Assembly: GCA_001795615.1 (NCBI GenBank) | Contig: MGKI01000002.1 | Location: 2,760 to 66,759 of the forward strand | DNA: 64,000 nucleotides | Origin: Candidatus Yanofskybacteria bacterium RIFCSPLOWO2_01_FULL_42_49 | Lineage (GTDB): Bacteria; Patescibacteriota; Minisyncoccia; 2-02-FULL-40-12; GWA2-44-9 | Direction: 5' to 3' | Shown here: piece by piece, positions 1-64,000 of the stretch | Numbering within the stretch: position 1 is the stretch's first letter | How the letters are laid out: the number at the start of each line of letters is the position of its first letter | Notes under the pieces: generated by a model | Told to the model about the DNA's origin: nothing | Seen by the model: the letters and a program-made list of their open reading frames with translations, nothing else | Databases searched by the model: none | Made by a program: the position numbers and the translations under genes

Positions 1-1188
1 GTATGGATGTACCGCCGACAGTGAAAGCGGTGACGCCCGTAAAGCTTTGGACAACATTAGGCAATACGGCAATCACGCCCAAGAACAAGGCACCCACCAA
101 AGTTATCCTATTCAATAAAAATAATAGAAACTGCGCCGTCATCGGTCCCGGTCTTATTCCAGGAATATATCCGCCTTGTTTTTGAATATTGTCGGATATG
201 GATTTGGGATCAAAAGTAACCGCAGTATAGAAGTAAGTAAACAGGACGACAAGCAAAAAGTAGAAAGTTGAATACCAGGCGTTGGACTGTAAAAATCCAC
301 TGACAAAAGCTGCGGATTTGGCGATAAACGCATTGCCAGAAACCGATAAAAAATTAGCAATCATGCCCGGAAAAAGAAGAATTGACAATGCAAAAATTAT
401 AGGAATAACTCCCGCATTATTCACTCTCATCGGGAGATAAGTCGAAACGCCGCCATACACTCTCATGCCACGAATTCGTCTAGCATAATTAATGGGAATA
501 TTCCTTTGAGCTTCTGATACATAAATAACGCCTACTATAACCACAAGAGCAATGACAACAAAGCCGACATAGGTGAAAAGTTGGGTCGGATCATAAGTAA
601 AAATTGTTTGCCTTAAGGCGCTAGGAAAGCCTGCAACTATTCCAGCCAAGATTAAAATAGAAACGCCGTTGCCAAGATTTTTTTCGGTTATCAGTTCGCC
701 AAGCCACATCAAAAACACGCTACCGGCGATAATCACAGATATTGCACTAACCCACTCTAAGAGAGACAAACTTCCGATTACCCCCTGACGCGACAGCAAA
801 ACTAAAAAACCATATCCTTGCAAAGCGGCCAAGGGCACAGTCAATAAACGCGAATACTGGTTGAATTTCATCCTACCCGCCTCGCCTTCGTACTTATACA
901 TCTGCTCCAACGAGGGAAAAATCATTGTAAGAAGCTGCATAATAATTGATCCTGTAATATAAGGACCCAGACCAAGCATGCCGATCGATAGCGCCGCCAA
1001 GGACCCGCCCGTAAATGTACTTATAAGGCCAAAAAACTGATTCTGGGCAAAAAACTCTCTCAACTGAGAAGAATCAACGGCTGGAATTGGAATGTTAGAA
1101 ATCAATCTAAAAACAACCAGAATAGCCAAAATAAATAGCACCTTATTCCTTAGGTCGGGCCGTTTGAAGATTTGTAGTAGTTTGTTCA
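1..1188 (-). CDS. secY: Preprotein translocase SecY. The N-terminus lies near 1188 with a probable GTG start, and the C-terminal part runs off the window edge.
   Basis: Hand translation of the minus strand gives multi-TM protein with SecY-like motifs (GGSLAALSIGMLGLGPYITGSIIMQLLT; RGMRVYGG). It sits downstream of rplO in the ribosomal operon. It is missing from the ORF track because the stop codon is outside the window. Confidence 0.75.
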
Positions 1189-1267
1189 CTATTTAGGTTT
1201 TAGGTTTTAGGTTTTAGGTTTTAGGTTTTTTATTAACCTAATCCCTAATTTCCTAACACCTAATGCT

Positions 1268-1741
1268 CTACTTAATTGTTCCGCCGGCTTTTACTATCTT
1301 ACCCCTCGCCGATTTTGACAAGCTGAATCCTTCAAATACAAGCTTCTTGCTTAACTCACCGTCTCCAAGTATTTTTACTTCTTTGTTTTGCTTACCTAAA
1401 ATTCCTCTGTCAAAAAGAAGTTTCGGGTTAACCGTATCGCCGTCGTTAAATTTATTAAATTCTTCCACATTAACTGCCGCCGGCTTATCCTGCTTCAGTC
1501 TGTAAAATCTGTGTTTTGCATACACGCCGGAACCGCCCGGCTTTTTGGAAGCTCCTCTTTGTTTTGGAAACAACTGCCAGATTCGGTTATCTCCTCCTCG
1601 AAAACCCGGCCTTACGCTGGCGCCAGCTCTTGATTTTTGTCCCTTAGTGCCATGTCCGGAAAAAGTCCCGCGCTTACCGCCGCGACCAATTCGCTTACCA
1701 GATTTTCTAGGAGTTTTCGATTGTAGATTAGATAGGTTCAT
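1268..1741 (-). CDS. rplO: 50S ribosomal protein L15
   Basis: Gly/Arg/Lys-rich N-terminus KRIGRGGKRGTFSGHG typical of L15; position between S5 and secY. Confidence 0.9.
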   Translation of the reverse strand: MNLSNLQSKTPRKSGKRIGRGGKRGTFSGHGTKGQKSRAGASVRPGFRGGDNRIWQLFPKQRGASKKPGGSGVYAKHRFYRLKQDKPAAVNVEEFNKFNDGDTVNPKLLFDRGILGKQNKEVKILGDGELSKKLVFEGFSLSKSARGKIVKAGGTIK

Positions 1742-1817
1742 ATTAATTTAAATTCGAAATGTTTTTAATTTTTGGATTTTGGTCATTTGAGCTTGTTTAG
1801 GATTTAGAGATTAGAAT

Positions 1818-2369
1818 TTAGGATTTCACTCGAAGTTTTTTCAAAGCTTCGAGTGTTGCTTGGGCAATATTAATTTTGTTATTTGTTCTACTGATTAATT
1901 TTCCAGTCAAGCTGGTTATGCCAGCAAGTTTTGCCACTACTCTGACCGGGCCACCGGCTTTAACTCCGCTTTTTGAGGGCTTTAATATAACTTCCGCACT
2001 ATTATATTTTGCCTCAACCTGATACGGAATAGTACCCCCAACTAACGGTATGGCTATTAAATTTTTCTTAGCTTTGTTAAAAGCTTTCTGAATAGACTGG
2101 GCCACATCTTTTCCTTTAGCCATACCAAGACCAATCCTGCCCTTTCCATCTCCTATAGCTATGGTCGTTCTGAAACTAAATCTTTTTCCGCCCTTTGTTA
2201 CCCTGGTAACCCTCGCTATGTCGAGCACTTTTTGTTCATACTCTGATTTTTTATCACCGCCAAAATCACCGCCTTTTTTAAAACCGCCCCTTCTACCTCC
2301 CTGAAAGTTACTACCGCCTCTTGCCTGACCCTGGTTCGGTCCCCTAAAATTGTTATTTTGATTGTTCAT
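1818..2369 (-). CDS. rpsE: 30S ribosomal protein S5 with a Gly/Arg-rich N-terminal extension
   Basis: S5 core (TKGGKRFSF..., VKAGGPVRVVAKLAGI); operon position. Only 76 bp separate it from rplO, so L30 is absent. Confidence 0.9.
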   Translation of the reverse strand: MNNQNNNFRGPNQGQARGGSNFQGGRRGGFKKGGDFGGDKKSEYEQKVLDIARVTRVTKGGKRFSFRTTIAIGDGKGRIGLGMAKGKDVAQSIQKAFNKAKKNLIAIPLVGGTIPYQVEAKYNSAEVILKPSKSGVKAGGPVRVVAKLAGITSLTGKLISRTNNKINIAQATLEALKKLRVKS

Positions 2370-2371
2370 AA

Positions 2372-2803
2372 TTAAAATTTTATTCCGCCTTTTCTTAAAC
2401 CGTCGGCAACGGCTTTTATGCGGCCGTGAAATTTAAACCCCCCTCGGTCAAAAACGGCTTCTTTGATCCCCGACTCTTTAGCCTTTTCAGCAAGCATTTC
2501 ACCTATTTTTGTCGCCTTATCTGTTTTCGTGCCCACGGAGACCCGGCTACCTAGACCCGGCTCCGCACGGGTCCCTCTTGGCGAACGCACGGGTCCCTCT
2601 CCGCGACCAATCTTGCTTTTTTTATCTGCTACAACCTTGCTACTCAAGATAGTTTTGCCTGTTTCATCATCTATAAATTGGGTAAAAATATGCTTATTGC
2701 TTTTAAAAACCGAAATTCTAGGCCGCTCACTAGTGCCCTTAACCAAAGCTCTTACTCGAGAGTGGCGTCTTTGCCTATTTAGTTGTTTTGTTTTAAAATT
2801 CAC
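2372..2803 (-). CDS. rplR: 50S ribosomal protein L18 carrying a ~25-aa GC-rich internal insertion
   Basis: C-terminal FDRGGFKFHGRIKAVADGLRKGG is the L18 signature; operon position. Confidence 0.85.
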   Translation of the reverse strand: MNFKTKQLNRQRRHSRVRALVKGTSERPRISVFKSNKHIFTQFIDDETGKTILSSKVVADKKSKIGRGEGPVRSPRGTRAEPGLGSRVSVGTKTDKATKIGEMLAEKAKESGIKEAVFDRGGFKFHGRIKAVADGLRKGGIKF

Positions 2804-2889
2804 CGAGGGTTTTGGGTTTTAGATTTTAGGTTTTAGGTTTTTATTTTCTTAAACCTAATCACCTAAATACCTAACACCTAGAAGCTATT

Positions 2890-3426
2890 TTATCCCGCTG
2901 CCACTGCTTTCTTACCCGCTTTTTTCTTGATAATTTCATTCTTGTATCTTATGCCGCTGCCCTTATAGGGTTCCGGGGGTCTTTTCGATCTTATTTCAGC
3001 CGCCACCTTGCCAACCAACTCTTTGTCAAGTCCTGATATTTTTATTGAATTTTTTTCTACGCTAAACATAATTCCTTCAACGGCAGAAATAGTTACGGGG
3101 TGAGAGAACCCCAAGCCAAGCTCAAGACCCCCCTCTTTTGCGTTAGCTTTGTAGCCAATGCCCTGAAACTCTAATATTTTATTAAAACCATTTGTAACCC
3201 CAATAACCATATTAGCGATAAGAGCTCTTTGCAAGCCCCATTTGGCTGAATTATCTTCTCCTTTGGGAGAAAGTCTGATTAAATTTCCTTCAATTATAAC
3301 TTCCGATCCTTTTACTAAGGGCTTGGTTAATTCTCCTTTCGGGCCTTTTACAAAAATACTGTCTCCTTCTATCTTTACCGTAACACCGTTTGGAATTTCA
3401 ATTGGTTTTTTGCCGATTTTGGACAA
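2890..3426 (-). CDS. rplF: 50S ribosomal protein L6
   Basis: MSKIGKKPIEIPNGVTVKIEG...; two-domain L6 pattern; operon position. Confidence 0.9.
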   Translation of the reverse strand: MSKIGKKPIEIPNGVTVKIEGDSIFVKGPKGELTKPLVKGSEVIIEGNLIRLSPKGEDNSAKWGLQRALIANMVIGVTNGFNKILEFQGIGYKANAKEGGLELGLGFSHPVTISAVEGIMFSVEKNSIKISGLDKELVGKVAAEIRSKRPPEPYKGSGIRYKNEIIKKKAGKKAVAAG

Positions 3427-3508
3427 ACTAGAATTTAGAATTTAGAATTTAGAATTTAGAATAAGGACTTTGATCCAGATTCTAGCTTCCAGATTCTAGA
3501 TTCTGTTT

Positions 3509-3907
3509 TTACCACACTTCAAACAACATCTCCCCCCCCAGATTCTGTTTCCTTGCTTCTTTTGAACTCATTATTCCTTTAGGAGTTGAGACTACTGCCA
3601 TTCCGTGTCCCGATCTTACCGGTTTTATTTGGCTGGCCTTAATATACATTCTCCTTGATGGGCGACTAATAATCTTGATTCCGCTTACGGCCGGACCATG
3701 TCCGTCATATTTTAATGTAATAAATATCTGTTCATGTTCAGACTTTTTTGTTTTTCTTGTTTTTCTTTCCACTCCAACTAAGTACCCCCCCGCTTTCATG
3801 ATATTAGCTACATCAAATTTCATTCTTGAAAACGGTAAAACAACGGATTCTTTGTTTACCGCTTGAGCATTCATTATTTGTACTAACATATCTGATATGG
3901 GATACAT
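3509..3907 (-). CDS. rpsH: 30S ribosomal protein S8; start probably at the internal M (MYPISDMLVQIMNA)
   Basis: DMLxxIxNA N-terminal motif and a GYLVGVER...HGPAVSGIKIISRP core. Confidence 0.85.
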   Translation of the reverse strand: MYPISDMLVQIMNAQAVNKESVVLPFSRMKFDVANIMKAGGYLVGVERKTRKTKKSEHEQIFITLKYDGHGPAVSGIKIISRPSRRMYIKASQIKPVRSGHGMAVVSTPKGIMSSKEARKQNLGGEMLFEVW

Positions 3908-4047
3908 AAATAATTTAATAATCAATCACCCTGCCTACCGGCAGGCAGGCAATGATCAATAACCAATAAATAATCAATTTCTAAACATTTTAAACATTTA
4001 AAGTTTTATTGGGTATTGGATGTTGGTTATTGGTCATTTCAAATATT

Positions 4048-4233
4048 TTACCAGCTGCTTTTTTTAACTCCTGGCAACAATCCTTGGCTCGCCAACTCTC
4101 TGAAATGAATCCTGCACAATCCAAATTTTCTCATATATCCTCCTTTTCTTCCGCACATAAAGCATCTCAACACCGTGCGCGTAGAAAATTTCGGTTTTTT
4201 GTTTGATCTTGCTATTGTAGACTTCTTAGCCAT
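4048..4233 (-). CDS. rpsZ: 30S ribosomal protein S14, zinc-binding type Z
   Basis: 61 aa with CxxC...CxxC ([23 protein letters not shown]). Confidence 0.9.
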
Positions 4234-4326
4234 GTTTCAAATTTAAAATTTAAAAATCAAAATGAAAAATTACAGTGTAAAATTTTAAAATTTTGAATTG
4301 TCATTTTCCATTTTGATATTTGCATT

Positions 4327-4869
4327 TTACATTTTCTTGATGGGAAATCCCATCAAGCGCAACAATGCCATCCCTTTTTCTTTGTCCATGCTTGTCGTTA
4401 CCACCGTCACTTCCAAGCTGAAAATGTCTTTCAATGTTTCATAGGTAACTTCCGGGAAAACGCTTGACTCCTTCATCCCCAAGTTTAAATTACCGTTCTT
4501 ATCAAAATTTTTTGTATCTATCCCCCTGAAATCTTTGGATCTTGGCAGAGCGATGGATATTAACCTATCTATAAAATCATACATTCTTTTTCCGCGCAAA
4601 GTAACAGACAGGCCAACATTCATCCCTTCTCTTAATTTAAAACTGGATATGGACTTCTTCGCTTTTCTGAACACTGGTTTTTGGCCGGTAAGTTTGGCCA
4701 GATCGGCAACTATTTTTTCTACAGCCTTATCGTCTTTTGTAATTTTGCCTATCCCAACATTAACCACTACCTTCTCGACTTTGGGAACGGCCATTATGTT
4801 TTTAATACTAAACTCTTTCTGCAAAGCAGGAATAATTGATTTTCGATAGTTTTGAATTAATCTAGACAT
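4327..4869 (-). CDS. rplE: 50S ribosomal protein L5
   Basis: L5 motifs (EKVVVNVGIGK, RKAKKSISSFKLREGMNVG); operon position. Confidence 0.9.
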   Translation of the reverse strand: MSRLIQNYRKSIIPALQKEFSIKNIMAVPKVEKVVVNVGIGKITKDDKAVEKIVADLAKLTGQKPVFRKAKKSISSFKLREGMNVGLSVTLRGKRMYDFIDRLISIALPRSKDFRGIDTKNFDKNGNLNLGMKESSVFPEVTYETLKDIFSLEVTVVTTSMDKEKGMALLRLMGFPIKKM

Positions 4870-4886
4870 AAATAAGGCGGGTATTA

Positions 4887-5192
4887 TTATACTTCATTTC
4901 TACATTTTTTACAAATTCTCACTTTGTTATTTCCTTCGAATTTATATCCAACTCTGGTTGGCTTACCACAGGATTTACAGACCAAGGCAACGCTTGATGC
5001 CGAAACAGCTCTTTCTTTGTGTATGACCTGGCCTTTCTGGCCTTGTTTTCTTGCTCGGACATGCTTTTTAATTAAATTGAGTCCTTCAACCACAACCCTG
5101 TCTTTTTGTGGCAAAATCAAAATCACCTTAGCTTTTTTGCCCCGGTCTTTGCCGCTTAACATTATTACATTGTCATTTCGTTTTATCTTCAA
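4887..5192 (-). CDS. rplX: 50S ribosomal protein L24 with a C-terminal zinc-ribbon extension
   Basis: KOW region (KIKRNDNVIMLSGKDRGKKAKV) followed by CKSCGK...CKKCRNEV. Confidence 0.85.
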   Translation of the reverse strand: MKIKRNDNVIMLSGKDRGKKAKVILILPQKDRVVVEGLNLIKKHVRARKQGQKGQVIHKERAVSASSVALVCKSCGKPTRVGYKFEGNNKVRICKKCRNEV

Positions 5193-5263
5193 AACTAGTT
5201 TCTAGTTTCTAGTTTCTAGTTTACAGATTGCTGTCAACTGTAAACTGTCAACTGTAAACCGTC

Positions 5264-5629
5264 TTACACTACTTCCTCTGCCAACGATGCTATGGTATTA
5301 AATCCTTTCTCTTTTATTTCTCTCGGTATCGGGCCGAATATTCTCCCGCCTTTCGGTTCCATGCCATCCAATATCACAACTGCGTTGTCGTCAAATCTGA
5401 TGTATGTACCGTCTTTCCTTCTGAAGGGTTTCCTTTGTCTGACAACAACCGCCCGCAATACTTCTTTTTTCTTTACCGTCTTTCTCGGTTCAGCAACTTT
5501 TACCGAAACAACAACCATATCTCCTATCTGAGCATATCGCCTTTTAGATCCTCCGAGTACCTTAAAGACGCCAACCTTTTTCGCTCCGCTGTTATCTGCT
5601 ACTTCTACTATTGAACGTAATTGCAACAT
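5264..5629 (-). CDS. rplN: 50S ribosomal protein L14; start at the internal MLQLRS
   Basis: [22 protein letters not shown] is the canonical L14 N-terminus. Confidence 0.9.
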
Positions 5630-5795
5630 AATAAAATAATCTCTAAATCCTAAACACCTGCCTGCCGGCAGGCAGGAATCCAAAATTCTCAGCCTGAGGC
5701 TGATCCGCCTCTGGCGGAAAATATTTAAACTGTTTTTGATTTTGATATTTGGTCATTTGATATTGTTTAGAAATTAGATATTAGAAATTAGAAAT

Positions 5796-6050
5796 TTAAT
5801 CAACTCTGTTGATTATTGTCCATCTTTTGTCTTTCGACACCGGCTTTGTTTCTTTTATCAAAACTTTTTCGCCTATTTTATAAACGCCCTCCGCATCATG
5901 TGCCTTGAATCTTTTAGACACACTATAGTATTTTTTGTATTTTGGATGCTTTTTCATCCGCGAAACTTCAACAACTACAGTTTTCTGCATTTTATCAGAC
6001 ACCACAACGCCTTTTAATATTCTCTGTTTTGAATTTTGAATTTTAGTCAT
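5796..6050 (-). CDS. rpsQ: 30S ribosomal protein S17
   Basis: GVVVSDKMQKTVVVEV...KYKKYY...KAHDAEGVYKIGEKV. Confidence 0.9.
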   Translation of the reverse strand: MTKIQNSKQRILKGVVVSDKMQKTVVVEVSRMKKHPKYKKYYSVSKRFKAHDAEGVYKIGEKVLIKETKPVSKDKRWTIINRVD

Positions 6051-6060
6051 TGTTTAAAGT

Positions 6061-6270
6061 TTAAAGTTTAGGGTTTAGGGTTTGCGAATTTTGACTTTTC
6101 AATAAAGTCAAAATTCGTGCTATGTCTTTTTTTATTTTCTTAATTTGACTTGTATCCTTCAGGGCATGAGCTTCTAATTCGAAACTGATTTTGGCTAGTT
6201 TAATTTTCAGGTCGCTTAAAGACCCTTCTAACTCTTTCGATGTTTTATTTTTTAAGTCAGTTGATTTCAT
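6061..6270 (-). CDS. rpmC: 50S ribosomal protein L29
   Basis: 69-aa helical protein between L16 and S17 (LKNKTSKELEGSLSDLKIKL). Confidence 0.8.
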   Translation of the reverse strand: MKSTDLKNKTSKELEGSLSDLKIKLAKISFELEAHALKDTSQIKKIKKDIARILTLLKSQNSQTLNPKL

Positions 6271-6671
6271 CTTTTAACTATCCTCACTTTAATTGGTAAT
6301 TTATGCGCAGCCAGCCTTAATGCTTCTCTGGCCTGTTCTTCCGATAAACCGTCAATCTCAAATATCATTCTTCCCGCTTCTACTGGTACTACAAAATGAG
6401 AGAGGGCACCTCTGCCACCGCCCATTCCAACTTCAGAACTTTTGGATGTTCTCGGTTTGTCTGGAAAAACTCTTGTCCATATTTTACCCCCTCTTTGGAT
6501 AAATCTAGCCATAACTTTGCGGGCAGACTCAAGCTGGTTCGATTTCAACCAAGACGATTCTTCGGATTTAAGGCCGAATGTACCAAAACTTAACTCAGCG
6601 CCACGAGATGTGCGATTTTTCAATTTGCCCTTGTGGACTTTAGTGTGTTTTACGCGACTAGGCTGTAACAT
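6267..6671 (-). CDS. rplP: 50S ribosomal protein L16
   Basis: MLQPSRVKHTKVHKGKLKN...; GGGKG...; operon position. Confidence 0.9.
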   Translation of the reverse strand: MLQPSRVKHTKVHKGKLKNRTSRGAELSFGTFGLKSEESSWLKSNQLESARKVMARFIQRGGKIWTRVFPDKPRTSKSSEVGMGGGRGALSHFVVPVEAGRMIFEIDGLSEEQAREALRLAAHKLPIKVRIVKR

Positions 6672-6720
6672 AACTAAGTTTAAATATTTAAATATTTAAA
6701 TATTGTCATATTGAAGTTTT

Positions 6721-7359
6721 TCATTTTTGAAAAACTTCTCCCTTATATATCCATACTTTCACTCCGATTGTTCCGTATGTTGTCATGGCAGTTGCCTTTG
6801 CAAAGTCGATGTCGGCCCTGATAGTCTGAAGGGGTAAACTGCCTTGTTCAAGATGCTCTAGTCTTGCAATCTCAGCACCGTCTAAGCGGCCGCTTATTTG
6901 CATTTTAACTCCAGCCACATCTTTGTTCGCTATTATCTTCGCTACAGTTTGCTTCATGACTCTTCTGAATGGTATCCTCTTCTCGATTTGATCGACTACG
7001 GACTCAGCCATTATGGCAGCCGAGGCTTCTGGATTTTTTACTTCTTGAATTTCTACCCTAATACCGACTTTTTTCTTAAGAAGCTGCCGGACTGCTGATT
7101 TTAACTCTTCCACTCCAGTACCGCCTCTGCCAATTATTAAACCGGGCCTTGCCGTATATATTAAAATGTTGAGCATGTCTGTCCCTCTTTCAAGTTCAAT
7201 TCTGTCAACCGCAGTATTTTTTAATCGTTTGCTAAGAAAGTCCCTCACCGCAACATCATTTTTTAAATACTCCACATATTTTCTACGACCAAACCATCGG
7301 GACAACCAGTCCTTATTTATTCCTATTCGATATGATGTTGGTGATATTTTTTGTCCCAA
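6721..7359 (-). CDS. rpsC: 30S ribosomal protein S3
   Basis: MGQKISPTSYRIGI...; KH domain; ...RIPFRRVMKQ. Confidence 0.9.
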   Translation of the reverse strand: MGQKISPTSYRIGINKDWLSRWFGRRKYVEYLKNDVAVRDFLSKRLKNTAVDRIELERGTDMLNILIYTARPGLIIGRGGTGVEELKSAVRQLLKKKVGIRVEIQEVKNPEASAAIMAESVVDQIEKRIPFRRVMKQTVAKIIANKDVAGVKMQISGRLDGAEIARLEHLEQGSLPLQTIRADIDFAKATAMTTYGTIGVKVWIYKGEVFQK

Positions 7360-7436
7360 ACTGGTTAGTTTTTAGTTTCTAGTTTTTAGTTTCTAGTTTT
7401 AAAGCTAGAAACTAGTCGCTAGAAGCTAGAAACTAG

Positions 7437-7946
7437 TTATATGGCTTTTCTTCTGAACACTCTCTTGCCCAAACTCTTTAAAACATTTTCTTTTCGACCC
7501 AATTCTGTTTTAATTTCCGGCCTTTTTACTTCTTGTTTGTCAGATTCCGATGTTTGTCCGAATTCCTTTTCCTTGACCCTCTTTTCAATCGGCGATCTCT
7601 TTAAACCAGCTACCCTCTCCGCTAAAATTACTTCTATGTGGCTCGTTTTCTTTTCTATTGGGGAAACCCTTCCAAAACCTTTCGGCTTGAACCTCTTCAG
7701 CTTAACACCTTCGTCAACCTTTATACTTTTAACATACAGGTTATCTTTTACCATGTTGTAGGTGTTTTCTGCATTAGCTATGGCCGATTTTAATAACTTT
7801 ATAACAGGCGAGCTCGGACGCTTAATCATAGCCTCAAGTTGACTAATGGCATCAAGCGCATTTTTTCCTTTTATCAGATTCGAAACAGCTCTAACCTTTC
7901 TTGGAGCCAATCGTAGGTTATTCAGTTGTGCTTTTACTTCTGCCAT
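7437..7946 (-). CDS. rplV: 50S ribosomal protein L22 with a ~50-aa basic C-terminal extension
   Basis: AKAQLNNLRLAPRKVRAVSNLIKGKNALDAISQL... Confidence 0.85.
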   Translation of the reverse strand: MAEVKAQLNNLRLAPRKVRAVSNLIKGKNALDAISQLEAMIKRPSSPVIKLLKSAIANAENTYNMVKDNLYVKSIKVDEGVKLKRFKPKGFGRVSPIEKKTSHIEVILAERVAGLKRSPIEKRVKEKEFGQTSESDKQEVKRPEIKTELGRKENVLKSLGKRVFRRKAI

Positions 7947-8019
7947 TTTTAGGTTTTAGATTTTAGGTTTTAGATTTTAGGTTTTTTACCTAATTACCTA
8001 ACACCTATCACCTAATAAG

Positions 8020-8373
8020 CTATTTCTTCGGTGCTTCTCCTTCCGCTGGTGCTACTTTTGCTGCTTGCGCCGCTTCTATTTCTTTCTGCTTTTGGGCCGC
8101 TTCCAATTCTTTCTGCATTCTCCCTCCGTGTCTCACAAATTTTCTAGTCGGAGAAAATTCTCCAAGTTTATGGCCAACCAAATCCTCTGTAATAAAAACT
8201 GGAATGTGTACTCTACCATTATGAACGCCAAACGTAAAACCGATCATCTCTGGAATAATCGTACAGGCTCTTGACCATGTTTTAATTATTATTTTGTCGC
8301 CCGCCCTTAAACTGGCTATTTTTTTTAACAGCCTTTGATCGACATATGGTCCCTTTTTAAGTGATCGTGACAA
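8020..8373 (-). CDS. rpsS: 30S ribosomal protein S19 with a repetitive (QKELEAAQ...) C-terminal tail
   Basis: [11 protein letters not shown]..., [26 protein letters not shown]. Confidence 0.9.
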
Positions 8374-8439
8374 ATTAGTTTCTAGTTTCTAGTTTCTAGC
8401 TTACAGATTCTATCAACTGTAAACTGTAAACAGTAAACT

Positions 8440-9264
8440 CTATTTAGTTCTCCTTCTAACAATGAATTTATTTGATTTCTTCTTCTTGTTTCTGGTTTTT
8501 CTTCCTCCCGTAATTTTCCCTTGAGCCGTTTTCGGCCTTTTTGTCCCGCGTCCTTGCCTTCCCTCTCCTCCTCCATAAGGATGGTCTACTGGGTTCATAA
8601 CAGTGCCTCTTACTTTTGGTCTTCTGCCCAGCCACCTTGTTCTTCCGGCTTTGCCTAAAACAACCGAACTATGCTCCATATTGGACAACTGTCCCAATGA
8701 CGCGTAGCTTTCACCTGATATCGTTCTGGTTTCCGATGATGGCATTATTAATTGAACATGGCCACCTTCGCTGGCAAGCACTGTTGCCGCTCCGCCGGCT
8801 GATCTTATTAGCCTACCGCCTTGCCCGGGCCTGAGTTCAACATTATGAACCATAGAGCCCTGCGGAATATTTTTTAATTTCATCCTGTTGCCCGGCCGAA
8901 GCGGCGCTTTTTCAGCCGTAATCACATCATCCCCAACCTTAATATCTTGCGGAGCAAGAATGTATCTTTTGTCTCCGTCAGCGTAGTTTATTCGGGCTAT
9001 TCTGGTAGTTCTATTCGGATCGTATTCTATCGAAAAAATCTTACCGGGAATATTCAACTTGTTCTGTTTAAAATCAATCTCTCTATACAGCCTCTTAGCA
9101 CCGCCGCCTCTGTACTTGCTGGTGATTCTGCCCTTATTGTTTCTTCCCCATGACCTTATTAATCCTTTGGTGGCCGACCTTAACGGACCGACCTTTGATA
9201 GTCCGCTAAAATCATATCCCTTCATGTGCCTCCTTGACGGAGTTGTTGGTGAATAACTTTTCAT
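8440..9264 (-). CDS. rplB: 50S ribosomal protein L2
   Basis: ...GGGAKRLYR..., HPYGGGEGR... are classic L2 motifs. Confidence 0.95.
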   Translation of the reverse strand: MKSYSPTTPSRRHMKGYDFSGLSKVGPLRSATKGLIRSWGRNNKGRITSKYRGGGAKRLYREIDFKQNKLNIPGKIFSIEYDPNRTTRIARINYADGDKRYILAPQDIKVGDDVITAEKAPLRPGNRMKLKNIPQGSMVHNVELRPGQGGRLIRSAGGAATVLASEGGHVQLIMPSSETRTISGESYASLGQLSNMEHSSVVLGKAGRTRWLGRRPKVRGTVMNPVDHPYGGGEGRQGRGTKRPKTAQGKITGGRKTRNKKKKSNKFIVRRRTK

Positions 9265-9429
9265 AAACTTTAACCTTTAAAACACAAGGCACAGGAACCA
9301 AATCACAAATGTTTTGGTCTCTGTGTTTTTCTTAAGTTTATGTTTTATTTGTGTTTTGTGCATTTGTGTTTTGTGTTTTTTAATTTGGGGTTTATTTAGA
9401 AATTAGTAATTAGAAATTAGAAATTCTCG

Positions 9430-9864
9430 TCAGGCCTTAGCCTGATCGATGGCATATCCTTCTCTTAAAACCACCACTGCCTTTTTAATGCCTGCCTTAA
9501 ATCCTGAATGTCGGCCCACACTTCTTTTTTTCTTCGGCAAATTTATCATCTTAACTCCCTTAACTTTAACACCGAAACTTTTTTCAACCTGCTTTTTGAC
9601 TTCATTTTTAGTCGTATCATCAAAAACTTTAAAAACATACTGGTTTGAGGCATTAAGAACTGACGCTTTCTCGCTCACATAAAAACCCTTCAGAACCCCG
9701 TATTCCGTCGGTAATACAGCAAGCGAACCGGTCTTTTCAACTTCCTTCTCTGCGGTCGGAGACTCTTGAACGGTTATTTCGTTCCCTTGCTTTTGGCCGG
9801 TCTTTTCCTTCGTCTCTGAGTCGCGGGTGTCTCCGGTAGTTTTTTTATCTTTTTTCCAAAACAT
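9430..9864 (-). CDS. rplW: 50S ribosomal protein L23 with an acidic/Lys-rich N-terminal extension
   Basis: C-terminal L23 core (YVFKV...KKQVEKSFGVKVKGVKMIN...KKR); operon position. Confidence 0.8.
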   Translation of the reverse strand: MFWKKDKKTTGDTRDSETKEKTGQKQGNEITVQESPTAEKEVEKTGSLAVLPTEYGVLKGFYVSEKASVLNASNQYVFKVFDDTTKNEVKKQVEKSFGVKVKGVKMINLPKKKRSVGRHSGFKAGIKKAVVVLREGYAIDQAKA

Positions 9865-10474
9865 TTATTGAATCTTTAATTAAAATTAAGTTCTTGCACG
9901 AAAGCACTTCGAGGGAATTTAAATTTCTTGCCTCAACTATCCCCAATTTTTGTATATTGCCAGATGCTCGTTGAATGTCCTTATTAGTTGACGGTAAAAC
10001 CATTAAAACACTACCGAGTCCGCCTAGCTTGCCAGTGAATAATTTCAAAATAGCGGCCACTTCTTTTGTTTTTGGCGCGTTCAGGACAACATTATCAACC
10101 ACTACAATATTTCCGCCTCTTGCTTTTTCACTTAATGCCACAAAAAGGGCTCTGTGTGCCATCTTTTTGCCTATTTTTTTCTCAAACTTTACATCCTTGG
10201 TCGGCCCAAAAGTTACCCCTCCGCCCTTCCATATCGGAGAACGAATAGAACCGTGTCTCGCTCTGCCTGTGCCTTTCTGCCGCCAAGGTTTTTTACCGCC
10301 GCCCCTTACTTCAGACCTTGTCTTTGCGTGAGCCAAGACTTGTCTTTTGTTGGCCATTTGCGCTGAAACCACTTGGTGAAGCAGATCATTATTTGAAGGA
10401 ACGGCAAAAACAGAGTCGGGCAAGTCAATTGTGCCTATTTGTTCAGCCTGCTGATTGTATAAAGGTTTTTCCAT
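9845..10474 (-). CDS. rplD: 50S ribosomal protein L4
   Basis: ...GGGKKPWRQKGTGRARHGS... is the L4 signature. Confidence 0.9.
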   Translation of the reverse strand: MEKPLYNQQAEQIGTIDLPDSVFAVPSNNDLLHQVVSAQMANKRQVLAHAKTRSEVRGGGKKPWRQKGTGRARHGSIRSPIWKGGGVTFGPTKDVKFEKKIGKKMAHRALFVALSEKARGGNIVVVDNVVLNAPKTKEVAAILKLFTGKLGGLGSVLMVLPSTNKDIQRASGNIQKLGIVEARNLNSLEVLSCKNLILIKDSINVLEKR

Positions 10475-10600
10475 AAAAATTTCTAATACCTAATATCTAA
10501 TTTCTAATAAAATTTCCAATTTCTCAATGTCTAATGTCTTAACTTTTTAGAATTTAACATTTGGCATTTCATTAGAAATTAGGAATTAGTAATTAGGAAT

Positions 10601-11146
10601 TCACTCTTGTGATTGTATAATCACAATCGATTTCTTATTCCCCGGCACTGCTCCTTTAACTGCAATCAGATTATTTTCTACATCTATTTTAACCACCTTT
10701 AAACCTCGCGTAGTTGCTTTCACTCCACCCATTCGTCCAGCCATTCTCATACCTTTCAATGTATGCTGGGGAAATCTTTGACCGATTGAACCGGCATGCC
10801 TAAGCACATGGTGATGGCCGTGGCTGAAAGGCATTCCGGAAAAACCATGTCTTTTTACTACGCCCTGAAATCCCTTGCCCTTAGATACTCCGCTGACTTT
10901 AACAATGTCTCCTTCGGAAAAAATTGAAACGGTCAGCTTGTCCCCGACATTTTGTTGTTGATTAATTTTAGTCTCTCTTTTCTTTTTTCCTACGGACACC
11001 TGAACTGCTTCATAGCCATCTTTTTCTTTGGTTTTAACCTGGGTTACAGTATTCGGTTCAACCTCAATAACGGTAACAGGTATTACAGCGCCATCCTCGC
11101 TGAATATCTGGCTCATTCCTAATTTTCGTCCAATTATGAATTTCAT
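10601..11146 (-). CDS. rplC: 50S ribosomal protein L3
   Basis: ...KGKGFQGVVKRHGFSG... is an L3 motif. Confidence 0.9.
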   Translation of the reverse strand: MKFIIGRKLGMSQIFSEDGAVIPVTVIEVEPNTVTQVKTKEKDGYEAVQVSVGKKKRETKINQQQNVGDKLTVSIFSEGDIVKVSGVSKGKGFQGVVKRHGFSGMPFSHGHHHVLRHAGSIGQRFPQHTLKGMRMAGRMGGVKATTRGLKVVKIDVENNLIAVKGAVPGNKKSIVIIQSQE

Positions 11147-11528
11147 GTGGCTACCGCTGAATTAACGCTGATTATTACGCTGATTTATCGCTGACCTATT
11201 TCGGCGCCATATCAGCGCTCCTATCAGCGACATATCGACGGTTATTTCCAACAAAAAACCCAGTTCTAGCTGGATCTAACCATAAACTAAAACTTTGTAT
11301 TGCTAACTATGCGGTTTTATTTGGGGTTAAAACCACTTTTATTTGATTTGAGATATTAACACAACAATGTACTTTTACAAACCCGTTCTTTTAACCTTTC
11401 TTCGGGATAAGTTCTAATGTTGTATTACTACCTTATCTCTTGCCACCTTCGCCTTCGCCGGCTGGCGAATGGCAAATCTGATGACAAGGGGAAGGGAATA
11501 ATTATTTATGCTGCACTTTAAGGAAATC

Positions 11529-11855
11529 TCACATTTTAACCTCTATATCGACCCCGGATGGTAAATTAAGATTCATCAATGCGTCGATTATTTTAGGTGT
11601 TGGCGAAGTTATATCGATTACCCTTTTGTGCGTTCTCATCTCAAATTGTTCACGGGAAGTTTTGTCTATAAAGGTAGACCTGTTAACCGTGTATTTGTGT
11701 ATCTCTGTAGGCAACGGCACAGGGCCCACCGGCTTGCCGCCGTATCTTTCAATAGTATCAACAATCTGCTGAGCAGACTTGTCTATAATCTTATTATCGT
11801 AAGCCCGCAGTTTTATTCTTATTTTCTGTTGATTTTCCGTCGTTTTTTTTGCCAT
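11529..11855 (-). CDS. rpsJ: 30S ribosomal protein S10
   Basis: [14 protein letters not shown]...GPVPLPT...[20 protein letters not shown]. Confidence 0.9.
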
Positions 11856-11953
11856 TTTCTTAGTAAAGAACTAGATATAACACTAACCTACAAATCCTTA
11901 CGAATGCTACGAATAATTATTTGTGGTATTCGCATGTCATTCGTAGATTTGTG

Positions 11954-13156
11954 TTACATTGTAACCTTCGTTACCACTCCCGCTCCGACCGTTTTGCCGC
12001 CTTCTCTGATGGCAAACCTCTGCTTTTCTTCCATGGCAATAGGAGCAATAAGTTTAACTTTCAAATTAACAGTGTCACCCGGCATGACCATTTCCGCTCC
12101 TTCCGGCAACATGACCTCGCCTGTAACATCCGTAGTTCGGAAATAGAATTGCGGTTTATAGCCCTTGAAAAACGGGGTATGCCTTCCGCCCTCTTCCTTA
12201 GTCAAAACATAAATCTCCGTCTCAAATTCAGTGTGGGGAGTTATCGATCCTGGCTTGGCTAAAACTTGGCCTCGCTCTACATCTTCCTTTTTGGTACCTC
12301 TCAAAAGAACACCGGCATTATCTCCAGCTAAACCTTCGTCGAGCTGTTTGTTAAACATCTCAATTCCAGTAATAACGGTTTTTGATGTCGGTTTCAGTCC
12401 TACGATTTCAACCTCTTCGTTGACTTTTGCTTTGCCTCGTTCGATTCTACCGGTAACAACAGTTCCCCTGCCTTCAATAGAGAAAATATCTTCAATCGGC
12501 ATAAGAAATGGCTTATCAGTTTCGCGAACCGGATCGGCAAAATATGTATCAAGAGCATCAAGTAATTCTTTTATCGGTTTGGCGGCGGGATCGTCTTTTG
12601 ACTTCGCCTCAAGTGCTTTCAGCCCGGAACCTCTTATGATGGGGGTTTTTTCTCCGTCATATTGATACTTGCTCAAAAGCTCTCTTATTTCAGCTTCAAC
12701 CAGTTCAAGCATTTCGGTATCGTCAACTTGGTCGACTTTGTTTAAAAATACGATTAAGGAGGGCAGACCAACCTGTCTTGCTAATAGAATATGCTCTCTT
12801 GTTTGAGGCATTGGACCATCGGTAGCAGCAACAACCAACACGGCACCATCCATTTGAGCTGCGCCGGTTATCATGTTTTTGATGTAATCCTGGTGGCCTG
12901 GAGCATCAACATGAGCATAATGGCGCTTAGGGGTTTCGTATTCAGAATGGTGGAGAGAAATGGTGATTCCTCTTGCTTTTTCTTCCGGAGCGTTATCAAT
13001 TTGATCAACCGCCTCAACACGGGCGCTGTATCCATCATCTTTATACAAATTAGCTGTATGCAAAATCGCCGCTGTTAAAGTGGTTTTTCCGTGGTCAACG
13101 TGACCGATTGTGCCGACATTCATGTGCGGCTTTGATCTTTCAAATTTTCCTGCCAT
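11954..13156 (-). CDS. tuf: Elongation factor Tu
   Basis: [31 protein letters not shown]-motifs; 400 aa. Confidence 0.95.
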
Positions 13157-13275
13157 TGTTTCACAACTTACAACCTACAACTTACAATCTACAACTTTTT
13201 GTTGCTGATTGTTGATTGTGGATTGTTGGTTAAAATGTGTATTGTCGTGTAAGTCCTATTTTATACGAATAACTG

Positions 13276-13686
13276 CTATCCGTCAACAACTGTGGATTTC
13301 TCTTCCTTGTCTATTTCGTTCTTTAGCGCCAATATTTCTCTGTTTATTTTTTCTAAAAGCTCCGCTTCTTTCTCGCTTATGCGGTATTGGAATTTTCCAG
13401 AAACATCAACCGGGGAACTGGCCGGAAAAATGGGTTTTTGAATTCCGGGATCATCCGCCGATAAGTTTAGGGGCTGGCCGTTATTAATACTAGGAGAAAC
13501 GCCGACTTGAACAGGGTGATTAATCTTTATTTCTTTCTCCTGATCTGAGATAAGATTTTTATAAGAATCATAACCAAGTACCACAAACGACGGCTCGCCG
13601 TTATCCAAAATTAAAACTGCGGTGGAACCTTTCAGTAGTTTTTTTAGTTCATCAGTATTCAAATTAACATTTGAACAACTAAACAA
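13276..13686 (-). CDS. Hypothetical 136-aa protein between fusA and tuf; the N-terminal part faintly resembles a Phd/YefM-like fold.
   Basis: Intact ORF with the neighbours' codon usage. AVLILDNGEPSFVVLGYDSYKNL resembles antitoxin N-domains; no partner toxin is visible. Confidence 0.4.
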   Translation of the reverse strand: MFSCSNVNLNTDELKKLLKGSTAVLILDNGEPSFVVLGYDSYKNLISDQEKEIKINHPVQVGVSPSINNGQPLNLSADDPGIQKPIFPASSPVDVSGKFQYRISEKEAELLEKINREILALKNEIDKEEKSTVVDG

Positions 13687-13756
13687 ATTAACAAATAAAC
13701 AAGGATGTAAAATCGCCGGCCTGGCTAATTGCTAAATTGTTTAATTGTTAAGTTGA

Positions 13757-15880
13757 TCACTTCTTCCCTTCTTTAATGAGCTCCGCAATATTATTCGGTA
13801 CTGGCTCATAATGGTCAAACTCCATATTAAATGTCCCTCTGCCTTCGGTCAAGGACCTCAAAGATGTCGCATATCCGAACATTTCTGACAACGGAACCCG
13901 CGAATCAACAACTTTAAGATTCAAGGGGCTCCTGTCGTTTATGCTCAAAATCTGGCCACGCCTTGAGGCCAAGTCACCCGTAACTTCTCCCATAAAATTG
14001 TCGGGCATTATAATCTCAACTTTCATTATCGGTTCCAGCAATATGGCTTTGGCTCTCCTGGCAGCTTCTCCAAGAGCGGTTGATGATGCAATTTTGAAAG
14101 CAATTTCTGACGAGTCAACATCGTGGTACGAACCGTCATACAAAGTAACCTTCATATCAACCATCGGGAAACCGGCAACGACTCCTTTGTCCAAGGCTTC
14201 TCTAACGCCTTTCTCGCAAGGGTTGATAAATTCTTCCGGTATGGCTCCCCCTCTGATAGCATTAACAAATTCAAAGCCGGAGCTTCTGTCTTTCGGCTCT
14301 ACTCTTAACCATACATGGCCGTACTGGCCGCGGCCTCCCGACTGACGAATATATTTCCCTTCCGCTTCTGCGGTACCGGTAATTGTTTCTTTGTAAGCAA
14401 CCTGGGGACGGCCGACGCTTACCCCCACGCCAAATTCTCTTTTCAGTCGGTCGACAATTATTTCAAGGTGCAGCTCGCCCATTCCGGAAATAATTGTTTC
14501 GGCAGTCTCCTCATCGGTTTTAATCCTAAAAGTAGGATCTTCGTCTGAAAGCTTCCTTAATGCCAGGCTCATTTTTTCCTGGTCGGCTTTTGTTTTTGGT
14601 TCAACCCTCAGAGATATGACCGGCTCAGGGACTTCTATGCCCTCCAAAACTGCCGGGTTATCAGGATCGCAAAGCGTATCTCCCGTTTTCGTGTCTTTCA
14701 AGCCAACCGTTGCGGCGATATTGCCGGCATATATTTCTTTGATCTCTTCTCTTTGGTTGGCGTGAAGCCGAACAATACGGCTTATCCTTTCCTGTTGTCC
14801 GCTTCTGGTGTTAAGAACATAGGAACCGGATGCCAGTTTTCCAGAATAAACCCTAAAAAAAGTAAGAGAACCGACAAACGGGTCAGTTGCGGTTTTAAAC
14901 GCCAACGCGGTAAACGGAGCATTTTCGTCAGCTGAAACCAGTTTTGTCTGGCCAGTTTTTGAGTCCACGCTGCTGGTCGGAGGTATGTCTATCGGGGAAG
15001 GCAAGTAATAAGCAACGGCATCAAGCACAAGCTGAACACCTTTATTTTTCAAAGCAGAACCGCACAAAACAGGGAAAATTTTATTTTCTATAGTTGCTTT
15101 TCTTAATATCTCCCTCAACTTGTCCAGGCCGACTTCTTTTCCTTCAAGGTAATCAGACATTGCTTTATCATCCTGCTCAACTATTTTTTCAATGGCAACC
15201 GCTCTTTCTTTTTCAGCTTCTTGTTTTAGGTGTTCCGGTATTGCGCTTTTTACCACCTTCTCCCCTCTTTCGCCCTCAAAGGTTATGTATTCCATCGTAA
15301 GCAAATCGACAATGCCCTTGAATTGATCTTCATGTCCATCGGGTATCTGTAGTTTCACGGCAAACGGAGAAAGACGACCGAGGATTGATTGGAAAGATCG
15401 TTCGAAAGAAGCACCCAGCCGGTCAAGCTTGTTAATAAAACAAATCCTCGGCACCTGATAGTCATCGGCATACCGCCAGTTTGTTTCTGACTGGGGCTCT
15501 ACTCCGGCCACACCATCAAAGACCACAACAGCCCCGTCCAAAACACGCAAAGAGCGCTTGACCTCAATCGTAAAATCAATGTGTCCGGGGGTGTCGATAA
15601 TGTTGAGTTTGTACTTATTATCTGTCTGCTGATGGCTGATGACTGATGGCTGATGGCTAGTGGGGGTCCAATAAGCGGTAGTAGCTGCCGCGGTTATGGT
15701 TATCCCTCTCTCCCTTTCTTGTTCCATCCAGTCCATTATGGTATCTCCTTCATGGACCTCCCCTATCTTGTGGGAAATACCGGTATAAAAAAGAACCCTC
15801 TCTGAGGTCGTGGTCTTGCCGGCATCAATATGAGCAATGACGCCGAAGTTACGAATTTTATTTATTGGATAATCGGCCAA
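13757..15880 (-). CDS. fusA: Elongation factor G
   Basis: AHIDAGKTTTSERV, DTPGHIDF and the five-domain EF-G layout; it carries a small repeat insertion in the G domain. Confidence 0.95.
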   Translation of the reverse strand: MADYPINKIRNFGVIAHIDAGKTTTSERVLFYTGISHKIGEVHEGDTIMDWMEQERERGITITAAATTAYWTPTSHQPSVISHQQTDNKYKLNIIDTPGHIDFTIEVKRSLRVLDGAVVVFDGVAGVEPQSETNWRYADDYQVPRICFINKLDRLGASFERSFQSILGRLSPFAVKLQIPDGHEDQFKGIVDLLTMEYITFEGERGEKVVKSAIPEHLKQEAEKERAVAIEKIVEQDDKAMSDYLEGKEVGLDKLREILRKATIENKIFPVLCGSALKNKGVQLVLDAVAYYLPSPIDIPPTSSVDSKTGQTKLVSADENAPFTALAFKTATDPFVGSLTFFRVYSGKLASGSYVLNTRSGQQERISRIVRLHANQREEIKEIYAGNIAATVGLKDTKTGDTLCDPDNPAVLEGIEVPEPVISLRVEPKTKADQEKMSLALRKLSDEDPTFRIKTDEETAETIISGMGELHLEIIVDRLKREFGVGVSVGRPQVAYKETITGTAEAEGKYIRQSGGRGQYGHVWLRVEPKDRSSGFEFVNAIRGGAIPEEFINPCEKGVREALDKGVVAGFPMVDMKVTLYDGSYHDVDSSEIAFKIASSTALGEAARRAKAILLEPIMKVEIIMPDNFMGEVTGDLASRRGQILSINDRSPLNLKVVDSRVPLSEMFGYATSLRSLTEGRGTFNMEFDHYEPVPNNIAELIKEGKK

Positions 15881-15959
15881 AACTAGGTTTTAGGTTTTAG
15901 GTTTTAGGTTTTAGGTCCTCAACTAACACCTATTACCTAAGACCTAACACCTGATTTTC

Positions 15960-16427
15960 TTACCACGAAAAATGAGCAAATGCCTTATTTGCCTCTGCCA
16001 TTCTTTGTACATCTTGTCTCTTTTTAACCGCACCACCGGTATTATTGGAAGCATTGGCAAACTCTTCGGCTAATTTTACCGCCATTGATTTGCCTTTTTG
16101 AGATCTGGCTGAATCAACTATCCACCTAATCGCCAAAGCCGTTCTTCTTTCCGGCCTGACTTCGACTGGCACCTGATAATTGGCTCCGCCCACTCTCTTT
16201 GATCTTAGCTCAACGGACGGATAAACGTTGCCCATTGCCTTTTCAAATACTTCCATGGCTGGTTTTTTGGTCTGTTTTTCAAGAATATCTAAGGCTGAAT
16301 AAACAATCCTCCTTGCAATCGGTTTTTTACCTTCCTGCATTATTTTGTTAATAAATTTGGAAATTAAAACATTAGAATACTTGGTATCCGGTTCAGTTGC
16401 CGCTCGTTTTTTTATTAGTCTACGCAA
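15960..16427 (-). CDS. rpsG: 30S ribosomal protein S7
   Basis: ...QEGKKPIARRIVYSA..., ANYQVPVEVRPERR. Confidence 0.9.
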   Translation of the reverse strand: MRRLIKKRAATEPDTKYSNVLISKFINKIMQEGKKPIARRIVYSALDILEKQTKKPAMEVFEKAMGNVYPSVELRSKRVGGANYQVPVEVRPERRTALAIRWIVDSARSQKGKSMAVKLAEEFANASNNTGGAVKKRQDVQRMAEANKAFAHFSW

Positions 16428-16492
16428 TTAAGTATTGAGTATTTGGTATTAAGTATTAAGTATACTGGATACATAATACTGAATACATAATA

Positions 16493-16903
16493 CTATTTCG
16501 GTCTCTTGGCTCCATATTTTGACCTCTGTTGCATCCTTCCTTCTACTCCTGTGCTGTCTAATACTCCCCTTACTATATGATATCTTACTCCGGGTAAATC
16601 TTTAACCCTTCCTCCTCTGATAACAACGACGGAGTGTTCCTGAAGATTGTGTCCTATGCCAGGAATATATGCGGTTACTTCCATACCGTTGGTTAATCTG
16701 ACACGGGCGAATTTACGCAAAGCAGAGTTCGGCTTCTTGGGAGTCATCGTACCGACCCTTATCGCAACTCCTCTTTTAAAAGGGGCCGAATAGTGTGCCG
16801 GTTTATTCTTTAAAACATTAAATCCGCGAGCCAAAGCCGGCGACTTGGTTTTCGCTTTTGCTATTTTACGAGGTTTTTTTAATAACTGGCGAAATGTTGG
16901 CAA
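16493..16903 (-). CDS. rpsL: 30S ribosomal protein S12
   Basis: [13 protein letters not shown]...[16 protein letters not shown]...VRYHIVRG. Confidence 0.95.
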
Positions 16904-17053
16904 GCTTCACTCGCACCCACAACCTACAACTTACAACTTACAACAAAACTGTCGTTGGTCATTGGTCATTGGTTATTGGTCAATAAAATAAGACCCCCTA
17001 AGGTCTTGAGAAGTATATCAGCCCTTAAGCATTTGTGTCAATCTGGACGTTTG

Positions 17054-17794
17054 CTAGAATCCTATCCCTGTTAATAAGCGAAACATCCATCCTATCAATG
17101 GCATCAATAATGGAAAGACGAAGAAGAGAAAAAACAAAAGCAACAAGAATCCGTATTTGTATAAAAACACTTTTATCGCTGCGAATTTAAGCGGCAGGAA
17201 TGTCAGCAAAAGCCAGTGGCCGTCTAAGGGCGGTACCGGGAAGAGGTTAAATATCGCAAGAAAAAGATTTAATGTTACTACGACGCTTAACAACTCTGGA
17301 ACAAGAGATGAAGAAAAAACATCCGGCAAAAATCTCAGCGTAAGACCGAACAATACCGCCAAAGCGATGTTGGATGCCGGTCCAGCGAGAGCGACCTTGG
17401 CCGGGCCGTATTTTCTGTCACGCAAATTTTCGGGATTATACGGAACCGGTTTGGCATACCCGAATATAAAGCCCCCGAGCATAAAGGAAATGAGGGGAAG
17501 AAAAACAGAACCAAACATATCCAGATGTTTAATCGGATTCAGTGTCAATCGGCCAAGATTCTTTGCCGTAGGATCGCCCAAAGAATAGGCCACCGCTCCG
17601 TGGCTTACCTCGTGTATTACAACAGAATACAAAAGCGCTATTATCCAGAAAATGGCAGTTAATGTGGATTCCATGCTAATGCTTGAAATAATAGCAAGGA
17701 TGAGATATACTAGCAAGACAAATCTGAAACAGAATAACTCAATATACAATAACCAACATCCAATCAAGTTATAAAAACTCTTACAGGTTTTCAA
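17054..17794 (-). CDS. Site-2 protease / peptidase M50 family membrane metalloprotease; the true start is probably downstream of the first ATG.
   Basis: HEVSHG (HExxH) in a TM helix and a LNPIKHLD motif; multi-TM. Confidence 0.7.
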   Translation of the reverse strand: MKTCKSFYNLIGCWLLYIELFCFRFVLLVYLILAIISSISMESTLTAIFWIIALLYSVVIHEVSHGAVAYSLGDPTAKNLGRLTLNPIKHLDMFGSVFLPLISFMLGGFIFGYAKPVPYNPENLRDRKYGPAKVALAGPASNIALAVLFGLTLRFLPDVFSSSLVPELLSVVVTLNLFLAIFNLFPVPPLDGHWLLLTFLPLKFAAIKVFLYKYGFLLLLFFLFFVFPLLMPLIGWMFRLLTGIGF

Positions 17795-17872
17795 ATAAAG
17801 GTTTCCAAATATTTAAAGAGTTGATTATTTATTGGTGATTGATTATTGGTTATTGATGATTTATTAACCCAC

Positions 17873-18055
17873 ATGACTCGTTGTTCCCAATGTGGTAAAA
17901 AACCGATAATGGCTACAACTCGCAAACTCTTGCGAGGCCATTATAATCCGACATCTAAAACCAAAAGGTATCCCAATCTCCAATGGACTAAAATAGGAGG
18001 AAAAAGAGTAAAACTCTGCACCGACTGCATTAAGACACTGCATAAAGTCAGATAG
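17873..18055 (+). CDS. rpmB: 50S ribosomal protein L28, zinc-ribbon type
   Basis: CSQCGKK...NPTSKTKRYPNLQ...CTDCIKTL follows the L28 pattern with CxxC...CxxC. Confidence 0.65.
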   Translation: MTRCSQCGKKPIMATTRKLLRGHYNPTSKTKRYPNLQWTKIGGKRVKLCTDCIKTLHKVR

Positions 18056-18068
18056 AACTTGCTAGACC

Positions 18069-18314
18069 TTGTACAAGGAACATCTCCCAAAACAGGAATT
18101 AAGTGCCGACAAACTCACTCCCGCTGAAGAGAAAGCTTTTGATTTGCTTATAGCCGAACGAAGCGGAACGGCAACAAATATGAGCGACTTCATTGAGGTG
18201 GAAGGTTACGGCGAAGAACGCATCCGCAGAGACAAGGAAAGGGTTGAAAGAAAAAAGAGAGAAAAAAAGAACACGGTACCGAACCGACAAGAAAAGCCCG
18301 GCTTCTGGAGATGA
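18069..18314 (+). CDS. Hypothetical charged protein; its stop overlaps the next start (ATGA).
   Basis: ORF track only; no recognisable motifs. Confidence 0.35.
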   Translation: MYKEHLPKQELSADKLTPAEEKAFDLLIAERSGTATNMSDFIEVEGYGEERIRRDKERVERKKREKKNTVPNRQEKPGFWR

Positions 18315-19057
18315 TCCTCACCGACCAGATTGAACTAAGCAACTGGTTCGGCCAGGATACATACACGATAATACCGGCCGAATACGACGACCTGTTTCAT
18401 GGTGTAGACCTTGCTTTGGAAGTAGAAGATGAGTCAGAAGTTAAACACTTGGCTCTGGGAATAGATGCCACATCTTCTACTATCAACATCAGAGAAAAAT
18501 TAAAGAAGATAAAAGACCATATCGCTGACGGAACATTGACCACAATGGAGTATTTCCATTCCGACGACCACAACCCGGATTTCTACGGAACAATGAGAAA
18601 CATACCGCAGGTAATCATTGGGGTTGACGGCAAGACTATTAGAGATTTAGGCGAGCTGTGGATGTCGGCATACGGTTTAGCCAGATTAAGACAGAGGTCG
18701 GGCGGACCTGAGTTGAGTCCCGAGGCCGAGGAAAGCCAGAAACAAAGAGTAAAAGAGGCAAAAGAAAAGCTCGCAAGTCATCGAGCACAATTTCTCCTGC
18801 TCGAAGAAATTAAACTGCAGTTAATAGTATTCCGAAAATTCGCCATTGAAGAGAGCCAGCGACAGGAAGCAAGGGGCAATATACGATTAGCAGAAAAAAT
18901 TATTCAAGCAGCCAACAAATTAGAATCGACCCTAAACCTCATAAACTCGGTACTGCAGAAAAAAGGAATCCCCGACAGAGAAGATGTTTTCAAAAATAAT
19001 GAAGATGTGGTTTTCCAGGCATTAAGTGAAGCGGTAAGCGATTTTGAAAATCTGTAA
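18311..19057 (+). CDS. Hypothetical 248-aa protein, acidic and coiled-coil rich
   Basis: Long intact ORF, translationally coupled to the upstream ORF. Confidence 0.5.
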   Translation: MILTDQIELSNWFGQDTYTIIPAEYDDLFHGVDLALEVEDESEVKHLALGIDATSSTINIREKLKKIKDHIADGTLTTMEYFHSDDHNPDFYGTMRNIPQVIIGVDGKTIRDLGELWMSAYGLARLRQRSGGPELSPEAEESQKQRVKEAKEKLASHRAQFLLLEEIKLQLIVFRKFAIEESQRQEARGNIRLAEKIIQAANKLESTLNLINSVLQKKGIPDREDVFKNNEDVVFQALSEAVSDFENL

Positions 19058-19114
19058 ACCTCGTCTTCGCGAGCACGGGCTTTGCCCGTCGTAGCTCGCT
19101 TCGGCGAGCGAAGA

Positions 19115-19188
19115 CGGGACGGAGTATGCCGGTAGTACGCGTCCATGGGGTGGATGTAGACCGGGTTCGATTCCCGGCGTCCCGACCA
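19115..19188 (+). tRNA. tRNA-Pro (anticodon GGG) with encoded CCA
   Basis: Cloverleaf folded by hand: acceptor CGGGACG/CGTCCCG, D-stem GTAT/GTAC, anticodon stem CGTCC/GGATG with loop AT-GGG-GT (G37), T-arm CCGGG-TTCGATT-CCCGG, then ACCA. Confidence 0.8.
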
Positions 19189-19233
19189 ACTAAATCTAAA
19201 CGGCTCACTGGGTGAGCCGTTTAGATTTAGTTG
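19187..19233 (+). terminator. Long perfect hairpin (22-bp stem, TGG loop) directly after tRNA-Pro
   Basis: caactaaatctaaacggctcac-tgg-gtgagccgtttagatttagttg. Confidence 0.5.
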
Positions 19234-19408
19234 GTCGCAATTGCTAAACGAGACTTGGCAACAACACCTAAAAACACGCCAGTTGGCGTGTTTTTAGGTA
19301 AGCCCTCCTTTATCTCAAAGTCTTCAGCATTTTGCAAAGTGGGTTTCCGCAGGATAACCCCACGGGGTTATCATCATGTAAGAATCCCTAACAAAATAAT
19401 TTGTCCAA

Positions 19409-19680
19409 GGGAGGCAGAACTCAAACTAGCATCACTTGAGCGGAGTCAATTTTGACTATATTCAAGGCGTCGAGGAGTGATTCGTACTTAATGTACGTAA
19501 GCGACGAGCAACGAAGAATATAGTCAAAATTGACCCGCCCCCAGGGGGAAGCTCAAAAATGGCTGATTTCTTTGTTGTGACTCCTTGAAGTAGTGTTAAA
19601 CTACATCTTCGTCATCACACCAAACAAATCATCTCATTTTTGAGCTTCTCAAGTTGATGATAGTTTGAGTTCTGCTTCCC
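19409..19680. repeat. Copy A of a ~270-nt structured repeat element (MITE-like or ncRNA-like) with ~26-nt terminal inverted repeats
   Basis: gggaggcagaactcaaactagcatca ... tgatgatagtttgagttctgcttccc. The core is ~85-90% identical to the reverse complement of 55905-56175. Confidence 0.6.
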
Positions 19681-19711
19681 ATGCTTGGAAAAAAAGGTGA
19701 GCTCACTCTTA

Positions 19712-20185
19712 TTATAGCTCATCTTCGGCATAATAGAAGTGGATATCCGGGCGCGAGTAGCTGAAAATCTCGTTTTTGTTGAAGAATATCCCTATTTCCC
19801 TTTTAGCCGCCTTAAGATCTTCCGAAGAATGGATAATATTGGCTGAAGTTGACATCCCGTAGTCCCCCCTTATCGTGCCCGGTAGAGCGTTCTTGCCATC
19901 TGTCGGCCCGCACATACTTCTGACCACTCGAATAACATCTAATCCTTCGAGTATAACCAGTATCACGGGCAACAACTTCATAAACTTCTTCAGGTGCGGT
20001 AAAAAATGTTTACCCTTGTGTTGGGCATAGTGTTTATCCAAAAGCAGGTCGGACATCTTGAGCATCTTCATACCAACCGGCCTTATTCCTTTTTGCTCAA
20101 ACCTGTCTAAAATTTCCCCGACTATCCCCCGATGGATAGCATCGGGTTTCATTATTATTAATGTTTTTTCTTTAGTATTCGGCAT
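19712..20185 (-). CDS. ndk: Nucleoside diphosphate kinase
   Basis: TLIIMKPDAIHRGIVGEILDRFEQKG..., active-site NIIHSSED. Confidence 0.85.
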   Translation of the reverse strand: MPNTKEKTLIIMKPDAIHRGIVGEILDRFEQKGIRPVGMKMLKMSDLLLDKHYAQHKGKHFLPHLKKFMKLLPVILVILEGLDVIRVVRSMCGPTDGKNALPGTIRGDYGMSTSANIIHSSEDLKAAKREIGIFFNKNEIFSYSRPDIHFYYAEDEL

Positions 20186-20221
20186 GTCTATTTTTATGAT
20201 AAATCAAAATATCAATAGATT

Positions 20222-21085
20222 TTAGTTGGTAATTATCATCTGATAATTTTCTCCGTCGCTGACGATCTTAACACTGCCGTCAACATCGGTACGATATACC
20301 TTTATACCGAAATTTTCAAGACGGCCCAAAACTTCCTTTGTCGGATGGCCATATCTGTTCTTGGCTCCGACTTGGATTACGGCAACTTGCGGAGAAACCC
20401 CATACAAAAACTCTTCGGAGGTAGATGTTCTTGAGCCATGGTGAGCAACTTTAAGAATGTCAGCATCGAGAGCCACGCCGCTCAATATTATCTGTCTTTC
20501 TGCTCTGGCTTCAATATCTCCGGTCAGTAAAACCTCCATCTCGCCGTATTTAAGCATTAGAACAACGGATTCGTTGTTAACCTTATCCATAACCTTACCG
20601 GCCAACGATTCCGCTGGATGAATTATGGCTAGAATCACGCCGTTTCCCAAGTCAATAACTTTGTTAACCATGGGATCAATAACACTAGCCCCCTCTTTTG
20701 CAACGACTTCTTGCCAAGCGTTATACAGAGATGACTTACGAACAATATTTGAATAAACAATGTTCTCAATCTCGTATCTTTCTAGCACTCCTATCAGCCC
20801 CGTAACATGGTCAGCATCGGAGTGAGTAAGCACAACTAAATCAATGTCTTTATCATAAAACGGCATTGTTTCTCCCAATTTTTGAACGACCGCATTATCC
20901 GGCCCCCCGTCAATTAAAACCTGACTCCCGTTCGGAGCTTCGACAAATATTGCATCCCCTTGGCCGACATCGAAGAAGTGAATTTTAAGGAGGCCATCCT
21001 TGCTACTTGCAATGGAATGAGTTGAAAATGCAAAGACAGAAAGGCAGAGAAGAATGACAAGATGTATTAGAGATAGTTTCCGCAT
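20222..21085 (-). CDS. Secreted metallo-beta-lactamase-fold hydrolase, ComEC C-terminal-domain-like
   Basis: Signal peptide, HxHxDH-type motif (LTHSDADHVTGL) and a late HHGS motif. Confidence 0.7.
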   Translation of the reverse strand: MRKLSLIHLVILLCLSVFAFSTHSIASSKDGLLKIHFFDVGQGDAIFVEAPNGSQVLIDGGPDNAVVQKLGETMPFYDKDIDLVVLTHSDADHVTGLIGVLERYEIENIVYSNIVRKSSLYNAWQEVVAKEGASVIDPMVNKVIDLGNGVILAIIHPAESLAGKVMDKVNNESVVLMLKYGEMEVLLTGDIEARAERQIILSGVALDADILKVAHHGSRTSTSEEFLYGVSPQVAVIQVGAKNRYGHPTKEVLGRLENFGIKVYRTDVDGSVKIVSDGENYQMIITN

Positions 21086-21128
21086 GGAGATTATTTATCA
21101 TAAATTCGGACAAAAAGAAAAGCCCCTT

Positions 21129-21758
21129 TCAGGACTTTATGTCTATAGATAAGTCGGCCTCTTTTTGTTGCATAAATCTAGTCGATGTCAAACTTGAACG
21201 AGGAGTACCGAATATCTGAACGACGATCATGGTCAGCCTGCCCTGAAATGTGTCATAACCGGTAGCAACACCGATATCACGAAACACACTATGAAGAATA
21301 TTAGCCCGATGCCCCGGACTGGCCATCCAAACTTCCACTAATTCTTTAGCATTTTTAAAATCACCGAGAGCCAGATTTTCCCCGGTCGCTGAGTACTGAT
21401 AATTAAACCGCAACAACAACTCGGGAACCCCTGAAGTCTGATCCGGTCCGTAGTGGGCAAAATATTGCCGTGCAAACATGTCTCTCATTTTAAAATCAGC
21501 AGCCTGATTGAGTTTAGAATTTTCAGCGAGAGAATTTAGGCCGTTGGCCCTTCGTTGGTTATTTGTTTCAAAAATAATATCATCCGGCGATATGAACGCT
21601 CTTGGAACTGGTGGCGGCCCTTGCGCCGGAGGCCCTTGTTCGTTGCCGGAACCGGGAGAACCGCTGGGCGGAGCTGTGGGCGACTTAAAAGTTTCACATC
21701 CCCAAAATCCCAAAACAGAAAATACGACAAGAACAGCTAGCTTAAGTCTAGTGGCCAC
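21129..21758 (-). CDS. CAP/SCP/PR1-like domain protein with a Pro/Gly-rich linker, secreted
   Basis: Signal peptide; CAP-domain motifs (GH.N...HYTQVVW-like: ASPGHRANIL). Confidence 0.65.
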   Translation of the reverse strand: MATRLKLAVLVVFSVLGFWGCETFKSPTAPPSGSPGSGNEQGPPAQGPPPVPRAFISPDDIIFETNNQRRANGLNSLAENSKLNQAADFKMRDMFARQYFAHYGPDQTSGVPELLLRFNYQYSATGENLALGDFKNAKELVEVWMASPGHRANILHSVFRDIGVATGYDTFQGRLTMIVVQIFGTPRSSLTSTRFMQQKEADLSIDIKS

Positions 21759-21825
21759 TCTTTTTTCCTTTTATCAATGAACAATGTGTATTTACCACAA
21801 ATCCGTTTAAAAAACAAAACCGCCG

Positions 21826-22737
21826 TTAAGCGGTAAAAAATTTAGCTGTTAAAAATTCACTCAACAACATTCTTCTTATCATCTGCGCCCTTCTAAGACC
21901 GTAGGATTTCCAGACATCCTCGCACCACTTATCGGTAAAGGGGACATAAATTCTAACAGGATATCCCCTCTCCAATAACTTCTTTCTCAAAGATTTGCCG
22001 AGAGGACCGTAAAGAAACTGGAATTCAAACGGAAACCTGCCTCTCTCAGAAGCCTTTATGATTTCTTCGGCTAGTTTTCTATCCCTTACCGTTGCCACAA
22101 AAGGAACCCGTCCTGTTTTTAAGTTCTTCCTGAAAATATTTAAATAATTCTCGTTGACCTCCGAAGGATCGCTTAAGACGATCGACGGATCCTCGATGTA
22201 AACACCGGACCCCTTCACAATTCGGAGATTTTTATTCCACAACTTATATTCCCTCATAAGCCGGTTGATTTCAGAAAGATGAGCTTGGACTGCCTGGCGA
22301 ACGATGTTTCTAAAAACAGGGCGAGACGCAAAACTGGAGAAAACCTCAAAAGTATCGGGAATATATTCGTAACTCTCGGCGTCAAACTCCACTTCAATGC
22401 CCCTTGAGAAAGCCTGCTCAATAACAGGAGTCATCTTTTTCAAAAACAACTCCTTGGATATCGCCAAGCCATACAGAGTTGGTTTACATGAAACATTGCC
22501 GCAGTTCCGAGGGTTCATCGTATCAATTAGCGCAAGAGTGGTATCAACTGCCGCATCAACCGTTTTTTCGTCTTTAACATGTTCTCCCAAAAGATTGTAG
22601 GTCATCTTAAACCCTTGGTCCTTTAAACATTCGCCCGTTTTCAGAACCCCACTTACGTTTTGGGCGCCTATAAATCTTTTCCCTAAAAAATGACAGCCAA
22701 TAACATCAATCGGCCACCACAAATCTTTAAAGCCCAT
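21826..22737 (-). CDS. Proline dehydrogenase family protein
   Basis: TIM-barrel ProDH pattern including LRIVKGSGVY (cf. LRLVKGAY). Confidence 0.7.
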   Translation of the reverse strand: MGFKDLWWPIDVIGCHFLGKRFIGAQNVSGVLKTGECLKDQGFKMTYNLLGEHVKDEKTVDAAVDTTLALIDTMNPRNCGNVSCKPTLYGLAISKELFLKKMTPVIEQAFSRGIEVEFDAESYEYIPDTFEVFSSFASRPVFRNIVRQAVQAHLSEINRLMREYKLWNKNLRIVKGSGVYIEDPSIVLSDPSEVNENYLNIFRKNLKTGRVPFVATVRDRKLAEEIIKASERGRFPFEFQFLYGPLGKSLRKKLLERGYPVRIYVPFTDKWCEDVWKSYGLRRAQMIRRMLLSEFLTAKFFTA

Positions 22738-22885
22738 AACTGCCTCTTGTTAAAGGACATCTTGCTTTGTAATACCATAAATTTTAAAAAATAAAAGCCG
22801 GGTAGTAGATTTTTGAGATATGCCTTGGACATAAAGCCAAAAGCAACTCAAAAATTCACTACCCGGAAAAGCCCGATTGGGCCTT

Positions 22886-23245
22886 TCAGCGAAAAATGAT
22901 TCCGTGAGCGGTAAGCCGCGACCTTAGAAGTTCAGCTAAGACCTTGTCTCCTTTGGCATAAATATCCGGAACACAAAGAATGCACACTTTTTCCTTGCCA
23001 GCACCAAACCTCTCTTGCAAAATGGAAGCGTGGCGATCGTGATCTTCGTCCATCACAAATATAATATCCGCCCAATCAACCAGCTCTTGTGTTACCACTT
23101 GTTTTCCTTGGTCATGCTTTTTTATACCGGCTGACTGAACTTCATATCTGTCAGAGCCCTTAAGTAAATCTTCAGCGGTACGGCTTCTGTTGATATTGGC
23201 AGTGCAAACAAATAAAAGCTTGAGTTTAGACACATTAAGCCCCAA
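22886..23245 (-). CDS. Low-molecular-weight protein tyrosine phosphatase / ArsC-like
   Basis: CTANINRS P-loop (C-X5-R) at the N-terminus. Confidence 0.8.
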   Translation of the reverse strand: MGLNVSKLKLLFVCTANINRSRTAEDLLKGSDRYEVQSAGIKKHDQGKQVVTQELVDWADIIFVMDEDHDRHASILQERFGAGKEKVCILCVPDIYAKGDKVLAELLRSRLTAHGIIFR

Positions 23246-23580
23246 GTTTTATGTACTGTTTGAATTGTGACAGATCCTTGAAAAATATCAAGCATTACAA
23301 AGTCCCGCTTTATCGGGGCCAGGCAATCCTGATTATTTTCGGATTTTCTTTCTTGCTTCTTCGAGCTGTCGGACCAAAATTTGACGATGGTCCTCCAATT
23401 CTTTTTTGGGACCCTTGCTTTCTTCTTTAATACTTTTCTCTGTTGCCCGCAACGCCTCTTCAAGCCCCGCTATTTCTTGGTTTGGATTTTTGGGTTTCAC
23501 TTCAAGAAAAGGCCCTTTGTTCTTTTATCATACTAAAATTATACCACGAGTATAAGAAATTGGGACGATATCCAAGCAAT

Positions 23581-25065
23581 TCAAAATCCGGCAAAAAATC
23601 TGATCACTCCGATTTGATAGACCGTAATAGCCCAAGCCAGCCAGCCGACTATCTGGCCGACAACCGGCAAGACCATTCCGCCCAGGCCAGCAGTAAAACC
23701 AAACAGCATTGATGCCGGCAAAAAGGGTGCGACTAAAATATTCGCCGGCAGGGAAACTAGAGAAAAATTTCTGAAATAATAAATTAGCAGCGGGGCTACG
23801 GCCGCCTGAGCGGACACTGTCATAAGAACCGTCTCCTTGACCACACCGAACTCAGGCAGTCTTTTTAATTTCAGGTTAAGGCGAGGGTATAAATACATAA
23901 GCCCAATAACTGCCGAGAATGATAATTGAAAACCTATATCAAAAACTAGCGCCAGAGGATTAACCCAAACCATTATCGCTCCGGCAAGAATAATCGAGTT
24001 TTTAGGATTATATAGACGACCATAGCCGTTGGCAAACAATAACAGAAGGCCCATAATCGAAGCCCTGACGACAGAAGCTGATGCTCCAGTTAGAACGGTA
24101 AATAAAATTATTACAACAACTGAAATCCAAAAGGCAACCCGCCTCCTGAAAAACATGATCAAGCCGGCCAAAACTGCCCATGAAATTATCATTATGTTGT
24201 ATCCTGATATTGCAAGCATATGAGTTGTACCGGTCTTATTGAACGACTCTTTGAGATCGTCCGGTATGTTTTGCCTGGAGCCAAGCAGAATGCCGTTTAT
24301 AAAAGCCGCGTTCGGCTCTGGCACCGACCTTGAAACCGCCGATTCAAAACTTTTTTTAATAAAGAATATTTTTTTATACAAACCGATATTTGCTTTCTCA
24401 AAAAACCCAATACTTTGATACATCAAAGAATCAAAGTGTCCATTTGAATCTAATATATCCGGATAAAACATCGTAGCCCTTATACCGTCTTTTTTGAGAT
24501 AGGTGACGTAGTCGAAATCAACTCGCCCTGAGCTGGTTGAAGGGGTAAAGTTGGCTGGCTTTTCAAGAGAACCGGTTGCCGAAACGATCTCGCCATATTT
24601 AAATTTTGGGAAACTGTCGGTTGTAACTAAAACTTTATCATCGACTTCAACTATTCTGTTCCCGGCGACGACTTGTTTGGCTTTTAAGACAAACTCCTGC
24701 CTCTCGCCGCGATCTGTCGGTTCGCTATCAACATAACCGTTAACAACGACTTCAATTCCCTTTCCGCCGGCCTTTAGGCCGGTGAAAAAGTCCAGCCGAT
24801 CTTGGCTAAAATTTACTGAGTTAAGTCTCACTGCCCCAAACAATAAAGCAATCCCCAAAAAACCGGCCAGCATTAATTTGCCGTTAAAACTTTTGTTATA
24901 CCCAAATACGCCAACCAAACCAATAGCTGCCATGAAGCCCGCATAAATAAAAGTCTGGCTAATATTAAAAACAGAAGCGACAAAAATCCCCCCGAGAAAA
25001 CTGGCTAACGACCAAAAAAATACCTGCGACTTGTGCATGTTTAAAAATCTACCAGCATTTAACAA
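23581..25065 (-). CDS. comEC: ComEC/Rec2 competence membrane channel (membrane domains only)
   Basis: Multi-TM with the ComEC competence-domain pattern (HMLAISGYNIMII). Confidence 0.75.
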   Translation of the reverse strand: MLNAGRFLNMHKSQVFFWSLASFLGGIFVASVFNISQTFIYAGFMAAIGLVGVFGYNKSFNGKLMLAGFLGIALLFGAVRLNSVNFSQDRLDFFTGLKAGGKGIEVVVNGYVDSEPTDRGERQEFVLKAKQVVAGNRIVEVDDKVLVTTDSFPKFKYGEIVSATGSLEKPANFTPSTSSGRVDFDYVTYLKKDGIRATMFYPDILDSNGHFDSLMYQSIGFFEKANIGLYKKIFFIKKSFESAVSRSVPEPNAAFINGILLGSRQNIPDDLKESFNKTGTTHMLAISGYNIMIISWAVLAGLIMFFRRRVAFWISVVVIILFTVLTGASASVVRASIMGLLLLFANGYGRLYNPKNSIILAGAIMVWVNPLALVFDIGFQLSFSAVIGLMYLYPRLNLKLKRLPEFGVVKETVLMTVSAQAAVAPLLIYYFRNFSLVSLPANILVAPFLPASMLFGFTAGLGGMVLPVVGQIVGWLAWAITVYQIGVIRFFAGF

Positions 25066-25098
25066 ATTAAAAAAGAGCGCTGAAAACTCTTTTTTAAT

Positions 25099-27999
25099 TT
25101 AATTACAAACTCCTGTCGTCGCGAAGCAATTGGGGCACGAGTAGCACGACCCCGCTCTTATCATTATCGTTCCACAGCCATTGCACAACGGCGCATCGGC
25201 GTTTAAAGATTCGGCTTTCCCGTTGCCTATCGTCCCCGTACCGATGTTGCTTTCGCGTTGAGCCGAAGCAACTTGTCCCTTTTGTCCCTGCTTGTCAAAG
25301 ATAAAGGCAACATCGGTAGCGGAATGGACCAGTTCTGCTAATATTTTGTCGTTTTTGGAGGTTTCGTTTTCTTGCGCGACAGGAATTGGTTCTGCGCCAT
25401 GATCTTCGGCTAAGTACTGATCAACCGGACCAAAGAGTTCTTCCCGATCGTTGGGACTAAGGTATTTCATCCCAATATATCTGAAAACATAATCCATAAT
25501 TGATTTTGCTGTCGGGATATTTGGATTATTTGTAAAACCTGCCGGCTCGAATCTCATATCTTTAAATTTCCTGACCAGTGTCTTAAGCGGTATGCCCGAT
25601 TGGAGGCACATTGAGATCAGAGTCGCAATGGTATCAAATAACCCCGATATGGTACTCCCCTCTTTCGCAGTAGTAATGAAGGTTTCGCCCGGCTGCATCG
25701 TATCAGGATAAAATCCAACCGTAAGGTAGCTTTCAAATCCGCCGACCGAAAACTTATGAGTAATGGACGGCCTTTCGTCCGGCAGTTTAATTCTGGTATA
25801 GCCATTAACCTGCTCAACCAAGCCTTTTTCTTTTTTATTTTCTAGATCCAGAGTTTTTGAAGTATTAAGCGGTTGGATTGATTTGCACCCATCGCGATAA
25901 ACGGCAAGAGCCTTGAGTCCCAACCGCCATCCCTGAAAAAACACATCCTCGATGTCTTCAATCGTTGCATCGCTGGGCAAGTTAATTGTTTTTGATATGG
26001 CTCCCGATATGAACGGCTGAGCGGCGGCCATCATTTTGATGTGACCCATGTAACTTATACTGCGAGTGCCATTCGCGGCCTTAAACGAACAGTCGAAAAC
26101 TGGCGCATGCTCGTCTTTAAGATACGGAGCACCTTCTATGGTTTCTCTGTCTAAAATATAGTCCGATATTGCGTCTACTTCTTCATTTAAATAACCAAGC
26201 CGACGCAAGGCCAAAGGTATTTGGTTATTTACCAGTTTCAATGTCCCTCCCCCAACTAATTTCTTATACTTAACAAGCGCAAGCTCCGGCTCAATCCCAG
26301 TAGTATCACAATCCATTAAGAACGAAATGGTGCCGGTCGGAGCCAGTACGGTAACCTGGGAATTTTTAACTCCATATTCTTTAGCTAAGTTATTAGCTTC
26401 GTGCCAAACTGTTCGAGAGGCTGTTTCGAGATATTTATCATCCATGTTCTGCTCCTGAGAATTATTGAATAATTCCTCTGCTTTATCCAAGTGCTTGGCT
26501 GTAACTTCAAGTGTTCCCTCGCTGTCTTTATAATAACCGGCAAACGGCCCTTTGTGGCTGGAAAGAACCGCCGACATTCTATAGGCCTCCCCGCACATCA
26601 AAGAGGTTATCTGGCCGGCAAGAATCCTTCCTTTGTCAGAATCGTAAGGCAGACCCAAAACCATTAACAATGCGCCCAAATTGGCATAACCCAATCCGAG
26701 TTCTCTATATGCATGGGCATTGTTCTCTATTTTCTCAGTCGGATAAGAAGATCGATCAACCAATATGTCCTGGGCAAGGATCATGGTGTCAACCGCTTTT
26801 TTGAAAGTATCCGCATCAAACCTCCCGCCTTCCCTCAAAAATTTCATTAAATTAAGGGAAGAGAGGTTGCAGGCAGAATTATCTAGGTGCATATATTCAC
26901 TGCACGGGTTAGAAGCATTAATTCTTCCTGCTTTGGGACAGGTATGCCACTCATTTATGGTTGTATCGTATTGAATTCCCGGGTCAGCCGAATGCCACGC
27001 CGCTTCAGCCATCCAGCGAAGAACATCTTTTGCCTTAACCGTCTCAACAGTTTGACCGGTCACTACCGATTTCAAATCCCAATAACCGTCAGCTTCCACC
27101 GCCCTCATAAAGGCATCTGTAACCCTTACAGAGTTATTAGCGTTCTGATAAGGGAGAAGAGTATAAGGGTCAAAAAGATCAGCCGCGATTGAGTCTTTAA
27201 AACCTGCTTGGGCTAACGCTTTAGTCATGTCTTCTATTATTTTTTTGGAATAAATAAAACTGCTAATGTCCGGATGATCGACATTGAGAACTACCATTTT
27301 AGCGGCACGGCGTGTCGTCCCGCCGGAGCGAATTGAATTAGCGACCCCGTCAGCGCCCTTCATAAAAGATACCGGACCGGAAGAGAAACCGCCTTTCGAT
27401 AATGGTTCTTTAGATGATCTTAATTTAGATAAATTAATACCTGAACCGGAACCGTATTTGAATATCCAGCCCTCATCTCTAAACCAGTCCAAAATTGACT
27501 GCATATTGTCTTCAACAGAAAGTATGAAACATGCGCTGCATTGCGGACGCTCATAAACCCCGACATTAAACCACACGGGGCTGTTAAATGCTCCGTATTG
27601 ATTTACCAGAATCCAGGTTAAGTCCTTGGTAAAATTATCGCAGTCGCCTATCGTATCAAAGTATCCGTCGCGCATTCCCCATTCGCCTATCGTTTTGGCA
27701 ACTCTATCAACCATTTGTTTAACGCTATATTCTCTTTCCGGTGAGTCTAACTTGCCCCTGAAGTATTTAGAAGCAACTATGTCAGTAGCAGTTTGGGTCC
27801 AGAAACTTGGAACTTCAACATTGCTTTGTTCAAACACAATAGTGCCATCGCCTTTGACTATCTTGGCCACTCTCTTTTCCCACTTAATGGCATCGTAGGG
27901 ATTGCCCTCGCCAAAAAGACGAGGCCATTTAATACCGATACCGGACTCAATAACCTCGCCGTTAATTCCTAAATTTGGTTGTAATCGGGGTTCGTTCAT
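25099..27999 (-). CDS. nrdJ: Adenosylcobalamin-dependent (class II) ribonucleotide reductase
   Basis: 966 aa; class II RNR architecture with active-site NPCSE and a C-terminal Cys-rich tail (CNGCG...CYSCPNC). Confidence 0.9.
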   Translation of the reverse strand: MNEPRLQPNLGINGEVIESGIGIKWPRLFGEGNPYDAIKWEKRVAKIVKGDGTIVFEQSNVEVPSFWTQTATDIVASKYFRGKLDSPEREYSVKQMVDRVAKTIGEWGMRDGYFDTIGDCDNFTKDLTWILVNQYGAFNSPVWFNVGVYERPQCSACFILSVEDNMQSILDWFRDEGWIFKYGSGSGINLSKLRSSKEPLSKGGFSSGPVSFMKGADGVANSIRSGGTTRRAAKMVVLNVDHPDISSFIYSKKIIEDMTKALAQAGFKDSIAADLFDPYTLLPYQNANNSVRVTDAFMRAVEADGYWDLKSVVTGQTVETVKAKDVLRWMAEAAWHSADPGIQYDTTINEWHTCPKAGRINASNPCSEYMHLDNSACNLSSLNLMKFLREGGRFDADTFKKAVDTMILAQDILVDRSSYPTEKIENNAHAYRELGLGYANLGALLMVLGLPYDSDKGRILAGQITSLMCGEAYRMSAVLSSHKGPFAGYYKDSEGTLEVTAKHLDKAEELFNNSQEQNMDDKYLETASRTVWHEANNLAKEYGVKNSQVTVLAPTGTISFLMDCDTTGIEPELALVKYKKLVGGGTLKLVNNQIPLALRRLGYLNEEVDAISDYILDRETIEGAPYLKDEHAPVFDCSFKAANGTRSISYMGHIKMMAAAQPFISGAISKTINLPSDATIEDIEDVFFQGWRLGLKALAVYRDGCKSIQPLNTSKTLDLENKKEKGLVEQVNGYTRIKLPDERPSITHKFSVGGFESYLTVGFYPDTMQPGETFITTAKEGSTISGLFDTIATLISMCLQSGIPLKTLVRKFKDMRFEPAGFTNNPNIPTAKSIMDYVFRYIGMKYLSPNDREELFGPVDQYLAEDHGAEPIPVAQENETSKNDKILAELVHSATDVAFIFDKQGQKGQVASAQRESNIGTGTIGNGKAESLNADAPLCNGCGTIMIRAGSCYSCPNCFATTGVCN

Positions 28000-28269
28000 A
28001 AATGTAATGCAAATCTACAAATGGCATGCGGATACCGCAAATAGATTCGTTAGGGTCAAATTGCCGCCCTCAAGGGCGGCAATTTGACCCATAAGAGAAG
28101 TTTTAACCCGCTTGAAAGCGGGAGTTGTTCAACTAAATGACTTTATTTTCAAAATTTTAATCACTCAATTTCAAGATATAAAAAAATGCCGGACGAATCA
28201 AGGCAGTTTTTTGTTGATAACCCATTATCCAAGAACAAGGGTTCGACAAAATACTTAAAACAAGCAATA

Positions 28270-29415
28270 TTACTTCATTTTTCGGCGGATAAACGCAGGA
28301 ATATCAAACTCATCATCGTTGACGGAAGAGTCAACCAGTTCTTTTACTGTTATCGGCTGATGGGGAATACCGTTGCCGGAGAGATTCGTGTTTTTTTTTG
28401 GCATATTATCAAACAAGCTCGGACCGCCATTTACTGTCGGCTTTACGGACGAAGGATGGCCGTTGGCAAATCCTGTTGCAACCACCGTAACTTTTATTTC
28501 TCCTTTTTTAATCTTGTCGTCAAGAACTGCTCCGAATATAACTTTCGCATCTGCGTCGATATGCTCGGTAATTATCCTGGCCGCTTCATTAATCTCGGCC
28601 ATCGCCATATCAATACCGCCGGAAACATTGAAAAGCACCCCCCTTGCTCCGTCTATAGACACTTCGAGGAGAGGAGAGTTGATTGCCATTTTAGCCGCTT
28701 CAATCGCTCTGTCTTCTCCGCTTGCTCTGCCAATGCCCATCAAGGCCGAACCTGAATTCGCCATCACGGCTTTCACATCAGCAAAGTCAACATTGATCAC
28801 TCCGGGAATTGTAATTAAGTCGGAAATACCCTGCACGCCTTGGCGCAGAACATCGTCAACGATTGCAAACGATTCAAGCAGCGGCGTTTTTCTGTCTATG
28901 ATAGAGAGCAGTCGGTCGTTAGGAATGGTAATAAGGGCATCTACCCTGTCTCTTAAATTGTGCCAGCCCTCTTCGGCTATCCTCGCTCTTTGAGCACCTT
29001 CGAAATTAAAAGGCTTGGTGACAACGGCAACAGTCAAAGCTCCCAGCTCGCGCGCAATCTCGGCAACAACCGGAGTCGCGCCGGTACCTGTACCGCCGCC
29101 TAAACCAGTCGCAAGAAAAACCATATCCGCACCCTTGAGAGCATTCTGGATTTCTTCTTTCGTATCCTCTGCCGCTTGCCTGCCCACTTCAGGATTCATT
29201 CCGGCGCCAAGTCCTCTAGTTAGACTTTTACCAATGTGAATTTTGGTCGGGGCATTGGTGGCATGAAGCGCTTGAGCATCGGTATTTATCGCAATAAACT
29301 CAACCCCGTGAATCCGGGCCTCTATCATCCTTGCCAGAGCGTTTCCTCCTGAGCCGCCGCATCCAATAACTTTGATCCTGGCAAATGTTTCAAATGGTGG
29401 TTTAATTTGAGCCAC
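28270..29415 (-). CDS. ftsZ: Cell division GTPase FtsZ
   Basis: [29 protein letters not shown] tubulin signature. Confidence 0.95.
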
Positions 29416-29677
29416 TGACTAGTGCCTAGCGACTAGTGCCTAGCGACTAGTTTTTTACTAGTAGCTATTGGCTAGTGGCTAGTGGCTAATTACAACTGCT
29501 TATTAACACAAATAAAAAAGCCTTGCAAAGCTGTTGTGTATTACCTGTGGATAACTAGCATCCGAGTAGCGCGCTACGAATGCGCCCACACGAATATATT
29601 TGTGTGAAGCCATCCGTGGTCGGTGATTTGTAAAACTATTTGTGGCATTCGTGTATTATTCGTAGATTTGTGTTGTT

Positions 29678-30916
29678 TTATGGCAAAAAGTTCTTCAGCC
29701 AGTCAGTAATTTTTGAGATGGCACCGTTTGCTTCAGGCAGTAATTTCTGTTTTTGTCCGCCTAGCTCTTTGTCTATCCCCCACAAGACCAAGCCGACCGA
29801 GACAGAAAATGAAGGATCGCCGACAATATTGTTTGCGCCGTCAAAACCTAACGGCTCAGCTACTCTTACCGGCAGTCGCAGCCTATCCTTAACCAAGAAA
29901 GCAAAGCCGGGTAAATTTGAACCGCCACCTGATAAAACAACTCCTGCCGGCAATATACCGTTTTTTGAAACTTTTTTAAGTTCTGACTCTACGATGTCAA
30001 GCAATTCCCCTATTCTGGCATCGACAACTTTAACAAGCTGTTTCTTTGGCACGACAAAATTTTCTTCTCCTATTATTTGCGATAAGTCGATATTGTCCCT
30101 TTTTCTCAGATCTTCTAAGTTTGATGTGGAACAATGTTCAAGTTTAATTCTTTCTGCGATGTTAAGGGATGTTCTCAACGCAACGGCCAAGTCGTTGGTG
30201 ATGTGTTTCGAACCGATTGGTATTACGGCGCTGTGAATTAGGTCGGCTTCTTCAAATACCGCCAGTGTAGAAGTGCCCCCGCCAAAATCAAGATTAATCA
30301 CTCCGTGTTCTCTTTGGCTTTTATTTAGAGACGAGAGAGACGCGGCAAGCGGAGCATATACAAGTCCTGAAACTTCAATGCCGTTTTCATTGACGCACTT
30401 GGCTATATTTCTAAGATACGGGGATAAACCGTCTATAATAAGCGCATCCGCCTCAAGACGAACCCCTTTCATCCCCAAAGGATTTTTAACATATTCCGTA
30501 CCGTCAACAACAAAGTTTCGGGGAATGACATGAATTATCTCTCTGTTGGCCGGCATGCTCACAACCGAAGCGGCCTGAATAACTCTATCTATATCGTTCT
30601 GGGATATTTCATTATCCGCCCTGGATACGGCAATAACGCCTCTGGAAACTTGGGTTTTAATGTGAAGACCGTTAATGCCGACATAAGTTTTCTTTATCTG
30701 CACACCCGCCATTGCTTCAGCTTTCTGAATAGCTGATTTAATGTTATCGATAGTTTCCTCCATGTCTACAACCATCCCTCTGCGCAACCCCTCCGATTCG
30801 GCACTGCCCGTACCCAATATTTCCGGCCTTAAACTGCCGCTGTTTATTCTAGCAACGACAACTTTCACTTGAGAGTTACCTATATCGATACCGGAAATTA
30901 AATATGGACGAGCCAA
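29678..30916 (-). CDS. ftsA: Cell division protein FtsA
   Basis: Actin-like ATPase (GIDIGNSQVKVVVA, DFGGGTSTLAVF); adjacent to ftsZ. Confidence 0.9.
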   Translation of the reverse strand: MARPYLISGIDIGNSQVKVVVARINSGSLRPEILGTGSAESEGLRRGMVVDMEETIDNIKSAIQKAEAMAGVQIKKTYVGINGLHIKTQVSRGVIAVSRADNEISQNDIDRVIQAASVVSMPANREIIHVIPRNFVVDGTEYVKNPLGMKGVRLEADALIIDGLSPYLRNIAKCVNENGIEVSGLVYAPLAASLSSLNKSQREHGVINLDFGGGTSTLAVFEEADLIHSAVIPIGSKHITNDLAVALRTSLNIAERIKLEHCSTSNLEDLRKRDNIDLSQIIGEENFVVPKKQLVKVVDARIGELLDIVESELKKVSKNGILPAGVVLSGGGSNLPGFAFLVKDRLRLPVRVAEPLGFDGANNIVGDPSFSVSVGLVLWGIDKELGGQKQKLLPEANGAISKITDWLKNFLP

Positions 30917-30970
30917 CTAGGTGTTAGGTGTTAGGTGTTAGGTGTTAGAGATGTTTCTAAAACCTAGAAG

Positions 30971-31492
30971 CTAAAACCTAAAAGCTTTTATAATTTTTCC
31001 TTCCAATTTAAACATCTTCTCCGCCTCTCTCTTGGATTTTTCATGCTCATATCCTTTTAAATGCAAAAATCCGTGCACAACTAGCTGTGCCAACTTTTGT
31101 TCTATAGTTATATTCTCTCGCTTTGCCTCATTTTTGGCAATGGATAAGCAGATGAAGATGTCGCCGATATCATAGAAACTGAGAAATTGAGAAATTGAGA
31201 AATTAGATTTGTTTTGAATCGGGAAAGACAAAACATCGGTGGGTTTGTTTTTGTTACGGTATTTTTTGTTTAATTCTTGAATTCTTTTCTCCCCCACCAG
31301 ATTGACGCTAACACTCAACTTGCCTTTGAGTTTTAGTTCTCGAGTAGCCATTTCCAAAATTTTTTTGAAAAAAATCCGCCTGGGAGCTTTTCTTTCTTTA
31401 TAATTTTTTCCGCCAGAGGCGGATCCGCCTTCGGCGGAGAAAACAAGATCGAAATTTTTATTCATTGGCTCGATTTTACCACTAAACCTCAA
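30971..31492 (-). CDS. ybeY: Endoribonuclease YbeY
   Basis: HGFLHLKGYEHE metal-binding motif at the C-terminus. Confidence 0.8.
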   Translation of the reverse strand: MRFSGKIEPMNKNFDLVFSAEGGSASGGKNYKERKAPRRIFFKKILEMATRELKLKGKLSVSVNLVGEKRIQELNKKYRNKNKPTDVLSFPIQNKSNFSISQFLSFYDIGDIFICLSIAKNEAKRENITIEQKLAQLVVHGFLHLKGYEHEKSKREAEKMFKLEGKIIKAFRF

Positions 31493-31583
31493 TATTCGCG
31501 GAAGACCAAGGGATCAAGCCTCCTTCGCCAAGGCTACGGAGGGCCAATCAAGGATCAAGGGATCCAAGCGTCCAAGTACCTTG

Positions 31584-31706
31584 AAACTACCGGGAGGGGC
31601 AGACACCGAGATGCGAAGTCGCATCGTCGCGGGAAGCGTGGCCGACGCGGAGACCGTCCGAGTCGAAGCGGCCAACGTTGACGAAGTAGCCGCCGGAAGA
31701 CCGCAC
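31584..31706 (-). other. DGR variable region VR1
   Basis: 123 nt aligned to TR by hand; every substitution maps to an adenine of TR. Confidence 0.8.
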
Positions 31707-32414
31707 ACCGGACCAGTCCCACTTATCCTCTAAGAGAGTTTCTTTGTTTTCTCCGTAGTAGAGAAATGTATCATAGACAATTTCTACAGGTGTCCTGCGT
31801 TTAACCAATGCCGGGTCAATGTTATTTTGCTTAGCCCAGTTTTTTAGCACTTCTTCTTGTTGATCCCAATTCTTGCTCAACGAGTCCGGCAAGACGGATT
31901 TCATAACAAGACCCCAGCCAAGCTTGGGAGTTCCTTCAAGAGCAAACTTTTCCTTATCAAACCATCCATCACCCTTACTTCGATAAAACATTTTCTTCTT
32001 CTTTTCCTTGGGATCACCCAAAGTATCTCCACCTGAAAACTTTTCTCGTATTTGATCAATGGTTAGGGGCTTAGCTTCCTTGCCTTCACCGATGCTTGGC
32101 ACTCGAAGTACCAGCATCATTCCCAATTGTTTTGCCTGTTCCAACTCCTCTCTGGTAAATGGTATGTTTTCAATCTCTTGCAATTCATCCGGAGTAAGTT
32201 CGACACCGTAGGTTGTTTTAATTGCCTCTGGGCCAAGAAAGTCCTTACCAAATATCTCTCGAGCCTCATCAAATTCAATGTTTACTTCTTTAGCCTCAGG
32301 CACCAGACCTTCTTTCTTGGCAGTATCTAAAGCCTGCTCAACCTTTTTCTGAGTAGAGTTTTTGAACTTATCTGGCTCGTATTCTTCGTAGATTTTGTAG
32401 GCTTCAAATGGCAT
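31587..32414 (-). CDS. DGR target protein 1; the C-terminal CLec-like variable region ends ...HLGVCPSR.
   Basis: The C-terminal 40 codons are homologous to TR (35702-35824), and all differences sit at TR adenines. It is 80% identical to the paralog at 34491-35318. Confidence 0.8.
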   Translation of the reverse strand: MPFEAYKIYEEYEPDKFKNSTQKKVEQALDTAKKEGLVPEAKEVNIEFDEAREIFGKDFLGPEAIKTTYGVELTPDELQEIENIPFTREELEQAKQLGMMLVLRVPSIGEGKEAKPLTIDQIREKFSGGDTLGDPKEKKKKMFYRSKGDGWFDKEKFALEGTPKLGWGLVMKSVLPDSLSKNWDQQEEVLKNWAKQNNIDPALVKRRTPVEIVYDTFLYYGENKETLLEDKWDWSGVRSSGGYFVNVGRFDSDGLRVGHASRDDATSHLGVCPSR

Positions 32415-32415
32415 A

Positions 32416-34404
32416 TTATAGGTCTTGGGTATATTTTAGAATAACTTTTTGAACTGCATGAGGCAACGCTTTAATATCTGTTATTACTTCGGCATCCGGC
32501 TTGTAGGTTTCTCTAACGGCTTGACCTGATTCAGTCATGCCCAATCCTAAACAAATAACCCCCTTATTCCTTAACTGAAGTAAAACAGTTTGGACTTTTC
32601 CTGAATCTTGGCTTTCGCCATCAGAAAGTACAACAATAACTTTTCTTCTTAATTTTTCTCTTAACTCTTTTTCTTGTTCCGGAGTTATTGAATCAAGAAC
32701 TTCTTCAAGAGAAAGGTAATCTGGCGTACCGCCACCAGCTTTGTGCATTTTTTTCCAAATACCAATTCTATCTTTTTCTGACAAGTCAGGTGATAACGAT
32801 TTTAGTTCTACATCGCCAAAGTCACCAAAAGCTCTAGTTTCAGTTCTGACTTGAAGTCCCAACGAAACACCACTCTCAAATTCGGCTTCTTCTATTTCTT
32901 TTTGAAAATCAGCTAGAGATTCCAGGAATAGGAGTTTGCTCTTGCGGTCCATCTCAAGCTTACCGCCTTCATTCATAGAACCAGATAAATCATTAACTAA
33001 AGACATATCAAGCATGCCATAGCCCTCCTGCTCTCGTTTATGCCTCTCAATCTCTCTAAATGCCCTTGGTTGGCCTCCGGCTCGCGATTCAATAGAAGAA
33101 TCAACCAATGTGTCCTCGGCTAGTTCTTCGCCTTCTGTTTTGAGCTGAGGCGAAAATTGCCATCGTTCTTTTAATCGCCTGGCAATGATCTTCTTAAAAA
33201 CTTCCCTTAGCTCGGCTACCAGGGGAGCGATCTCTTCATACTCCTTGCGATAACCAAGAACATCCTCGGCACTGACTCCATGCTCACGAGCCCATTCCTC
33301 AAGAATATTTTGTTCAAGAGTTGGTTGTCCGCCTTTTTTAGCAACTATTTCTTCCATCAACTTCTTGATTTCCTTTTCTTCGGCATGCGTTATGGGTTCT
33401 GGATGACCGTCATGGTAGGTCTTATACTCTTTCTTAAATTTCTTTTCAGCCGCTTCTCTGGCGGCACGGTCACTGGATTTCTTATCTCCACCTTTACTAG
33501 GTTGTTCTTCTTTGCCTTTTCCTTCTTGGGGTGTTTCCTTTTTTCTTTGCCACCATTTTTTCTTATCCTGGCCTGAACCTTGGCCTTGTTGAGGTTTATC
33601 AGAAACTTGAGTGTCCGTGGGTGACCCTTCACCCTGATCCTTGCTTTTACCGCTTTTCTTTTCTTCTTCTAAATCTTTTTCATAGAGTTCTCGATAGATA
33701 GGTTCGACAATTGTTCGCATTATTTGAAAACGATCTTTGGGGTCAATGGTTGGTGTAGTAACCAGATCAAGAATATCTATTTTATCTGAACCAAAGCTTC
33801 TCAATTTATCCAAAGCGGCCTGGGCTTCTGATCCAAGCTGTACCGCTTCTTCTGGCACCATCATCTGGCGAATAAAACCGTAAGTAAACTGAACATGAGA
33901 GGATTTATCGGTATAGTCAGTCGGTGGGAACATCTTTTCTCGGTAGAGTTGTTCTCGAGTTTCTTCTAGGAAAGGAAGTTCAGCAACAATACGTCTGTTA
34001 CCCAAAACATCTTCAAAGATATTGTATAAAAGATGGAGATGACCTTTTGCGCTGTATCGTTTGGCTTCTTTTAAGACAAGTTCCGGATTACGCATAAGCT
34101 CGCCATAGTGAGCCATAAGTTCGTGGGTGGTGGCAAAGAGAGTTTCCTGGAGGCTATAGCCACGTTCTATGAAGAATTTTGGATCGTAAATTAACTTTCG
34201 ATTTTGAAAATCAAATGCCCAACCGCCGTTACCTCGTTCAAGGGTAATATCACCCCTCAACCCGTAAGCTCCTAGTATTTCAGTTTCCTTATTTAAAAAT
34301 TCCTCGACGGCTTGAGCATCAATTTCGCTTTCCTGTTTTGGAACCTCTGGTTTTGGTTCGTCTTGAGGAGTTTCTATTCGATTTATGGGAAATGATTCTG
34401 GCAT
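32416..34404 (-). CDS. Protein with an N-terminal putative HExxH metallopeptidase-like region and a C-terminal von Willebrand factor A (MIDAS) domain, encoded between the two DGR targets
   Basis: HELMAH motif; a long K/E/Q/G-rich disordered middle; VWA with DLSGSM (DxSxS), a T (GGTPDY) and a VIVVLSDGES motif. Confidence 0.65.
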   Translation of the reverse strand: MPESFPINRIETPQDEPKPEVPKQESEIDAQAVEEFLNKETEILGAYGLRGDITLERGNGGWAFDFQNRKLIYDPKFFIERGYSLQETLFATTHELMAHYGELMRNPELVLKEAKRYSAKGHLHLLYNIFEDVLGNRRIVAELPFLEETREQLYREKMFPPTDYTDKSSHVQFTYGFIRQMMVPEEAVQLGSEAQAALDKLRSFGSDKIDILDLVTTPTIDPKDRFQIMRTIVEPIYRELYEKDLEEEKKSGKSKDQGEGSPTDTQVSDKPQQGQGSGQDKKKWWQRKKETPQEGKGKEEQPSKGGDKKSSDRAAREAAEKKFKKEYKTYHDGHPEPITHAEEKEIKKLMEEIVAKKGGQPTLEQNILEEWAREHGVSAEDVLGYRKEYEEIAPLVAELREVFKKIIARRLKERWQFSPQLKTEGEELAEDTLVDSSIESRAGGQPRAFREIERHKREQEGYGMLDMSLVNDLSGSMNEGGKLEMDRKSKLLFLESLADFQKEIEEAEFESGVSLGLQVRTETRAFGDFGDVELKSLSPDLSEKDRIGIWKKMHKAGGGTPDYLSLEEVLDSITPEQEKELREKLRRKVIVVLSDGESQDSGKVQTVLLQLRNKGVICLGLGMTESGQAVRETYKPDAEVITDIKALPHAVQKVILKYTQDL

Positions 34405-34487
34405 TTAGATGTGTTTATATAAAATTTTTTCGAAAGCCCAAGGAGACCAATAAGAATCAAGGGGTCCGAGCGCCCAAGCACCCTACG

Positions 34488-34610
34488 AAACTACCGGGAG
34501 GGGCAGACACCGAGACCCGAACTCGCATGGCCGCGGGAAGCGCCGTCGACGCCGAGACCGCCCGAGCCGAAGCGGCCAACGCGGACGAAGTTGCCGTCGG
34601 AAGACTGCAC
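34488..34610 (-). other. DGR variable region VR2
   Basis: Aligned to rc(TR); about 16 substitutions, all at TR adenines. Confidence 0.8.
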
Positions 34611-35318
34611 CTCGGTCCAATCATATTTATCCTCCAGTAGTGATTCTTTGTTTGCTCCATAGTATATCAGGGTATCATATGCAATTTCCACGGGTGTTCT
34701 TCTCTTAACTAGGGTAGGGTCTATATTATTGTCCTTTGCCCATTTCTTTAGAACTTCTTCTTGTTGATCCCAGTTTTTGCTTAATGAATCCGGTAATACG
34801 GATTTCATGACTAGACCCCAGCCGAGCTTAGGAGTGTCCTGGGTCACAAATTTTTCATTGTCATACCAACTTTCGCCTTTTTTACCATAAAAGACTTTTT
34901 GTTTCTTTTTCTTGGGATCACCCAAGGAATCGCCCTTGGTAAATAGTTCTCTGGCAGAATCAATGGTTAGAGGCCGTTCTGTTTTGCCTTCGCCGAGTCT
35001 GGGTACTCTTAGAACCAACATCATACCAAGTTGTTTGGCTTGTTCAAGCTCCTCTCTGGTGAAAGGGATGTCTTCTACCTCCTTGAGTTCATCTGGCGTC
35101 AACTCTACACCGAAAGTAGTTTGAATTGTTTCTGGTCCTAAGAAATCTTTGCCGAATATTTCTCGAGCTTCTTCAAATTCAACATGGACCTCCTTTGCCT
35201 CAGGTACTAGCCCTTCTTTTTTAGCGGTATCTAAAGCTTGCTCAACTTTCTTTTGAGTAGTGGTTTTAAACTTATCCGGTTCGTATTCCTCGTAGATTTT
35301 GTAGGCTTCAAATGGCAT
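34491..35318 (-). CDS. DGR target protein 2, paralog of 31587-32414
   Basis: Same architecture; the C-terminal VR differs from TR only at A positions. Confidence 0.8.
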   Translation of the reverse strand: MPFEAYKIYEEYEPDKFKTTTQKKVEQALDTAKKEGLVPEAKEVHVEFEEAREIFGKDFLGPETIQTTFGVELTPDELKEVEDIPFTREELEQAKQLGMMLVLRVPRLGEGKTERPLTIDSARELFTKGDSLGDPKKKKQKVFYGKKGESWYDNEKFVTQDTPKLGWGLVMKSVLPDSLSKNWDQQEEVLKKWAKDNNIDPTLVKRRTPVEIAYDTLIYYGANKESLLEDKYDWTEVQSSDGNFVRVGRFGSGGLGVDGASRGHASSGLGVCPSR

Positions 35319-35701
35319 GGTTCGATCAACTCACCACAAGTGGTGTAGTCGGAACTTTATTACATAAATATACAGTCAAAAATAGAATTTTACCAGCCCT
35401 TTTATAGTTGGGTATTTTATGTAATAATATTATTGAGTTTTGTTAATAGAGATTAAGCTCGGCTCAGGCTAGTTTAATCTTACGAACCTCCTCTTTTTGA
35501 TATCCACCGGAGTTCTTGTGGCCTATGGCTATAAGGAGTGGCGTGGCCGGAAAGTAGTAAAAACTACGAAACTACGTGTTTTATTTCAGCGTAGATGTCC
35601 TGCGAAAATCGAAGGACTGCTACCAGGTAAAATTCAGGGGAGAATCTTTTGATAATCCCCGGTGGCTATGGAGCGCTCATGGAGGGAATAAAACATATCG
35701 G

Positions 35702-35824
35702 TGCAGTCTTCCGACGGCAACTTCGTCAACGTTGGCAACTTCGACTCGGACGGTCTCAACGTCAACAACGATTCCCGCGACAATGCGAATTCGAATCTCG
35801 GTGTCTGCCCCTCTCGGTAGTTTT
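35702..35824 (+). other. DGR template repeat (TR); non-coding and AAC-rich
   Basis: No start codon in frame. It encodes SSDGNFVNVGNFDSDGLNVNNDSRDNANSNLGVCPSR in the frame matching the VRs and ends with an IMH-like GC-rich tract that differs from the VRs by a T/C change. Confidence 0.85.
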
Positions 35825-35828
35825 GTCT

Positions 35829-35871
35829 AAGTAAGTAATAGGCCTTCTTTCGAAGGCCTATTACTTACTTA
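35829..35871. terminator. Strong hairpin directly downstream of TR and overlapping the avd stop codon
   Basis: taagtaagtaataggcctt-cttt-cgaaggcctattacttactta. Confidence 0.5.
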
Positions 35872-36243
35872 CTCGCGAGTGGATCGAATCCAACCGCCAA
35901 GCATTTTGCCGATTTCTTGAATGTGGTTTTGGCAAACTATATACCTTTTGTCGCTCAATACGCCGAGGTCGCTTGCCATGCGAATAAACACTTTAAGGAT
36001 ATCAAGCTTGTTGCTGACCGATTCTAGAATCGGCAGCTTGTGGCTCTTGCTTGTTTGAGCTGCAAGCATAATGCCCTCAAGAATCTTTAATATGTATTCT
36101 TCGCAACGCTGTCCGAGCGTGTAGCGGTCTTTCTTGGGAAAATCAAGCTCAAAGATATAAAATTCTTTTAGAAAATCATGAGTTTTCTTAAAGATAGGAA
36201 TATCCAGGCTAAATTTCCCGTCATAGTTATGAGAGTTTTCCAT
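35869..36243 (-). CDS. avd: DGR accessory variability determinant (Avd), four-helix-bundle family
   Basis: 124 aa; C-terminal IQEIGKMLGGWIRS matches the Avd family pattern (cf. bAvd ...LIAEVGRILGSWI); adjacent to the RT. Confidence 0.75.
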   Translation of the reverse strand: MENSHNYDGKFSLDIPIFKKTHDFLKEFYIFELDFPKKDRYTLGQRCEEYILKILEGIMLAAQTSKSHKLPILESVSNKLDILKVFIRMASDLGVLSDKRYIVCQNHIQEIGKMLGGWIRSTRE

Positions 36244-37281
36244 AATGTTTTTAATAAGATTATTAGTTTAGAGAATTTGGTAATCTCGTGGAGGGAATTT
36301 CGAATTGGCAAAAAGCATCGGAGAGATACGCTGATCTTTGAGCGTGACCTGGAAGATAATCTGTGGGGACTTCACCGAGTTCTTGTGGATAGAACATATA
36401 AGCATTCCGGATATTCCTCATTTTTCGTCCAAGACCCGAAAGTAAGACACATCCACAAAGCATTGGTTCGAGATCGTGTTTTGCATCATGCCATAGTGAA
36501 GCACCTTAATCCAATCTTTGAACCAACTTTTATTTATGACTCCTATTCCTGTCGGATCGACAAAGGAACCCACCGGGGAGTAGAAGCTTTTGCTGAACAT
36601 GCTCGGCAAGTCAGCAAGAATTGGACCATTCCATGCTGGGTGCTCAAATGCGACGTCAGAAAATTCTTTGCCAGCATTGACCACAAAGTTTTGCTAGACA
36701 TCGTATTCAAGCAGGTAACGGATCTGGATGCCCGATGGTTAATAAATGAAGTGATCTCAAGTTTCAAATCAGAATTTACAATTAACCCCGAGAAGCCTAA
36801 GGGATTGCCAATTGGAAATCTGACTTCGCAGCTTTTTGCCAATGTGTATCTCAATGAGCTCGACCAATTCATGAAGCATCAGTTGAAAGAAAAACATTAC
36901 ATTCGTTATGCAGATGATTTTGTGATACTACATCCTCAAAGAGACCATTGTTTAAATATCGTAAAGCCAATAAATGCCCTCCTTAAAGAAACTCTCAAGC
37001 TGGAACTCCATCCAAATAAAATTACGGTCAGAAAATTTAGCCAAGGAGTCGATTTCTTGGGTTATGTTTGTTTTCCACATTTTGTAATACCAAGAGTTAA
37101 AACCGAATGTAGGATTTTTAATAAAATTCATAGAAATATTTTGCTATTTAAGCATAATCAGCTCAGTCTTGAATCGCTAAACCAAAGTATCCATTCATAT
37201 TTCGGTATTCTTTCGCATAGCGATTCTTTCGAACTGCAACAAGGGCTTGAAAATCAAATATTTTTCTGGCTTACACAATAA
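36229..37281 (+). CDS. DGR reverse transcriptase
   Basis: RT motifs including YADDFVI. The DGR-specific motif-4 signature LPIGNLTSQLFANVYLNELD has SQ in place of the QG of other RTs. N-terminal ENLVISWREF...RVLHHAIVKHLNPIFEPTFIYDSYSCRIDKGTH. Confidence 0.9.
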   Translation: MRVFHNVFNKIISLENLVISWREFRIGKKHRRDTLIFERDLEDNLWGLHRVLVDRTYKHSGYSSFFVQDPKVRHIHKALVRDRVLHHAIVKHLNPIFEPTFIYDSYSCRIDKGTHRGVEAFAEHARQVSKNWTIPCWVLKCDVRKFFASIDHKVLLDIVFKQVTDLDARWLINEVISSFKSEFTINPEKPKGLPIGNLTSQLFANVYLNELDQFMKHQLKEKHYIRYADDFVILHPQRDHCLNIVKPINALLKETLKLELHPNKITVRKFSQGVDFLGYVCFPHFVIPRVKTECRIFNKIHRNILLFKHNQLSLESLNQSIHSYFGILSHSDSFELQQGLENQIFFWLTQ

Positions 37282-37709
37282 AAAATCATCAAGCCAAGAA
37301 TAATATTTCTTGCAGAACGTTCTACAACTACAAAACGTGGAGCCAAACGATTGCTTGGTTCCTTAAGTGGTTTTGGTGCCATGCCAGCCATAAATCTGGT
37401 TTAGGCTAAGTTGTTGGGACTATGGTAGTAGAAATTAGTTAGATAATCTATAACTTAAAACCACCTAATTTCGGTGGTTTTAAGTATTCTTGCTAAAGCT
37501 ACGAGAACAACTTAGTTACTTTAGTTGCAAGCAACCGATCTCGAGCTAGCACAAAGTGTGCACCATTACAACGCTTCTCGTTATAGCTGTAAATGGCCAG
37601 CAGGGAGTCGAACTCCGAAGACCCACTTGAGACCAGGAGGGTCTTGTCGCCAGAGCCAGAGCCAGTCCCAGGTGCCACAAGAATAGCAAAACAAAGTTTA
37701 ATTTCAAAA

Positions 37710-38171
37710 CTATTTTTCCAACTCTTCTTTCACTATCCTGCTTACCGTTTGCCCGTCGGCTTTTCCTTTTAGTTTGAGCATCAGCACACCTAATACTTTT
37801 CCCATTTCCTTTATCTCCTTAGCGCCGGTTTCCGCTATCGCCTTTTTTACTTCGGCTCTTATCTCATCCTCCGACATTTGTTCCGGCATATATTCCATCA
37901 ACACAGTGAGCTCGTCTCTTTCTTTCTGGGCAAGCTCTCCCCTCCCTGCTTTTTCGTAAACTTCTATTGACTCTTTTCTTTTCTTAACTTCCGAAGTAAT
38001 CACTTCCAGGACTTCTTCGTCTGAAAGTTCTTCGGCTTTGCCGGACTTTGCCCTTTTTTGCAATTCTTTATTTTTTATCGCGCTTTGAAGCAAACTTAAA
38101 ACCAACCGCTTTAGAGTGTTGCCTGACTTCATCGCTTCTTTCATGTCGTTTTTAAGTTTTTCTTTTAACAT
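37710..38171 (-). CDS. yqeY: GatB/YqeY domain protein
   Basis: 153-aa helical protein with the YqeY pattern. Confidence 0.65.
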   Translation of the reverse strand: MLKEKLKNDMKEAMKSGNTLKRLVLSLLQSAIKNKELQKRAKSGKAEELSDEEVLEVITSEVKKRKESIEVYEKAGRGELAQKERDELTVLMEYMPEQMSEDEIRAEVKKAIAETGAKEIKEMGKVLGVLMLKLKGKADGQTVSRIVKEELEK

Positions 38172-38189
38172 AGGCTAGGTTTTAGGTTA

Positions 38190-38555
38190 TTAGCTTCTAG
38201 GTTTTAGGTTGTCAATCAAAGAATTCAACATTTTCATAACTTCCATTAGCAGTTGATCTGCCTTATTATAGTTTAGACTTTTTGTTTTAGCCAACCTTTT
38301 AGCTATTTCTATCTGTGTTTCTAATTCTGCACCCGAACCATATGCATTTAGTAAAAAATGCCTATAGTCTTTTCTCGTGCCACGCAATCGTCCTTCTGCG
38401 ATATTAGACGGTATTGAGATGGATGCTCTTCTCATCTGAGAAGTTAACCCATAATTTTCTTCTTTGGGAAAATCTTCAGTTAGAAGATAAACCTCCGTTA
38501 CAAGATTCATGGCTTTTTGCCAAACTATTAAATCCTTATATCCATTTAGAACCAT
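38190..38555 (-). CDS. Four-helix-bundle protein of the 23S rRNA intervening-sequence / Avd-like family
   Basis: DLIVWQKAMNLVTEVY...FPKEENYGLTSQMRRASISIPSNIAEG...FLLNAYGSGAELETQIEIA is the canonical family motif. Confidence 0.8.
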   Translation of the reverse strand: MVLNGYKDLIVWQKAMNLVTEVYLLTEDFPKEENYGLTSQMRRASISIPSNIAEGRLRGTRKDYRHFLLNAYGSGAELETQIEIAKRLAKTKSLNYNKADQLLMEVMKMLNSLIDNLKPRS

Positions 38556-38606
38556 AATCTTTCTCTCCTAGTCCCCTCCTAAAACCTAACACCTAAAATC
38601 TAAAAC

Positions 38607-38873
38607 CTATAACCCTAATTTTTGTTTCATTTTGCGCTTTTCCTCTTCAAATGTCTCATCGTCATACTTGCCAAGCTTGGTCAGTCGTTTCCTTAATTCG
38701 CCAAGGTGCATACCCATAATAGCGGCATTTTTTTCTTTTCTTTCGTTCATTTTTTTCTGACGATGTTGATCCTTCTTTGCTTTAAGCAAAACTCCGCTTT
38801 GCTGAACAAAACGGTTAAATCGTCTCATTAAACTCCCCACTGACTCGTTCGGTTTTCGTTTTACTTCAACCAT
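38607..38873 (-). CDS. rpsU: 30S ribosomal protein S21
   Basis: VEVKRKPNESVGSLMRRFNRFVQQSGVLLKAKK; basic; 88 aa. Confidence 0.75.
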   Translation of the reverse strand: MVEVKRKPNESVGSLMRRFNRFVQQSGVLLKAKKDQHRQKKMNERKEKNAAIMGMHLGELRKRLTKLGKYDDETFEEEKRKMKQKLGL

Positions 38874-38977
38874 ATTTGACCTCCTTTCGCGATGATTGTC
38901 TGCAAGCGTAAGCGAGCAGATACAATCATCAGCGTCCGCCGAAGCTTTATGCGAAGGCGGACTGCTACATTATTATT

Positions 38978-39322
38978 TTACTCTTTAACTAATTTTGGTC
39001 CCAGTCTTTTCCCCCCTAACAAATGTATGTGAAAGTGGGGAACAAGTTTGCCTCCATGATCGCCTTCATTAATTATTAGCCTATAACCATTTTTTAAGCC
39101 CTGTTTGTGAGCAACCTTGTCAGCAACAATCAACGCTTTACCAAGCAGTTCTTCGTCTTTATGAAAATCTTCAATGTTTAAAAAGTGCCTTATGGGAACA
39201 ATCAGCAAATGAACGGGCGCTTGCGGGTTAATGTCTTTGATCACCCAAAAATCATCGTCCTTATAAACAACATCGGCCTTCAGTTCGCCATTCAATATTT
39301 TACAGAAAACATCGGTAATCAA
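38978..39322 (-). CDS. HIT-family (histidine triad) nucleotide hydrolase
   Basis: HFHIHLLGG (HxHxHxx). Confidence 0.85.
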   Translation of the reverse strand: MITDVFCKILNGELKADVVYKDDDFWVIKDINPQAPVHLLIVPIRHFLNIEDFHKDEELLGKALIVADKVAHKQGLKNGYRLIINEGDHGGKLVPHFHIHLLGGKRLGPKLVKE

Positions 39323-39387
39323 AACAGGTTTTAGGAATTAGGTTTTAAGTTTTAGGTTGAGAATTATTAGAACCTAGAACCTAAAAG

Positions 39388-40695
39388 CTAACTGCTTCTT
39401 AAACGCTTCTTAACTTCCTCCACTATCTTCTCTAACGGTATGGTTTCCTGAATGCCAGTTTCCATTTCTCTCAATATTATCGTACCCTCCAGCGCCTCTT
39501 TCTGCCCGAAGATAAGAGCAAATCTCACTCCAAGCCGGTTAGCTATTCTTAATTGTGATTTAATACTGTCTCTGCCGATCGACGACTTGGCGTCTATGCC
39601 CGCTTTGCGGAAACTTTCGTAAAGGTTAATGCTTTTTCTTTTTGCCGCCTCGCCAAGCTGTACCAGAAATATTTTCGGCCGAGAAACTCCATCGTGGATA
39701 TTGGCATTTTTTTCTTTAAGAGCCAGAACTATTCTATCCACCCCCAGTGCCCATCCGGCAGCAGGAGTTTTAGACCCGCCCAGTATTTCTACGAGCCTAT
39801 CATAACGGCCGCCTGCAATAACTGATGATTGCGCCCCCCCCTGCCCTGAGCCAGTCGAAGGGTCTTCGTCAGGCATAAATTCAAAAACAGTCCTGGTGTA
39901 ATAATCCAACCCCCTTACAAGACGAGGGTTTAGAATATATGGCACCTTCACTTCATCCAAAAATTCTAAAACATGTTTAAAGTGAGCCCGGCAATCGTCA
40001 TCAAGAAAATCAACAATCTGAGGAGTCTCCTTGGCCGCTTCTATACATTCAGCTTCCTTGCAATCAAGCAGACGGAGAATATTTGTCTTCAGTCTGTTCT
40101 TGCAGTTGGAACACAATTTTTTTGTCCTATTTTTATAATATTCCTTGAGAGCCTTCAGGTATGCGGGACGGCAGCTGCTGTCTCCCAAACTGTTTATGTG
40201 CACACTGTAACCATCTAGTCCCAGCATATCCAATAATTTATAGCCGAGAAATATTAACTCCGCATCAACGGCCTCAGAGCTGTCGCCTATTGTTTCTACT
40301 CCCAACTGATAGAACTGTCTGTATCGGCCATGCTGAGGTTGGTCATGCCTAAACATAGGACCCCAATAAAAAAGCTTGACGGGATGGGGCCTGACATTCA
40401 TACCGTTTTCTATGTACGCCCTGACAACACCGGCTGTTCCTTCGGGACGCAAGGCTAAGACATCTCCGCCTTTTGTTTTGAGGGTATAAATTTCTTTCTC
40501 CGCTATGTCTGAGGTTTCCCCGACAGAACGCAAAAAAAGATCCATCGACTCAAGTAACGGAGTGTCGATCCTTTCAAACCCGTAATATTCTAAAAGCGAC
40601 TCTCCTTTTTTGAGTATGTGCCTGAAATATCTCTGATCCTCAGGGAGAGTATCGTGCATTCCCTTGGGAGATTGGATTTGTTTTGGCTTCGCCAC
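39388..40695 (-). CDS. hisS: Histidyl-tRNA synthetase
   Basis: Class II aaRS motifs, GGRYD, anticodon-binding C-terminus. Confidence 0.9.
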   Translation of the reverse strand: MAKPKQIQSPKGMHDTLPEDQRYFRHILKKGESLLEYYGFERIDTPLLESMDLFLRSVGETSDIAEKEIYTLKTKGGDVLALRPEGTAGVVRAYIENGMNVRPHPVKLFYWGPMFRHDQPQHGRYRQFYQLGVETIGDSSEAVDAELIFLGYKLLDMLGLDGYSVHINSLGDSSCRPAYLKALKEYYKNRTKKLCSNCKNRLKTNILRLLDCKEAECIEAAKETPQIVDFLDDDCRAHFKHVLEFLDEVKVPYILNPRLVRGLDYYTRTVFEFMPDEDPSTGSGQGGAQSSVIAGGRYDRLVEILGGSKTPAAGWALGVDRIVLALKEKNANIHDGVSRPKIFLVQLGEAAKRKSINLYESFRKAGIDAKSSIGRDSIKSQLRIANRLGVRFALIFGQKEALEGTIILREMETGIQETIPLEKIVEEVKKRLRSS

Positions 40696-40790
40696 AATAT
40701 AAGCATGTAAGCTGGTAAGTATATTAAGCTGGTAAGTATTTGAAAGATTCGTTAGCTTACTGGCTTATTAGCTTACTGGCTTATTAGCTC

Positions 40791-41381
40791 TTAATAAACT
40801 GCTCCTTTTATTTTATCGAACTTCGTGAACGGCCACGCTCTTAAAAACGCTTTTCCTGTTATAAGTGATTTGTTTACCGGCCCCCAGCGCCTTGAATCAG
40901 AACTTGCCAAACGATTATCTCCTAAAACAAAATATTCGCTGCCGTCCAAACGAATAAGCATATTTCCAAGAGTTTCCTGTTCCGAGCTCAGATAGTCCTC
41001 TTGAAGTTCAAGCCCACCCGAGCTTTGGCTGTTGTAAATTATCACCTTGTTATTCTTCACCTCTATTGTTTCGCCCGGCAATCCGATTATTCTTTTAACG
41101 AAAAATTGACTTTGGTCTTCGGGATACCGGAATATTACTACATCGCCCCGGGACGGTTCAGAAAAACGATATGATATTTCGTCAACCAAAAGATAATCCC
41201 CGTCTTCAAAATTTGGCTCCATGGACGCGCCTTTTACAAAAAACGGCTGAACAAGATAGTACCTTATCGGAAGTATAATGGCAAGGGAAATAACTATTAC
41301 CTTTATCGTCTCCCAAACAAAGGCAAGAAGTTCGTTTCTTGATGCTTGTGGTGTATTATTTTGGATATTTTCCTCATTCAT
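40791..41381 (-). CDS. lepB: Signal peptidase I
   Basis: N-terminal TM plus VKGASMEPNFEDGDYLLV (S26 catalytic Ser). Confidence 0.85.
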   Translation of the reverse strand: MNEENIQNNTPQASRNELLAFVWETIKVIVISLAIILPIRYYLVQPFFVKGASMEPNFEDGDYLLVDEISYRFSEPSRGDVVIFRYPEDQSQFFVKRIIGLPGETIEVKNNKVIIYNSQSSGGLELQEDYLSSEQETLGNMLIRLDGSEYFVLGDNRLASSDSRRWGPVNKSLITGKAFLRAWPFTKFDKIKGAVY

Positions 41382-41459
41382 CGCCTAATTTTACACCAAA
41401 TTTTGTCTCATTACAACTGGCGATTTTTATGAAAACAAATAAGGAGCGTTTGGCTCCTT

Positions 41460-42167
41460 TTATGATCGGGTCCTGACTTTCAAAAGCGGGCAAATGCCGC
41501 GCTTACCCGTCTTAACATACTCACGCACCAACATCACTCTCGGGTTTTCTGATTTGCCAACCTTATCTGCAACCCAAGCGGCTACCAAAAGTATAGCTAT
41601 TACCAACATTGCAACAAAAGAGATTAGTGTCCAATTCCAAGTCGTCTGCGGATATGACCATAACAGCCATGCGTACAAAGCCGGAAACACTACCAGATAC
41701 GGCTTGAGTTCCAATTTGCCGATTCGCGGAAATGATATCTGTTTCACCTCAACGGCAAATATATTCCCCTCTCGTTTCATAACCTCTATAGTCGGCCACG
41801 GATAATAGCCGAATAGAAACATAAAATGAGCATAAACAACCGTTTTGACAGTTTGCCACGCGCCGATAACCGTAAAAAGCAAAGGAGTCCAGAACACTCG
41901 CCAGAAATAGCCACAGAGACCTATCTGGTAGTATTCTAAATGGTTGACTTTGACGTAATCACAAGTGTGGGTCTGAAAGGTTTCGTGCATTTTCCATCCG
42001 TAACATTTCTTGCATGCCCGATAATGCAGCGAGTCAGAGTCAACAAGCAGTGACCCATCTTTGTCCTTTTCCAAACAAGCAAAAAGCAGAAATCCGACTG
42101 CGGCCAGAACGTATGCCCCGGCAAACAACCCTAGACAGTAAAGAACCGACCAACCGAAAGATGGCAT
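41460..42167 (-). CDS. Hypothetical polytopic membrane protein
   Basis: Hydrophobic, Trp/Tyr-rich; no motif recognised. Confidence 0.4.
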   Translation of the reverse strand: MPSFGWSVLYCLGLFAGAYVLAAVGFLLFACLEKDKDGSLLVDSDSLHYRACKKCYGWKMHETFQTHTCDYVKVNHLEYYQIGLCGYFWRVFWTPLLFTVIGAWQTVKTVVYAHFMFLFGYYPWPTIEVMKREGNIFAVEVKQISFPRIGKLELKPYLVVFPALYAWLLWSYPQTTWNWTLISFVAMLVIAILLVAAWVADKVGKSENPRVMLVREYVKTGKRGICPLLKVRTRS

Positions 42168-42260
42168 TTTGCCCCCTTTCCTTAAGGCCTAAGTAATGTA
42201 TCACATCCATAGTTAAAGTCAAGATTGGTTTTTTTGTGTGAGGCAGTATAATTTAATTCT

Positions 42261-42863
<603 letters not shown>

Positions 42864-42883
42864 TTGATCTAATCTCTAAATAA

Positions 42884-42914
42884 CCAAAAAATCCGCCTTA
42901 AGCGGATTTTTTGG
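42884..42914. terminator. Bidirectional rho-independent terminator hairpin flanked by A- and T-runs
   Basis: ccaaaaaatccgc-cttaa-gcggattttttgg. Confidence 0.6.
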
Positions 42915-43097
42915 TTTGAATAACTATCCAAACATGAATATTATAACGCCGCTGGCTTGACCAAGATTGAGGCAAAAGCGAGTATTGCGACGAACCATAT
43001 TGTAATATGGTGAGGAGCAAACGGAGCTTTTAACGAAAATATTGGTCAAGAGCGTACTCCGATGTTTCCGGTCGGAGAGCGGCCAGCAAGTTATAAA

Positions 43098-43781
43098 CTA
43101 ATCCTCGATTCTTCTTCGTAATTTCCCGATCATCTCGTCTGCGTGCTTAACTCCGCCGAGGCCGAAGGCAAGACCAAAGGCCAATGCGGCAGCGGCGACA
43201 AAACCGACAACAACTATTCTGATAATGTCATCGGCAACTCTCAACTGAGCCAAAGACACAAGCAGGGTAAATACAAAAACCGCCCACCTGGTTAAAGCTC
43301 CGAGGAAATTGGCGGAAACCAATCCGGCTGCTTTAACCGATGCTCTTACTAATCCCTCCAAGAATTTTGCGACTAAAATACCAATTAATAATATGATAAC
43401 CGCAACCATTACATTGGGAAGATAGGATACGACGGTTCTCAAAAATTCCGTTACCTGATCAAGGCGAAGGATATTGGTAGCTGCCATTAAAAAGACAACT
43501 ATGAAGAACCACTTAACCAGCTCATAAAAAAACTTAGGCGTATCCAATCTGAAACCGCCCTTTTCCCACGCTTGCCTAAAACCGACTTTGGTCAAAGCGC
43601 TGTCAACGCGAAGCATTCTTACAACATGCCACGCAACTCTGCCCAAAAGCGCGGCTATCAGCCAGCCTACTAGAAAAACAACTACCGCCGCAACCAAACG
43701 GGGTACAAACCCGGCTACGCCGGTCCAGAGAGTTAATAATGATTCTCTTACAATATCCGATGCTGCTACTACTTGAAACAT
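43098..43781 (-). CDS. Membrane protein with repeated conserved TM-helix units (mechanosensitive-channel-associated type)
   Basis: Repeated hydrophobic helices with VxxxxxVxxV patterns; weak assignment. Confidence 0.45.
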   Translation of the reverse strand: MFQVVAASDIVRESLLTLWTGVAGFVPRLVAAVVVFLVGWLIAALLGRVAWHVVRMLRVDSALTKVGFRQAWEKGGFRLDTPKFFYELVKWFFIVVFLMAATNILRLDQVTEFLRTVVSYLPNVMVAVIILLIGILVAKFLEGLVRASVKAAGLVSANFLGALTRWAVFVFTLLVSLAQLRVADDIIRIVVVGFVAAAALAFGLAFGLGGVKHADEMIGKLRRRIED

Positions 43782-43987
43782 ACGCGCACCTCCTTCCTTC
43801 GCCCGCCGAAGCCTTGGCGAAGGCGGGGCTTAATCTCAATTATATTCACCCGTAAATTCTAACATTTTGAGCAAATTAGCCCTAGGTATAATGTGGATAA
43901 CCCCTCACCTTTTGAGCAACAGTGGCAAAACCGCTTTACTGATAATTGCTCAAAAGGTGAGGGGTGGACAACAAAAACCGAAAAATT

Positions 43988-45970
43988 CTAGACCAAAAAC
44001 CTCGCAATCAGCAAAGCCACGATATTGGCTACTTTGATCATAGGGTTAATGGCCGGGCCAGCTGTATCCTTATAAGGATCCCCTACCGTATCGCCTGTAA
44101 CCGCTGCTTTGTGAGCATCGGAGCCCTTGCCGCCGTATTGGCCTTCTTCAATAAACTTTTTTGCATTATCCCAAGCCGCTCCGCCGGAGGTCATTGAAAT
44201 AGCGACGAAAAGACCTGTAACTATCACGCCGACCAAAAGCCCTCCCAGTGCTTCCGGCCCAAGGATAAATCCAACCACTATCGGAAAAGCGATTGGAATT
44301 ATTGCCGGCACTATCATTTCTTTCAAAGCCGCTTGGGTAACGATATCAACCGCTTTGGCGTAATCGGGTTTTTGAGTACCTTGCATAATTCCCGGCATTT
44401 CCCGAAATTGTCGGCGAACTTCATCAACTATCGCTCCCCCGGCTCTTCCTACCGCTTGCATCGCCAGCGAACCGAAAAGATAAGGCATCATGCCGCCGAT
44501 AAGCAACCCCAGCAAAACTCTGACATCAGATAATTCAAATAATACGTTATACCCGAGATCGTAAAGTTCCTGGTTATAAGCGGCAAAAAGCACGAGTGCC
44601 GCAAGACCAGCCGAAGCAATAGCGTAACCCTTGGTAACAGCTTTAGTTGTATTGCCTACCGCGTCCAAGGGATCAGTGACATCTCTGACTGAATCAGGCA
44701 GTCCAGCCATTTCCGCAATACCGCCGGCGTTGTCAGTTATCGGGCCAAAGGCATCGATTGCGACAATAATCCCCGTAAGCGAGAGCATGCTCATTGTCGC
44801 AAGCGCTACGCCGTAAAGTCCGCCGAAAATATATGAAACCAGTATCCCCCCACCTATTATTAAAACCGGCCAGGCGGTTGACTGCATAGAAACGGCCAAC
44901 CCGGTGATAATGTTCGTGCCGTGCCCAGTAGTTGATGCTTTGGCGATGGACTGTACAGGTTTAAATTTCTTTGAAGTGTAGTATTCGGTAACTAAAACCA
45001 TAAGAGCAGTTACGACGATACCAACCACTAAAGCGCCAAATACATTCAAATTTCCTAAGTCAATAATATTTGTTCTTTTTACAACCCAGTAAAACATCCC
45101 GAGAAGCATTACAGTGGTAACAGCAAGACCCTTATACAAAGCCAGCATAATTCCACCGCCGGATAGACGAACAAATAAAGACCCGACAATAGATGCCACA
45201 ACCGCAAAAGAACCCACGAGCAACGGGAACTCAACCACATTTTTCAGTCCGCCGAACATCAGGTCGCCTAAAAGCATTACAGATAAAGCTGACACAACAT
45301 ATGTTTCAAACAAATCGGCGGCCATGCCGGCATCATCACCGACATTGTCCCCCACATTATCAGCTATAACCGCCGGGTTTCTTGGATCATCTTCCGGAAT
45401 TCCGGCCTCAACTTTCCCGACAAGATCCGCCCCCACATCAGCGCCTTTAGTAAAAATGCCCCCACCGAGACGAGCAAAAATAGATATCAAAGATGCTCCA
45501 AACCCTAAACCAATGAGAGACTTAACATCCTGGGTCCACCAATAAAACAGAGTCAGCGATAAAAGCGCCAAGCCAACCACAAAGAACCCCGTTACCGCTC
45601 CGCCCTTGAATGCCAGTCCGAAAGCACGCGCCAAACCATGTTTAGCTTCTTCGGTAACTCGGACATTGGCTCTCACGGCGACCATCATGCCGATATATCC
45701 GGCAAAGGCCGAGGCAACTGCTCCGACGACAAAACCTGCGGCAAGCGAAGTGCCCAGCCAATACCAAAGAACCAACACCGCCGCCAGCCCCACCCAAAAC
45801 ACAGTCTTATTCTGCCGGGCAAGATACGCAGAAGCGCCCTCTTGTATCGCTTTCTGAATCTCCCGCATTTTCTCATCGCCGGTTGGCTTTTTCAGCACCT
45901 GCCAAATTAAAAACGCCCCGTATCCGAGCGACGCAATCGACGCCAATAACGAAAATAGTAATATATTCAT
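43988..45970 (-). CDS. hppA: Membrane-bound proton/sodium-translocating pyrophosphatase
   Basis: [23 protein letters not shown] motifs; ~16 TM helices. Confidence 0.9.
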
Positions 45971-46038
45971 GGTAGATATGTTACAAAAAAATTACTCAAA
46001 ATTCAAGATCAACTTTTTTATAATCAGTTATCAGATTA

Positions 46039-46302
46039 TCAATTGCTGCGATATTTTAAAATTAGAATTACCAAAAATAACCAGAGGGCGGATTGGGTGG
46101 AGTAATTAATTATAAAAAGAATGTCGCCGATATTGATTGATCTGACAAGCATCAAAAGATCCCCCATAAACACAAGAAACACCATTAGAAAACTAATATC
46201 CTTGGCTGTTTTGTTTTTTAAAAGTTTTCCAATTTGCGGCACAGACGAAACAATAAAAACAAAAATTGCCACCAAAGAAAGAACATCTATAAAATTATAC
46301 AT
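46039..46302 (-). CDS. Small hydrophobic membrane protein (hypothetical)
   Basis: ORF track only. Confidence 0.3.
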   Translation of the reverse strand: MYNFIDVLSLVAIFVFIVSSVPQIGKLLKNKTAKDISFLMVFLVFMGDLLMLVRSINIGDILFIINYSTQSALWLFLVILILKYRSN

Positions 46303-46309
46303 ATCATAA

Positions 46310-47386
46310 TTACACTTTCGGCGCTTCTATTTCTTCCGGTTTCTCCTCTGTCTCCCCTATCTTAATCACCTTACTTACCCGTTCCGTCATTAACCCTAAT
46401 CGTTTCTCCGAATCCTCATAAGCCGATGTGGCGTTGGAAAGGTGGCTGCCAAGCTTGCGGAAAGTATCCGCCAGCTTAGCGCTATCAGCAACTATTCCCT
46501 CCAACTTCTTGATTATGGATTGGGTCTTTTGGTTTATGTGGACATCGCGATACCAGTGCTGAATGGCGGAAACGGACAAGGCAAAAGTATTCGGCGAAAC
46601 AAGAATTACTTTTTTCTTCCTGGCATAATCGGCGACATCTACATCTTTCATGTTGTTGATCATCTCATAATAAACCGTCTCCGCCGGCACGAACATCAGC
46701 GCAAAATCGGTTGTACCTTCTGCCGGAAGAATGTATTTAGAACTTATCTCGTCAATTTTCTTTTTTACATCAGAATAAAAAAGTTTGCGGTAGCCGTCTT
46801 TGTGGATATCGTTATCGGCATTAACCAGTTTCTGAAAATTATCCCAATTAAACTTTGAGTCAATCGGAAGCAAAATATCGTTCGGCAAACGCAAGGCCGC
46901 ATCCACCGCCTCGCCGGAGCTGAAATAATGCTGAATTAAATATCTGTCTTTAGGAAAGTACTGAGCCAGAGATGCCTCAAGAGACATTTCCCCCCACTGT
47001 CCACGAAGTTTAGGGTTTCTAAATAAATCCTGAAAAGAAACGACACTCTTTACTGAATCGTGCATGCCCTTCAAGCCTTCGTGGAGTTGGGTCATTCCTT
47101 GGGTAAAATTCTGGACTTGCTGATGAACCGTGAGAGTCGCTCGTTCCGATGCTTGGCGAGATTTCTCGAGCTGGTCATTTATCGCCTGGGACAAAGAATC
47201 CATGCGCTGGTGAAGAACCATGTAATTCGCGTCCGGCCCCTCTTTTCTTCTTGACTTTATAACCAAATACAAATTAATCCCCAGCATTATAAGGATAGAG
47301 ATAGAAACGGCTGCGATTAGTACGGTAATGGGACTTATCATGATTATGATTATAATATAGTTGTTAAGACGGTTTTTGGCAACCAA
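46310..47386 (-). CDS. rmuC: DNA recombination protein RmuC
   Basis: N-terminal TM, coiled coil, DSKFN / DFALMFVP / VILVSPNT motifs as in RmuC. Confidence 0.7.
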   Translation of the reverse strand: MVAKNRLNNYIIIIIMISPITVLIAAVSISILIMLGINLYLVIKSRRKEGPDANYMVLHQRMDSLSQAINDQLEKSRQASERATLTVHQQVQNFTQGMTQLHEGLKGMHDSVKSVVSFQDLFRNPKLRGQWGEMSLEASLAQYFPKDRYLIQHYFSSGEAVDAALRLPNDILLPIDSKFNWDNFQKLVNADNDIHKDGYRKLFYSDVKKKIDEISSKYILPAEGTTDFALMFVPAETVYYEMINNMKDVDVADYARKKKVILVSPNTFALSVSAIQHWYRDVHINQKTQSIIKKLEGIVADSAKLADTFRKLGSHLSNATSAYEDSEKRLGLMTERVSKVIKIGETEEKPEEIEAPKV

Positions 47387-47424
47387 TAAATTAAAATTTT
47401 TTTATTTGACTAAACATAAAAATA

Positions 47425-47814
47425 TTGGTATCTTCTTGCCAATTCTTTAACAAACAAAAGGGCTCAGTGCCATACATAGAAAAAAATGACAGAGCCACAC
47501 TTGATCCATACATTGACCGGCTAAGCGATGTTATTACCGAACAAGCCAACCAAGACAAGACTTTCAAGGGCCTCTTAAAATTTGCCGGCTTTTTAAACTA
47601 TGTCTTCACCAGAATTACTTTAAAAGTTCTAAAATCGCTCTTTGGAAAGTTCAGCTATTGGATGTTTGCTCTGATAATCGGAGTCCTTATTACAATGGTC
47701 TTTGAAATGTATAGAAGAGTTATTGCGCCATATGAAGATAAGAAAATAAAAGAGAACGGCGATGTTGATGTTTTTGAAGAATTTTCTGGTAAGAAAGAGG
47801 GCTGGGATGCCTAA
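47425..47814 (+). CDS. Hypothetical small membrane protein
   Basis: ORF track only. Confidence 0.3.
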   Translation: MVSSCQFFNKQKGSVPYIEKNDRATLDPYIDRLSDVITEQANQDKTFKGLLKFAGFLNYVFTRITLKVLKSLFGKFSYWMFALIIGVLITMVFEMYRRVIAPYEDKKIKENGDVDVFEEFSGKKEGWDA

Positions 47815-48763
47815 GAGCAAAGCCAAAAGTTCCCAGCTTATTATTTTTGAAGACGGCACTCTATATCACATAGACTTAAGACGGTCCGACAACATGCCTC
47901 ACAATGTTCTTCTGGTCGGAGCCTCTGATAGGGTTGACTTGATATCGTCCCATTTCGATATGATCACATTTGAAAACCGAAACAAAGCACGACCCGAATT
48001 CCATACAATTGTTGGAATATACAAAGACCTGCCAGTGGCGGCAATGTCCATCGGTATCGGAATGGGCCCGATAGATATTGCAGTTAATGAACTGCATGCT
48101 TTGTTTGAATACGATCACAAAATGGATTCATGGACATTCAGAAAAAAACCCAGAATAAACATCATTAGGGTCGGCACTTGCGGCACTTCCCTGCCGGAAG
48201 TTTCTGCCGGTGCACTCGCCATTTCATCCCACGGTATCGGGCTAGACAATTTGGGCGCATATTACCCCATACCCGTCCGGGAACGAGACCCGCTGACGAT
48301 AAAAATAGAACAAAATTTCTTGAGAACCAAGATAGGCACAATCAATCCTCTTGCCTATTGCTCTCCAGCCAGTCCAACAACAGTCTGGGCACTGAGAAAA
48401 TCAGCTGAAGCGTTAGGAGAAGGTCACAATGTTGTTAGGGGGATAACCACTGCGTCTCCCGGATTCTTCGGTCCGGAAGGGCGCCAAATCGGTAGACTTA
48501 AGACTGCCTTTAGCTCTGGAGATTTCAGAAAAATAATTCAGTCGTTCAACGTTAATGGACTAAAAATAATAAACCATGAAATGGAAACGGGTATTCTTTT
48601 CCGCCTCGGTCATGAACATCTCAGTTATAATGTCGGCGCCATTTGTCTTGTAATAGATAATCTAGCCACCGACGAAGTTATCACCGGTGATGAGGCCAAG
48701 GAAAAAATGAATGTCTGTATTAAAGTAGCTCTTAATTCTTTAGTTGCTTTTTCAAACAAATAA
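47807..48763 (+). CDS. Nucleoside phosphorylase, PNP/UDP family
   Basis: VLLVGASDRV ... MSIGIGMGPIDIAVNEL pattern of PNP_UDP_1; start taken at MPKSK. Confidence 0.6.
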   Translation: MPKSKAKSSQLIIFEDGTLYHIDLRRSDNMPHNVLLVGASDRVDLISSHFDMITFENRNKARPEFHTIVGIYKDLPVAAMSIGIGMGPIDIAVNELHALFEYDHKMDSWTFRKKPRINIIRVGTCGTSLPEVSAGALAISSHGIGLDNLGAYYPIPVRERDPLTIKIEQNFLRTKIGTINPLAYCSPASPTTVWALRKSAEALGEGHNVVRGITTASPGFFGPEGRQIGRLKTAFSSGDFRKIIQSFNVNGLKIINHEMETGILFRLGHEHLSYNVGAICLVIDNLATDEVITGDEAKEKMNVCIKVALNSLVAFSNK

Positions 48764-48789
48764 CCGCCTCGGAGGCGGTTATTATATTT

Positions 48790-48865
48790 TGGTGGACCGT
48801 AGGAGACTCGAACTCCTGACCTCCTCATTGCAAATGAGGCGCTCTACCAACTGAGCTAACGGCCC
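48790..48865 (-). tRNA. tRNA-Ala (anticodon TGC) with encoded CCA
   Basis: Hand fold: acceptor GGGCCGT with the G3:U70 alanine identity pair, anticodon stem CCTCA/TGAGG with loop TT-TGC-AA, T-arm AGGAG-TTCGAGT-CTCCT. Confidence 0.85.
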
Positions 48866-49041
48866 AATATTTTGAAATCTCTAATTTCAAAATATCAAAA
48901 TCTTTAAAAAATTATATTTGGAATTCCTGCCTGCTGGTAGGCAGGTGTTTAGATATTAGAAATTATAAATTCCAGACAACTGGCTTGGCAGTTATCTGGT
49001 ATTATGTTATATTTTACCATAAGATCTTTGTGTTTTAAAGG

Positions 49042-49389
49042 ATGCAGACAATGAATATCACGGTTACAGATAAAGCCGCTGATAAAATAAAGAAACTGCT
49101 GGCCGAAGAAAATAAAAAGTTTTTGAGAGTCTTTGTTCAAGGCGGAGGATGTTCTGGATTTCAGTATGGACTAGCTTTAGCAGGTGACAAAAATGAAGAA
49201 CATGACAAACGGAAAGACGAGGTACCGACCGAAGCAAATGGAGTTATGATACTGGTAGATCCGATCAGTTCTAGATATTTAGACGGCTCAACCATAGACT
49301 TCGTTGATAATCTGGTAGGCGGCGGATTTACAGTTAAGAATCCCAACGCCAAGTCAACCTGCGGCTGCGGACAGTCGTTTGATGCATAA
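49042..49389 (+). CDS. HesB/IscA-family iron-sulfur cluster insertion protein
   Basis: Three conserved Cys (GGGCSGFQY ... CGCGQSF). Confidence 0.85.
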   Translation: MQTMNITVTDKAADKIKKLLAEENKKFLRVFVQGGGCSGFQYGLALAGDKNEEHDKRKDEVPTEANGVMILVDPISSRYLDGSTIDFVDNLVGGGFTVKNPNAKSTCGCGQSFDA

Positions 49390-49412
49390 TAAATCCCGGA
49401 TATCCGGGATTT

Positions 49413-50153
49413 TTAAATTTCTGGCCAATCAATAAGGCCTAAATTCTTAAACATTACGATTAAATTATTCCTCTCTCTGGCAACCGCACTCATGTTAACT
49501 CGTAAAAATTCGTCCCTAACATTATAATGATATCCTAAACCGCCCAGCTTTCTAAAAGCCTCCGCGTTGGGCAGGTGATCGTCCACTAGCAGACAATTTT
49601 CCGCTTTTAGCCCAAGAATCTCCATGGGTCGAATAAAAATTTCCGGGTCGTCGGGCTTTCTCATGTGCATTTCATAAGAAATCGCCTCAAAGTCAAATCC
49701 ACACATTACTTCTGGATATCTTTGCCTCATTGTTTCCACATGAACCGGATTATTATTTGTAACCAGAACTAACTTTACGCCCTGCTCCTTCAGTTTTATT
49801 TTCAGCTCAAGTATAACCGGATCGGGAATCATTACTTCGTTACCGGTAAATACATCGATAAATTCCGCAAAAGACATGTCGAGTTCAAGGATGCGCTGCA
49901 CTCTATCAAAGAATTCTCTGCTATTTATATCGCCAAGCTCAAAATCAACAAAAGCACTTCTATATTTGCCGACCAAAATTTCATGGACTGGAATTTTGCT
50001 TCTTTTTCTCTTTTCAAGATCACGGTAGAATATCGAGGTATTATAGAGCAAAAGCACATTGCCGCAATCAAAGAACACAGCTTCTACCATTTTCAACCTA
50101 CAATTACAAAGAACTATGCCCAACATAGTGCCAGAACTTACGGAAATGCGCAA
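49413..50153 (-). CDS. HAD-superfamily hydrolase; start may be at the internal MVEAVFFDCGNV
   Basis: Motif I FFDCGNVL; Rossmann-like pattern. Confidence 0.55.
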   Translation of the reverse strand: MRISVSSGTMLGIVLCNCRLKMVEAVFFDCGNVLLLYNTSIFYRDLEKRKRSKIPVHEILVGKYRSAFVDFELGDINSREFFDRVQRILELDMSFAEFIDVFTGNEVMIPDPVILELKIKLKEQGVKLVLVTNNNPVHVETMRQRYPEVMCGFDFEAISYEMHMRKPDDPEIFIRPMEILGLKAENCLLVDDHLPNAEAFRKLGGLGYHYNVRDEFLRVNMSAVARERNNLIVMFKNLGLIDWPEI

Positions 50154-50394
50154 TGCGCGCGTACGAAGAGGTTTATAACCTTAAACTACCGGCGCTCCTT
50201 CCCAAATTTTTGTTCTTTGCTCTTTTTCCTTTTTTCTAAATCTCCGTACGCTGTTTCGACGGCTTTATTGGCGCGTTTCCATTCTTCGCTGTCTTTTCCA
50301 TAAACATCTTCGGCAATACTCATTGCAGAACCTTCGTTGGCGGCGCTTTGCGCCGCCAACGAAAAAGTCGGTCAATTTTCTGAAAGTCAGATTT

Positions 50395-50505
50395 TGGTGG
50401 GTGCGGTAGGAATCGGACCTACGACCTTCCACTTATCAGACGGATGCTCTACCAAGCCGACGTTACAGTCGGCTCCCCGACCGAAGCGTCGGGGCTGAAC
50501 TACGT
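50395..50505 (-). pseudogene. 3' two-thirds of a tRNA-Ile(GAT)-like gene (D-arm with a 39-nt twin-hairpin insertion, anticodon arm, T-arm, acceptor 3' strand, CCA) lacking its 5' acceptor strand
   Basis: rc sequence gtagttcag[cccc...gtcggc]ttggtagagcatccgtctgataagtggaaggtcgtaggtccgattcctaccgcacccacca. The matching 5' acceptor gggtacg lies about 430 bp away at 50936-50942. Confidence 0.5.
50443..50505. repeat. 63-bp direct repeat, copy 1, flanking the GIY-YIG/tRNA-Ile cassette
   Basis: Identical to 50872-50934 except for one mismatch. Confidence 0.8.
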
Positions 50506-50512
50506 TATTTTG

Positions 50513-50584
50513 TGGGCGTGCTAGGAATCGGACCTAGGACCTCCTTTTTATCAGAAAGGCGTTCTACCACTGAACTACACGCCC
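50513..50584 (-). tRNA. tRNA-Ile (anticodon GAT); CCA not encoded; T-loop TCCGATT
   Basis: Hand fold: acceptor GGGCGTG/CACGCCC, D-stem GTTC/GAAC, anticodon stem CCTTT/AAAGG with loop CT-GAT-AA, T-arm CTAGG-TCCGATT-CCTAG. Confidence 0.75.
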
Positions 50585-50598
50585 ACAAAATAACCTAA

Positions 50599-50862
50599 TT
50601 ATGGTTTTATTTTTATAAAACCATCTCTGACTATTTTTTCAATAAAATCTCTCCGCTTAAGTTTTTTAAGTTTTAATTCAACCTCTCTCGCTTCTTTTAT
50701 GTTCATATATTCTTGAATTAAAACTGGCTCAGGATTTATCATCCTTTTAGTCGTATAAGTCCCCCCGTATTTATGGTGAGCTAACCTTCTTATTATGTTA
50801 TTGGTACTGCCAATATAATACTTGTGACCATTGTCTTTCAAAAAATACACATATCCTTTCAT
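50599..50862 (-). CDS. Small stand-alone GIY-YIG nuclease, YhbQ/UPF0213-like
   Basis: GYVYFLKDNGHKYYIGSTNNIIRRLAHH (GIY...YIG...R); 87 aa. Confidence 0.8.
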   Translation of the reverse strand: MKGYVYFLKDNGHKYYIGSTNNIIRRLAHHKYGGTYTTKRMINPEPVLIQEYMNIKEAREVELKLKKLKRRDFIEKIVRDGFIKIKP

Positions 50863-50871
50863 GGTGTTATT

Positions 50872-50934
50872 GATGCTCTACCAAGCCGACGTTACAGTCG
50901 GCTCCCCGACCGAAGCATCGGGGCTGAACTACGT
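50872..50934. repeat. 63-bp direct repeat, copy 2, immediately upstream of the GIY-YIG start; it carries the 5' acceptor and D-arm half of the disrupted tRNA.
   Basis: See copy 1. Confidence 0.8.
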
Positions 50935-50991
50935 ACCCGCAAATTTCCTCTTATTTTACTAAATAAAAAGGGGCCCGGCAACCCCTATAAA

Positions 50992-53064
50992 TTAAATCTT
51001 ACCACCGCTTGAATAAGCTTCTTTAAAAATTAACAACTGTTGAATTTCGTTGGTACCTTCAAAAATAAGATTAATACGAGAATCTCGCCACATTCTTGAA
51101 ATTTCAGATTCATCCGAAAATCCGTCCCCTCCAAGTATCTGAAGTGCCGTATCAACATTCCACATATTCATTTCTGAACACCTAAGCTTCACGCAAGCTG
51201 CCTCAAGACGAACATCTTTGCCTTCATCAGCCGTCTTGGCCGCACTATACACCGCCTGTTCCATCATATAGATATTGGCTCTTATTCTTGCAAGATAAGA
51301 TTGGATCATCTGGAAACTCAAAAGTGGACTGTCAAATTGCTGACGATCCGAGGCATGTTTGAAAGCAATTTCAAACGCTCTCTTAGACGACCCGACACAA
51401 CCGGCAGCAAGACCCAGCCTTCCACCATTTAAAGTCTGCATAAACATTCTAAATGCTTTACCGACTTCTCCGAGAAGATTTTCGTCGGGAACAAAGACAT
51501 CTTCAAGCGCCAATTCGACAGTACGAGATCCCTTAATTCCAAGCTTATGTTCAACTCTAGATACCTTATAGCCTTTGGTTTTTGTCTCGACAATGAATGC
51601 CGCCAGACCGTCTTTTTTGAGCATCGGATCAGTTTGGGCAATAACAATCGTAAAATCCGCATCGGCTCCGTTGGTAATGAATCTCTTGGAACCATTAAGC
51701 ACCCAGCCACCATTTTTTTTGATAGCTGATGTTTTGATATTTCCGGCATCTGAGCCAGCACTTGGTTCAGTCAACGCAAATGCTCCCATCATTTTACCTT
51801 CTAAGGCCTGCGTAAGGTATTTCTTTTTTTGTGTTTCGTTGCCACCCAGATAAATGGCTCCGCAGGCAAGACCCATATGAGCACCGGCTACAACAGCCGA
51901 AGAACCGTGAACACGAGACAACTCTTCAAAAACTATGCAGTAAGCAGTTTTGCCAAGACCGGCCCCTCCATATTCCTCAGGATATGAGGCGGCAAAAAAC
52001 CCCATTTCACCCATTTGATTAAATAGTTCGCGGGGCATCCCGCCAGCTTCTTCCATCTCCTTGATCCGCGGACGAATTTCCTTGTCGGCAAATTCCCGAA
52101 CCATCTCACGAAACATTTTTAGATCTTCTTCGTGTTCAGATTTGTCAGTTTTAACCGATGGGGTTGCTTGTTTCTTCGGCTCAAGGTCAATTTTCAGGAA
52201 CTTTGCCAATCCACGCCTGGCAGAGTCCTTTACTACCAATTCTGCAAACAATTTCTGCTCCAGTTTCAATGCATCCGCCAATGGAAGTACCATTCCATTC
52301 CTGACCGCAGAGAGAATCGCCTCTACCGCTTCGCTAGATTTTGATTGCATCAGCATTTTGAATTGATCAGATGCAATAAGCCCGTTAAACCTTTCTGGGT
52401 CGAAAGTTTGCAGTCTTTTTGACGGATAACCGCCTGCAACTAGTTGTTGAGCGAGATTTTTTGCCTCATTATCTATATCTATTTTGAAGACAACTTTATC
52501 TACAAGGCCGTATTTCATTGCATCATGCGCTGAAATAATCACGCCCGACAAGAGAAGCTTGAGGGCCATCTCAATATCCATCAGCCGAGGCAAACGCTGG
52601 GTACCACCCATGCCAGGAATAATGCCCAGACCTATTTCCGGTTGGCCAAATTTGGCCTCATCTACCGCTATGCGGACAGTGCAGGCCATTGCCAGTTCGT
52701 TTCCTCCACCCAAGCAATAACCGTTGATAAGGGCAACGGACGGTTTGCCGAGATTTTGAACCGCATCCACAACAGCATTTACCTTTTCGAGAAGCTCGAA
52801 GGCTTTCTGAAAATTACCTTCTTTGGCAATCGTCCAAATCTCTTTAACATCAGCACCAGCTGAAAAGAGTCCCTTGCCTTCAATAATAAGCGCTTTAGTC
52901 CTTTCGTCTTCCTTGACCTTTTCGAGAAGAGTAGCGAGGGACATAAGGACTTCTCCGGAAAGTTGATTCATCGGAGGATTTTGAATAGTGAGTTTGGCGA
53001 TATTCGTATCCTTAATTCTTGAAAGCTTAACCTTCGGTTCTTCCTGTTTTTCAGCCACTTTCAA
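50992..53064 (-). CDS. Fusion protein: enoyl-CoA hydratase (crotonase) N-domain plus acyl-CoA dehydrogenase C-domain
   Basis: Crotonase motif (ALIIEGKGLFSAGADVKE) and ACAD motifs (FALTEPSAGSD ... E...G.NEIQ). Confidence 0.75.
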   Translation of the reverse strand: MKVAEKQEEPKVKLSRIKDTNIAKLTIQNPPMNQLSGEVLMSLATLLEKVKEDERTKALIIEGKGLFSAGADVKEIWTIAKEGNFQKAFELLEKVNAVVDAVQNLGKPSVALINGYCLGGGNELAMACTVRIAVDEAKFGQPEIGLGIIPGMGGTQRLPRLMDIEMALKLLLSGVIISAHDAMKYGLVDKVVFKIDIDNEAKNLAQQLVAGGYPSKRLQTFDPERFNGLIASDQFKMLMQSKSSEAVEAILSAVRNGMVLPLADALKLEQKLFAELVVKDSARRGLAKFLKIDLEPKKQATPSVKTDKSEHEEDLKMFREMVREFADKEIRPRIKEMEEAGGMPRELFNQMGEMGFFAASYPEEYGGAGLGKTAYCIVFEELSRVHGSSAVVAGAHMGLACGAIYLGGNETQKKKYLTQALEGKMMGAFALTEPSAGSDAGNIKTSAIKKNGGWVLNGSKRFITNGADADFTIVIAQTDPMLKKDGLAAFIVETKTKGYKVSRVEHKLGIKGSRTVELALEDVFVPDENLLGEVGKAFRMFMQTLNGGRLGLAAGCVGSSKRAFEIAFKHASDRQQFDSPLLSFQMIQSYLARIRANIYMMEQAVYSAAKTADEGKDVRLEAACVKLRCSEMNMWNVDTALQILGGDGFSDESEISRMWRDSRINLIFEGTNEIQQLLIFKEAYSSGGKI

Positions 53065-53166
53065 ACTCCAAATAAGTTATCAAGAATCTGACGTTAATAT
53101 AACTCCTTTTTTATAAAAAACAAGCCCCTCACCTTTTCAAAAGGTGAGGGGTTAAATACTTAAAAA

Positions 53167-54387
53167 TTACCATTCTTCTTCAATCTTTTTAAATATCTTC
53201 TTGTCTTCCGCGACAAGATCTTCAAGCAGTTTCGCCGGCTTGAACCGCATTCCGCATTCCCGCTCAAATCGCTGAAGATCGGCAAGAAGATTTGCAAAAC
53301 CATATTTTTCTTGAGCATAGTGTAGAGGCCCTTCCAACGCCATGGGAAACATTATGCCAAGAGTAGCACCGGTTTCAATGTCATCTGCCGTAGCAACTCC
53401 TTCTTCAAGACACAATAATGATTCGACGCAAAGACCGGCCGTCATACGTTTAAAACCTTCTTCAATATCATATTCTTGCCGATTTGGATATTCACGGTCA
53501 ATAATCGCCTGGGTATCTTCGAAACCAGTGGCATTAGAACTAACATAGAAACCAGCCCCGACTTTGTTACCAATCCGACCAAGTTCAATCATACGATTCA
53601 TAAATGGCGCCGGCTTCGCCCTTTCCCCGTATCCTTGATGTAAAATCTTTGCCACGTTAGCAGCAATATCTATGCCCACATAGTCAAGAAGGGTAAACAA
53701 GCCCATTGGCCATCCAAATTTCTCAGCTCGAGCGTCAATTTGCTTAATTGTAAGTTTTGTTTCGGTAAGAAGCCGTACCGCTTCATTTGCATATGGCATC
53801 AAAATACGATTGACCAGATATCCGGGACAACCCTTTACGGGAAGCGGGGTTTTTCCAAGAACGATTTGAACGAAACGATTTACTATTGTAAATGTTTCAT
53901 CCGAAGTCTTATCGCCTTTTACCAATTCCACTAGCGGTGCTTTAACCGGCGGATTAAAAAAGTGAGTGCCGATAAATCTGTCCGGGCGATTGGTTACCGA
54001 TGCTATCTCGGTAACAGAAAGCGATGAACTATTTGTCGTAAAAATAACATCATCAGACAATAACGAATTCAGTTCCCCAAAAACAGCCTTTTTTACGGCC
54101 ATGTCTTCAAAGACCGCCTCAATTACAAGATCGGCATTTTTGATATCGTTGTACGAACTTGTGACTAAGAAGCGTGCCTTTGTACCTTCGGCTTCTGCTA
54201 AAGTTATTTTTCCAAGCCGAACCACTTTGTCAAGCTGGCTGAAAATTCTTTCTTTACATGCTTGAGCGCGTTCATTGTTGGCTTCTTTCACAACAATACT
54301 TACGCCCTTTTGGGCAATATGCTGTCCGATACCGCTTCCCATCGTTCCGCCGCCGATAATTCCAACTGTCCTAATAATTCTGGCCAT
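53167..54387 (-). CDS. 3-hydroxyacyl-CoA dehydrogenase
   Basis: NAD-binding VGIIGGGTMGSGI, 3HCDH pattern. Confidence 0.85.
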   Translation of the reverse strand: MARIIRTVGIIGGGTMGSGIGQHIAQKGVSIVVKEANNERAQACKERIFSQLDKVVRLGKITLAEAEGTKARFLVTSSYNDIKNADLVIEAVFEDMAVKKAVFGELNSLLSDDVIFTTNSSSLSVTEIASVTNRPDRFIGTHFFNPPVKAPLVELVKGDKTSDETFTIVNRFVQIVLGKTPLPVKGCPGYLVNRILMPYANEAVRLLTETKLTIKQIDARAEKFGWPMGLFTLLDYVGIDIAANVAKILHQGYGERAKPAPFMNRMIELGRIGNKVGAGFYVSSNATGFEDTQAIIDREYPNRQEYDIEEGFKRMTAGLCVESLLCLEEGVATADDIETGATLGIMFPMALEGPLHYAQEKYGFANLLADLQRFERECGMRFKPAKLLEDLVAEDKKIFKKIEEEW

Positions 54388-54496
54388 TGTTTTCTCCAGA
54401 AAAATATTTCAAAAAACTGTCCAAAATATAGTCCCTTAAACAATTACAGTCAATAGCTTAATTTGTAAATAAAAAGGGCTCTCGCCCCATACTAAC

Positions 54497-55810
54497 TCAA
54501 ACTCTTTCTATGATCAGGCATCCGCCCTGGCCACCGCCCACGCACATAGTAATTGCGGCATAGCGTTTCTGATATTCCAATAATTCGTGCATAGCCTGAA
54601 CTGTTAGCTTTGCACCAGTTGCCCCAACAGCATGGCCAAGAGCAATAGCTCCACCATGGACATTCAACTTCTCGTCAGGAATATGAAGTCCTCTCTGACA
54701 AGCAATCGCTTGAGACGCAAAGGCCTCATTGAGTTCAAATAAATCAATGTCTTCAATCTTCAGCCCGGCTTTAGCGAGTGCCTTAGGAACAGCAAAGATA
54801 GGTCCTTCGCCCATCAGTGCCGGATCGCAACCGGCATATGCATAGGACACTATATATGCCAACGGAGTAAGTCCCAATGAAACAGCTTTTTCTTCGGTCA
54901 TGATCAAGAGTGCCGCCGCGCCATCATTCATTGGACAGGCATTAGTCGGAGTTACTGTACCGCCGAGATGGTACGTTTTCTCAATAACGAACGTGCCGGT
55001 TTTGTCGATATAGAAATTTACATCATTTTCAATCGGATTCATAATATTCTCATTCATGAATATGGCAGGCGCACCAGATGCGGATCCAGGACTTTTGGCT
55101 AGTTTCTCGCTTGGACTTTCGTCTTGTGAAAATACAACCTGACCTCCCGGAATAATCTTATCATCTGATTCAACACCCCCTCGGATACGCATTCTGTCTT
55201 GAATTTTTAACGGAAGGATTTGCGCATCAAATTTTTGATTCTCTCGAGCATCACACGCCTTTTGGTGAGAACGCACCGCATATTCATCCTGCTCTTCGCG
55301 GGTAATTCCCCATTTTTGGGCAACATTTTCAGCTGTCCGTCCCATCATTTGTTTAATGTTGGGATCAAAAAGTCCATCCCACAAGGCGTCTGTAAGAATA
55401 TGGTTTTGCATCCTAAGTCCGAACCTCGCATCTTTCATAACATATGGCACTTGCGACATATTTTCGGTTCCACCGACAAGAAATATTTCCCCGTCCCTAG
55501 CCGCAGCGGCCTGGCACGCCGAAGTGATCGCCTCAATTCCTGACGCACAATTTCGTGCAACTGTCCGCGCCGGAACACCTTGGGGAACCTTTGCATAAAG
55601 AGCCGCAACGCGGGCAATATTGGCTTTGGGCTGGCATATATTACCAGCCACAACTTCATCAATTTGGGCCGGATCAATGCCGCTCTTTTTTACCACATGA
55701 CGAAAACAATATGCCAAAAGAAACTCTGCGGGAACATTTTTCAAAGCACCGCCAAATTTGCCGATAGCAGTCCTGATTCCGCCTACAATAACCATTCTTT
55801 TTGTCGTCAC
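54497..55810 (-). CDS. Acetyl-CoA C-acetyltransferase (thiolase)
   Basis: Thiolase signatures (ARNCASGIEAI, NVHGGAIALGHAVGATG, CVGGGQG). Confidence 0.9.
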   Translation of the reverse strand: MTTKRMVIVGGIRTAIGKFGGALKNVPAEFLLAYCFRHVVKKSGIDPAQIDEVVAGNICQPKANIARVAALYAKVPQGVPARTVARNCASGIEAITSACQAAAARDGEIFLVGGTENMSQVPYVMKDARFGLRMQNHILTDALWDGLFDPNIKQMMGRTAENVAQKWGITREEQDEYAVRSHQKACDARENQKFDAQILPLKIQDRMRIRGGVESDDKIIPGGQVVFSQDESPSEKLAKSPGSASGAPAIFMNENIMNPIENDVNFYIDKTGTFVIEKTYHLGGTVTPTNACPMNDGAAALLIMTEEKAVSLGLTPLAYIVSYAYAGCDPALMGEGPIFAVPKALAKAGLKIEDIDLFELNEAFASQAIACQRGLHIPDEKLNVHGGAIALGHAVGATGAKLTVQAMHELLEYQKRYAAITMCVGGGQGGCLIIERV

Positions 55811-55904
55811 TTTTCCGCCTTTGTTAAGGTGCCAATTACAGTTTAGCCATAATTAACATTTCATAAATCTCTTGTCAAAATTTATATAGTATGGTAGTAT
55901 CCAG

Positions 55905-56175
55905 GGAAGCAGGTTGAGAATTATAATCAAGTTGAGAAACTTAAAAATGAGATGATTTGTTTGGCGCGACGACGAAGATGTAGTTTTACACTACTTCGAG
56001 AAGGAGCAACAAAGAAATCAGCCATTTTTGAGTTTCCCTTGGGGGCGGGTCAATTTTGACCATCTTCCACGTTGTTCGTCACTCGCGTACATAAAAGTAC
56101 GCATCGTTCCTCAACGCCTTGAATATGTGCAAAATTGACTCCGCTCAAGTGATTATAATTCTCAACCTGCTTCCC
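55905..56175. repeat. Copy B of the ~270-nt structured repeat element, in inverted orientation relative to copy A
   Basis: Terminal inverted repeat gggaagcaggttgagaattataatca / tgattataattctcaacctgcttccc; the core matches rc(19409-19680). Confidence 0.6.
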
Positions 56176-56179
56176 TACT

Positions 56180-56731
56180 ATGGCTGATGCTACAAATCTA
56201 CAACATGTGCATACGGCTTTAAAGAAAAAATTCTCGAATAGAAAATTGATTTTCGGAAGGGGTTTAATTGGTTCAAAAATCGTATTCGTCAGCGATCATC
56301 CCGGGGCTGAAGGAGCAAAAGAGGGCAAACCCTTGGCCGGAAATAATCAAAAACTGCTCAACAAACTTCTCCGTTCCGCAGGCATTGATACAAATAAAAT
56401 TTATATCACAAACGTCATCAAATATCATCCCGAAAACAAAAAACCGACGTCGAAAGAGATAAAATCATATGTCCCCTTTTTGAAAGAAGAGATAAAAACC
56501 GTCGGACCGAAAGTTGTAGTCACCCTTGGCGACATTGCTTTAAACGGAGTGGGGTTGAGGCAACCTCTTGATAATGTTCACGGAAGAACTTTCAATCTCG
56601 GCAGTTTTACGTTAGTTCCGACATTCCATCCGGAATCAGCCCTAAAAGATCCGGTGGTACAAACACTCCTTCAATCAGACATCTCAAAACTCAAAAAAAT
56701 AATAGCAGAAGCAGAAGAAAACCAAGTCTAA
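56180..56731 (+). CDS. Uracil-DNA glycosylase superfamily protein (family 4/5-like)
   Basis: IVFVSDHPGAEGAKEGKPLAGNNQKLL resembles the family-4 GEAPG...PFVG motif; HPE near the C-terminus. Confidence 0.7.
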   Translation: MADATNLQHVHTALKKKFSNRKLIFGRGLIGSKIVFVSDHPGAEGAKEGKPLAGNNQKLLNKLLRSAGIDTNKIYITNVIKYHPENKKPTSKEIKSYVPFLKEEIKTVGPKVVVTLGDIALNGVGLRQPLDNVHGRTFNLGSFTLVPTFHPESALKDPVVQTLLQSDISKLKKIIAEAEENQV

Positions 56732-56777
56732 CTAAAAACCCCGATGCCGGGGTTTTTAGTTAGCAAGCCTCAACAGT

Positions 56778-57818
56778 TTATTTTTTTCTGACAATAACTT
56801 TTTTTACGGCATTTTTTATACTTTCTACATCCATACCGAAATGTTTGATCAGTTCTTCTGCAGTACCTGACTCACCAAAGCGATTTTGAACTCCGATATA
56901 CTCCTGCGGAACCGGATAATTTCGCGACAAAACTTCCGCCACAGCAGAACCCAATCCCCCATTAATCTGGTGTTCCTCCACCGAAACAACAGCTCCACAT
57001 TTTTGAGCCGCTTCGATGATTGTTTTTTCATCTAGAGGTTTCACTGTGTGTGAGTTTATAACCATACATTCAATCCCCTCTTTGGATAGTTCCTCCGCGG
57101 CCAGAAGCGCATTATACAAAAGCATTCCACAGCCGACGATCGCCGCGTCAGGCGATCGCCCTGAGCCTGTCGAAGGGTCTCTGTAAACCTCTGCCCTTCC
57201 AACTTCAAACGGAGTGTCTTTGGTCGTAAAGACCGGGGATTTTTCTCTTCCGACTCTTACATACGACGGCTTGCCATTGAACGCTATCGCAACAGTCGCT
57301 TTCTGCGCTTCAACCGCATCGCACGGAACGACAACCGTCATATTCGGCTGGACACGCATTAAAGCTATATCCTCAAGCGCTTGATGAGTCGCCCCATCCG
57401 GACCCACTGAAATACCGGCATGAGCCCCGATTACTTTCACGGGAACATTGTTTAACGAGATATTGGTCCTTATCTGTTCGTTATTCCTTCCCGGCGAGAA
57501 AACCGCATAAGAAGAAATGAAAGGAATCTTGCCATAATTAGCCATGCCGGAGGCCACTAAAGCAAGGTTCTGTTCGGCAACGCCTAACTCCACGAACCTT
57601 TCCGGGAATTTTTCCGCAAACCAAAGAGACCGAGTTGATTCGGTCAGGTCCGCGCAAAGAACAACGACTCTCTCGTCTTTTTCTCCGGCTTCAACGACGC
57701 CCTTACCATAGCCGTCGCGAGTCGGAAACATCTCTGGCTTTGATAAGTCCTCTATGAGATGTGCGTTTTTGTTTAACATAACTTTAGTGTAAAAGTAAAA
57801 ACGAAAAATGCAAAACAA
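56778..57818 (-). CDS. Transketolase, C-terminal (pyrimidine-binding plus C-domain) subunit
   Basis: Matches the transketolase C-terminal half; it partners the N-subunit at 61455-62351. Confidence 0.85.
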   Translation of the reverse strand: MFCIFRFYFYTKVMLNKNAHLIEDLSKPEMFPTRDGYGKGVVEAGEKDERVVVLCADLTESTRSLWFAEKFPERFVELGVAEQNLALVASGMANYGKIPFISSYAVFSPGRNNEQIRTNISLNNVPVKVIGAHAGISVGPDGATHQALEDIALMRVQPNMTVVVPCDAVEAQKATVAIAFNGKPSYVRVGREKSPVFTTKDTPFEVGRAEVYRDPSTGSGRSPDAAIVGCGMLLYNALLAAEELSKEGIECMVINSHTVKPLDEKTIIEAAQKCGAVVSVEEHQINGGLGSAVAEVLSRNYPVPQEYIGVQNRFGESGTAEELIKHFGMDVESIKNAVKKVIVRKK

Positions 57819-57890
57819 CAGCCCAAAATTTAAAACTTTCTTTGGTTTTTCACTGTTGTTTTACGCTTTGCGCTTTAAGCTTATCGCTTC

Positions 57891-58190
57891 TTAGCGGCAT
57901 CTGTCGCAGTCGCCACATTTACAATCCGGCTGGTGAGAGCATGTTTTATTTCCTTCACCAGAAACAGACATACCCTTAGCGGACATTCCGCAGCATCCGC
58001 AAGACTTCATGCCAAATGCCATTAAACTCAAAATGACTGCTGACCACGCATAAAACAACGGGTCATAGCCCCAAACCATCACACCTTTCAGCGCCGACCA
58101 GAAAAATAAAATACCGGCCAGCCACACAAGACCCGATATGACCTCAACTATCCGATGATGGGGACATTTACAATTTCTGTGATACATCAT
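57891..58190 (-). CDS. Cys/His-rich small membrane protein (hypothetical, possibly metal-binding)
   Basis: CKCPHH ... CGCCG ... CSHQPDCKCGDCDRCR. Confidence 0.4.
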   Translation of the reverse strand: MMYHRNCKCPHHRIVEVISGLVWLAGILFFWSALKGVMVWGYDPLFYAWSAVILSLMAFGMKSCGCCGMSAKGMSVSGEGNKTCSHQPDCKCGDCDRCR

Positions 58191-58224
58191 AACGACACCT
58201 CCTTTCTTTAATTAATTATTTTTC

Positions 58225-61092
58225 CTACTCAATATCTGAGCCAAGTACATACCCGTCTAATTCTGTCTGGTTAACCGGCGCAACCTCGTCCCACTTAAAT
58301 CCGTTTCTGGTAAAAGCGTCGACAGAAACAATCCATCTTTTGATATTGCCCTCGAGTTTGTAAATTTTTGCATCTCCTGGAATGTAAATTAGGATATTGT
58401 CGGGTATGGCGTCAAGCTCAAATTGTTTGACGGTTACAATATCTTCCCACTTATTGCCGTAAGATAAAAATATTTCTGCGGTAAGCATCCAGCGCTTCAT
58501 GCCCGATTCGGTGATGTAGTAAACTTTTGTATCATTGTCGGCTCTAAGCAATTTAGCGCGCATATATTGATCTGCCGTGCCGGCTGGCTTTACTTCCACT
58601 TTATTCCAATCAAGATTTAGATTTTGGAATACTTGGGGAGTGGGTATCCATTTAAGCTGACTATCGGGAGTTTGAACATAGATCTGGGGATCACCCTGGA
58701 AACGGATAATTTTAGTGACTGGGGTTGGTGTTGGGGTTGGTGTAGGTGTTGGAGCGGGAGTAGGGGTTGGAGGATTACCATTAATACTCATTAGCGTCGC
58801 CTTAAATAAGTTGTCAGGTATAAAATCGTTTAGAATTGATAACCCCGGTATAAATGTAAAATGCTGAGGAATATAGTTGTTAAGCGCTGTACCCCACCAG
58901 ATTAATCCTTGAAAGTCTTGGCTCCAATTATAATTAGCCATGGCTTGCAATTCATTTGGAGTAGGAGTCCTATGGCTGGGGTTATTAGTGTAAGCATAAT
59001 TATTAACAGCTTGGTGAACGAACCACCTATCCCTAATGCCCGCCAATTGAAATACGTCTTGATAATAAGATGCGTAAGTGGCGGGAACATTAATATCTGC
59101 TGGCTGGTTGTTGATTGGATAGTAATCTATGCTTACTATGTCTCCCCAATCGTATCCATTCATTTGATTTACGCTCAAACCAGGTGCCTCATTATACCAT
59201 ATATATTTATCGGGAAATCTAGTTTTGAACAGATTATATCCTTCTTGAAGCGAAACTTTGCTCCAAGCAACCCCGGTATTTCCTGCTTCTATGGGTGCAC
59301 CCGGCTCGTCTATTGTGTGTATGCCCAAAACACGGCTGGAATTAAAGCATGAAGCGATATCGTTTAAATACTGGGATTTGTAAGCTGTGGCTAACCCCTT
59401 TTCAAAAGGCACTATAGTTGCCCAAAATATATCGGTGTTATTACTATTAGCTTCGCTTATTCTCGCATTGCAGAAAGCATTTATTCTGGCGATATTTGAA
59501 GAATAATTGCCTGATCTGAAATTATTGCTATTGAAGTAATCGTAAAACAGCCAATCGAGGTTATACATAATCATCTTAGCTCCGAAGTCTTGTCTCAATG
59601 ATGGGATATCTTTTCTTTCTGCCCTTAGTGCTGATTCTGAAGTGGGGTTATACCGTGGACCCACCCAAAGGCCGGTCATCTTTGAGGGCAAGCGTTGAGT
59701 GTTTTTAACAAAAACTTTGCTCACTGTTTTCTTCGCGCCATTTTCGGCCGTCAAATTGTAAAGGGTGTCCGATTGAAAGTTTAACGAATAACTATTTCTA
59801 TTGGTCACATCGACATTGCCCGGGTTGAAAATAAGTTTTGCGGCTCCGGAAACTTCCCATGCCAGAACAACCGATTGCCCCGGGCTGGCCGTTGATAAGT
59901 TTGAAGAGAAAGCTTTGATTTCCGGAGGCGATACGCCGAATTGGATGGGCCTATTGTTTAAGACCCGGCTTGTGTCAGCCGTCTCTGCAATTATCGTCTT
60001 GTCCACTCCCCAATTCCCATTTTTTTGGCTGAACACTCCGGGAGAATTATAAATTAGAGAAACCCAATTTCCGTTCTGGGAATTATAGACCAAAATATCC
60101 GAGCGACTGTTGTTGTCAAAATCACTTATATAAACCTGCCAGTTCACATCCCAAACGCCTGAATAATACGCAAAATCTGTGCCGGAACCGTTATTAATGG
60201 CCTGAACCCAAATCCCGTTGGATTTTTTGTAAAAGAAAATATCCGCCTTATCATCACCATTAAAATCAGCAACACTTAAAGAATCCCAATCTCTGTCCAA
60301 GTTTGCAGAAAAAGGATAACTAAAATCACTACCGTTATTTATGGCAACGTAACCGGTAGGAGTATTTGCCGGCCCGTATAAAAGAATGTCCGACAATCCG
60401 TCCCCATTAAAATCAGCAGGATAAATCTGCCAGTTAGGAGACCACTGGGAATTTAACGGATAAGAAAAATCTGAATTTAAATTTCCGTCATTAATTACCC
60501 TATACCATGCTCCGTTGGTCGGATTGTAAAGAAATAAGTCATCGTAAGAATCACTATTTATCCTTGTCGGGTAAACTTGCCAATTTGCAGACCAATATCG
60601 GCTTTGAGCGCAAGAAAATCCATTTCCGATAACACTATTACATTTAGCCCAGACACCATTGGAAAAATTATAGAAAAAGACATCCGAGATTCCGTCGCCA
60701 TTCAAATTCATTATGTAGATATTCCAGTCCGTGCTGAAAGTTCCGGATTCACTATAAGTAAAATCATCGCTGCCATTATTTATGGCTTTGAACCACTGCC
60801 CGGTTGTTTTTTTGTATAAGAAAAAATCAGTCAAGTCGTCTCCGTTAAAATTGGCGGCTTGAACCGACCATTGAGGATCCCAAGAACCATTTTTTTCGCT
60901 GAATGTCCCGGAGCCATTATTAAATTTTATTGACCAAGAGCCAGTATTTTTGTCGTAGATAAAAATATCAGGGAAAATATCAGAAACTGCCTTGGCATTC
61001 CGGTCGAAATTACCTATTAAAAAAGTGGCGAGTGTTAAAATCACAATGAAACCAATCGTTACAAATCGCCATTGTTTATTTTTTTTATTCAT
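58225..61092 (-). CDS. Large secreted/surface protein with FG-GAP/VCBS-like repeats and a (PT)n linker
   Basis: N-terminal TM/signal; at least six repeats of the DFNGDGLSDILLY type; PTPTPAPTPTPTPTPTP linker; 955 aa. Confidence 0.6.
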   Translation of the reverse strand: MNKKNKQWRFVTIGFIVILTLATFLIGNFDRNAKAVSDIFPDIFIYDKNTGSWSIKFNNGSGTFSEKNGSWDPQWSVQAANFNGDDLTDFFLYKKTTGQWFKAINNGSDDFTYSESGTFSTDWNIYIMNLNGDGISDVFFYNFSNGVWAKCNSVIGNGFSCAQSRYWSANWQVYPTRINSDSYDDLFLYNPTNGAWYRVINDGNLNSDFSYPLNSQWSPNWQIYPADFNGDGLSDILLYGPANTPTGYVAINNGSDFSYPFSANLDRDWDSLSVADFNGDDKADIFFYKKSNGIWVQAINNGSGTDFAYYSGVWDVNWQVYISDFDNNSRSDILVYNSQNGNWVSLIYNSPGVFSQKNGNWGVDKTIIAETADTSRVLNNRPIQFGVSPPEIKAFSSNLSTASPGQSVVLAWEVSGAAKLIFNPGNVDVTNRNSYSLNFQSDTLYNLTAENGAKKTVSKVFVKNTQRLPSKMTGLWVGPRYNPTSESALRAERKDIPSLRQDFGAKMIMYNLDWLFYDYFNSNNFRSGNYSSNIARINAFCNARISEANSNNTDIFWATIVPFEKGLATAYKSQYLNDIASCFNSSRVLGIHTIDEPGAPIEAGNTGVAWSKVSLQEGYNLFKTRFPDKYIWYNEAPGLSVNQMNGYDWGDIVSIDYYPINNQPADINVPATYASYYQDVFQLAGIRDRWFVHQAVNNYAYTNNPSHRTPTPNELQAMANYNWSQDFQGLIWWGTALNNYIPQHFTFIPGLSILNDFIPDNLFKATLMSINGNPPTPTPAPTPTPTPTPTPVTKIIRFQGDPQIYVQTPDSQLKWIPTPQVFQNLNLDWNKVEVKPAGTADQYMRAKLLRADNDTKVYYITESGMKRWMLTAEIFLSYGNKWEDIVTVKQFELDAIPDNILIYIPGDAKIYKLEGNIKRWIVSVDAFTRNGFKWDEVAPVNQTELDGYVLGSDIE

Positions 61093-61107
61093 GTTCTGAT
61101 TCTATCT

Positions 61108-61183
61108 TACCTCCCAATGTTCTAAGTTCAGTTAAAAATTTCTGCGCCTCTTCTGGCTTTGGCGGAATTCCGTGCCCCCACAC
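61108..61183 (-). pseudogene. Displaced remnant copy of the transketolase N-subunit 3' end (last ~30 codons plus stop), downstream of GIY-YIG gene 2
   Basis: Minus-strand translation WGHGIPPKPEEAQKFLTELRTLGGKIESEHE* against the TK-N C-terminus WHGISPTKEQGKEFLDELRTLGGKIASEHQ*. Confidence 0.55.
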
Positions 61184-61435
61184 TTATAAACTACGCTTAA
61201 GTCGCTTTTTAAGCTGAAATAAAGCATTGGATCTTAGTTTTAAATTATGTTCTCTTGTTCTAGCGTCTTTTTCGTTATTGTAAGCTTCATAATAGATAAG
61301 TTCAAAAGGCTTTCTGTTTTTTGTGCTTACAACTTTCCCGTCATTATGCTCTGCCAATCTTCGTCTCAAGTCAGCGGTCGATCCCATGTATAATTTGGAA
61401 TCTTTTGAACTTCTTAATATGTAAACATAAAACAT
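61184..61435 (-). CDS. Small stand-alone GIY-YIG nuclease, paralog of 50599-50862; start at the internal MFYVYIL
   Basis: FYVYILRSSKDSKLYMGSTADLRRRLAEHN; flanked by the inverted repeats cgtgcccccacac / gtgtgggggcgtg. Confidence 0.75.
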   Translation of the reverse strand: MFYVYILRSSKDSKLYMGSTADLRRRLAEHNDGKVVSTKNRKPFELIYYEAYNNEKDARTREHNLKLRSNALFQLKKRLKRSL

Positions 61436-61454
61436 AAGTGTGGGGGCGTGCCAA

Positions 61455-62351
61455 TTATTGATGCTCGCTGGCAATTTTACCACCCAATGTCCGGAGTTCG
61501 TCAAGAAACTCTTTGCCCTGCTCTTTTGTTGGTGATATCCCATGCCAGCGAGCATCAAACTCCATTTCTTTTATACCCTTCCCCGGTATCGTATGTGCAA
61601 TTATGACTGTCGGCTTTTCATATACTGCCTTGGCCTCTTCAACGACATCGACAAATTGCTCTATATTGTGCCCGTCAACCTCCAAAACGTTCCAGCCGAA
61701 TGATTCGTATTTCGCCCTCAACGGCTCAAGAGGCATAATGTTCTCCGTCATACCGTCTATCTGTATATTATTGCGATCAATTACTGCCGTTAGATTGCTT
61801 AACTTGTTTTTCCCGGCAAACATTGCCGACTCCCAAGTCGCTCCTGACTCTTGTTCACCGTCGGACATAAAGCAATAAACTCGAAACTTTCCTCGCCCTT
61901 CCGAAGCTTTACGCGAAGGAGGGTTGCTATCCATCCTTGCCGCATAAGCATATCCTGCGGCTTGACCCAACCCCGAGCCCAGCGGTCCCGATGTTGTTTC
62001 AACTCCCGGCAGTCGTTCCCGTTCAGGATGACCTTGCAACCGTGAACCGAATTTTCTCAAAGTTTTCAATTCTTCGATCGGAAAATAGCCGGACATTGCC
62101 ATCAACACATAGCGGATCGGACAAATGTGGCCATTTGACAAAATAAGTCGATCCCTTTCTTCCCACATTGGATTTTTAGGATCGTGATTGAGAACATGAA
62201 AATACATAGCCATAAAAATATCGGCCATCCCCAACGGCCCTGCCGTGTGCCCCGACCCCGCTTCCGTAAGCATCTCAATTAAAAACTGGCGGGCCTCGTT
62301 GGCCTTTAGTTCTAACTCCTTAATCTTGTTTTCATGGATATACTGCGACAT
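61455..62351 (-). CDS. Transketolase, N-terminal (thiamine-diphosphate-binding) subunit
   Basis: GHTAGPLGMADIFMAMY, GDG..MEG-type motifs (SDGEQESGATWESAMFAG). Confidence 0.9.
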   Translation of the reverse strand: MSQYIHENKIKELELKANEARQFLIEMLTEAGSGHTAGPLGMADIFMAMYFHVLNHDPKNPMWEERDRLILSNGHICPIRYVLMAMSGYFPIEELKTLRKFGSRLQGHPERERLPGVETTSGPLGSGLGQAAGYAYAARMDSNPPSRKASEGRGKFRVYCFMSDGEQESGATWESAMFAGKNKLSNLTAVIDRNNIQIDGMTENIMPLEPLRAKYESFGWNVLEVDGHNIEQFVDVVEEAKAVYEKPTVIIAHTIPGKGIKEMEFDARWHGISPTKEQGKEFLDELRTLGGKIASEHQ

Positions 62352-62692
62352 TATAATACTGAATATTTCCGGGCAATTAGGTTAAAAAACGGCAAAAAAT
62401 AATTTTCTAAGCCGGACAATGTGGTGCCGTATTCCTTTCCGTCCAGAACCCCGTCGCAAAAAACTTCTTTTAAACGACCAAGTTCCAACAAGCGTCCGCC
62501 CCGCCACTTTGGATCTTCAAGGGTCAGATCAAAAAGCTCCAGGGCCCTGGTTACGGCTCCATAGAATATTTTATCGTCTCTGCCCTGCCATTTTGCCGCT
62601 CGCCCGACTTCAGATCCGATATTAGCCATTTGCTCGGCTAACGGCATTTGACGCCATCTGCCTTCGGCTGCGTTTTTGTGAAGATAGTCCAC
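62351..62692 (-). CDS. Hypothetical protein
   Basis: ORF track only; overlaps the neighbour by 1 nt (coupled). Confidence 0.4.
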   Translation of the reverse strand: MDYLHKNAAEGRWRQMPLAEQMANIGSEVGRAAKWQGRDDKIFYGAVTRALELFDLTLEDPKWRGGRLLELGRLKEVFCDGVLDGKEYGTTLSGLENYFLPFFNLIARKYSVL

Positions 62693-63045
62693 TAGTCCAA
62701 AATTAATTTTCTTACAATTTTTTTAATTTTTTCCTGAATTTCTATGTTATCAACTCCTCGGGTTCGATTACCCAAAGCTGGTTTAAGATTTATAACCGAA
62801 TCATACTCTATCATATCATCTCCAAACTTATCCGGATATAAGTTAATCCCCCAAACATCCTCTGACCTTGACCCGCGTTGCTCATATAAAAAATTCAATT
62901 CATCCATATGAAACTCCCCACCTAGTACCATAGTCTCCTGCTCAATATCCACTGCCCCTTTAACTAAATCGCCGAATCTCTCTTCGGCAATTTTTTTTAA
63001 TTCCACTCTGGTTATAGGATTTTCGATTATATGCAGTTCGGACAT
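62692..63045 (-). CDS. Hypothetical protein
   Basis: ORF track only. Confidence 0.4.
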   Translation of the reverse strand: MSELHIIENPITRVELKKIAEERFGDLVKGAVDIEQETMVLGGEFHMDELNFLYEQRGSRSEDVWGINLYPDKFGDDMIEYDSVINLKPALGNRTRGVDNIEIQEKIKKIVRKLILD

Positions 63046-63093
63046 ATTTTTCTCAAAAACTTTGAAATTGTTTAGAAATTAGGATTTAGAAAT

Positions 63094-64000
63094 TTACATT
63101 AGTTCAGCAACCTTTAACACATGCTGAACTAATGTATTTGTGTATCCGAATTCATTGTCATACCAGGAATAGACCGAACAAAGATCACCGTCAACAACTT
63201 TGGTGAGCAATAAATCAGCAATCGCGGCATAAGGATCGCCTATAATATCGCTTGAAACAATCTGATCATCGGTCACCCTGAAAATCCCCTGCCAACGCGG
63301 TTGGTCTGCGGCATCGCGCAGTATTTTATTAATTTCTTCAATCGTAGTTGGTTTTTCGGAAACAAATGTAATTGAAGAAAGAGACCCCGTGATAATGGGC
63401 ACGCGCATTGAGGTGCCCTCGAATTTGTTTTCAACGGCCTTGACGGCCCTTCCTACCGCAACCGCTGCGCCCGTATATGAAGGGACAATATTCACTCCCC
63501 CGGCCCGGCCTCGTCTAAAATCATGGCCCCTAACCGGTCCATCGACTAAATTTTGAGTGGCAGTATAGCCATGAGTGGTATTCAAGAATGCTTTTTTAAC
63601 TCCAATAGTTTCAGAAAGAATTTGCAGTATCGGGGAAGCCGAGTTAGTGGTACAAGAACCGTTTGATGAAATGGTGCAGGTTTTAAGGTCATCGTCATTC
63701 ACGCCCATTAAAACTGTTTTTGTGTCGGCGGTGTCTGCGTCTTTTGCCGGCGCGGTCAGAACAACTCTTTTGGCCCCGGCCGTTTTGTGAGCCGAAATCT
63801 TGTCAAATGTTTCAAAAGCCCCGGTAGACTCCACGACTATATCAACCCCGAGTTCTTTCCAGGGAAGTTTTGCCAAGTCCTTTTCTTGAATAAACAGGTA
63901 TTCATTGCTATCGACAATCAGTTTGCCGTCACGAACAGAAACCTCTTTATTAAAACGACCGTAGGCCGAGTCATACTTTAACAGGTAGGCTAAATTCTCA
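63094..64000 (-). CDS. gap: Glyceraldehyde-3-phosphate dehydrogenase; the N-terminus extends beyond the window end.
   Basis: Active-site SNGSCTTNSASP, WYDNEFGY C-terminus; the reading frame stays open upstream of the first Met out to position 64000. Confidence 0.85.
   Translation of the reverse strand, partial: ENLAYLLKYDSAYGRFNKEVSVRDGKLIVDSNEYLFIQEKDLAKLPWKELGVDIVVESTGAFETFDKISAHKTAGAKRVVLTAPAKDADTADTKTVLMGVNDDDLKTCTISSNGSCTTNSASPILQILSETIGVKKAFLNTTHGYTATQNLVDGPVRGHDFRRGRAGGVNIVPSYTGAAVAVGRAVKAVENKFEGTSMRVPIITGSLSSITFVSEKPTTIEEINKILRDAADQPRWQGIFRVTDDQIVSSDIIGDPYAAIADLLLTKVVDGDLCSVYSWYDNEFGYTNTLVQHVLKVAELM

Follow-up and report, generated by a model that had tools for sequence, protein, structure and literature searches.

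Long simple-sequence repeats with a heptanucleotide unit are in excess over other unit lengths in prokaryotes, mostly in intergenic DNA, and have been ascribed to slippage (Mrazek et al. 2007, as cited in PMC4679880 and PMC4692102). Intergenic arrays of GGGAATC in Xanthomonas and of GGGGAYT in Nostoc typically hold about 4 units, and at 70-75 sites in Xanthomonas they form convergent pairs able to make stem-loops; related species keep the type but differ in array length, and the single G-rich units are read as G-quadruplex formers (Rehm et al. 2015, PMC4692102). Direct repeats of TAACTGA, in 2-6 copies ending a few nucleotides from start codons, are carried by marine Beggiatoaceae, cyanobacteria and Bacteroidetes, and some of those in Beggiatoaceae occupy internal junctions within ribosomal-protein operons (fusA, L3, S4) (MacGregor 2015, PMC4679880).

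The window analysed here, a stretch of 64,000 nucleotides from a groundwater CPR bacterium, Candidatus Yanofskybacteria, carries the str/S10/spc operon on the minus strand. Spacers between ribosomal-protein genes are normally tiny. In this operon, 20 of the 25 junctions measure 49-382 nt, and about 17 of these 20 hold two convergent tandem arrays, with units mostly of 7 nt and sometimes of 8, 11, 14 or 16 nt. The other five junctions are compact (-20 to 17 nt) and have neither arrays nor hairpins, which corrects the claim of an earlier note that nearly every gap is filled in this way. By our own classification of the gaps, periodic hairpins occur in 17 of the 20 long operon gaps and in 5 of 22 other co-directional gaps (p = 6e-5). 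The elements are as follows (z, folding against dinucleotide shuffles).

1190-1267, minus: L15-secY gap; 5' arm of TTAGG plus 2-3 nt, four times; perfect 3' arm (ACCTAAA)x5, stopping 2 nt short of the GTG start; z -5.5, DNA z -5.7
1742-1817, minus: S5-L15 gap; G-poor arrays, no complementary arm, no hairpin; z 0.3
2804-2889, minus: L6-L18 gap; ACCTAAA-family hairpin; one 7-nt unit fewer in strain L090; z -3.9
3427-3508, minus: S8-L6 gap; arms (TAGAATC-like)x4 and (TTCTAAA)x5, the array continuing into the TTG start; z -5.3
3908-4047, minus: S14-S8 gap; AATAACCAA/TTATTGG hairpin with an inserted GC palindrome CCTGCCTGCCGGTAGGCAGG; z -3.2
4234-4326, minus: L5-S14 gap; AT-rich period-7 hairpin; 25-nt apex replacement in strain L005; z -3.8
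5193-5263, minus: L14-L24 gap; arms TTTACAG/TTGACAG and (CTAGAAA)x4; near-copy of 8374-8439; TTG start; z -2.9
5633-5795, minus: S17-L14 gap; composite of (ATTTCTA)n, CAAATGACCAAA, GC palindromes and (TTTAGRA)n in this order; relatives at 48870-49041, 1742-1817 and 63046-63093; z -5.8
6052-6083, minus: end of L29 and S17 start; single arrays AACCCTA and AACTTTA, coding for the final 7 residues of L29 and abutting the S17 ATG
6672-6720, minus: S3-L16 gap; small period-8 (TTTAAATA) hairpin; z -3.2
7360-7436, minus: L22-S3 gap; arms CTAGTTT-type and (ACTAGAAACTAAAA)x2.5; TTG start; z -4.9
7947-8019, minus: S19-L22 gap; ACCTAAA-family hairpin; z -5.3
8374-8439, minus: L2-S19 gap; copy of the 5193-5263 element; TTG start; z -2.3
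9265-9429, minus: L23-L2 gap; (ATTTCTA)n array and AACACAA/TTGTGTT hairpin
10475-10600, minus: L3-L4 gap; long hairpin, arms ATTNCTA and TTAGAAA; z -6.3
11147-11240, minus: 3' end of the S10-L3 spacer; period-11/12 'CAGCG' hairpin abutting the L3 ATG
13157-13235, minus: upstream of tuf; hairpin, arms ACAATCN and AAGTTGT; z -3.3
13687-13756, minus: fusA-orf136 gap; period-8 hairpin; z -2.9
15628-15658, minus: interior of fusA; in-frame (CCATCAG)x4.4 in a variable loop 6 residues longer than in relatives
15881-15959, minus: S7-fusA gap; ACCTAAA-family hairpin, 3' arm perfect with 4.7 copies; TTG start; z -5.8
16428-16492, minus: S12-S7 gap; hairpin, arms TATTATG and ATACTTA; TTG start; z -3.9
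16904-16990, minus: S12 5' leader; hairpin, arms TGACCAA and AAGTTGT, downstream of the best promoter match (17041-17012)
29416-29495, minus: ftsA-ftsZ gap; hairpin, arms CCACTAG and (CTAGTCGCTAGGCA)x2.5
30917-30990, minus: ybeY-ftsA gap; weak hairpin, arms TTTTAGG/TTTTAGC and (AACACCT)x4.4
38172-38614, minus: S21/yqeY interval; ACCTAAA-family arm pair (38578-38614, 38176-38210) around a PF05635/TIGR02436 four-helix-bundle gene (38190-38555)
39323-39387, minus: hisS-HIT gap; ACCTAAA-family hairpin
40696-40790, minus: lepB-hisS gap; period-8/16 hairpin
42535-42564, plus: interior of the peptidyl-tRNA hydrolase (pth) gene; perfect in-frame (CTGGAAA)x4.3

These elements share with the heptanucleotide repeats of Mrazek et al. 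the tandem 7-nt unit, here polymorphic in number between strains; as that survey is cited, its repeats are single arrays genome-wide, whereas ours mostly come as convergent pairs of complementary arrays, and a single operon is saturated by many unit families of the same genome. The Xanthomonas and Nostoc repeats are likewise intergenic heptamer arrays, but the units of the window are G-poor, diverse and AT-rich, without G-tracts. The TAACTGA system and the window both have few Shine-Dalgarno sites, and in both some arrays extend over the ends of ORFs or are in frame inside them; the former keeps to a single unit sequence and hardly ever shows an inverted partner (one 'indirect repeat'), and TAACTGA arrays are absent from the window. 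The cyanobacterial STRR, reportedly described by Mazel et al. in 1990 (cited in PMC4692102), are said to be intergenic tandem heptamers of three specific units in heterocystous cyanobacteria. The window has tandem intergenic heptanucleotides too, in a CPR host and with other units; the STRR2 unit, TTGGTCA, occurs at 16951-16982 by coincidence.

Every coordinate listed in the earlier note carries what it described. Arrays of period 7/14 reported by Tandem Repeats Finder (TRF) lie at 1192-1229, 2808-2841, 3429-3462/3477-3504, 5195-5222/5231-5263, 7365-7400/7405-7436, 7947-7985/7988-8016, 8376-8399/8415-8439, 10478-10509/10571-10601, 13163-13195/13202-13228, 15884-15916/15923-15952, 16427-16463/16469-16493 and 16919-16944/16951-16982. 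The same plan recurs outside the operon, as claimed for 29416-29470, 30917-30970, 39323-39387 and 40696-40790, with arrays at 29417-29451/29458-29488, 30918-30948/30957-30983 and 39326-39358/39368-39383 and a period-8/16 pair at 40707-40736/40752-40789. Counted at three or more copies with at most one mismatch, 18 arrays have period 7, one has period 6, two have period 8 and none has a period of 9-15; non-7 periods among the hairpins are 8 (13687-13756), 11-12 (11147-11240) and, elsewhere, 16. An element consists of two convergent arrays of about 3-5.5 units each, which pair in blocks of 5-6 bp separated by mismatches of 1-2 nt.

The view that each gap has a different unit was borne out only partly, since about three multi-copy families recur, with near-identical copies at different junctions. 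The ACCTAAA/TTAGGNN family occupies at least 6 gaps, the ATTTCTA...CAAATGACC family 4, the CTAGAAA unit 3 and the ACAACTT unit 2, and the elements at 5193-5263 and 8374-8439 are nearly identical. Elements have thus been copied between junctions of one genome.

Folded as sense-strand RNA, the gaps give long hairpins with interruptions (z = -2.3 to -6.3), and for most gaps the observed energy was matched by none of 100 shuffles; with DNA energy parameters z ran from -2.4 to -5.7. The S5-L15 gap (1742-1817) has arrays but forms no hairpin (z = 0.3). When arms were swapped between gaps, pairing averaged -23.8 kcal/mol for cognate 5' and 3' arms and -10.5 (sd 8.6) for non-cognate arms, strong off-diagonal pairings being confined to shared repeat families; at 5193-5263 and 8374-8439 the arms are complementary at 5 of 7 positions only. 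The second arm is therefore complementary beyond AT-rich chance, the point that the earlier note had itself named as decisive. The gaps are indeed AT-rich, but these shuffles and arm swaps, together with the excess of period 7, refute a chance low-complexity pattern, and an assembly artefact is rejected because other samples yielded the identical sequence in 10 independent contigs; we regard either explanation as practically negligible.

Stem-loops between genes, a few of them followed by TTTT (for example CTAGTTTTG), could also be intrinsic terminators or attenuators subdividing the operon, as had been suggested. However, a terminator scan flagged none of the hairpins, its 24 matches (18.3 expected by chance) all lying elsewhere, and the stems are AU-rich and interrupted, none of them combining a G+C-rich stem with a T-run. 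The hairpins lie within an essential operon and adjoin start codons, while the window has genuine G+C-rich terminators at other places (25066-25098 and 56732-56777). Such a role is very improbable. The hairpins also match no Rfam family.

Between strains 99.9% identical, the 2804-2889 array differs by exactly one 7-nt unit, the only clean indel in about 100 kb of pairwise alignment; apart from it, the sole indel event is the replacement of a hairpin apex, which creates AATCAGA x2. Orthologous junctions of the window and of its relatives L087 and L091 (83% S3 identity to the window) are 50-340 nt long with different units, and the set of inflated junctions differs among the three. In L088 (85%) and L089 (73%), most gaps are still 1-38 nt. 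Sister Yanofskybacteria carry either other units at other junctions or compact gaps of 1-25 nt, indicating that elements were gained independently at different junctions of sister species. The architecture was also found in other CPR groups and in Acidobacteriota, a Chloroflexales locus had a single array, and about 40 Firmicutes loci had none. Perfect arrays lie in frame within fusA, pth and ybeY, and elements thus also invade coding sequence where the reading frame permits.

The two strands fold equally well (sense favoured in 8 gaps, antisense in 14), and pairing is almost all Watson-Crick, with 0-2 G-U pairs in the sense fold of most hairpins. Two weak tests of polarity, with the directions of genes and of replication confounded, gave 18 versus 16 (arm-perfection asymmetry by lag-7 identity) and 23 versus 14 (G-poor 3' arm). 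Given the one-unit indel, the turnover between sister species, the in-frame arrays and Watson-Crick pairing without sense-strand bias, the evidence favours an origin of the gap arrays at the DNA level, in agreement with the generative mechanism proposed earlier in place of inherited motifs. In how they originate and vary, the arrays behave at the DNA level as slippage-prone simple-sequence repeats do.

The hairpins may instead be selected cis-acting RNA: RNase III-cut stems like rRNA intervening sequences, protectors of mRNA ends, or devices for translational coupling or insulation, in which the stem hides an A-rich leader until it is opened by the upstream ribosome. In many taxa the stem feet lie 0-12 nt past the stop codon and 0-17 nt ahead of the start codon, but this position is a trivial result of insertion into a spacer of at most 25 nt. 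Near-perfect arrays, A-rich and G-poor, adjoin start codons more than stop codons (36 versus 16, p = 0.008), and translation operons, here as in Beggiatoaceae, show enrichment for the elements (PMC4679880). In the degenerate arm of the ACCTAAA family the 5-nt cores are conserved and the 2-3 nt spacers variable, which resembles selection on pairing and is not expected on a purely neutral view. Against such selection, the sense strand has no folding advantage and few G-U pairs, compensatory changes were not seen by eye among the copies, the same arrays occur within coding genes, and close relatives do well with gaps of 1-25 nt. The selected function raised in the earlier note is thus unsupported, and we consider this explanation unlikely.

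At 38172-38614 the arms pair around a whole gene (-39.6 kcal/mol, z -4.7). This gene, which occupies the hairpin loop, encodes a small Avd-like four-helix bundle, the "23S rRNA IVS protein" of PF05635/TIGR02436. In 71 metagenome loci, inverted heptamer arrays lie on either side of relatives of this gene 5 times as often as around their neighbours. Counted by single flanks, arrays were present at 46 of 142 for PF05635 genes and at 14 of 173 for the remaining genes of these loci. Such arrays flank PF05635-type genes in many phyla, and a Xanthomonas GGGAATC array lies directly 5' of XCC0516, the PDB 2GSC homologue of the window's protein. The gap elements are of the same kind as this ORF-bearing form. 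Its extended stem from inverted flanks resembles the rRNA intervening sequences that carry a PF05635 ORF, which also speaks for a selected RNA; unlike these, none of 40 tested PF05635 loci lay in an rRNA gene, and RNase III cleavage is here putative.

A genome-specific repeat flanking an associated gene also recalls REPs around RAYT genes, and the hairpins could be non-autonomous MITE/REPIN-like elements, moved or copied possibly by the PF05635 protein or by an unseen transposase, with slippage secondary. The families are specific to a genome, near-identical copies with sharp boundaries occur at unrelated junctions (as in three ~62-nt TCCATAA elements of L087), and PF05635 genes are flanked by the heptamer of their own genome (in 8 of 17 distal arrays the unit agrees with the flanking one to within one mismatch), in line with the flank rates above. 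However, target-site duplications and conserved termini were not seen by eye, the window has no transposase, and most of its hairpins have only the repeat unit in common, loops and flanks being different. PF05635 is not a known transposase, and we know of no catalytic activity for it. Mobility of this kind is distinctly unlikely.

The account that we consider probable, if only moderately so, is that the gaps hold self-complementary heptanucleotide-repeat elements of DNA-level origin, with an ORF-bearing PF05635 form, which inflated ancestrally compact junctions of 1-25 nt. Slippage would enlarge the arrays. The inverted partner may persist because, with an insert that folds on itself, the upstream stop and the downstream start stay side by side at the stem foot. 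Shine-Dalgarno motifs precede only 4 of the 26 operon genes, and none was seen by eye before the operon start codons of the compact relative L089; such an operon probably relies on coupled or A-rich-leader initiation and would tolerate a self-folding insert. Hairpins stand ahead of tuf and of S12, which opens the operon, too, and there coupling with a preceding ribosome cannot be the full account. Once transcribed, the stems probably act as intercistronic structures, putative IVS-like RNase III substrates or mRNA-end protectors rather than terminators; RNase III processing and translational insulation, both putative, are possible. As to slippage itself, it accounts for array growth, not for the complementary array opposite or for the unit size of 7.

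The earlier note knew of no description of such a feature. Heptanucleotide repeats including inverted pairs have been described in Xanthomonas, Nostoc and Beggiatoa (PMC4692102, PMC4679880), and the kind is therefore already known; for CPR bacteria, or for the multi-family hairpin form, we found no description in the literature. What is new here is the saturation of a CPR operon by heptamer hairpins, and a new lead is given by the PF05635/TIGR02436 gene in a hairpin loop, the relatives of which are enriched in inverted heptamer flanks.

The source genome belongs to the CPR/Parcubacteria from Rifle groundwater. The genes needed for orientation are as follows.

1-16903, minus strand: operon S12-S7-fusA-orf136-tuf-S10-L3-L4-L23-L2-S19-L22-S3-L16-L29-S17-L14-L24-L5-S14-S8-L6-L18-S5-L15-secY
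6721-7359, minus strand: S3 gene, the protein being 100% identical to S3 of Candidatus Yanofskybacteria bacterium RIFCSPLOWO2_01_FULL_42_49

The operon sequence was also present in 10 independent contigs from other samples with 99.9-100% identity, except for the divergent end of the near-identical strain contig L005, and therefore the repeats are not an assembly artefact. Among the 25 junctions, 20 measured 49-382 nt while five were compact (-20 to 17 nt). As to gene content, the L30 gene is absent between S5 and L15, where the gap spans 1742-1817. A small unannotated gene, orf136 (13276-13686, minus strand), is located between fusA and tuf in all of the five genomes compared, the window's own and those of other Yanofskybacteria (operon loci within L087-L091); the sole match of its protein was a weak Phd/YefM-like one, below the cut-off (E = 4e-4). 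The S10>L3 spacer (11147-11528) is long, 276-827 nt, in each of the five Yanofskybacteria, even where the rest of the operon is compact; it has no Rfam match and may be a candidate for an undescribed leader or small gene.

The earlier note had described tandem heptamer runs, each followed by its inverted run, in nearly every gap of the operon, and Tandem Repeats Finder detected arrays of period 7 or 14 at the positions listed there, in nearly all long gaps. With arrays defined by at least 3 copies and at most 1 mismatch, the window contained 18 of period 7 versus 1 of period 6, 2 of period 8 and none of periods 9-15. The window arrays fit the definition of long simple sequence repeats (LSSRs), which are head-to-tail units of 5-11 nt that exceed chance length, with an excess of period 7. 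Other periods were found at 13687-13756 and 6672-6720 (period 8), 11147-11240 (11-12) and 40696-40790 (8/16). A copy-number 'ruler' of 5 units was considered and set aside as suggestive only, the counts declining from 3 copies onward apart from a shoulder at 4-5 copies, and only 4/128 arrays being longer than 6 units.

The predicted folding of the gaps into long hairpins was borne out: interrupted stems formed in the sense orientation with z = -2.3 to -6.3 relative to shuffled sequences of unchanged dinucleotide content, and with z = -2.4 to -5.7 when DNA energy parameters were applied to the same gaps. The stems are 'beaded', with blocks of 5-6 Watson-Crick pairs and a 1x1 or 2x2 (sometimes 2x3) internal loop per repeat unit. 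Convergent array pairs on opposite strands, as known for the Xanthomonas and Nostoc repeats, are present. The doubt raised in the earlier note, that the arms might be complementary by AT-rich chance, was answered by swapping arms among 17 gaps: cognate arms paired at a mean of -23.8 kcal/mol versus -10.5 (sd 8.6) for non-cognate arms. Strong non-cognate pairing defined three families, ACCTAAA/TTAGG (1190, 2804, 7947, 15881, 30917, 39323), CTAGAAA (5193, 7360, 8374, 29416) and ACAACTT (13157, 16904); since these recur across gaps, the description of a different unit in each gap was overstated. By our own classification, periodic-arm hairpins occupied about 17/20 of the long operon gaps versus 5/22 of the other co-directional gaps of the window (Fisher p = 6e-5). 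The S5>L15 gap (1742-1817) carries G-poor arrays and gave no hairpin (fold z = 0.3). The gaps contain specifically self-complementary heptanucleotide-repeat elements.

Several other repeats were noticed in the window. A near-perfect giant inverted repeat of 369 nt is located between divergent genes at 55811-56179 (MFE about -134 to -139 kcal/mol, z -9 to -13). An element at 61093-61454 is bounded by the inverted repeat CCCCCACACTTAT...ATAAGTGTGGGGG and includes a small ORF, GIY-YIG nuclease-like by eye. The 20-nt G+C-rich palindrome CCTGCCTGC(C/T)GG(C/T)AGGCAGG is inserted in AT-rich repeat elements at three positions (3930-3960, 5655-5685 and 48920-48950), and is apparently a small dispersed element of its own. 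A hairpin family without periodicity, ACAAATCTACGAAT...ATTCGTAGATTTGT, is found at 11856-11953, 29600-29677 and 28000-28060, and seems to be conserved at tuf>S10 of the Yanofskybacteria locus L091, with equal length and an equal top heptamer. A palindrome family with the core CCCCTCACCTTTTGA...TCAAAAGGTGAGGGG is located at 43800-43870 and 53080-53110; the site at 22760-22830, similarly placed behind a gene, has a different palindrome.

The earlier note had also proposed that the architecture is conserved while the sequence is not. When orthologous junctions were tabulated against the operons of four other Yanofskybacteria, the sister species showed either compact gaps or inflation at other junctions, against this proposal. 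Most gaps measured 1-23 nt in L089 (S3 identity 73%) and 1-38 nt in L088 (85%), and inflated gaps of 50-340 nt characterise the window together with L087 and L091, which each have 83% S3 identity to it. The inflated junctions were not common to these three: at L18>S5 the window has a gap of only 2 nt, compared with 58 nt for L087 and 98 nt for L091, and at L15>secY the three gaps are 78, 10 and 124 nt, respectively. Where two of them share an inflated junction, the units differ, as in L2>S19 with CTAGAAA in the window and TCCATAA in L087. The differing junctions and units, together with the compact relatives, argue that the hairpins were gained recently and independently by an operon that was ancestrally compact, and against an architecture that is conserved while its sequence drifts.

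Where strains sharing 99.93% identity were aligned over 17.3 kb, the sole indel was one exact heptamer unit at window 2841, within the 2804-2889 array; this single event is a whole-unit length polymorphism between close strains, as expected of LSSRs. In the pairwise strain alignment of about 100 kb, the only other indel event affected the apex of the hairpin at 4234-4326, where a 25-nt replacement created AATCAGA x2. Substitution rates between the strains were equal in gaps and coding sequence (3.4e-4 each) and are uninformative. Unrelated junctions also share near-identical, sharply bounded copies: in the window, 5193-5263 resembles 8374-8439 in this way, and L087 has three such TCCATAA elements of about 62 nt. 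Arrays are also found inside genes.

15628-15658: in-frame (CCATCAG)x4.4 array in fusA, in a variable loop of EF-G, 6 residues longer than in relatives
42535-42564: in-frame (CTGGAAA)x4.3 array in pth
31174-31204: in-frame 8-mer array in ybeY

These in-frame arrays, of 7- or 8-nt units, are perfect or near-perfect and add short peptide loops to conserved genes. The unit-sized indel, the in-frame arrays and the sharp-ended copies point to a process at the DNA level, that is, whole-unit repeat growth and copying between sites. The elements are recent and lineage-specific; they evolve in whole-unit steps, are copied from one junction to another and are able to invade coding sequence. The arrays would have grown by slippage, and the inserts tolerated at junctions would be those that fold on themselves, because stop and start codons then stay adjacent in an operon with few Shine-Dalgarno (SD) sites. 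By analogy with rRNA intervening sequences, the stems may be processed in the transcript.

A role of the hairpins in RNA was also considered. An RNA-specific signature was rejected, the sense fold being better in 8 gaps versus the antisense fold in 14, with no sense bias; G-U pairs numbered 0-2 in most sense-strand folds, and no compensatory changes were seen by eye among within-family copies. The stem feet are located 0-12 nt past the stop codon and 0-17 nt ahead of the start codon, a position to be expected of an insert in a spacer of at most 25 nt and therefore, alone, no evidence of function. Terminator activity, also put forward in the earlier note, found no support: a terminator scan flagged none of the hairpins, and a G+C-rich stem with a T-run was not found in them, while genuine G+C-rich terminators are present elsewhere in the window. 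When the window was searched against Rfam families, including ribosomal-protein leaders, only tRNAs matched at the gathering score.

Near-perfect arrays were start-proximal in 36 cases versus stop-proximal in 16, over three independent groups (p = 0.008), and the start-proximal arrays are A-rich and G-poor, with 10-17% G. In the degenerate arm of the ACCTAAA family, the TTAGG cores are kept and the 2-3 nt spacers are variable. The position of the near-perfect arrays and the kept cores suggest a constraint in the direction of the genes, gene and replication direction being confounded. Arm asymmetry measured by lag-7 identity on RNAfold-defined arms was not significant (18 vs 16). As a universal rule, a G-poor start-proximal arm was rejected (23 vs 14, not significant), although it does hold within the window (8 vs 2) and in the cassettes described below.

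Another possibility, that the hairpins replace SD sites, was rejected. AGGAGG-type sites are used rarely in the window, at 4/26 operon genes and 8/39 others, and in L089, whose operon is compact, none was seen by eye ahead of the operon start codons; because SD motifs are rare outside the operon and in L089 as well, the hairpins did not displace ribosome-binding sites. TTG starts numbered 8 in the window operon versus 1 in that of L089, and seven of the N-termini were checked by eye, for instance MSRSLKKGP of S19. TTG starts were considered as a possible mark of the hairpins, but the remaining ORF calls of the window used TTG equally often (11/39), a figure inflated by first-start calling.

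Heptanucleotide repeats are the most abundant class of long SSRs in most prokaryotic genomes, and polymerase slippage was proposed for them in 2007 (summarised in PMC4679880 and PMC4692102). The GGGAATC repeats of Xanthomonas form convergent pairs with stem-loop potential at 70-75 sites (PMC4692102), and in Beggiatoaceae, TAACTGA arrays end a few nt from start codons, including those of ribosomal-protein operons, with SD sites being rare (PMC4679880). The arrays in the window likewise end a few nt from start codons with few SD sites. TAACTGA arrays themselves were absent from the window (2 hits at 2 mismatches, neither of them an array), and no unit of the GGGNATC or GGGGAYT G-quadruplex type was found in its TRF table. 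The earlier note was not aware of a description of the feature; given the published Xanthomonas and Beggiatoaceae heptamers its kind is already known, but our literature search turned up no account of it in CPR bacteria, nor one of multi-family hairpins saturating an operon. A CRISPR array, with identical repeats of at least 23 nt and unique spacers, does not agree with contiguous units of 7 nt. MITE and REP-REPIN elements have many near-identical copies with defined termini, along with a target-site duplication (MITE) or an associated RAYT gene (REP). The elements here have 2-3 near-identical copies with sharp ends, and neither a duplication nor a RAYT gene was visible in the 64 kb window.

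The breadth was sampled with 80 S3 loci from diverse genomes among the matches listed, of at most 52% identity, which form a taxonomic sample rather than a set of close relatives. Among these matches, the period-7 stop-hairpin-start layout was found in Acidobacteriota and in other CPR groups (labelled Saccharibacteria, Taylorbacteria, Zambryskiibacteria and UBA2135), one Chloroflexales locus had a single array ahead of a start codon, and the layout was found in 0 of about 40 Firmicutes loci.

One pair of arms in the window encloses a gene.

38190-38555, minus strand: PF05635/TIGR02436 gene, 121 residues, between S21 and yqeY
38578-38614 and 38176-38210, minus strand: ACCTAAA-family arms enclosing the PF05635 gene, with no simple hairpin

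The arms of this cassette pair at -39.6 kcal/mol (z = -4.7). The protein matched PF05635 ('23S rRNA intervening sequence protein', bAvd-like) with 128.6 bits (cut-off 33.8) and TIGR02436 ('four helix bundle protein') with 123.4 bits (cut-off 24), and is homologous to Xanthomonas campestris XCC0516 (PDB 2GSC, E = 3.5e-24). Some rRNA intervening sequences, which are extended stems inserted in an rRNA helix and excised by RNase III, carry a PF05635 ORF. Such an ORF is present between the pairing arms here, but the host in the window is an mRNA operon and not rRNA.

Metagenome contigs were scanned with the window protein, giving 80 loci of 47-71% identity, with usable flanks in 71. In 34/71 loci the gene had a period-7 array, with 3 or more copies, no further than 100 nt away (22 upstream, 24 downstream, 12 both); periods 5, 6 and 9 gave 0-1 loci and period 8 gave 2-6. 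The flanks were complementary with z < -2 in 44 and z < -3 in 28 of the 71 loci; arrays coincided with flank complementarity of z < -3 in 15 loci, ranging over 31-61% G+C with locus-specific units. Counted per flank, arrays accompanied PF05635 genes in 46/142 cases versus 14/173 for the remaining genes of these loci (odds ratio 5.4, p = 5e-8). The arms were skewed, with G>C upstream in 20/21 and G<C downstream in 21/24, and of the distal arrays, at a distance of over 150 nt from the gene, 8/17 shared the flank unit within 1 mismatch. In several loci the downstream arm adjoins, by eye, the start codon of a host gene, as in the window. An rRNA-gene context was found in 0/40 loci tested. PF05635 genes in many lineages are enclosed by the same kind of arm pair.

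In published data, the supplementary table of Rehm et al. places GGGAATC array #15 between bccP (XCC0517) and XCC0516, overlapping the annotated XCC0516 start (PMC4692102). No paper was found in the literature that links the PF05635/TIGR02436 family to heptamer arrays. In a screen for CRISPR association, '23S rRNA IVP' is one of the array-associated proteins listed, and one may speculate that this listing reflects heptamer arrays. By analogy with RAYT and REPs, one rather improbable reading is that the heptamer hairpins are ORF-less members of a widespread, unrecognised class of elements, in which the PF05635/TIGR02436 Avd-like protein of the ORF-bearing form would recognise, stabilise or propagate the 7-nt arrays.

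The most conserved and compact bacterial operon can thus swell about ten-fold at its junctions through self-pairing repeats. In this lineage it has 8 TTG-start genes and almost no SD sites, which constrains models of translation initiation and coupling in CPR bacteria. Hairpin-forming heptanucleotide repeats are extended to CPR groups and Acidobacteriota. For the 7-nt excess, noted since 2007, a testable handle is offered by genes for Avd-like four-helix-bundle proteins, which lie between arrays far more often than their neighbours do, in loci of 31-61% G+C; one of the array-flanked PF05635-family genes, from Xanthomonas, encodes a protein of solved structure. Among the findings, the PF05635 association most deserves further study. 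If the proposed element class is real, it would explain both the heptanucleotide excess of prokaryotes and the role of the '23S rRNA intervening-sequence proteins'.

Follow-up and report, generated by a model that had tools for sequence, protein, structure and literature searches.

The window analysed here is the whole stretch of 64,000 nucleotides from Candidatus Yanofskybacteria bacterium RIFCSPLOWO2_01_FULL_42_49. It contains two copies of a structured repeat, hereafter A and B (Table 1). Copy A is located in the spacer between tRNA-Pro and the 3' end of ndk. Copy B is found on the opposite strand, between the thiolase and UDG genes, with the UDG start codon 4 nt away. An earlier note on this DNA had described both copies as intergenic, and the gene context confirms this placement. 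The coordinates that it had given for A are also correct, as is the opposite orientation of B, but B proved to be one base longer than had been proposed. The nearest homologues of the window ndk carry the names Candidatus Yanofskybacteria or Paceibacterota, and the host is thus a CPR bacterium.

A and B are nested palindromes that share 86% identity. For the cores we measured 85.6% identity over 236 nt, in agreement with the approximately 85–90% previously estimated. The folding energies of A and B are about -138 and -123 kcal/mol, with z-scores from -11.6 to -15 versus shuffles, on both strands. Core 20-mers and 26-mers occur only at A and B in the window and have zero occurrences in shuffles of the window. 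Of the structural parts first listed for both copies, namely a GC hairpin, a cgtac/gtacg hairpin and a 19-bp pairing (gtcaattttgac), all are present in A, but the 19-bp pairing, which belongs to hairpin P2, has decayed in B to about 10 bp plus mismatches. Likewise, the arms of the inverted repeat had been described as perfectly self-complementary within each copy. This holds for B, whose arms are perfect over 27 nt, but not for A, whose arms are about 91% complementary. A variable 13-nt block had been considered the outermost part of the repeat. This turned out to be wrong, as 9 conserved nt (GGGARGCAG) adjoin the block on its outer side.

Table 1. Features of the window, with positions counted from its first nucleotide.
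Feature	Position	Strand	Remarks
Copy A	19409..19680	+	272 nt; flanks AA (5'), AT (3')
A: P1 5' arm (terminal inverted repeat)	19409..19439	+	helices 1-2
A: variable block as delimited in the earlier note	19418-19430		inside P1 5' arm
A: hairpin P2	19440..19538	+	tip is the cgtac/gtacg stem; helices 3-4
A: short GC hairpin P3	19539..19547	+	
A: hairpin P4	19548..19648	+	helices 6-9
A: P1 3' arm (terminal inverted repeat)	19649..19680	+	
Copy B	55904..56175	-	272 nt; in element orientation TA 5' (56177-56176), TG 3'
B: P1 5' arm	56145..56175	-	palindrome ATTATAAT within its variable block
B: hairpin P2	56045..56144	-	basal stem partly degraded
B: hairpin P4	55936..56036	-	
B: P1 3' arm	55904..55935	-	
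tRNA-Pro	19115-19188	+	neighbour of A
Conserved segment between tRNA-Pro and A	19231-19400		about 170 nt
ndk	19712-20185	-	neighbour of A
thiolase	54497-55810	-	neighbour of B
Promoter-like site TTGTCA-17-TAGTAT	55872..55900	+	upstream of B; consensus match only
UDG	56180-56731	+	neighbour of B
Diversity-generating retroelement	31584-37281		
Paralogous 275-aa genes of the retroelement	31587-32414, 34491-35318	-	variable repeats at 3' ends
Template repeat of the retroelement	about 35700-35826		
Reverse transcriptase of the retroelement	36178-37281	+	RVT_1, E = 1e-23
Heptamer repeats	1166-1246, 2785-2851, 5733-5801, 7934-7988, 15856-15922, 30916-30986, 38156-38616, other sites		
GC-rich palindrome CCTGCCTGCCGGCAGGCAGG	5636-5686, 48916-48966		
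Direct repeats around tRNA-Ile	50393-50934		
Truncated tRNA-like match	50406-50458		tRNA-Ile region

Metagenomes were scanned with a pattern that combined 14 fixed bases with purine/pyrimidine codes, which returned 66 loci. In 64 of these we found true copies, 71–94% identical to A or B and with no conserved ORF, in line with the initial description as a multi-copy, non-coding, MITE-like element. Stops interrupt all six reading frames, and the copies have no open stretch in common. One short ORF (MADFFVAPP...), open in B, was considered and rejected since in A, as in many other copies, it is terminated after 9 codons. In total, 47 distinct full-length copies were collected, 43 of which were aligned. 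The copies are 267–292 nt long, all are intergenic, and many lie 0–30 nt from an ORF end. Identity between copies at separate loci reaches 96.7%. The metagenomes come from groundwater and sediment (Rifle and Hainich, among others), and the hosts are groundwater CPR bacteria, i.e. Candidatus Yanofskybacteria and relatives. Scanning a genome collection with a core 20-mer gave two chance matches only. Many assembled contigs terminate inside the element, as is typical of a repeat, including the NCBI contig of this very organism, which starts within B. The lack of true matches in assembled genomes is therefore likely due to assemblies breaking at the element. Scans of viral contigs gave either nothing or chance matches within a phage gene, BLAST against annotated plasmids and phages detected no similar DNA, and a motif scan of the retrieved loci for remoter relatives gave chance matches in coding sequence only.

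The consensus structure of the family is a closed four-way junction comprising P1, which involves both ends, the long hairpins P2 and P4, and the small P3, a GC hairpin of 4–5 bp. Among the 43 aligned copies, 97.6% of the cells are standard pairs, and double-sided changes are seen in 56 of 94 pairs (417 cells). The covariation score is 0.327 versus 0.144 in shuffles, and the observed values were reached by none of 500 shuffles. When partners were slid by 1–3 columns as a control, the count fell to 10–17 pairs. Compensatory changes were present in further copies when looked for. The covariation of the terminal stem that had been noticed in A and B is well supported, and all other helices likewise covary far beyond chance. 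Alternative Watson-Crick states are common, 28 of them being present in at least 6 copies. Unpaired states are mostly singletons (21 G.U, 19 A.C and 27 other), which looks like unfiltered recent mutation over a constrained lineage. In P3, 33 copies have CG at pair 145-151 and 9 have UA.

The conserved interior of P2 reads as tandem G.A pairs, with 5'-YGAGGAGY opposite 5'-GCGACGAR, and the flanking pair 73-112 covaries (18 copies with CG, 17 with UA). The same tandem-G.A motif is repeated in P4 on the opposite strand. Each strand therefore carries one such hairpin, and the two strands fold largely alike. The complementarity of GAGGAGC with GCTCCTC and of GCGACGA with TCGTCGC arises because a single motif sits on opposite strands. 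A cross-pairing of the internal loops through these sequences, or a pseudoknot, was rejected: covariation is absent and the pairing is lost where the sequences vary. A different structure, the GC-rich palindrome CCTGCCTGCCGGCAGGCAGG, recurs twice in the window and is also inserted inside P4 of one element copy (L040, alignment columns 216-235), a sign that these genomes may harbour a second mobile hairpin, of REP-like type.

The variable block of P1 forms a graded series from A to B, namely AACTCAAAC, AATTCAAAC, GATTCAAAC, GATTAGAAC, GATTAGAAT, GTTTAGAAT and GTTGAGAAT, and the 3' arm carries matching changes in most of these copies. The difference between A and B had been explained before by a flipped helix. 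The helix is not inverted, as family intermediates connect A to B by stepwise compensated substitutions; the likeness of the A 5' arm to the B 3' arm is a by-product of these substitutions. It had also been argued that the inverted repeats of a transposon would not covary in this way. This argument is weak: both ends are bound by one transposase, and inverted repeats can thus co-evolve.

The terminal inverted repeats are about 33 bp long, and a profile of the arms matches almost only pairs located about 270 nt apart. The sole solo match is an internally deleted remnant of 45 nt (L043:1914-1960), in which the 5' arm is fused to 11 nt from the very end of the 3' arm. It forms a 13-bp hairpin, and the 434-aa ORF upstream ends in a TAG stop made up of the flanking TA and the first G of the remnant. 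TA dinucleotides are enriched on both flanks. A TA flanks the 5' end in 28 of 43 copies and the 3' end in 18 of 43, plus TG in 9, while 13 of 43 copies have TA on both sides. The context of this TA is usually YTAR (Y-TA-R). Empty sites of both A and B have a single TA exactly at the junction. For B, a contig with identical UDG (locus L020) reads ...GGTAGTATC-TA-GTTACAT-ATG (GTATC-TA-GTTACAT), and the filled site of the window reads ...GGTAGTATC-CA-[element]-TA-CT-ATG. For A, the empty site GTCC-TA-AAGC (...GTCC-TA-AAGCTTGG...) is found in four related genomes with ndk 87–91% identical, and the window reads ...GTCC-AA-[element]-AT-GCTTGG.... Relatives in which the empty A site was seen are L088, L090, L092, L093 and L036. 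In a sister genome (ndk 91% identical) the A site is empty and two copies are present elsewhere on the same contig. However, the TA duplication is intact neither in A nor in B. Their flanks are degraded and the two ends are unequal, the filled site of A requires extra changes to be derived from GTCC-TA-AAGC, and simple duplication does not predict that TA is commoner at the 5' than at the 3' end in the family. At five junctions a long neighbouring ORF ends in a stop codon made up of the flanking TA and the element's first base, and one copy occupies the entire gap between two convergent genes. With ends G...C, the element restores TAG or TAA when it inserts into a stop codon.

Searches for an autonomous partner or a transposase were negative for the window, about 740 kb of retrieved loci, viral contigs, and annotated plasmids and phages, and a scan for inverted repeats 0.7–3 kb apart revealed none with the ends of the element. 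Pfam analysis of ten window ORFs gave no transposase and one reverse transcriptase, which belongs to a diversity-generating retroelement. The TA preference would fit a derivation from IS630/Tc1-mariner transposons. Target-site duplication together with a cognate transposase had been named as the mark of an ordinary MITE; the TA evidence largely points to the former, but the searches yielded no cognate transposase. The initial suggestion of a PATE-like element fails because of the long terminal inverted repeats and TA flanks, which are absent from IS200/IS605 derivatives. Among the copies, L036:3566-3838 is a mosaic, as established by comparison with L082:4932-5204 and L078:647-919: it has the 5' half and flank of one copy and the 3' half and flank of another, with mismatched terminal arms as a result. 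This could be either a chimeric assembly or a recombination between copies. Metagenome assemblies of repeats can be chimeric, and this locus was graded as clearly so.

Several other features of these genomes were observed. The diversity-generating retroelement of the window includes, besides its reverse transcriptase, a template repeat and two variable repeats at the 3' ends of paralogous genes, with 14/15 and 17/19 mismatches at template adenines. Tandem heptamer repeats (TTTAGGT, TTAGAAA, TTTCTAG and variants) are present in many intergenic spacers, on both strands. Direct repeats surround tRNA-Ile, where a truncated tRNA-like match is found and a 63-nt segment is repeated 429 nt apart with 98% identity; tRNA-Ile and tRNA-Ala are present in the window, and no rRNA was detected there. 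In one relative (L093/L094:3162-4362), tRNA-Pro is absent downstream of ndk and a segment of about 1.2 kb is present instead. Its inverted-repeat arms are about 125–130 nt long, with no more than 4 mismatches over one stretch of 84 nt, and enclose a 230-aa ORF without Pfam match. This segment may be another mobile element.

The spacer that contains A has the ndk 3' end on one side and, on the other, a conserved structured segment beside tRNA-Pro. This segment of about 170 nt is kept in four related genomes. It has one hairpin with a compensatory swap (GATAACCCCGTGGGGTTATC versus GGTCCCGCCGTGGCGGGACC), and its last part is a two-way terminator-like hairpin, AAAAACACGCCAACTGGCGTGTTTTT. The segment could represent either a small RNA or the 3' UTR of ndk; at gathering score it has no match in Rfam. 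Concerning B, a promoter-like site is located upstream of the element. The site is conserved in the contig with the empty B site, where it directly precedes the UDG start codon. Since B is situated between this site and the UDG start, it would be part of the UDG 5' leader. Provided that this site serves as promoter of UDG, we can predict that UDG mRNA carries the whole of B as a folded leader, antisense to the family consensus.

The two strands of the element were compared with regard to a possible function at the RNA level. The consensus fold has an energy of -112.6 kcal/mol for the plus strand and -108.2 kcal/mol for the minus strand, the plus strand being more stable in 24 of 43 copies only. 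Eighty pairs are predicted for both strands, and their non-Watson-Crick cells comprise 55 G.U, 31 A.C and 51 other. Wobble-only pairs particular to each strand number 127 for plus versus 97 for minus. The excess of G.U over A.C on the plus strand is about 1.8–2:1 and does not reverse when neighbouring genes point the other way. Orientation with respect to the neighbouring genes is random (12, 10, 8 and 7 over four classes). The symmetry of the strand tests and this random orientation make selection at the RNA level and at the DNA level inseparable here. No conserved internal promoter was found in the element, only weak and unconserved matches. Rfam 15 gave no match on A or B at gathering score, and at E <= 10 only hits to miRNA and snoRNA models that reflect hairpins in general and score far under threshold. 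The 3' end of many copies is GTTCGAATCCTGCTCTCC, which resembles a T-loop plus acceptor strand. A tRNA-like element was considered and rejected: the tRNA model is silent at E <= 10, and ARAGORN calls nothing on the copies.

Two distant relatives were identified with a profile of the family, L080:829-1130 (E = 8e-17) and L070:5477-5790 (E = 8e-13), both as core-only matches. They keep the four-helix architecture and the internal motifs, with additional hairpins inserted into P2. Their terminal repeats, 25–33 bp long, are unrelated in sequence to those of the main family. That the core is conserved over the termini is deduced from the extent of the profile alignments and from one alignment, the global alignment being uninformative. 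A core kept over the ends would be the reverse of transposase-bound ends around a neutral interior, and two sequences are too few for a strong claim. The functional unit might be the four-way-junction core with its tandem-G.A helices arranged symmetrically on both strands, carried by at least three unrelated sets of terminal repeats, rather than the termini, which we regard as unlikely. If true, the core would be either a host-relevant structured RNA spread through CPR genomes on MITE-like vehicles, or the part by which a mobile element is recognised in folded form (RNA or single-stranded DNA) instead of by its ends.

Taken together, A and B are probably copies of a family of non-autonomous DNA transposons (MITEs) of about 270 bp, dispersed in Candidatus Yanofskybacteria and related CPR bacteria. 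The element family is previously undescribed and is a structured bacterial MITE of the type of bcr1, ERIC and Correia; a literature search on CPR bacteria found no such elements. A TA-targeting DDE transposase, IS630/Tc1-mariner-like or IS5-like, would act in trans to move the element. Transcription of neighbouring genes could read through the copies in either orientation. RNase III could plausibly cleave the long near-perfect P1 duplex, as it does in Correia elements, or the duplex could mark the end of a transcript. The compact fold may allow insertions to be tolerated in very short spacers, stop codons and 5' leaders, and lineages that keep the fold would be those that persist and spread. 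Less easily accommodated by the MITE interpretation are the lack of an autonomous partner or transposase in the sequence searched, the TA duplication that is intact in neither A nor B, the excess of 5' over 3' TA in the family (28 versus 18), and the two distant relatives that share the core and not the termini, the opposite of what is expected from a transposase-defined MITE. Resemblance of A and B by chance, or by a simple local duplication without wider meaning, can practically be dismissed: the presence of just two copies in the window is all that speaks for it, against the absence of the core 20-mers and 26-mers from window shuffles and the existence, across many samples and sites, of dozens of copies whose flanks are unrelated.

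The fold could also matter as DNA, either because the mobilising enzyme recognises single-stranded or cruciform DNA, or because a mutational process (template switching within quasi-palindromes, or conversion from arm to arm or copy to copy), and not selection on RNA, keeps the complementarity. We consider this possible but doubtful. It would agree with the equivalence of the strands and the dyad symmetry of the motifs, and also with the shared variants, nearly all of which are strict Watson-Crick swaps with few G.U intermediates (zero for pairs 13-305, 25-293, 51-134 and 52-133). Moreover, L060 and L064 have identical flanks and a core only 95% identical between samples, and the putative orthologues L037/L048 differ at nine subfamily-diagnostic compensated pairs, which suggests conversion. 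The differences within these two sets of loci point to either conversion between copies or chimeric assembly, and some mosaic copies are perhaps assembly artefacts. However, template switching would be expected to remove the conserved mismatches and internal loops from P2 and P4, whereas these are the parts conserved most. In addition, the roughly 240 nt between the P1 arms is a long distance for hairpin-templated correction, and no structure-specific transposase such as an HUH enzyme was seen nearby. Another explanation, to which we give little credit, is that the selected unit is a structured ncRNA, with a four-way-junction core and a tandem-G.A helix in the plus orientation, spread on MITE-like vehicles and with the terminal stem merely as a closing helix. 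The core conserved in two relatives with unrelated but still 25–33-bp terminal helices, the extra P2 hairpins resembling expansion segments, and the tandem G.A pairs of the interior beside a covarying pair would be in accordance with such an RNA. The same can be said of the ratio of G.U to A.C, about 2:1 on the plus strand whatever the direction of the neighbouring gene and 39 versus 11 in P2, and of the loss in the A-type subfamily of the minus-strand-acting motif of P4 while that of P2 is kept. On the other hand, the minus strand folds nearly as well and has its own wobble pairs (97 versus 127), the counts in both-strand pairs (G.U 55, A.C 31, other 51) are near those of random mutation, there is neither a conserved internal promoter nor a preferred orientation relative to neighbours, Rfam gives no match even at E <= 10, and conservation of the core over the termini is backed by just two distant relatives.

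The CPR bacteria have tiny, gene-dense genomes that are usually thought to be poor in mobile DNA. In such a genome, about two copies of approximately 270 bp per 64 kb represent a notable share of the non-coding DNA. The structured MITE is also a practical cause of contig breaks in metagenome-assembled genomes. It is a clear case of a MITE that keeps its fold over the whole sequence by compensatory change, and the stop codons and 5' leaders in which it lands survive the insertion. Should the core and not the ends prove to be the selected unit, this would point to an undescribed structured RNA or a structure-guided movement.

Correia, ERIC and RUP are well-known TA-duplicating elements. Like the element described here, ERIC/IRU and RUP are imperfect palindromes inserted at TA, but they are shorter (about 107–127 bp), have a simpler fold and occur in other phyla. 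They are co-transcribed with flanking genes, as is proposed for the present element. RUP is thought to be moved by an IS630-family transposase, and its candidate parent IS is known, in contrast to our element, for which none was found. PATEs, which derive from IS200/IS605, are similar to the element in being short and non-coding, with subterminal hairpins and conservation of structure over sequence. However, they have no terminal inverted repeats or target duplications, and their left and right hairpins are on the same strand, whereas the CPR element has 33-bp inverted repeats, TA flanks, and its hairpin motif on opposite strands in P2 and P4. The Correia/nemis elements of Neisseria share with it inverted repeats of about 26–33 bp, TA as the target site (duplicated in Correia and probably here), insertion near genes with the possibility of joining 5' leaders, and a long terminal duplex as potential RNase III substrate (see also PMC3184786). 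RNase III processing has been shown for Correia, whereas here it is a prediction. Correia elements are 100–155 bp long and form a single hairpin with IHF sites and promoter hexamers at the ends, and they have no sequence similarity with the present element. The bcr1 repeats of the Bacillus cereus group are MITE-like, with a cruciform-like RNA fold held by compensatory changes (PMC3184786). No sequence similarity was detected between bcr1 and our element, and bcr1 is transcribed (PMC3184786), whereas the element is known here from DNA sequence alone. Both are non-autonomous, intergenic and patchy among close relatives, and both have a cruciform-like structure with independent stem-loops and compensatory base changes. 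They differ in that bcr1 is about 155 bp long, is flanked by 5-bp direct repeats and belongs to Firmicutes (PMC3184786), whereas the element described here is about 270 bp long, forms a four-way junction and occupies TA sites in CPR bacteria.

Follow-up and report, generated by a model that had tools for sequence, protein, structure and literature searches.

The diversity-generating retroelements (DGRs) of CPR bacteria were reportedly the subject of a study by Paul et al. in 2017. To our knowledge, what priming and processivity require of the RNA has been worked out for the Bordetella phage element alone, in which the essential RNA lies downstream of the template repeat (TR). The order of that element, carried by phage BPP-1, is mtd-avd-TR-brt, and a bRT-Avd-RNA structure is available (8ub7); an Avd-binding stem-loop has been described just downstream of TR (bioRxiv 10.1101/2023.10.23.563531). 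For CPR bacteria, the architecture TR-(avd)-RT, termed B3, has been published as typical (PMC5758913), and targets without transmembrane or other domains have already been reported (PMC8144416). DGRs have, furthermore, been linked to the MoxR-vWA "ternary" conflict systems of cyanobacteria and multicellular proteobacteria (Kaur et al. 2020, PMC7159879; Doré et al. 2024, PMC10907252).

The DNA analyzed here, a window of 64,000 nucleotides (64 kb), is part of a genome of Candidatus Yanofskybacteria (Patescibacteria/CPR) and carries a DGR in a chromosomal location, flanked by ybeY-ftsA-ftsZ and yqeY-rpsU-hisS. The TR (35701 to 35823, plus strand) is followed by an inverted avd gene (35869 to 36243, minus strand) and by the reverse transcriptase (RT) gene (36229 to 37281, plus strand), which is the B3 order, TR-(avd)-RT, as defined by Wu et al. 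2018 (PMC5758913). The locus is a genuine DGR with a complete core, of the B3 kind typical of CPR bacteria; such elements are known to be widespread among ultra-small bacteria of groundwater. Since both this layout and signal-less CPR targets have already been published, the core finding is one more DGR of a known type, and it changes little, because CPR bacteria are known to harbour DGRs in abundance. The best explanation overall, which we hold with high confidence, is a chromosomal B3 DGR that diversifies two CLec/FGE targets by the RNA mechanism proposed below.

Template repeat, variable regions and retroelement proteins

A gap-free register aligns TR 35701 to 35823 (plus) with VR1 at 31706 to 31584 (minus) and with VR2 at 34610 to 34488 (minus), the two variable regions corresponding to the last 40 codons and the stop of the target genes T1 and T2, respectively; the homology between TR and VR2 extends to 35826. 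The initial annotation had placed both VRs exactly, whereas its TR, at 35702 to 35824, lay 1 nt too high. When mismatches were tabulated by TR base over positions 35701 to 35813, a segment of 24 adenines and 89 other bases, all 14 mismatches of VR1 (Fisher p = 7e-12) and all 17 of VR2 (p = 5e-15) fell at TR adenines, and 0 of the 89 non-A positions were changed in either comparison. The adenine-only pattern proposed at the outset is thereby borne out and, since every mismatch between TR and a VR is at a TR adenine, any difference between VR1 and VR2 must likewise lie at such a position, as had also been claimed. All 24 adenines occupy codon position 1 (nine cases) or 2 (15 cases), and the TR codons include six AAC and three AAT. 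The translation, VQSSDGNFVNVGNFDSDGLNVNNDSRDNANSNLGVCPSR*, agrees with the reading given previously.

The 3' end of TR (35797 to 35826, plus strand) is IMH*-like, consisting of a GC-rich block followed by CTCGGTAGTTTTGT, and it also holds the 3' strand (35817 to 35826) of the long-range duplex discussed below. The block GGTGTCTGCCCCTCYCGGTAG is present in exactly three copies in the 64-kb window, against 0.01 expected, and a search of the whole window for further VRs or IMH copies returned none beyond these three. At 35814 and 35824 the TR has T and both VRs have C, these being the sole differences there, and no A-type change between TR and either VR lies 3' of 35795. The shared GC-rich block with its T/C differences, which had already been interpreted as IMH versus IMH*, has the features of a candidate IMH/IMH* pair that would bound mutagenesis.

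Each VR is followed by a conserved element of about 65 nt, which could be aligned after every VR in four loci. After VR1 (31515 to 31583, minus strand) it contains CTTGG/CTTGA repeats and its 3' part has diverged; after VR2 (34420 to 34487, minus strand) its distal end matches the junction between the second target (Tb) and the VWA gene of sister loci. No hairpin or cruciform like that of BPP-1 was found after the VRs (DNA fold z = +0.25 and, for the VR2 element, +1.5), and the RNAalifold consensus structure of the element contained 0 pairs.

The RT gene encodes a protein of 350 aa, a length common to its orthologues, with a match to RVT_1 (1e-23). The best PDB match is the Bordetella phage bRT (8ub7), aligned essentially in full (E 9e-38, residues 5 to 343), and the next ones, at about 4e-17, are non-DGR RTs labelled as retron-type or group II intron. 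The protein carries YADD, LPIGNLTSQ and the equivalents of bRT D138, R74 and I181, and the catalytic Asp residues are kept. Judged by its best PDB match and its motifs, the RT belongs to the DGR clade, in agreement with the type first assigned from YADD and IGNLTSQ. The 124-aa product of the gene antisense to TR and RT, whose start overlaps the RT start by 15 nt, had been described only as Avd-like; HMM searches identified it as Avd (Pfam bAvd, 2e-19; PF22296, 70.3 bits versus a cutoff of 40; NCBIfam NF033474 DivGenRetAVD, 92.8 bits versus an equivalog cutoff of 80).

Target proteins and their cassette

The targets T1 (31587 to 32414, minus strand) and T2 (34491 to 35318, minus strand; GenBank OGN23509.1) are paralogues of 275 aa each. 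Among the targets of sister loci, the third (Tc) is orthologous to T1, which has 88 to 97% identity to Tc of loci L003 and L007 outside the VR, and the first (Ta) is orthologous to T2. T2 has the CLec/FGE fold, with the VR in its C-terminal part; T1 gave no match in a Pfam search, and we infer the same fold for it from its paralogue. The C-type-lectin-fold VR anticipated for these proteins is in line with this result. Both sequences end in LGVCPSR, as originally noted, and have acidic N termini, and the conserved 45-residue N-terminal segment of the targets is predicted to be disordered. A search for hydrophobic segments in T1 and T2 found none (maximum 19-residue Kyte-Doolittle mean 0.44 to 0.72), consistent with the proposed lack of a signal peptide. 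Most likely, T1 and T2 bind ligands as modules in the cytoplasm and act together with the VWA protein whose gene lies between theirs.

This 662-aa protein (32416 to 34404, minus strand) comprises an uncharacterised N-terminal domain with a conserved THELMAH motif, a Lys/Glu-rich linker and a C-terminal VWA domain, the latter a weak match to Pfam PF00092 at residues 562 to 629 (25.9 bits versus a cutoff of 23.8). Its orthologues, at 84 to 97% identity, occupy the same position in the sister cassettes. No Pfam match was obtained for the N-terminal 268 residues, and no PDB relative was found by sequence for the protein. A zincin HExxH motif was considered and rejected: the conserved motif is HELMAH (HExxxH), and the peptidase claim was dropped for this reason. 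None of the cassette proteins matched a peptidase, TIR, cyclase or VMAP-like domain in searches with Pfam, NCBIfam and PADLOC. In particular, PADLOC returned no defence-system match for the targets, Avd and the VWA protein, and only weak generic AAA matches for the ATPase of the sister loci.

Orthologous cassettes occur in at least seven species-level genomes, each with one TR, two or three VRs and A-specific mismatches. In the sister genomes, three targets are interleaved with the VWA protein and a midasin/MoxR-like AAA+ ATPase; this AAA_5 ATPase, midasin/NorQ-like, is encoded in every sister cassette, and there the targets would work with it as well. A tblastn search of the 64-kb window with the sister-locus protein gave no match. 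On comparison of these gene orders, the lineage of the window has lost the ATPase and the middle target, probably by recombination between the near-identical 3' ends of target genes. It follows that the element, initially called complete, is so with regard to its retroelement core, whereas relative to the sister loci an AAA+ ATPase gene and a third target are gone.

Activity and integrity of the locus

VR1 and VR2 show 0 differences in all available assemblies of the window lineage, including contigs with differing flanks, and for this reason ongoing activity in the lineage is unproven. The assemblies with invariant VRs may sample one population or be chimeric. Three near-identical contigs (L009, L113 and L114) are mosaics, in which 3' parts that are 100% identical are joined to diverged 5' parts, and as such they say little about activity. 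Sister lineages, in contrast, are hypervariable: among their proteins that are at least 90% identical, the VR tail differs at 27 to 30% of positions per pair and the body at 3 to 6%.

It is possible to read this invariance as the mark of a DGR whose parts are intact but in which homing has ceased, the VRs being fixed alleles, perhaps since the loss of the ATPase and of a third target. We regard this as rather unlikely, even though, besides seven assemblies without VR differences, VR2 is identical in four cluster members whose bodies differ by 2.6% (the VRs of sister clusters differ by 27 to 30%). The body differences of the cluster are concentrated in the mosaic 5' segments, so a single clonal 3' haplotype may be common to all the assemblies, several of which may have been assembled anew from the same Rifle samples. 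That the cassette is a deletion derivative also speaks for cessation, as does decay in the related lineage of L007, L012 and L017, in which the avd call measures only 69 aa and three to four non-A differences between TR and VR are common to all three VRs; the window, by contrast, has an intact RT, Avd and TR as well as two intact target ORFs. Moreover, no non-A mismatch is present in 2 x 113 nt, which argues that the last homing event was recent.

The deletion is counted as real because the order T-VWA-T-ybeY recurs in several assemblies obtained with different pipelines, because T2 corresponds to Ta and T1 to Tc, and because the sequence 3' of T2 matches the region after Tb in the sister loci. 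That the repeated VR ends were instead merged during assembly, the true genome keeping a full T-AAA-T-VWA-T cassette, seems very improbable to us: the junction does fall in sequence repeated after each target, and in this lineage the target genes are frequent sites of contig breaks or mosaic joins, but an identical junction is present in L110, L112, L113 and L009, from different pipelines and samples, and the exact repeats at paralogous ends in sister loci measure about 35 to 40 nt, well under the k of 141 suggested by "k141" contig names.

RNA elements and proposed mechanism

Directly 5' of TR, a structured RNA domain of about 265 nt (35433 to 35700, plus strand) with eight local helices was recognized by its strong covariation. 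In a set of 17 distinct sequences, the 70 pairs that make up these helices and the long-range duplex were paired in 98.9% of cells, versus 43 to 51% with the partners slid, and 24 of the 70 showed compensatory changes, versus 3 to 6 with the partners slid. Invariant G-U pairs assign the domain to the plus strand. A covariance model of the domain found it upstream of TR in six distant CPR DGR loci, whose TR/VR pairs likewise differ at A only; the domain thus recurs in DGRs whose RTs are only 45 to 49% identical. For the domain and the TR region, Rfam gave no family at the gathering threshold or at E <= 1, and a mir-26 match on the hairpin described below was spurious. We found no description of the 5' domain or of the post-VR element in the searchable literature on related DGRs. 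A conserved folded RNA directly upstream of TR is a less expected addition to an otherwise familiar element.

A promoter-like site (35401 to 35428, plus strand; TTTATA, 16 nt, TG-AATAAT), picked out by a consensus scan, ends 5 nt ahead of the first conserved helix of the domain, and this candidate promoter would set the transcript start near 35435. Within the domain, the 5' strand of the long-range duplex, ACGAAACUAC (35566 to 35575, plus strand), forms ten contiguous pairs with 35817 to 35826 in the window. This 10-bp duplex (helix 6) is 96.6% paired, with one clearly covarying pair only (pair 150-420 = CG:8, UA:5, UG:3). In the six distant loci, complementary segments of 7 to 10 nt were seen at inconsistent positions, for which reason they were not counted as support for the duplex. 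Directly after TR, a perfect hairpin of 19 bp with a 4-nt loop (35829 to 35870, plus strand; -23.6 kcal/mol, z = -9.1) abuts the avd stop codon and is kept across loci via compensatory changes (alignment columns 533 to 566); its position fits that of the Avd-binding stem-loop of bioRxiv 10.1101/2023.10.23.563531.

That two paralogues and a pseudogene-like third copy diverged via ordinary mutation or gene conversion is already effectively ruled out, having nothing in its favour except the existence of three similar copies, while the mismatches fall exclusively at adenines of one copy (p below 1e-11), this copy (TR) is non-coding, embedded in structured RNA and adjacent to an Avd gene and a DGR-clade RT, and the A-only pattern is seen at every orthologous and distant locus examined.

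For the chromosomal B3 DGR that we favour, analogy with the Bordetella phage DGR suggests a transcript start, a priming site and a role for the 5' RNA domain. A plus-strand RNA from near 35435 would hold the folded 5' domain of about 265 nt, the TR and the 3' hairpin, and an RT-Avd complex would bind this TR-containing RNA. cDNA synthesis would begin at the 3' end of TR, the site of the 10-bp duplex (35566 to 35575 with 35817 to 35826), and random nucleotides would go in opposite the 24 template adenines. One of the two VRs would then be replaced by the cDNA; as recipients, the VRs would be marked by the C-containing IMH and, probably, by the element of about 65 nt after each stop codon. Such homing would recode 15 codons, which corresponds to about 1e14 variants of each target protein.

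It is possible to hypothesize, although we offer this only tentatively and with less than even confidence, that CPR B3 DGRs use a permuted RNA, in which the large protein-binding scaffold is the covarying domain of about 265 nt 5' of TR, and not a 3' spacer as in Bordetella; the scaffold would likewise form the duplex at the 3' end of TR, the starting point of the cDNA, and only a single hairpin would lie 3' of TR; recipients would be marked by the unstructured element of about 65 nt, and not by a cruciform. As a separate part of the same tentative reading, the stand-alone lectin-fold proteins would be interchangeable ligand-sensing adaptors of a split cytoplasmic midasin-like AAA+/VWA machine that tolerates loss of the ATPase. 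The covarying domain upstream of TR offers a testable alternative RNA layout for the large CPR branch of DGRs. The steady embedding of the target genes between a midasin/MoxR-like ATPase and a VWA protein provides a concrete hypothesis on CPR variable proteins, for whose function the ATPase-less deletion variant is a natural comparison.

Comparison with known systems

The locus resembles the CPR B3 DGRs (PMC5758913; DGR clade 2, Roux et al. 2021, PMC8144416) in its host phylum and chromosomal location, in the avd gene inverted between TR and RT, and in its short targets without recognisable transmembrane or other domain and with a C-terminal VR. However, CPR DGRs are reported to tend to a single target, whereas the family of the window has two or three paralogous targets, and these, unlike those of reported CPR DGRs, are interleaved with a VWA gene and, in the sisters, with an AAA+ gene. 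TvpA of Treponema denticola and other FGE-type CLec variable proteins share 16% identity or less with the targets of the window, which, different from TvpA-type proteins, have no Pfam FGE-sulfatase match, lipoprotein signal or secretion signal and carry the conserved 45-residue N-terminal segment predicted to be disordered.

With the MoxR-vWA conflict systems the sister loci share the combination, in one operon, of a MoxR/midasin-class AAA_5 ATPase, a VWA protein and DGR-diversified CLec domains. However, the CLec domains of this family stand alone and are not fused to the vWA protein, the RT is of the CPR lineage, and the ATPase is missing from the window itself. In terms of the MoxR-vWA (VMAP) components, the window has the vWA protein, by a weak match, and neither a MoxR-class ATPase nor a VMAP or effector was found in it.

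Compared with the phage-borne BPP-1 element, the DGR of the window is cellular, its avd is antisense and downstream of TR, and its targets are most likely cytoplasmic instead of tail fibres. A large structured RNA lies upstream of TR, whereas BPP-1 uses the downstream spacer; an upstream strand takes part in the duplex at the 3' end of TR, and the VRs are not followed by a GC-rich hairpin. Nevertheless, the two elements have in common an RT that aligns end to end, with the catalytic and adenine-mutagenesis residues kept, as well as Avd, adenine-specific transfer from TR to VR, a GC-rich IMH/IMH* pair and a stem-loop just after TR.

Template and variable repeats

The locus is almost certainly a bona fide diversity-generating retroelement (DGR), and its overall mechanism is very probably as described here. 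MAFFT and an exact-anchor register bring the template repeat (TR) and the variable regions (VRs) of the paralogous 275-aa target genes T1 (31587-32414, minus strand) and T2 (34491-35318, minus strand) into a gap-free register, in which TR 35701-35823 (plus) corresponds to VR1 31706-31584 (minus) and VR2 34610-34488 (minus); the three copies of the initial annotation are therefore real, with the TR having been placed 1 nt too high. TR 35701-35813 contains 24 adenines plus 89 non-A bases; 14 mismatches separate it from VR1 and 17 from VR2, and the claim that mismatches fall on TR adenines alone was borne out for every one of them (Fisher p = 7e-12 and 5e-15). In particular, 21 of the 24 adenines are altered in at least one VR, and all adenines of the TR occupy codon position 1 or 2, including six AAC and three AAT codons from which substitution cannot reach a stop codon; about 1e14 proteins per target are reachable. 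A search of the 64 kb finds the 3' block GGTGTCTGCCCCTCYCGGTAG at precisely three sites, versus 0.01 expected. The sole non-A differences, at 35814 and 35824, are T in the TR versus C in both VRs, as expected for the IMH*/IMH distinction already recognized at the outset.

Reverse transcriptase and Avd

The reverse transcriptase (RT; 36229-37281) matches RVT_1, and its assignment to the DGR type was upheld by the alignment of residues 5 to 343 with the Bordetella phage DGR RT (structure 8ub7, E 9e-38), the next-best structures, labelled as retron-type and group II intron RTs, lying at about 4e-17. Furthermore, it conserves the catalytic Asp in LKCDVRKFF, the YADD and LPIGNLTSQ motifs, and residues equivalent to bRT R74 and I181, whose functional roles are described elsewhere (bioRxiv 10.1101/2023.10.23.563531). 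Its relatives are overwhelmingly Patescibacteria and DPANN. The ORF at 35869-36243 (minus), previously described as Avd-like, exceeds the curated cutoffs of both PF22296 and NF033474 ("diversity-generating retroelement protein Avd"); its start and that of the RT gene, which lie on opposite strands, overlap by 15 nt, as also in orthologous loci.

A second Avd-like four-helix-bundle gene (38190-38555, minus), about 0.9 kb past the RT and adjoining rpsU, matches PF05635 23S_rRNA_IVP (1e-37) and the four-helix-bundle family TIGR02436, falls under the Avd cutoffs (bAvd, 29 bits; NF033474, 25 bits), and is probably unrelated to the DGR. Avd itself is thought to derive from the same family.

RNA elements flanking the repeats

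The RNA elements are the least expected part of the locus: the stretch of 380 nt that separates the T2 start from the TR is no bland spacer but holds a 5' RNA domain. RNAalifold was run on 17 distinct sequences, taken from genome loci and a metagenome pattern scan; it predicted eight local helices between about 35435 and the TR and, in addition, a long-range one reaching the TR 3' end. In this structure 98.9% of cells are paired, versus 43 to 51% with partners slid by 1 to 3 columns, 24 pairs show compensatory changes (3 to 6 in slid controls), and the covariation score is 0.366 (about 0.09 in slid controls). Since several invariant pairs are G-U, we assigned the RNA to the TR/RT strand. Its first helix is preceded, at a distance of 5 nt, by a promoter-like extended -10. 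The domain has no match in Rfam. A covariance model built from its first 120 nt detected it in six DGR loci of greater divergence (RT 45 to 49% identical), equally placed upstream of a TR and with A-only VR mismatches; once they are included, covariation extends to 28 of 36 pairs, in an alignment fitted to the model.

An uninterrupted 10-bp duplex is possible in the window between ACGAAACUAC (35566-35575) and GUAGUUUUGU (35817-35826), precisely where TR-VR homology ends on the 3' side. This pairing is modestly supported across the clade, one pair covarying clearly, and it is not clear in the six distant loci. It is possible that the domain acts at the priming site. On one metagenomic contig (L092:448-898), the domain breaks off after its first ~190 nt and unrelated sequence follows; this copy is truncated or rearranged.

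Directly 3' of the TR lies a 19-bp perfect tetraloop hairpin (z = -9.1), kept through compensatory changes. Handa et al. reported an "Avd-binding stem-loop just downstream of TR" in many DGRs, including those of CPR bacteria, in a survey covering only 40 nt upstream of the TR (bioRxiv 10.1101/2023.10.23.563531), and the hairpin fits that description. A conserved, CTTGG/CTTGA-rich element of ~65 nt terminating in TTCGAAAAATTTTT lies 3' of every VR; it is absent after the TR and yielded no consensus structure. In the sister-lineage locus L007 (12269-12375), a GC-rich hairpin (CCCGCC-AGA-GGCGGG) resembling the Bordetella-type post-VR hairpin is inserted directly 3' of the IMH of the third target, before the usual element, and occurs in no other copy.

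Target proteins and VWA protein

T2 is identical to OGN23509.1 (GenBank) of a Candidatus Yanofskybacteria MAG, and Rifle groundwater scaffolds are 99.9 to 100% identical to the window. In keeping with the earlier reading that the targets lack a signal peptide, neither T1 nor T2 shows a signal-like N terminus or a hydrophobic stretch, and their CLec fold is well supported. Residues 1 to 45 of both (MPFEAYKIYEEYEPDKFK...), which in all paralogues rank among the family's most conserved parts, are predicted to be disordered (pLDDT <50) and are a candidate docking peptide for a VWA or AAA+ partner. In the VWA protein encoded between the targets (32416-34404, minus), a long Lys/Glu/Gln-rich low-complexity linker (residues ~240 to 330) separates the VWA domain from an N-terminal domain with a conserved THELMAH, for which no family was detected.

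Cassette organization and its reduction

In at least seven species-level genomes, the orthologous cassette reads RT, Avd, TR, target, AAA_5 ATPase, target, VWA protein, target, with one TR and three VRs whose mismatches are A-specific; this ATPase resembles midasin (E 3e-34) and NorQ/MoxR. T2 is orthologous to the first sister target (88 to 91%), T1 to the third (88 to 97%), and the sequence 3' of T2 corresponds to the junction found downstream of the middle target. It follows that the ATPase and middle target were deleted, most simply by recombination between the targets' near-identical 3' ends; no AAA_5 homologue occurs anywhere in the 64-kb window. That the two-target layout is instead an assembly collapse is unlikely, since several assemblies from different pipelines carry the same junction.

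The flanks of the sister cassettes in L001 and L003 to L005 (large serine recombinase, N6/N4 DNA methyltransferases, SNase-like nuclease, SNF2 helicase) look like a mobile or defence island; the window cassette has housekeeping surroundings, with ybeY, ftsA and ftsZ to its one side and yqeY, rpsU, HIT and hisS to its other. A partial tRNA-like match at 50406-50458 (minus; Rfam tRNA, 30.9 bits, model positions 9 to 63) lies ~55 nt from tRNA-Ile (50512-50584), with no ARAGORN call.

Diversification and activity

At the family level the diversification signature is clear: pairs within four clusters of sister proteins (identity of 90% or more) differ by 27 to 30% in the last 42 residues versus 3 to 6% elsewhere, and the variable columns are AAC/AAT/GAC codons. 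Neither VR varies among any of the assemblies of the window's lineage; this is weak evidence of inactivity, because several contigs are mosaics with a common 100%-identical 3' segment and some may derive from the same samples assembled anew. Nonetheless, the VR invariance named at the outset as a ground for refutation is not dispelled for this lineage. The zero non-A TR/VR differences within TR 35701-35813 and the intact ORFs argue for recent last homing events, and on balance we favor a DGR still active in this lineage.

Against window positions 31700-36550, the homologous contigs L009, L113, and L114 switch abruptly between 100% and 80 to 90% identity in the target, RT, and avd genes, through either strain/paralogue recombination or chimeric assembly. 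The sister Yanofskybacteria lineage (L007, L012, L017) looks as if it is decaying; the L007 TR has 3 or 4 non-adenine differences common to all three VRs, and avd is called at just 69 aa in L007 and L008.

Comparison with known systems

The TR-(avd)-RT layout is architecture B3, "90% of the CPR set" (Wu et al. 2018, PMC5758913), and CPR targets are typically without transmembrane or other domains (Roux et al. 2021, PMC8144416); thus, the window DGR is typical of CPR bacteria, and the core finding adds to those already known. MoxR-vWA systems with DGR-diversified CLec domains have been described in cyanobacteria and multicellular proteobacteria (PMC7159879, PMC10907252). However, those systems carry CLec as a fusion to the vWA protein and encode recognizable effectors, whereas the window locus has neither, and PADLOC gave no hits, so that we kept it out of that family. 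Worth carrying forward are the conserved 5' RNA domain, the post-VR element, and the AAA+/VWA context with its natural ATPase-less variant.

What the first reader, a model, noticed from the sequence alone, without database searches (positions are those of the whole stretch)
31587..35318. DGR targets are tandem paralogs bracketing a VWA/HExxH gene in one minus-strand operon
Target2 (35318 to 34491), the 662-aa VWA protein (34404 to 32416) and target1 (32414 to 31587) are separated by 86 nt and 1 nt, so they are likely co-transcribed. The two targets are ~80% identical along their whole length. The ~50 nt downstream of their stops are also similar (cttggRcgctYggaYcccttgatYcttattgg), so the duplication included the VR-flanking homing signals. 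The sandwiched protein combines an N-terminal HELMAH (HExxH) region, a long K/E/Q/G-rich disordered segment and a C-terminal MIDAS-containing VWA domain (DLSGSM...GGTPDY...VIVVLSDGES). This layout recalls DUF2201-type putative metallopeptidase-VWA proteins that usually partner MoxR ATPases, but no ATPase is present. I do not recall this arrangement from characterised DGR loci, and the VWA protein may be a functional partner of the diversified proteins.
Basis: partly seen in the sequence, partly recalled or inferred. Interest (0 to 1): 0.7.

Follow-up and report, generated by a model that had tools for sequence, protein, structure and literature searches.

The report
DGR targets bracketing a MIDAS-VWA gene
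Two hypermutable lectin-fold genes flank a VWA gene as described; in relatives these genes also sit beside a MoxR-like ATPase gene, which this genome has lost from the locus.

Summary
Two 275-aa paralogs (79% identical) bracket a 662-aa gene on the minus strand, with 86-nt and 1-nt gaps. Both carry variable repeats that differ from one template repeat (35701-35828, + strand) essentially only at template adenines.

The paralogs have a C-type-lectin fold. The middle protein has a MIDAS VWA domain closest to Midasin and NorD, the VWA class that works with AAA_5 ring ATPases. Its N-terminal motif is HExxxH here, not HExxH. That domain matches no Pfam or PDB family significantly.

That is true for this window only. 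In 19 distinct related Parcubacteria loci, a 556-559-aa AAA_5 ATPase sits in the same cassette. Here the ATPase and a third target paralog appear to have been deleted by recombination within the repeated VR and post-VR segment.

More distant CPR relatives keep the ATPase, the VWA protein and small variable paralogs, but no reverse transcriptase was called within 9 kb. The variable proteins are therefore best read as partners of an ATPase-VWA machine.

DGR-linked MoxR-vWA systems are already published for cyanobacteria and proteobacteria. I rate this a new CPR variant of a known kind. Function is inferred, not shown.

The parts
31587..32414 (-). Target paralog 'B' (275 aa), a C-type-lectin-fold DGR variable protein. 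No signal peptide or TM segment.
   Evidence: ORF. 96-97% identical outside the VR to L018_t2 and L020_t0. Hydropathy.
31584..31706 (-). VR1, the variable repeat of target B, including the stop codon and the IMH-like 3' end.
   Evidence: 88% complementary to the TR. 14 of 25 TR adenines substituted.
31541..31583 (-). Conserved post-VR element after target B (CTTGG-type short repeats), truncated compared with relatives.
   Evidence: No stable hairpin.
32416..34404 (-). 662-aa protein with an HExx(x)H N-domain, a disordered linker, a helical middle region and a C-terminal MIDAS VWA domain.
33649..34317 (-). N-terminal domain (aa 30-252). Invariant H94, E95, H99 (HELMAH at nt 34108-34125), N128, D132, Y154, H170, Q172. 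Possibly zincin-like; not in Pfam.
   Evidence: Conservation. AF2 pLDDT 70-96 with three strands followed by the motif helix. No Pfam or PDB sequence match.
33481..33648 (-). K/E/Q/G-rich disordered linker (about aa 253-308).
   Evidence: pLDDT <50 for residues 254-308. Length varies among homologs.
32419..33018 (-). MIDAS VWA domain (about aa 463-662): D472-x-S474-x-S476, T560, D595.
34405..34490 (-). Post-VR conserved element after target A, fused to the VWA-upstream sequence. This is the inferred deletion junction that removed the AAA_5 ATPase and paralog C.
   Evidence: The window follows the L018 t0 flank, then switches to the 'TATATAAACACATCTAAATG' sequence found upstream of VWA in relatives.
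34491..35318 (-). Target paralog 'A' (275 aa), a C-type-lectin-fold DGR variable protein.
34485..34611 (-). VR2, the variable repeat of target A.
   Evidence: 85% complementary to the TR. 17 of 25 TR adenines substituted; the only other differences are two T-to-C changes in the IMH.
35701..35828 (+). Template repeat (TR), on the opposite strand to both VRs. In the VR reading frame it is rich in AAC codons.
   Evidence: these are the only three copies in the window.
35829..35867 (.). Perfect 19-bp hairpin between the TR and the 3' end of avd.
   Evidence: DNA fold -22.3 kcal/mol, z -7.3.
35869..36243 (-). avd, the DGR accessory four-helix-bundle protein.
   Evidence: NF033474 92.8 bits vs cut-off 80. 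Pfam bAvd 2e-19.
36178..37281 (+). DGR reverse transcriptase (IGNLTSQ and YADD motifs). The true start is probably downstream of 36178, since the ORF overlaps avd by 66 nt.
   Evidence: RVT_1 1e-23. Motifs. Relatives are 337-350 aa.

Best explanation
The three genes are the distal part of a roughly 5.9-kb cassette found in Parcubacteria; the closest named relatives are Candidatus Yanofskybacteria. In its full form the cassette holds four parts: (i) a DGR core in the CPR-typical TR-(avd)-RT layout; (ii) a MoxR-like AAA_5 ATPase; (iii) a protein with an HExx(x)H N-domain, a disordered linker and a Midasin/NorD-type MIDAS VWA domain; and (iv) two or three small cytoplasmic C-type-lectin-fold proteins interleaved with (ii) and (iii), all rewritten from one TR.

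Shown: the gene content, the conserved order, the folds, the intact MIDAS site, adenine-specific VR diversification (seen between samples in a sister lineage), and strong purifying selection on the VWA protein.

Inferred: the VWA protein is the adaptor subunit of an AAA+ ring machine, by analogy with NorQ/NorD and Rea1. The lectin-fold proteins are its exchangeable, DGR-reprogrammable recognition subunits. They would bind an unknown intracellular ligand with the variable face and dock to the machine through their strongly conserved but unstructured N-terminal tail (MPFEAYKIYEEYEPDKYK...). The HExx(x)H domain may supply a proteolytic output. The most likely role is an intracellular conflict or surveillance system of the kind proposed for DGR-linked MoxR-vWA systems.

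In this genome the ATPase and the third paralog (C) were removed by recombination between the repeated VR/post-VR segments, leaving TR, A, VWA and B. The remaining genes are intact.
For: Gene order. An AAA_5 ATPase of 556-559 aa (Pfam AAA_5 5e-20; Walker A and B present in the 7 close-relative ATPases examined) lies in the cassette in 19 distinct related loci. That is every locus whose contig covers at least 2.7 kb upstream of VWA, apart from L022 and L026/L027, where avd and RT sit directly upstream and the contig ends. A target gene starts 1-2 nt after the VWA stop in the called loci.

The same components recur in a second architecture (AAA5, target, target, TR, avd, RT, VWA, target). There the lectin subtype differs and shares only the N-terminal ~80 aa with the window's targets.

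Distant members of the HExxH-VWA family (407 representatives at E<=0.001) in Kaiserbacteria and other CPR keep AAA_5 + VWA + small paralogs with variable C-termini. No RT was called within 9 kb of them.

DGR activity. L006 and L007/L008 differ at 12 positions in 7.6 kb. All 12 lie in one VR and all at TR adenines.

Selection. VWA changes specific to the window lineage are 65 synonymous and 4 non-synonymous.

Deletion. Paralog typing gives A-AAA5-C-VWA-B in L018 and A-VWA-B in the window. The junction falls inside the repeated flank.

The N-terminal tail is nearly identical in relatives that are only 34-42% identical overall, yet its pLDDT is below 50. No TM segment or signal peptide is present.
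Against: No direct evidence of any protein-protein contact, of co-transcription, or of a phenotype. The window itself lacks the ATPase that the model needs, and whether one is encoded elsewhere in the genome is unknown.

Contigs of the same genome from other samples carry identical VRs, so no ongoing diversification is seen in this lineage.

The N-domain's peptidase nature rests on a motif and a predicted topology only. Pfam and PDB sequence searches found nothing significant, and the structure searches returned only VWA hits.

No PADLOC defence model matches the VWA protein or the target. The small partner proteins of the distant loci are not detectably homologous to the targets.
Confidence: 0.6

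Rival explanations
1. The window copy is a decaying remnant. Once the ATPase was lost, the VWA and target genes became non-functional passengers that have not yet accumulated lesions.
For: The ATPase is present in 19 distinct relatives and absent only here. VRs are identical in contigs from other samples. A sister genome (L020) has separately lost RT, avd and TR, so modular decay of this cassette does happen.
Against: All five ORFs are intact. The VWA protein shows 65 synonymous and 4 non-synonymous lineage-specific changes. TR/VR differences are still almost purely at adenines. The same ATPase-less arrangement occurs in a strain variant, L016. The timing of the deletion on the branch is unknown, so selection after the loss is not proven.
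Confidence: 0.2
2. The AAA_5 ATPase and the VWA protein are accessory factors of the retroelement itself, acting in cDNA integration, target-site remodelling or regulation of mutagenic homing. They are not partners of the variable proteins.
For: They sit between VRs inside the cassette in all close relatives. A conserved ~70-nt post-VR element of unknown role follows each target.
Against: The same HExxH-VWA plus AAA_5 pair occurs with small variable paralogs but with no RT or avd gene called within 9 kb in L030-L032. L020 keeps AAA_5, VWA and the targets after losing RT, avd and TR. Characterised DGRs need only RT, Avd and TR RNA (background stated in PMC5758913). The VWA is closest to the protein-handling MIDAS domains of Midasin and NorD.
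Confidence: 0.1
3. The linkage is only co-mobility: the genes travel together on a mobile island and have no functional relation.
For: The cassette lies in different genomic contexts, and the flanks of L018/L020 do not match the window. A large serine recombinase is adjacent in several relatives.
Against: The interleaved order and the 1-2-nt spacing are kept across VWA identities from 98% down to about 50%. Two cassette architectures and two lectin subtypes share the arrangement. RT-less relatives share the same theme of ATPase, VWA and small variable paralogs.
Confidence: 0.05
4. The VWA and lectin-fold proteins form an extracellular adhesion complex for episymbiotic attachment of the CPR cell to its host.
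For: VWA and C-type-lectin folds are common in adhesins, and many of the VWA structural hits are adhesins. DGR targets in many bacteria are surface proteins (10.1101/2020.04.01.020958).
Against: No signal peptide or TM segment: the highest 19-aa Kyte-Doolittle mean is below 1.0, and the N-termini are strongly hydrophilic. The partner in relatives is a cytoplasmic AAA+ ATPase. The best VWA matches are intracellular (Midasin, NorD) rather than adhesin VWAs. CPR clade-2 targets are reported to lack membrane features generally (10.1101/2020.04.01.020958).
Confidence: 0.05

Closest known systems
DGR-associated MoxR-vWA (VMAP-ternary) conflict systems of cyanobacteria and gammaproteobacteria (Kaur et al. 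2020, PMC7159879; Dore et al. 2024, PMC10907252)
   Same: A MoxR-type AAA_5 ATPase, a MIDAS vWA protein and a DGR-diversified C-type-lectin (FGS) domain are encoded together. The components are predicted to be cytoplasmic. A peptidase-like element is present in the system.
   Different: Here the lectin domain is not fused to the vWA protein. It sits on 2-3 separate small paralogs interleaved with the ATPase and vWA genes. No VMAP protein or other Pfam-recognisable third component was found. The vWA protein carries its own HExx(x)H N-domain. The hosts are genome-reduced CPR bacteria rather than multicellular bacteria. The window copy lacks the ATPase.
CPR DGR targets with a fused AAA/Midasin-type ATPase domain (Wu et al. 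2018, PMC5758913, UVR4 group; summarised in PMC10907252)
   Same: CPR host. TR-(avd)-RT 'B3' architecture. The variable domain is associated with a Midasin-family AAA ATPase.
   Different: In those proteins the ATPase and the variable domain are one polypeptide. Here the ATPase (in relatives), the MIDAS-VWA protein and the variable proteins are separate genes. I could not read Paul et al. 2017, so I cannot say whether this split cassette was shown there.
NorQ/NorD, CbbQ/CbbO and Rea1 (Midasin): AAA_5 ring plus MIDAS-VWA adaptor machines
   Same: The VWA domain is structurally closest to MDN1/Rea1 MIDAS and NorD. The MIDAS residues are intact. An AAA_5 partner is encoded alongside in relatives. 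The VWA domain is at the C-terminus.
   Different: No sequence-level membership in those families, and the substrates are unrelated. The N-terminal HExx(x)H domain and the DGR-diversified partners have no counterpart in them.
DUF2201-type proteins (Pfam PF13203 putative metallopeptidase + PF09967 VWA-like) that pair with MoxR ATPases
   Same: The same order of an HExxH-containing N-domain followed by a VWA-type C-domain, and the same kind of ATPase partner.
   Different: No significant match to either Pfam model. The window protein gives no hit at E<=1. One of 20 diverse family members touches PF13203 at E 0.099. The protein is much longer, with a disordered linker and a helical middle region.

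Membership tests
Diversity-generating retroelement (DGR) | TR/VR pair whose differences fall at template adenines | tested here: met
   VR1 has 14 and VR2 has 17 of 25 TR adenines changed. The non-A differences are only at the repeat edge or IMH.
Diversity-generating retroelement (DGR) | DGR-type reverse transcriptase adjacent to the TR | tested here: met
   RVT_1 1e-23. IGNLTSQ and YADD motifs. The RT lies about 350 nt from the TR.
Diversity-generating retroelement (DGR) | Avd accessory protein | tested here: met
   NF033474 DivGenRetAVD 92.8 bits, above the cut-off of 80.
Diversity-generating retroelement (DGR) | VR located in a C-type-lectin-fold C-terminal domain | tested here: met
Diversity-generating retroelement (DGR) | Ongoing diversification in natural populations | tested here: inconclusive
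   Seen in the sister lineage: 12 of 12 differences over 7.6 kb lie in one VR, at TR adenines. Not seen among contigs of the window genome from other samples. Assemblies are consensus sequences, so read-level data are needed.
VWA / MIDAS domain | Profile match above the curated threshold | tested here: met
   PF00092 scores 25.9 bits against a cut-off of 23.8, although only residues 562-629 align. Distant family members score up to 47 bits over the whole domain.
VWA / MIDAS domain | DxSxS...T...D metal-ion-dependent adhesion site | tested here: met
   D472, S474, S476, T560 and D595 are conserved in 117, 116, 116, 102 and 115 of 117 diverse homologs and are invariant or nearly so in 44 close homologs.
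VWA / MIDAS domain | VWA (Rossmann-like alpha/beta) fold | tested here: met
MoxR(AAA_5)-VWA two-component machines | AAA_5/MoxR ATPase encoded next to the VWA gene | tested here: not met
   Absent from the whole 64-kb window. Present in 19 distinct related loci. The family-level feature is met; this locus has lost it.
VMAP-ternary conflict system (Kaur et al. 2020) | A third, VMAP-domain protein | tested here: not met
   No Pfam hit of any kind on the targets, and none but VWA on the middle protein. No further conserved gene in the cassette. The authors' own VMAP alignments were not available to me.
VMAP-ternary conflict system (Kaur et al. 2020) | vWA protein fused to the diversified FGS/lectin effector | tested here: not met
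   The lectin-fold variable domains are on separate 275-aa proteins.
DUF2201-type metallopeptidase-VWA proteins (PF13203/PF09967) | Match to PF13203 and/or PF09967 | tested here: not met
   No hit at E<=1 for residues 1-250 or for the whole protein at E<=0.1. One of 20 diverse N-domains reaches E 0.099, which is not significant.
Zincin metallopeptidase | HExxH on a helix plus a third metal ligand, within the zincin fold | tested here: inconclusive
   H94 and E95 are conserved in 117 of 117 and H99 in 115 of 117. The spacing is HExxxH here and HExxH in most relatives. D132 and H170 are candidate third ligands. The model shows three strands, then the motif helix, then a second helix. No fold or profile match was obtained: all structural hits were to the VWA domain.

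The most novel reading that the evidence does not exclude
CPR bacteria may carry a split, Midasin-like AAA_5 / MIDAS-VWA / HExxH machine whose substrate or ligand specificity is supplied by separately encoded lectin-fold adaptor proteins. These would dock through a conserved N-terminal tail. In one lineage they are continuously reprogrammed by a DGR; in other lineages they are varied by paralog arrays instead. That would make it an intracellular, anticipatory recognition system in genome-reduced episymbionts. The VR repeats would also act as recombination sites that shuffle or delete its modules.
Probability: 0.35. Interest if true: 0.75.

Novelty: new variant of a known kind. Interest (0 to 1): 0.55.

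Why it matters
What CPR DGR targets do is an open question. Published surveys note that they lack recognisable domains and membrane features (10.1101/2020.04.01.020958; PMC5758913). This cassette ties one large CPR target family to a concrete partner machine: an AAA_5 ATPase and a Midasin/NorD-type MIDAS protein with an HExx(x)H domain. That gives testable predictions: N-tail docking, ligand capture through the MIDAS site, and ATP-driven remodelling or proteolysis.

It also extends the published link between DGRs and MoxR-vWA systems from multicellular bacteria to ultra-small episymbionts, with the components split rather than fused. Natural 'knock-out' variants exist side by side in near-identical genomes: the ATPase is lost here, and RT, avd and TR are lost in L020. 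These variants could be used in comparative metagenomics.

Tried and rejected
- PADLOC models: no hit for the VWA protein or the target.
- phmmer and profile searches of the whole protein and of the N-domain against PDB sequences: only chance-level hits.
- Pfam on the N-domain, alone and as 13- and 20-member sets: nothing significant.
- A classical DGR hairpin or cruciform downstream of the VRs: not supported, with z-scores of +1.2 and +0.2.
- Promoter and terminator scan of the operon: no more sites than shuffled controls, and no terminator between the three genes.
- Viral contigs: one weak 25%-identity hit, so no evidence that the cassette is phage-borne.
- Homology between the window's targets and the small partner proteins of distant loci L030-L032: none detected.
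- Paul et al. 2017 (Nat Microbiol), the main CPR DGR survey, could not be read. Prior description of this exact cassette cannot be excluded.
- Mis-assembly as the cause of the missing ATPase was considered and judged unlikely. The same junction occurs in independent assemblies from three other samples, one of them a strain variant, and the shared repeat stretches look too short and divergent to collapse. Read-level confirmation is still needed.


Full report
**1. Observation**

They are separated by 86 nt and 1 nt. The two small proteins are 79% identical over their full length without gaps, and their DNA is 71-80% identical. The sequence just after each stop codon is also similar: 31550-31580 vs 34452-34482 is 84% identical.

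Both C-termini are inverted copies of a 128-nt template repeat at 35701-35828 on the + strand. In register, VR1 differs from the TR at 14 and VR2 at 17 of the 25 TR adenines. The remaining mismatches are two T-to-C changes in the GC-rich 3' end (IMH-like) and a few at the 5' edge. There are no further TR-like copies in the window.

Next to the TR lie avd (35869-36243, minus strand; NF033474 at 92.8 bits vs a cut-off of 80) and a reverse transcriptase (36178-37281, plus strand; RVT_1 1e-23; IGNLTSQ and YADD motifs). This TR-(avd)-RT order is the 'B3' architecture that Wu et al. report for 90% of CPR DGRs (PMC5758913).

**2. The two targets**

There is no hydrophobic segment (highest 19-aa Kyte-Doolittle mean 0.44-0.72), and the N-terminus is strongly hydrophilic. 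The proteins are therefore predicted to be cytoplasmic.

The N-terminal tail, MPFEAYK[IL]Y[EQ]EYEPDKYKTSTQKK, is almost unchanged in relatives that are only 34-42% identical overall. It is also the main part shared with a second, 282-aa lectin subtype found in related cassettes (profile match to residues 1-80 only). A conserved tail that is predicted to be unstructured is typical of a docking peptide. That reading is my inference.

**3. The middle protein**

Pfam VWA is just above its gathering score (25.9 vs 23.8 bits) on residues 562-629. The DxSxS, T and D MIDAS residues (D472, S474, S476, T560, D595) are invariant or nearly so in 44 close homologs. In 117 diverse homologs they are conserved at 117, 116, 116, 102 and 115 of 117.

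The N-terminal motif is H94-E95-L-M-A-H99, which is HExxxH. In a profile search of 1.84 billion representatives, the N-domain family has 407 members at E<=0.001, nearly all 600-780 aa long with the domain at the N-terminus. In an alignment of 117 of them, H94 and E95 are invariant and H99 is 115 of 117. Position 98 is a gap in 74, so most relatives have HExxH. N128, D132, Y154, H170 and Q172 are almost invariant.

The model shows three short strands, then the motif-bearing helix, then a helix carrying N128 and D132. This is compatible with a zincin. However, no Pfam family or PDB sequence matches significantly. The only hints are one of 20 diverse members touching Peptidase_M10 (E 0.046) and one touching DUF2201_N (E 0.099). 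The peptidase assignment is therefore a hypothesis. The DUF2201 comparison is an analogy, not membership.

**4. Neighbourhood conservation**

Close homologs of the 662-aa protein (86 clusters, 50-93% identity) all come from Patescibacteria/Parcubacteria. The nearest named genomes are Candidatus Yanofskybacteria MAGs (97-98% identity).

I annotated 50 related loci by tblastn with reference proteins, supported by called genes. A target gene directly precedes and follows the VWA gene wherever the contig extends that far. Every locus with at least about 2.7 kb of upstream sequence carries a 556-559-aa AAA_5 ATPase in the same operon. That makes 19 distinct loci. The exceptions are L022 and L026/L027, where avd and RT sit directly upstream and the contig ends.

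- Typical order: RT(-), avd(+), TR, [target], AAA_5, target, VWA, target.
- Second architecture: the DGR core sits between the targets and VWA (AAA_5, target, target, TR, avd, RT, VWA, target).

The ATPase matches Pfam AAA_5 at 5e-20. Walker A and B motifs are present in the seven close-relative ATPases I examined.

Only the window genome lacks the ATPase. Contigs carrying the identical VWA protein from three other samples show the same arrangement. Neither tblastn nor a profile HMM on six-frame ORFs (best E 0.13) finds an ATPase homolog in the 64 kb.

**5. How the ATPase was lost**

Outside the VR, the targets of close relatives fall into three paralog types.

| Type | Length | Members |
|---|---|---|
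| A | 275 aa | window 34491-35318, L018_t0, L020_t2, L010_t1 |
| B | 275 aa | window 31587-32414, L018_t2, L020_t0 |
| C | 272 aa | L018_t1, L020_t1 |

L018 reads A, AAA_5, C, VWA, B, and the window reads A, VWA, B.

Every target is followed by the same ~70-nt element...TAGTTTCG..CTTGGGCGCTTGGAT.CCTTGATTCTTATTGG....TTGGG.ATTCGAAAAAATTT. After that, the sequence depends on the next gene. The window follows the flank of L018's paralog A and then switches to the sequence found upstream of VWA. The simplest reading is homologous recombination between the directly repeated VR/post-VR segments, which deleted AAA_5 and C.

A sister genome (L020) instead lost most of RT, together with avd and the TR, and keeps only the RT 3' end. 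In L020 paralogs A and B have swapped positions. The cassette is therefore modular and is often rearranged. It also lies in different genomic contexts, sometimes beside a large serine recombinase.

**6. Is the system alive?**

In the sister lineage that carries the ATPase (VWA 90% identical), contigs from different samples differ at 12 positions over 7.6 kb. All 12 lie in the VR of the target between AAA_5 and VWA, and all are at TR adenines. This is direct evidence that the DGR acted in nature.

For the window genome, the contigs from other samples have identical VRs, so activity is not shown. All ORFs are intact, however. The VWA gene shows 65 synonymous and 4 non-synonymous window-specific codon changes, and 137 vs 12 against L020. 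That indicates strong purifying selection, although the deletion cannot be dated on the branch.

**7. Wider family**

Distant HExxH-VWA proteins from Kaiserbacteria and other CPR genomes sit next to AAA_5 ATPases and to small paralogous proteins with conserved N-termini and highly divergent C-termini.

- L030: four 211-216-aa paralogs interleaved with VWA and AAA_5.
- L032: five repeat-protein paralogs, one type also fused to the ATPase C-terminus.
- L031: AAA_5, a 259-aa protein, then VWA.

No RT or avd gene was called within 9 kb of any of these. The partner proteins are not detectably homologous to the lectin-fold targets. The constant theme is ATPase + MIDAS/HExxH protein + variable small partners. 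The DGR is one way of producing the variability. This argues against the ATPase and VWA protein being retrohoming factors.

**8. Comparison with the literature**

Kaur et al. (PMC7159879) describe MoxR-vWA-VMAP ternary conflict systems. [quoted passage not shown] Dore et al. (PMC10907252) extend this to Thiohalocapsa and propose that the diversified lectin domain is an antigen sensor relayed through the MoxR ATPase. [quoted passage not shown] Wu et al. report Midasin-type AAA motifs in one CPR target group. Roux et al. note that CPR targets generally lack recognisable or membrane domains.

The present cassette shares the parts list. It differs in four ways: the components are split, there are several interleaved target paralogs with a common N-tail, the vWA protein carries an HExx(x)H domain, and there is no VMAP. 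I found no description of this exact cassette, but I could not read Paul et al. 2017.

**9. Verdict**

Function remains inferred. I rate the finding a new variant of a known kind, of moderate-to-good interest.

Noticed in passing
window 35829-35867: A perfect 19-bp hairpin (AGTAAGTAATAGGCCTTC / GAAGGCCTATTACTTACT, -22.3 kcal/mol, z -7.3) lies directly after the TR and before the convergent avd stop. It could end a TR transcript or the avd transcript. If the TR and RT are on one RNA, that RNA must run antisense through avd.
   Followed up: partly
window 34405-34490 and 31541-31583; L018 7312-7380, 9911-9985, 12816-12885: A conserved ~70-nt element with CTTGG-like short direct repeats follows every target gene and is absent after the TR. 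It does not fold into a stable hairpin, unlike the cruciform known from the Bordetella phage DGR. Its role (target-site recognition or something else) is unknown.
   Followed up: partly
L020 5855-6175 (Candidatus Yanofskybacteria MAG JACPNJ010000002.1): A sister genome with a 98%-identical VWA protein keeps AAA_5 and three targets but has lost most of RT, together with avd and the TR. Only the RT 3' end remains. This is the reciprocal natural 'knock-out' to the window. Paralogs A and B are also swapped in position there.
   Followed up: partly
L016 vs window 31737-32145: A strain variant from another sample differs from the window at 49 positions. All are clustered in the body of target B, mostly at 3-nt spacing, while the other ~3.4 kb is identical. 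This suggests a recombination or gene-conversion patch.
   Followed up: no
L030 7563-14517; L032 9001-18387; L031 6229-11082: In distant CPR relatives the HExxH-VWA and AAA_5 genes are interleaved with arrays of small paralogs that have conserved N-termini and very divergent C-termini. No reverse transcriptase was called within 9 kb. In L032 the paralog repeat is also fused to the ATPase C-terminus.
   Followed up: partly
window 34491-35318 and 31587-32414, residues 1-25: The target N-terminal tail MPFEAYKIYEEYEPDK[FY]K is the best-conserved part of the family across distant members and across two lectin subtypes, yet it is predicted disordered. The VWA and AAA_5 proteins also start with MP.E..FP-like sequences. 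The significance is unknown.
   Followed up: partly
window 38190-38555 (-): A second four-helix-bundle protein gene lies 2 kb from the DGR (TIGR02436 4e-36; only 25 bits to the Avd model, cut-off 80). It is probably the common CPR '23S rRNA IVS' type rather than a second Avd.
   Followed up: partly
window 36178-36243: The longest RT ORF overlaps avd by 66 nt on the opposite strand. Relatives' RTs are 337-350 aa against 367 aa here, so the real start codon is probably further downstream.
   Followed up: no
L001 10939-12279; L006 3928-5343; L018 2957-4306; L029 14493-15851: A large serine recombinase (Resolvase/Recombinase/Zn_ribbon_recom) borders the cassette in several relatives, and the cassette flanks differ between genomes. 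This suggests a mobile island. No recombinase homolog was detected in the window (tblastn), where the cassette sits between ybeY/ftsA/ftsZ and a GatB/YqeY-like gene.
   Followed up: partly
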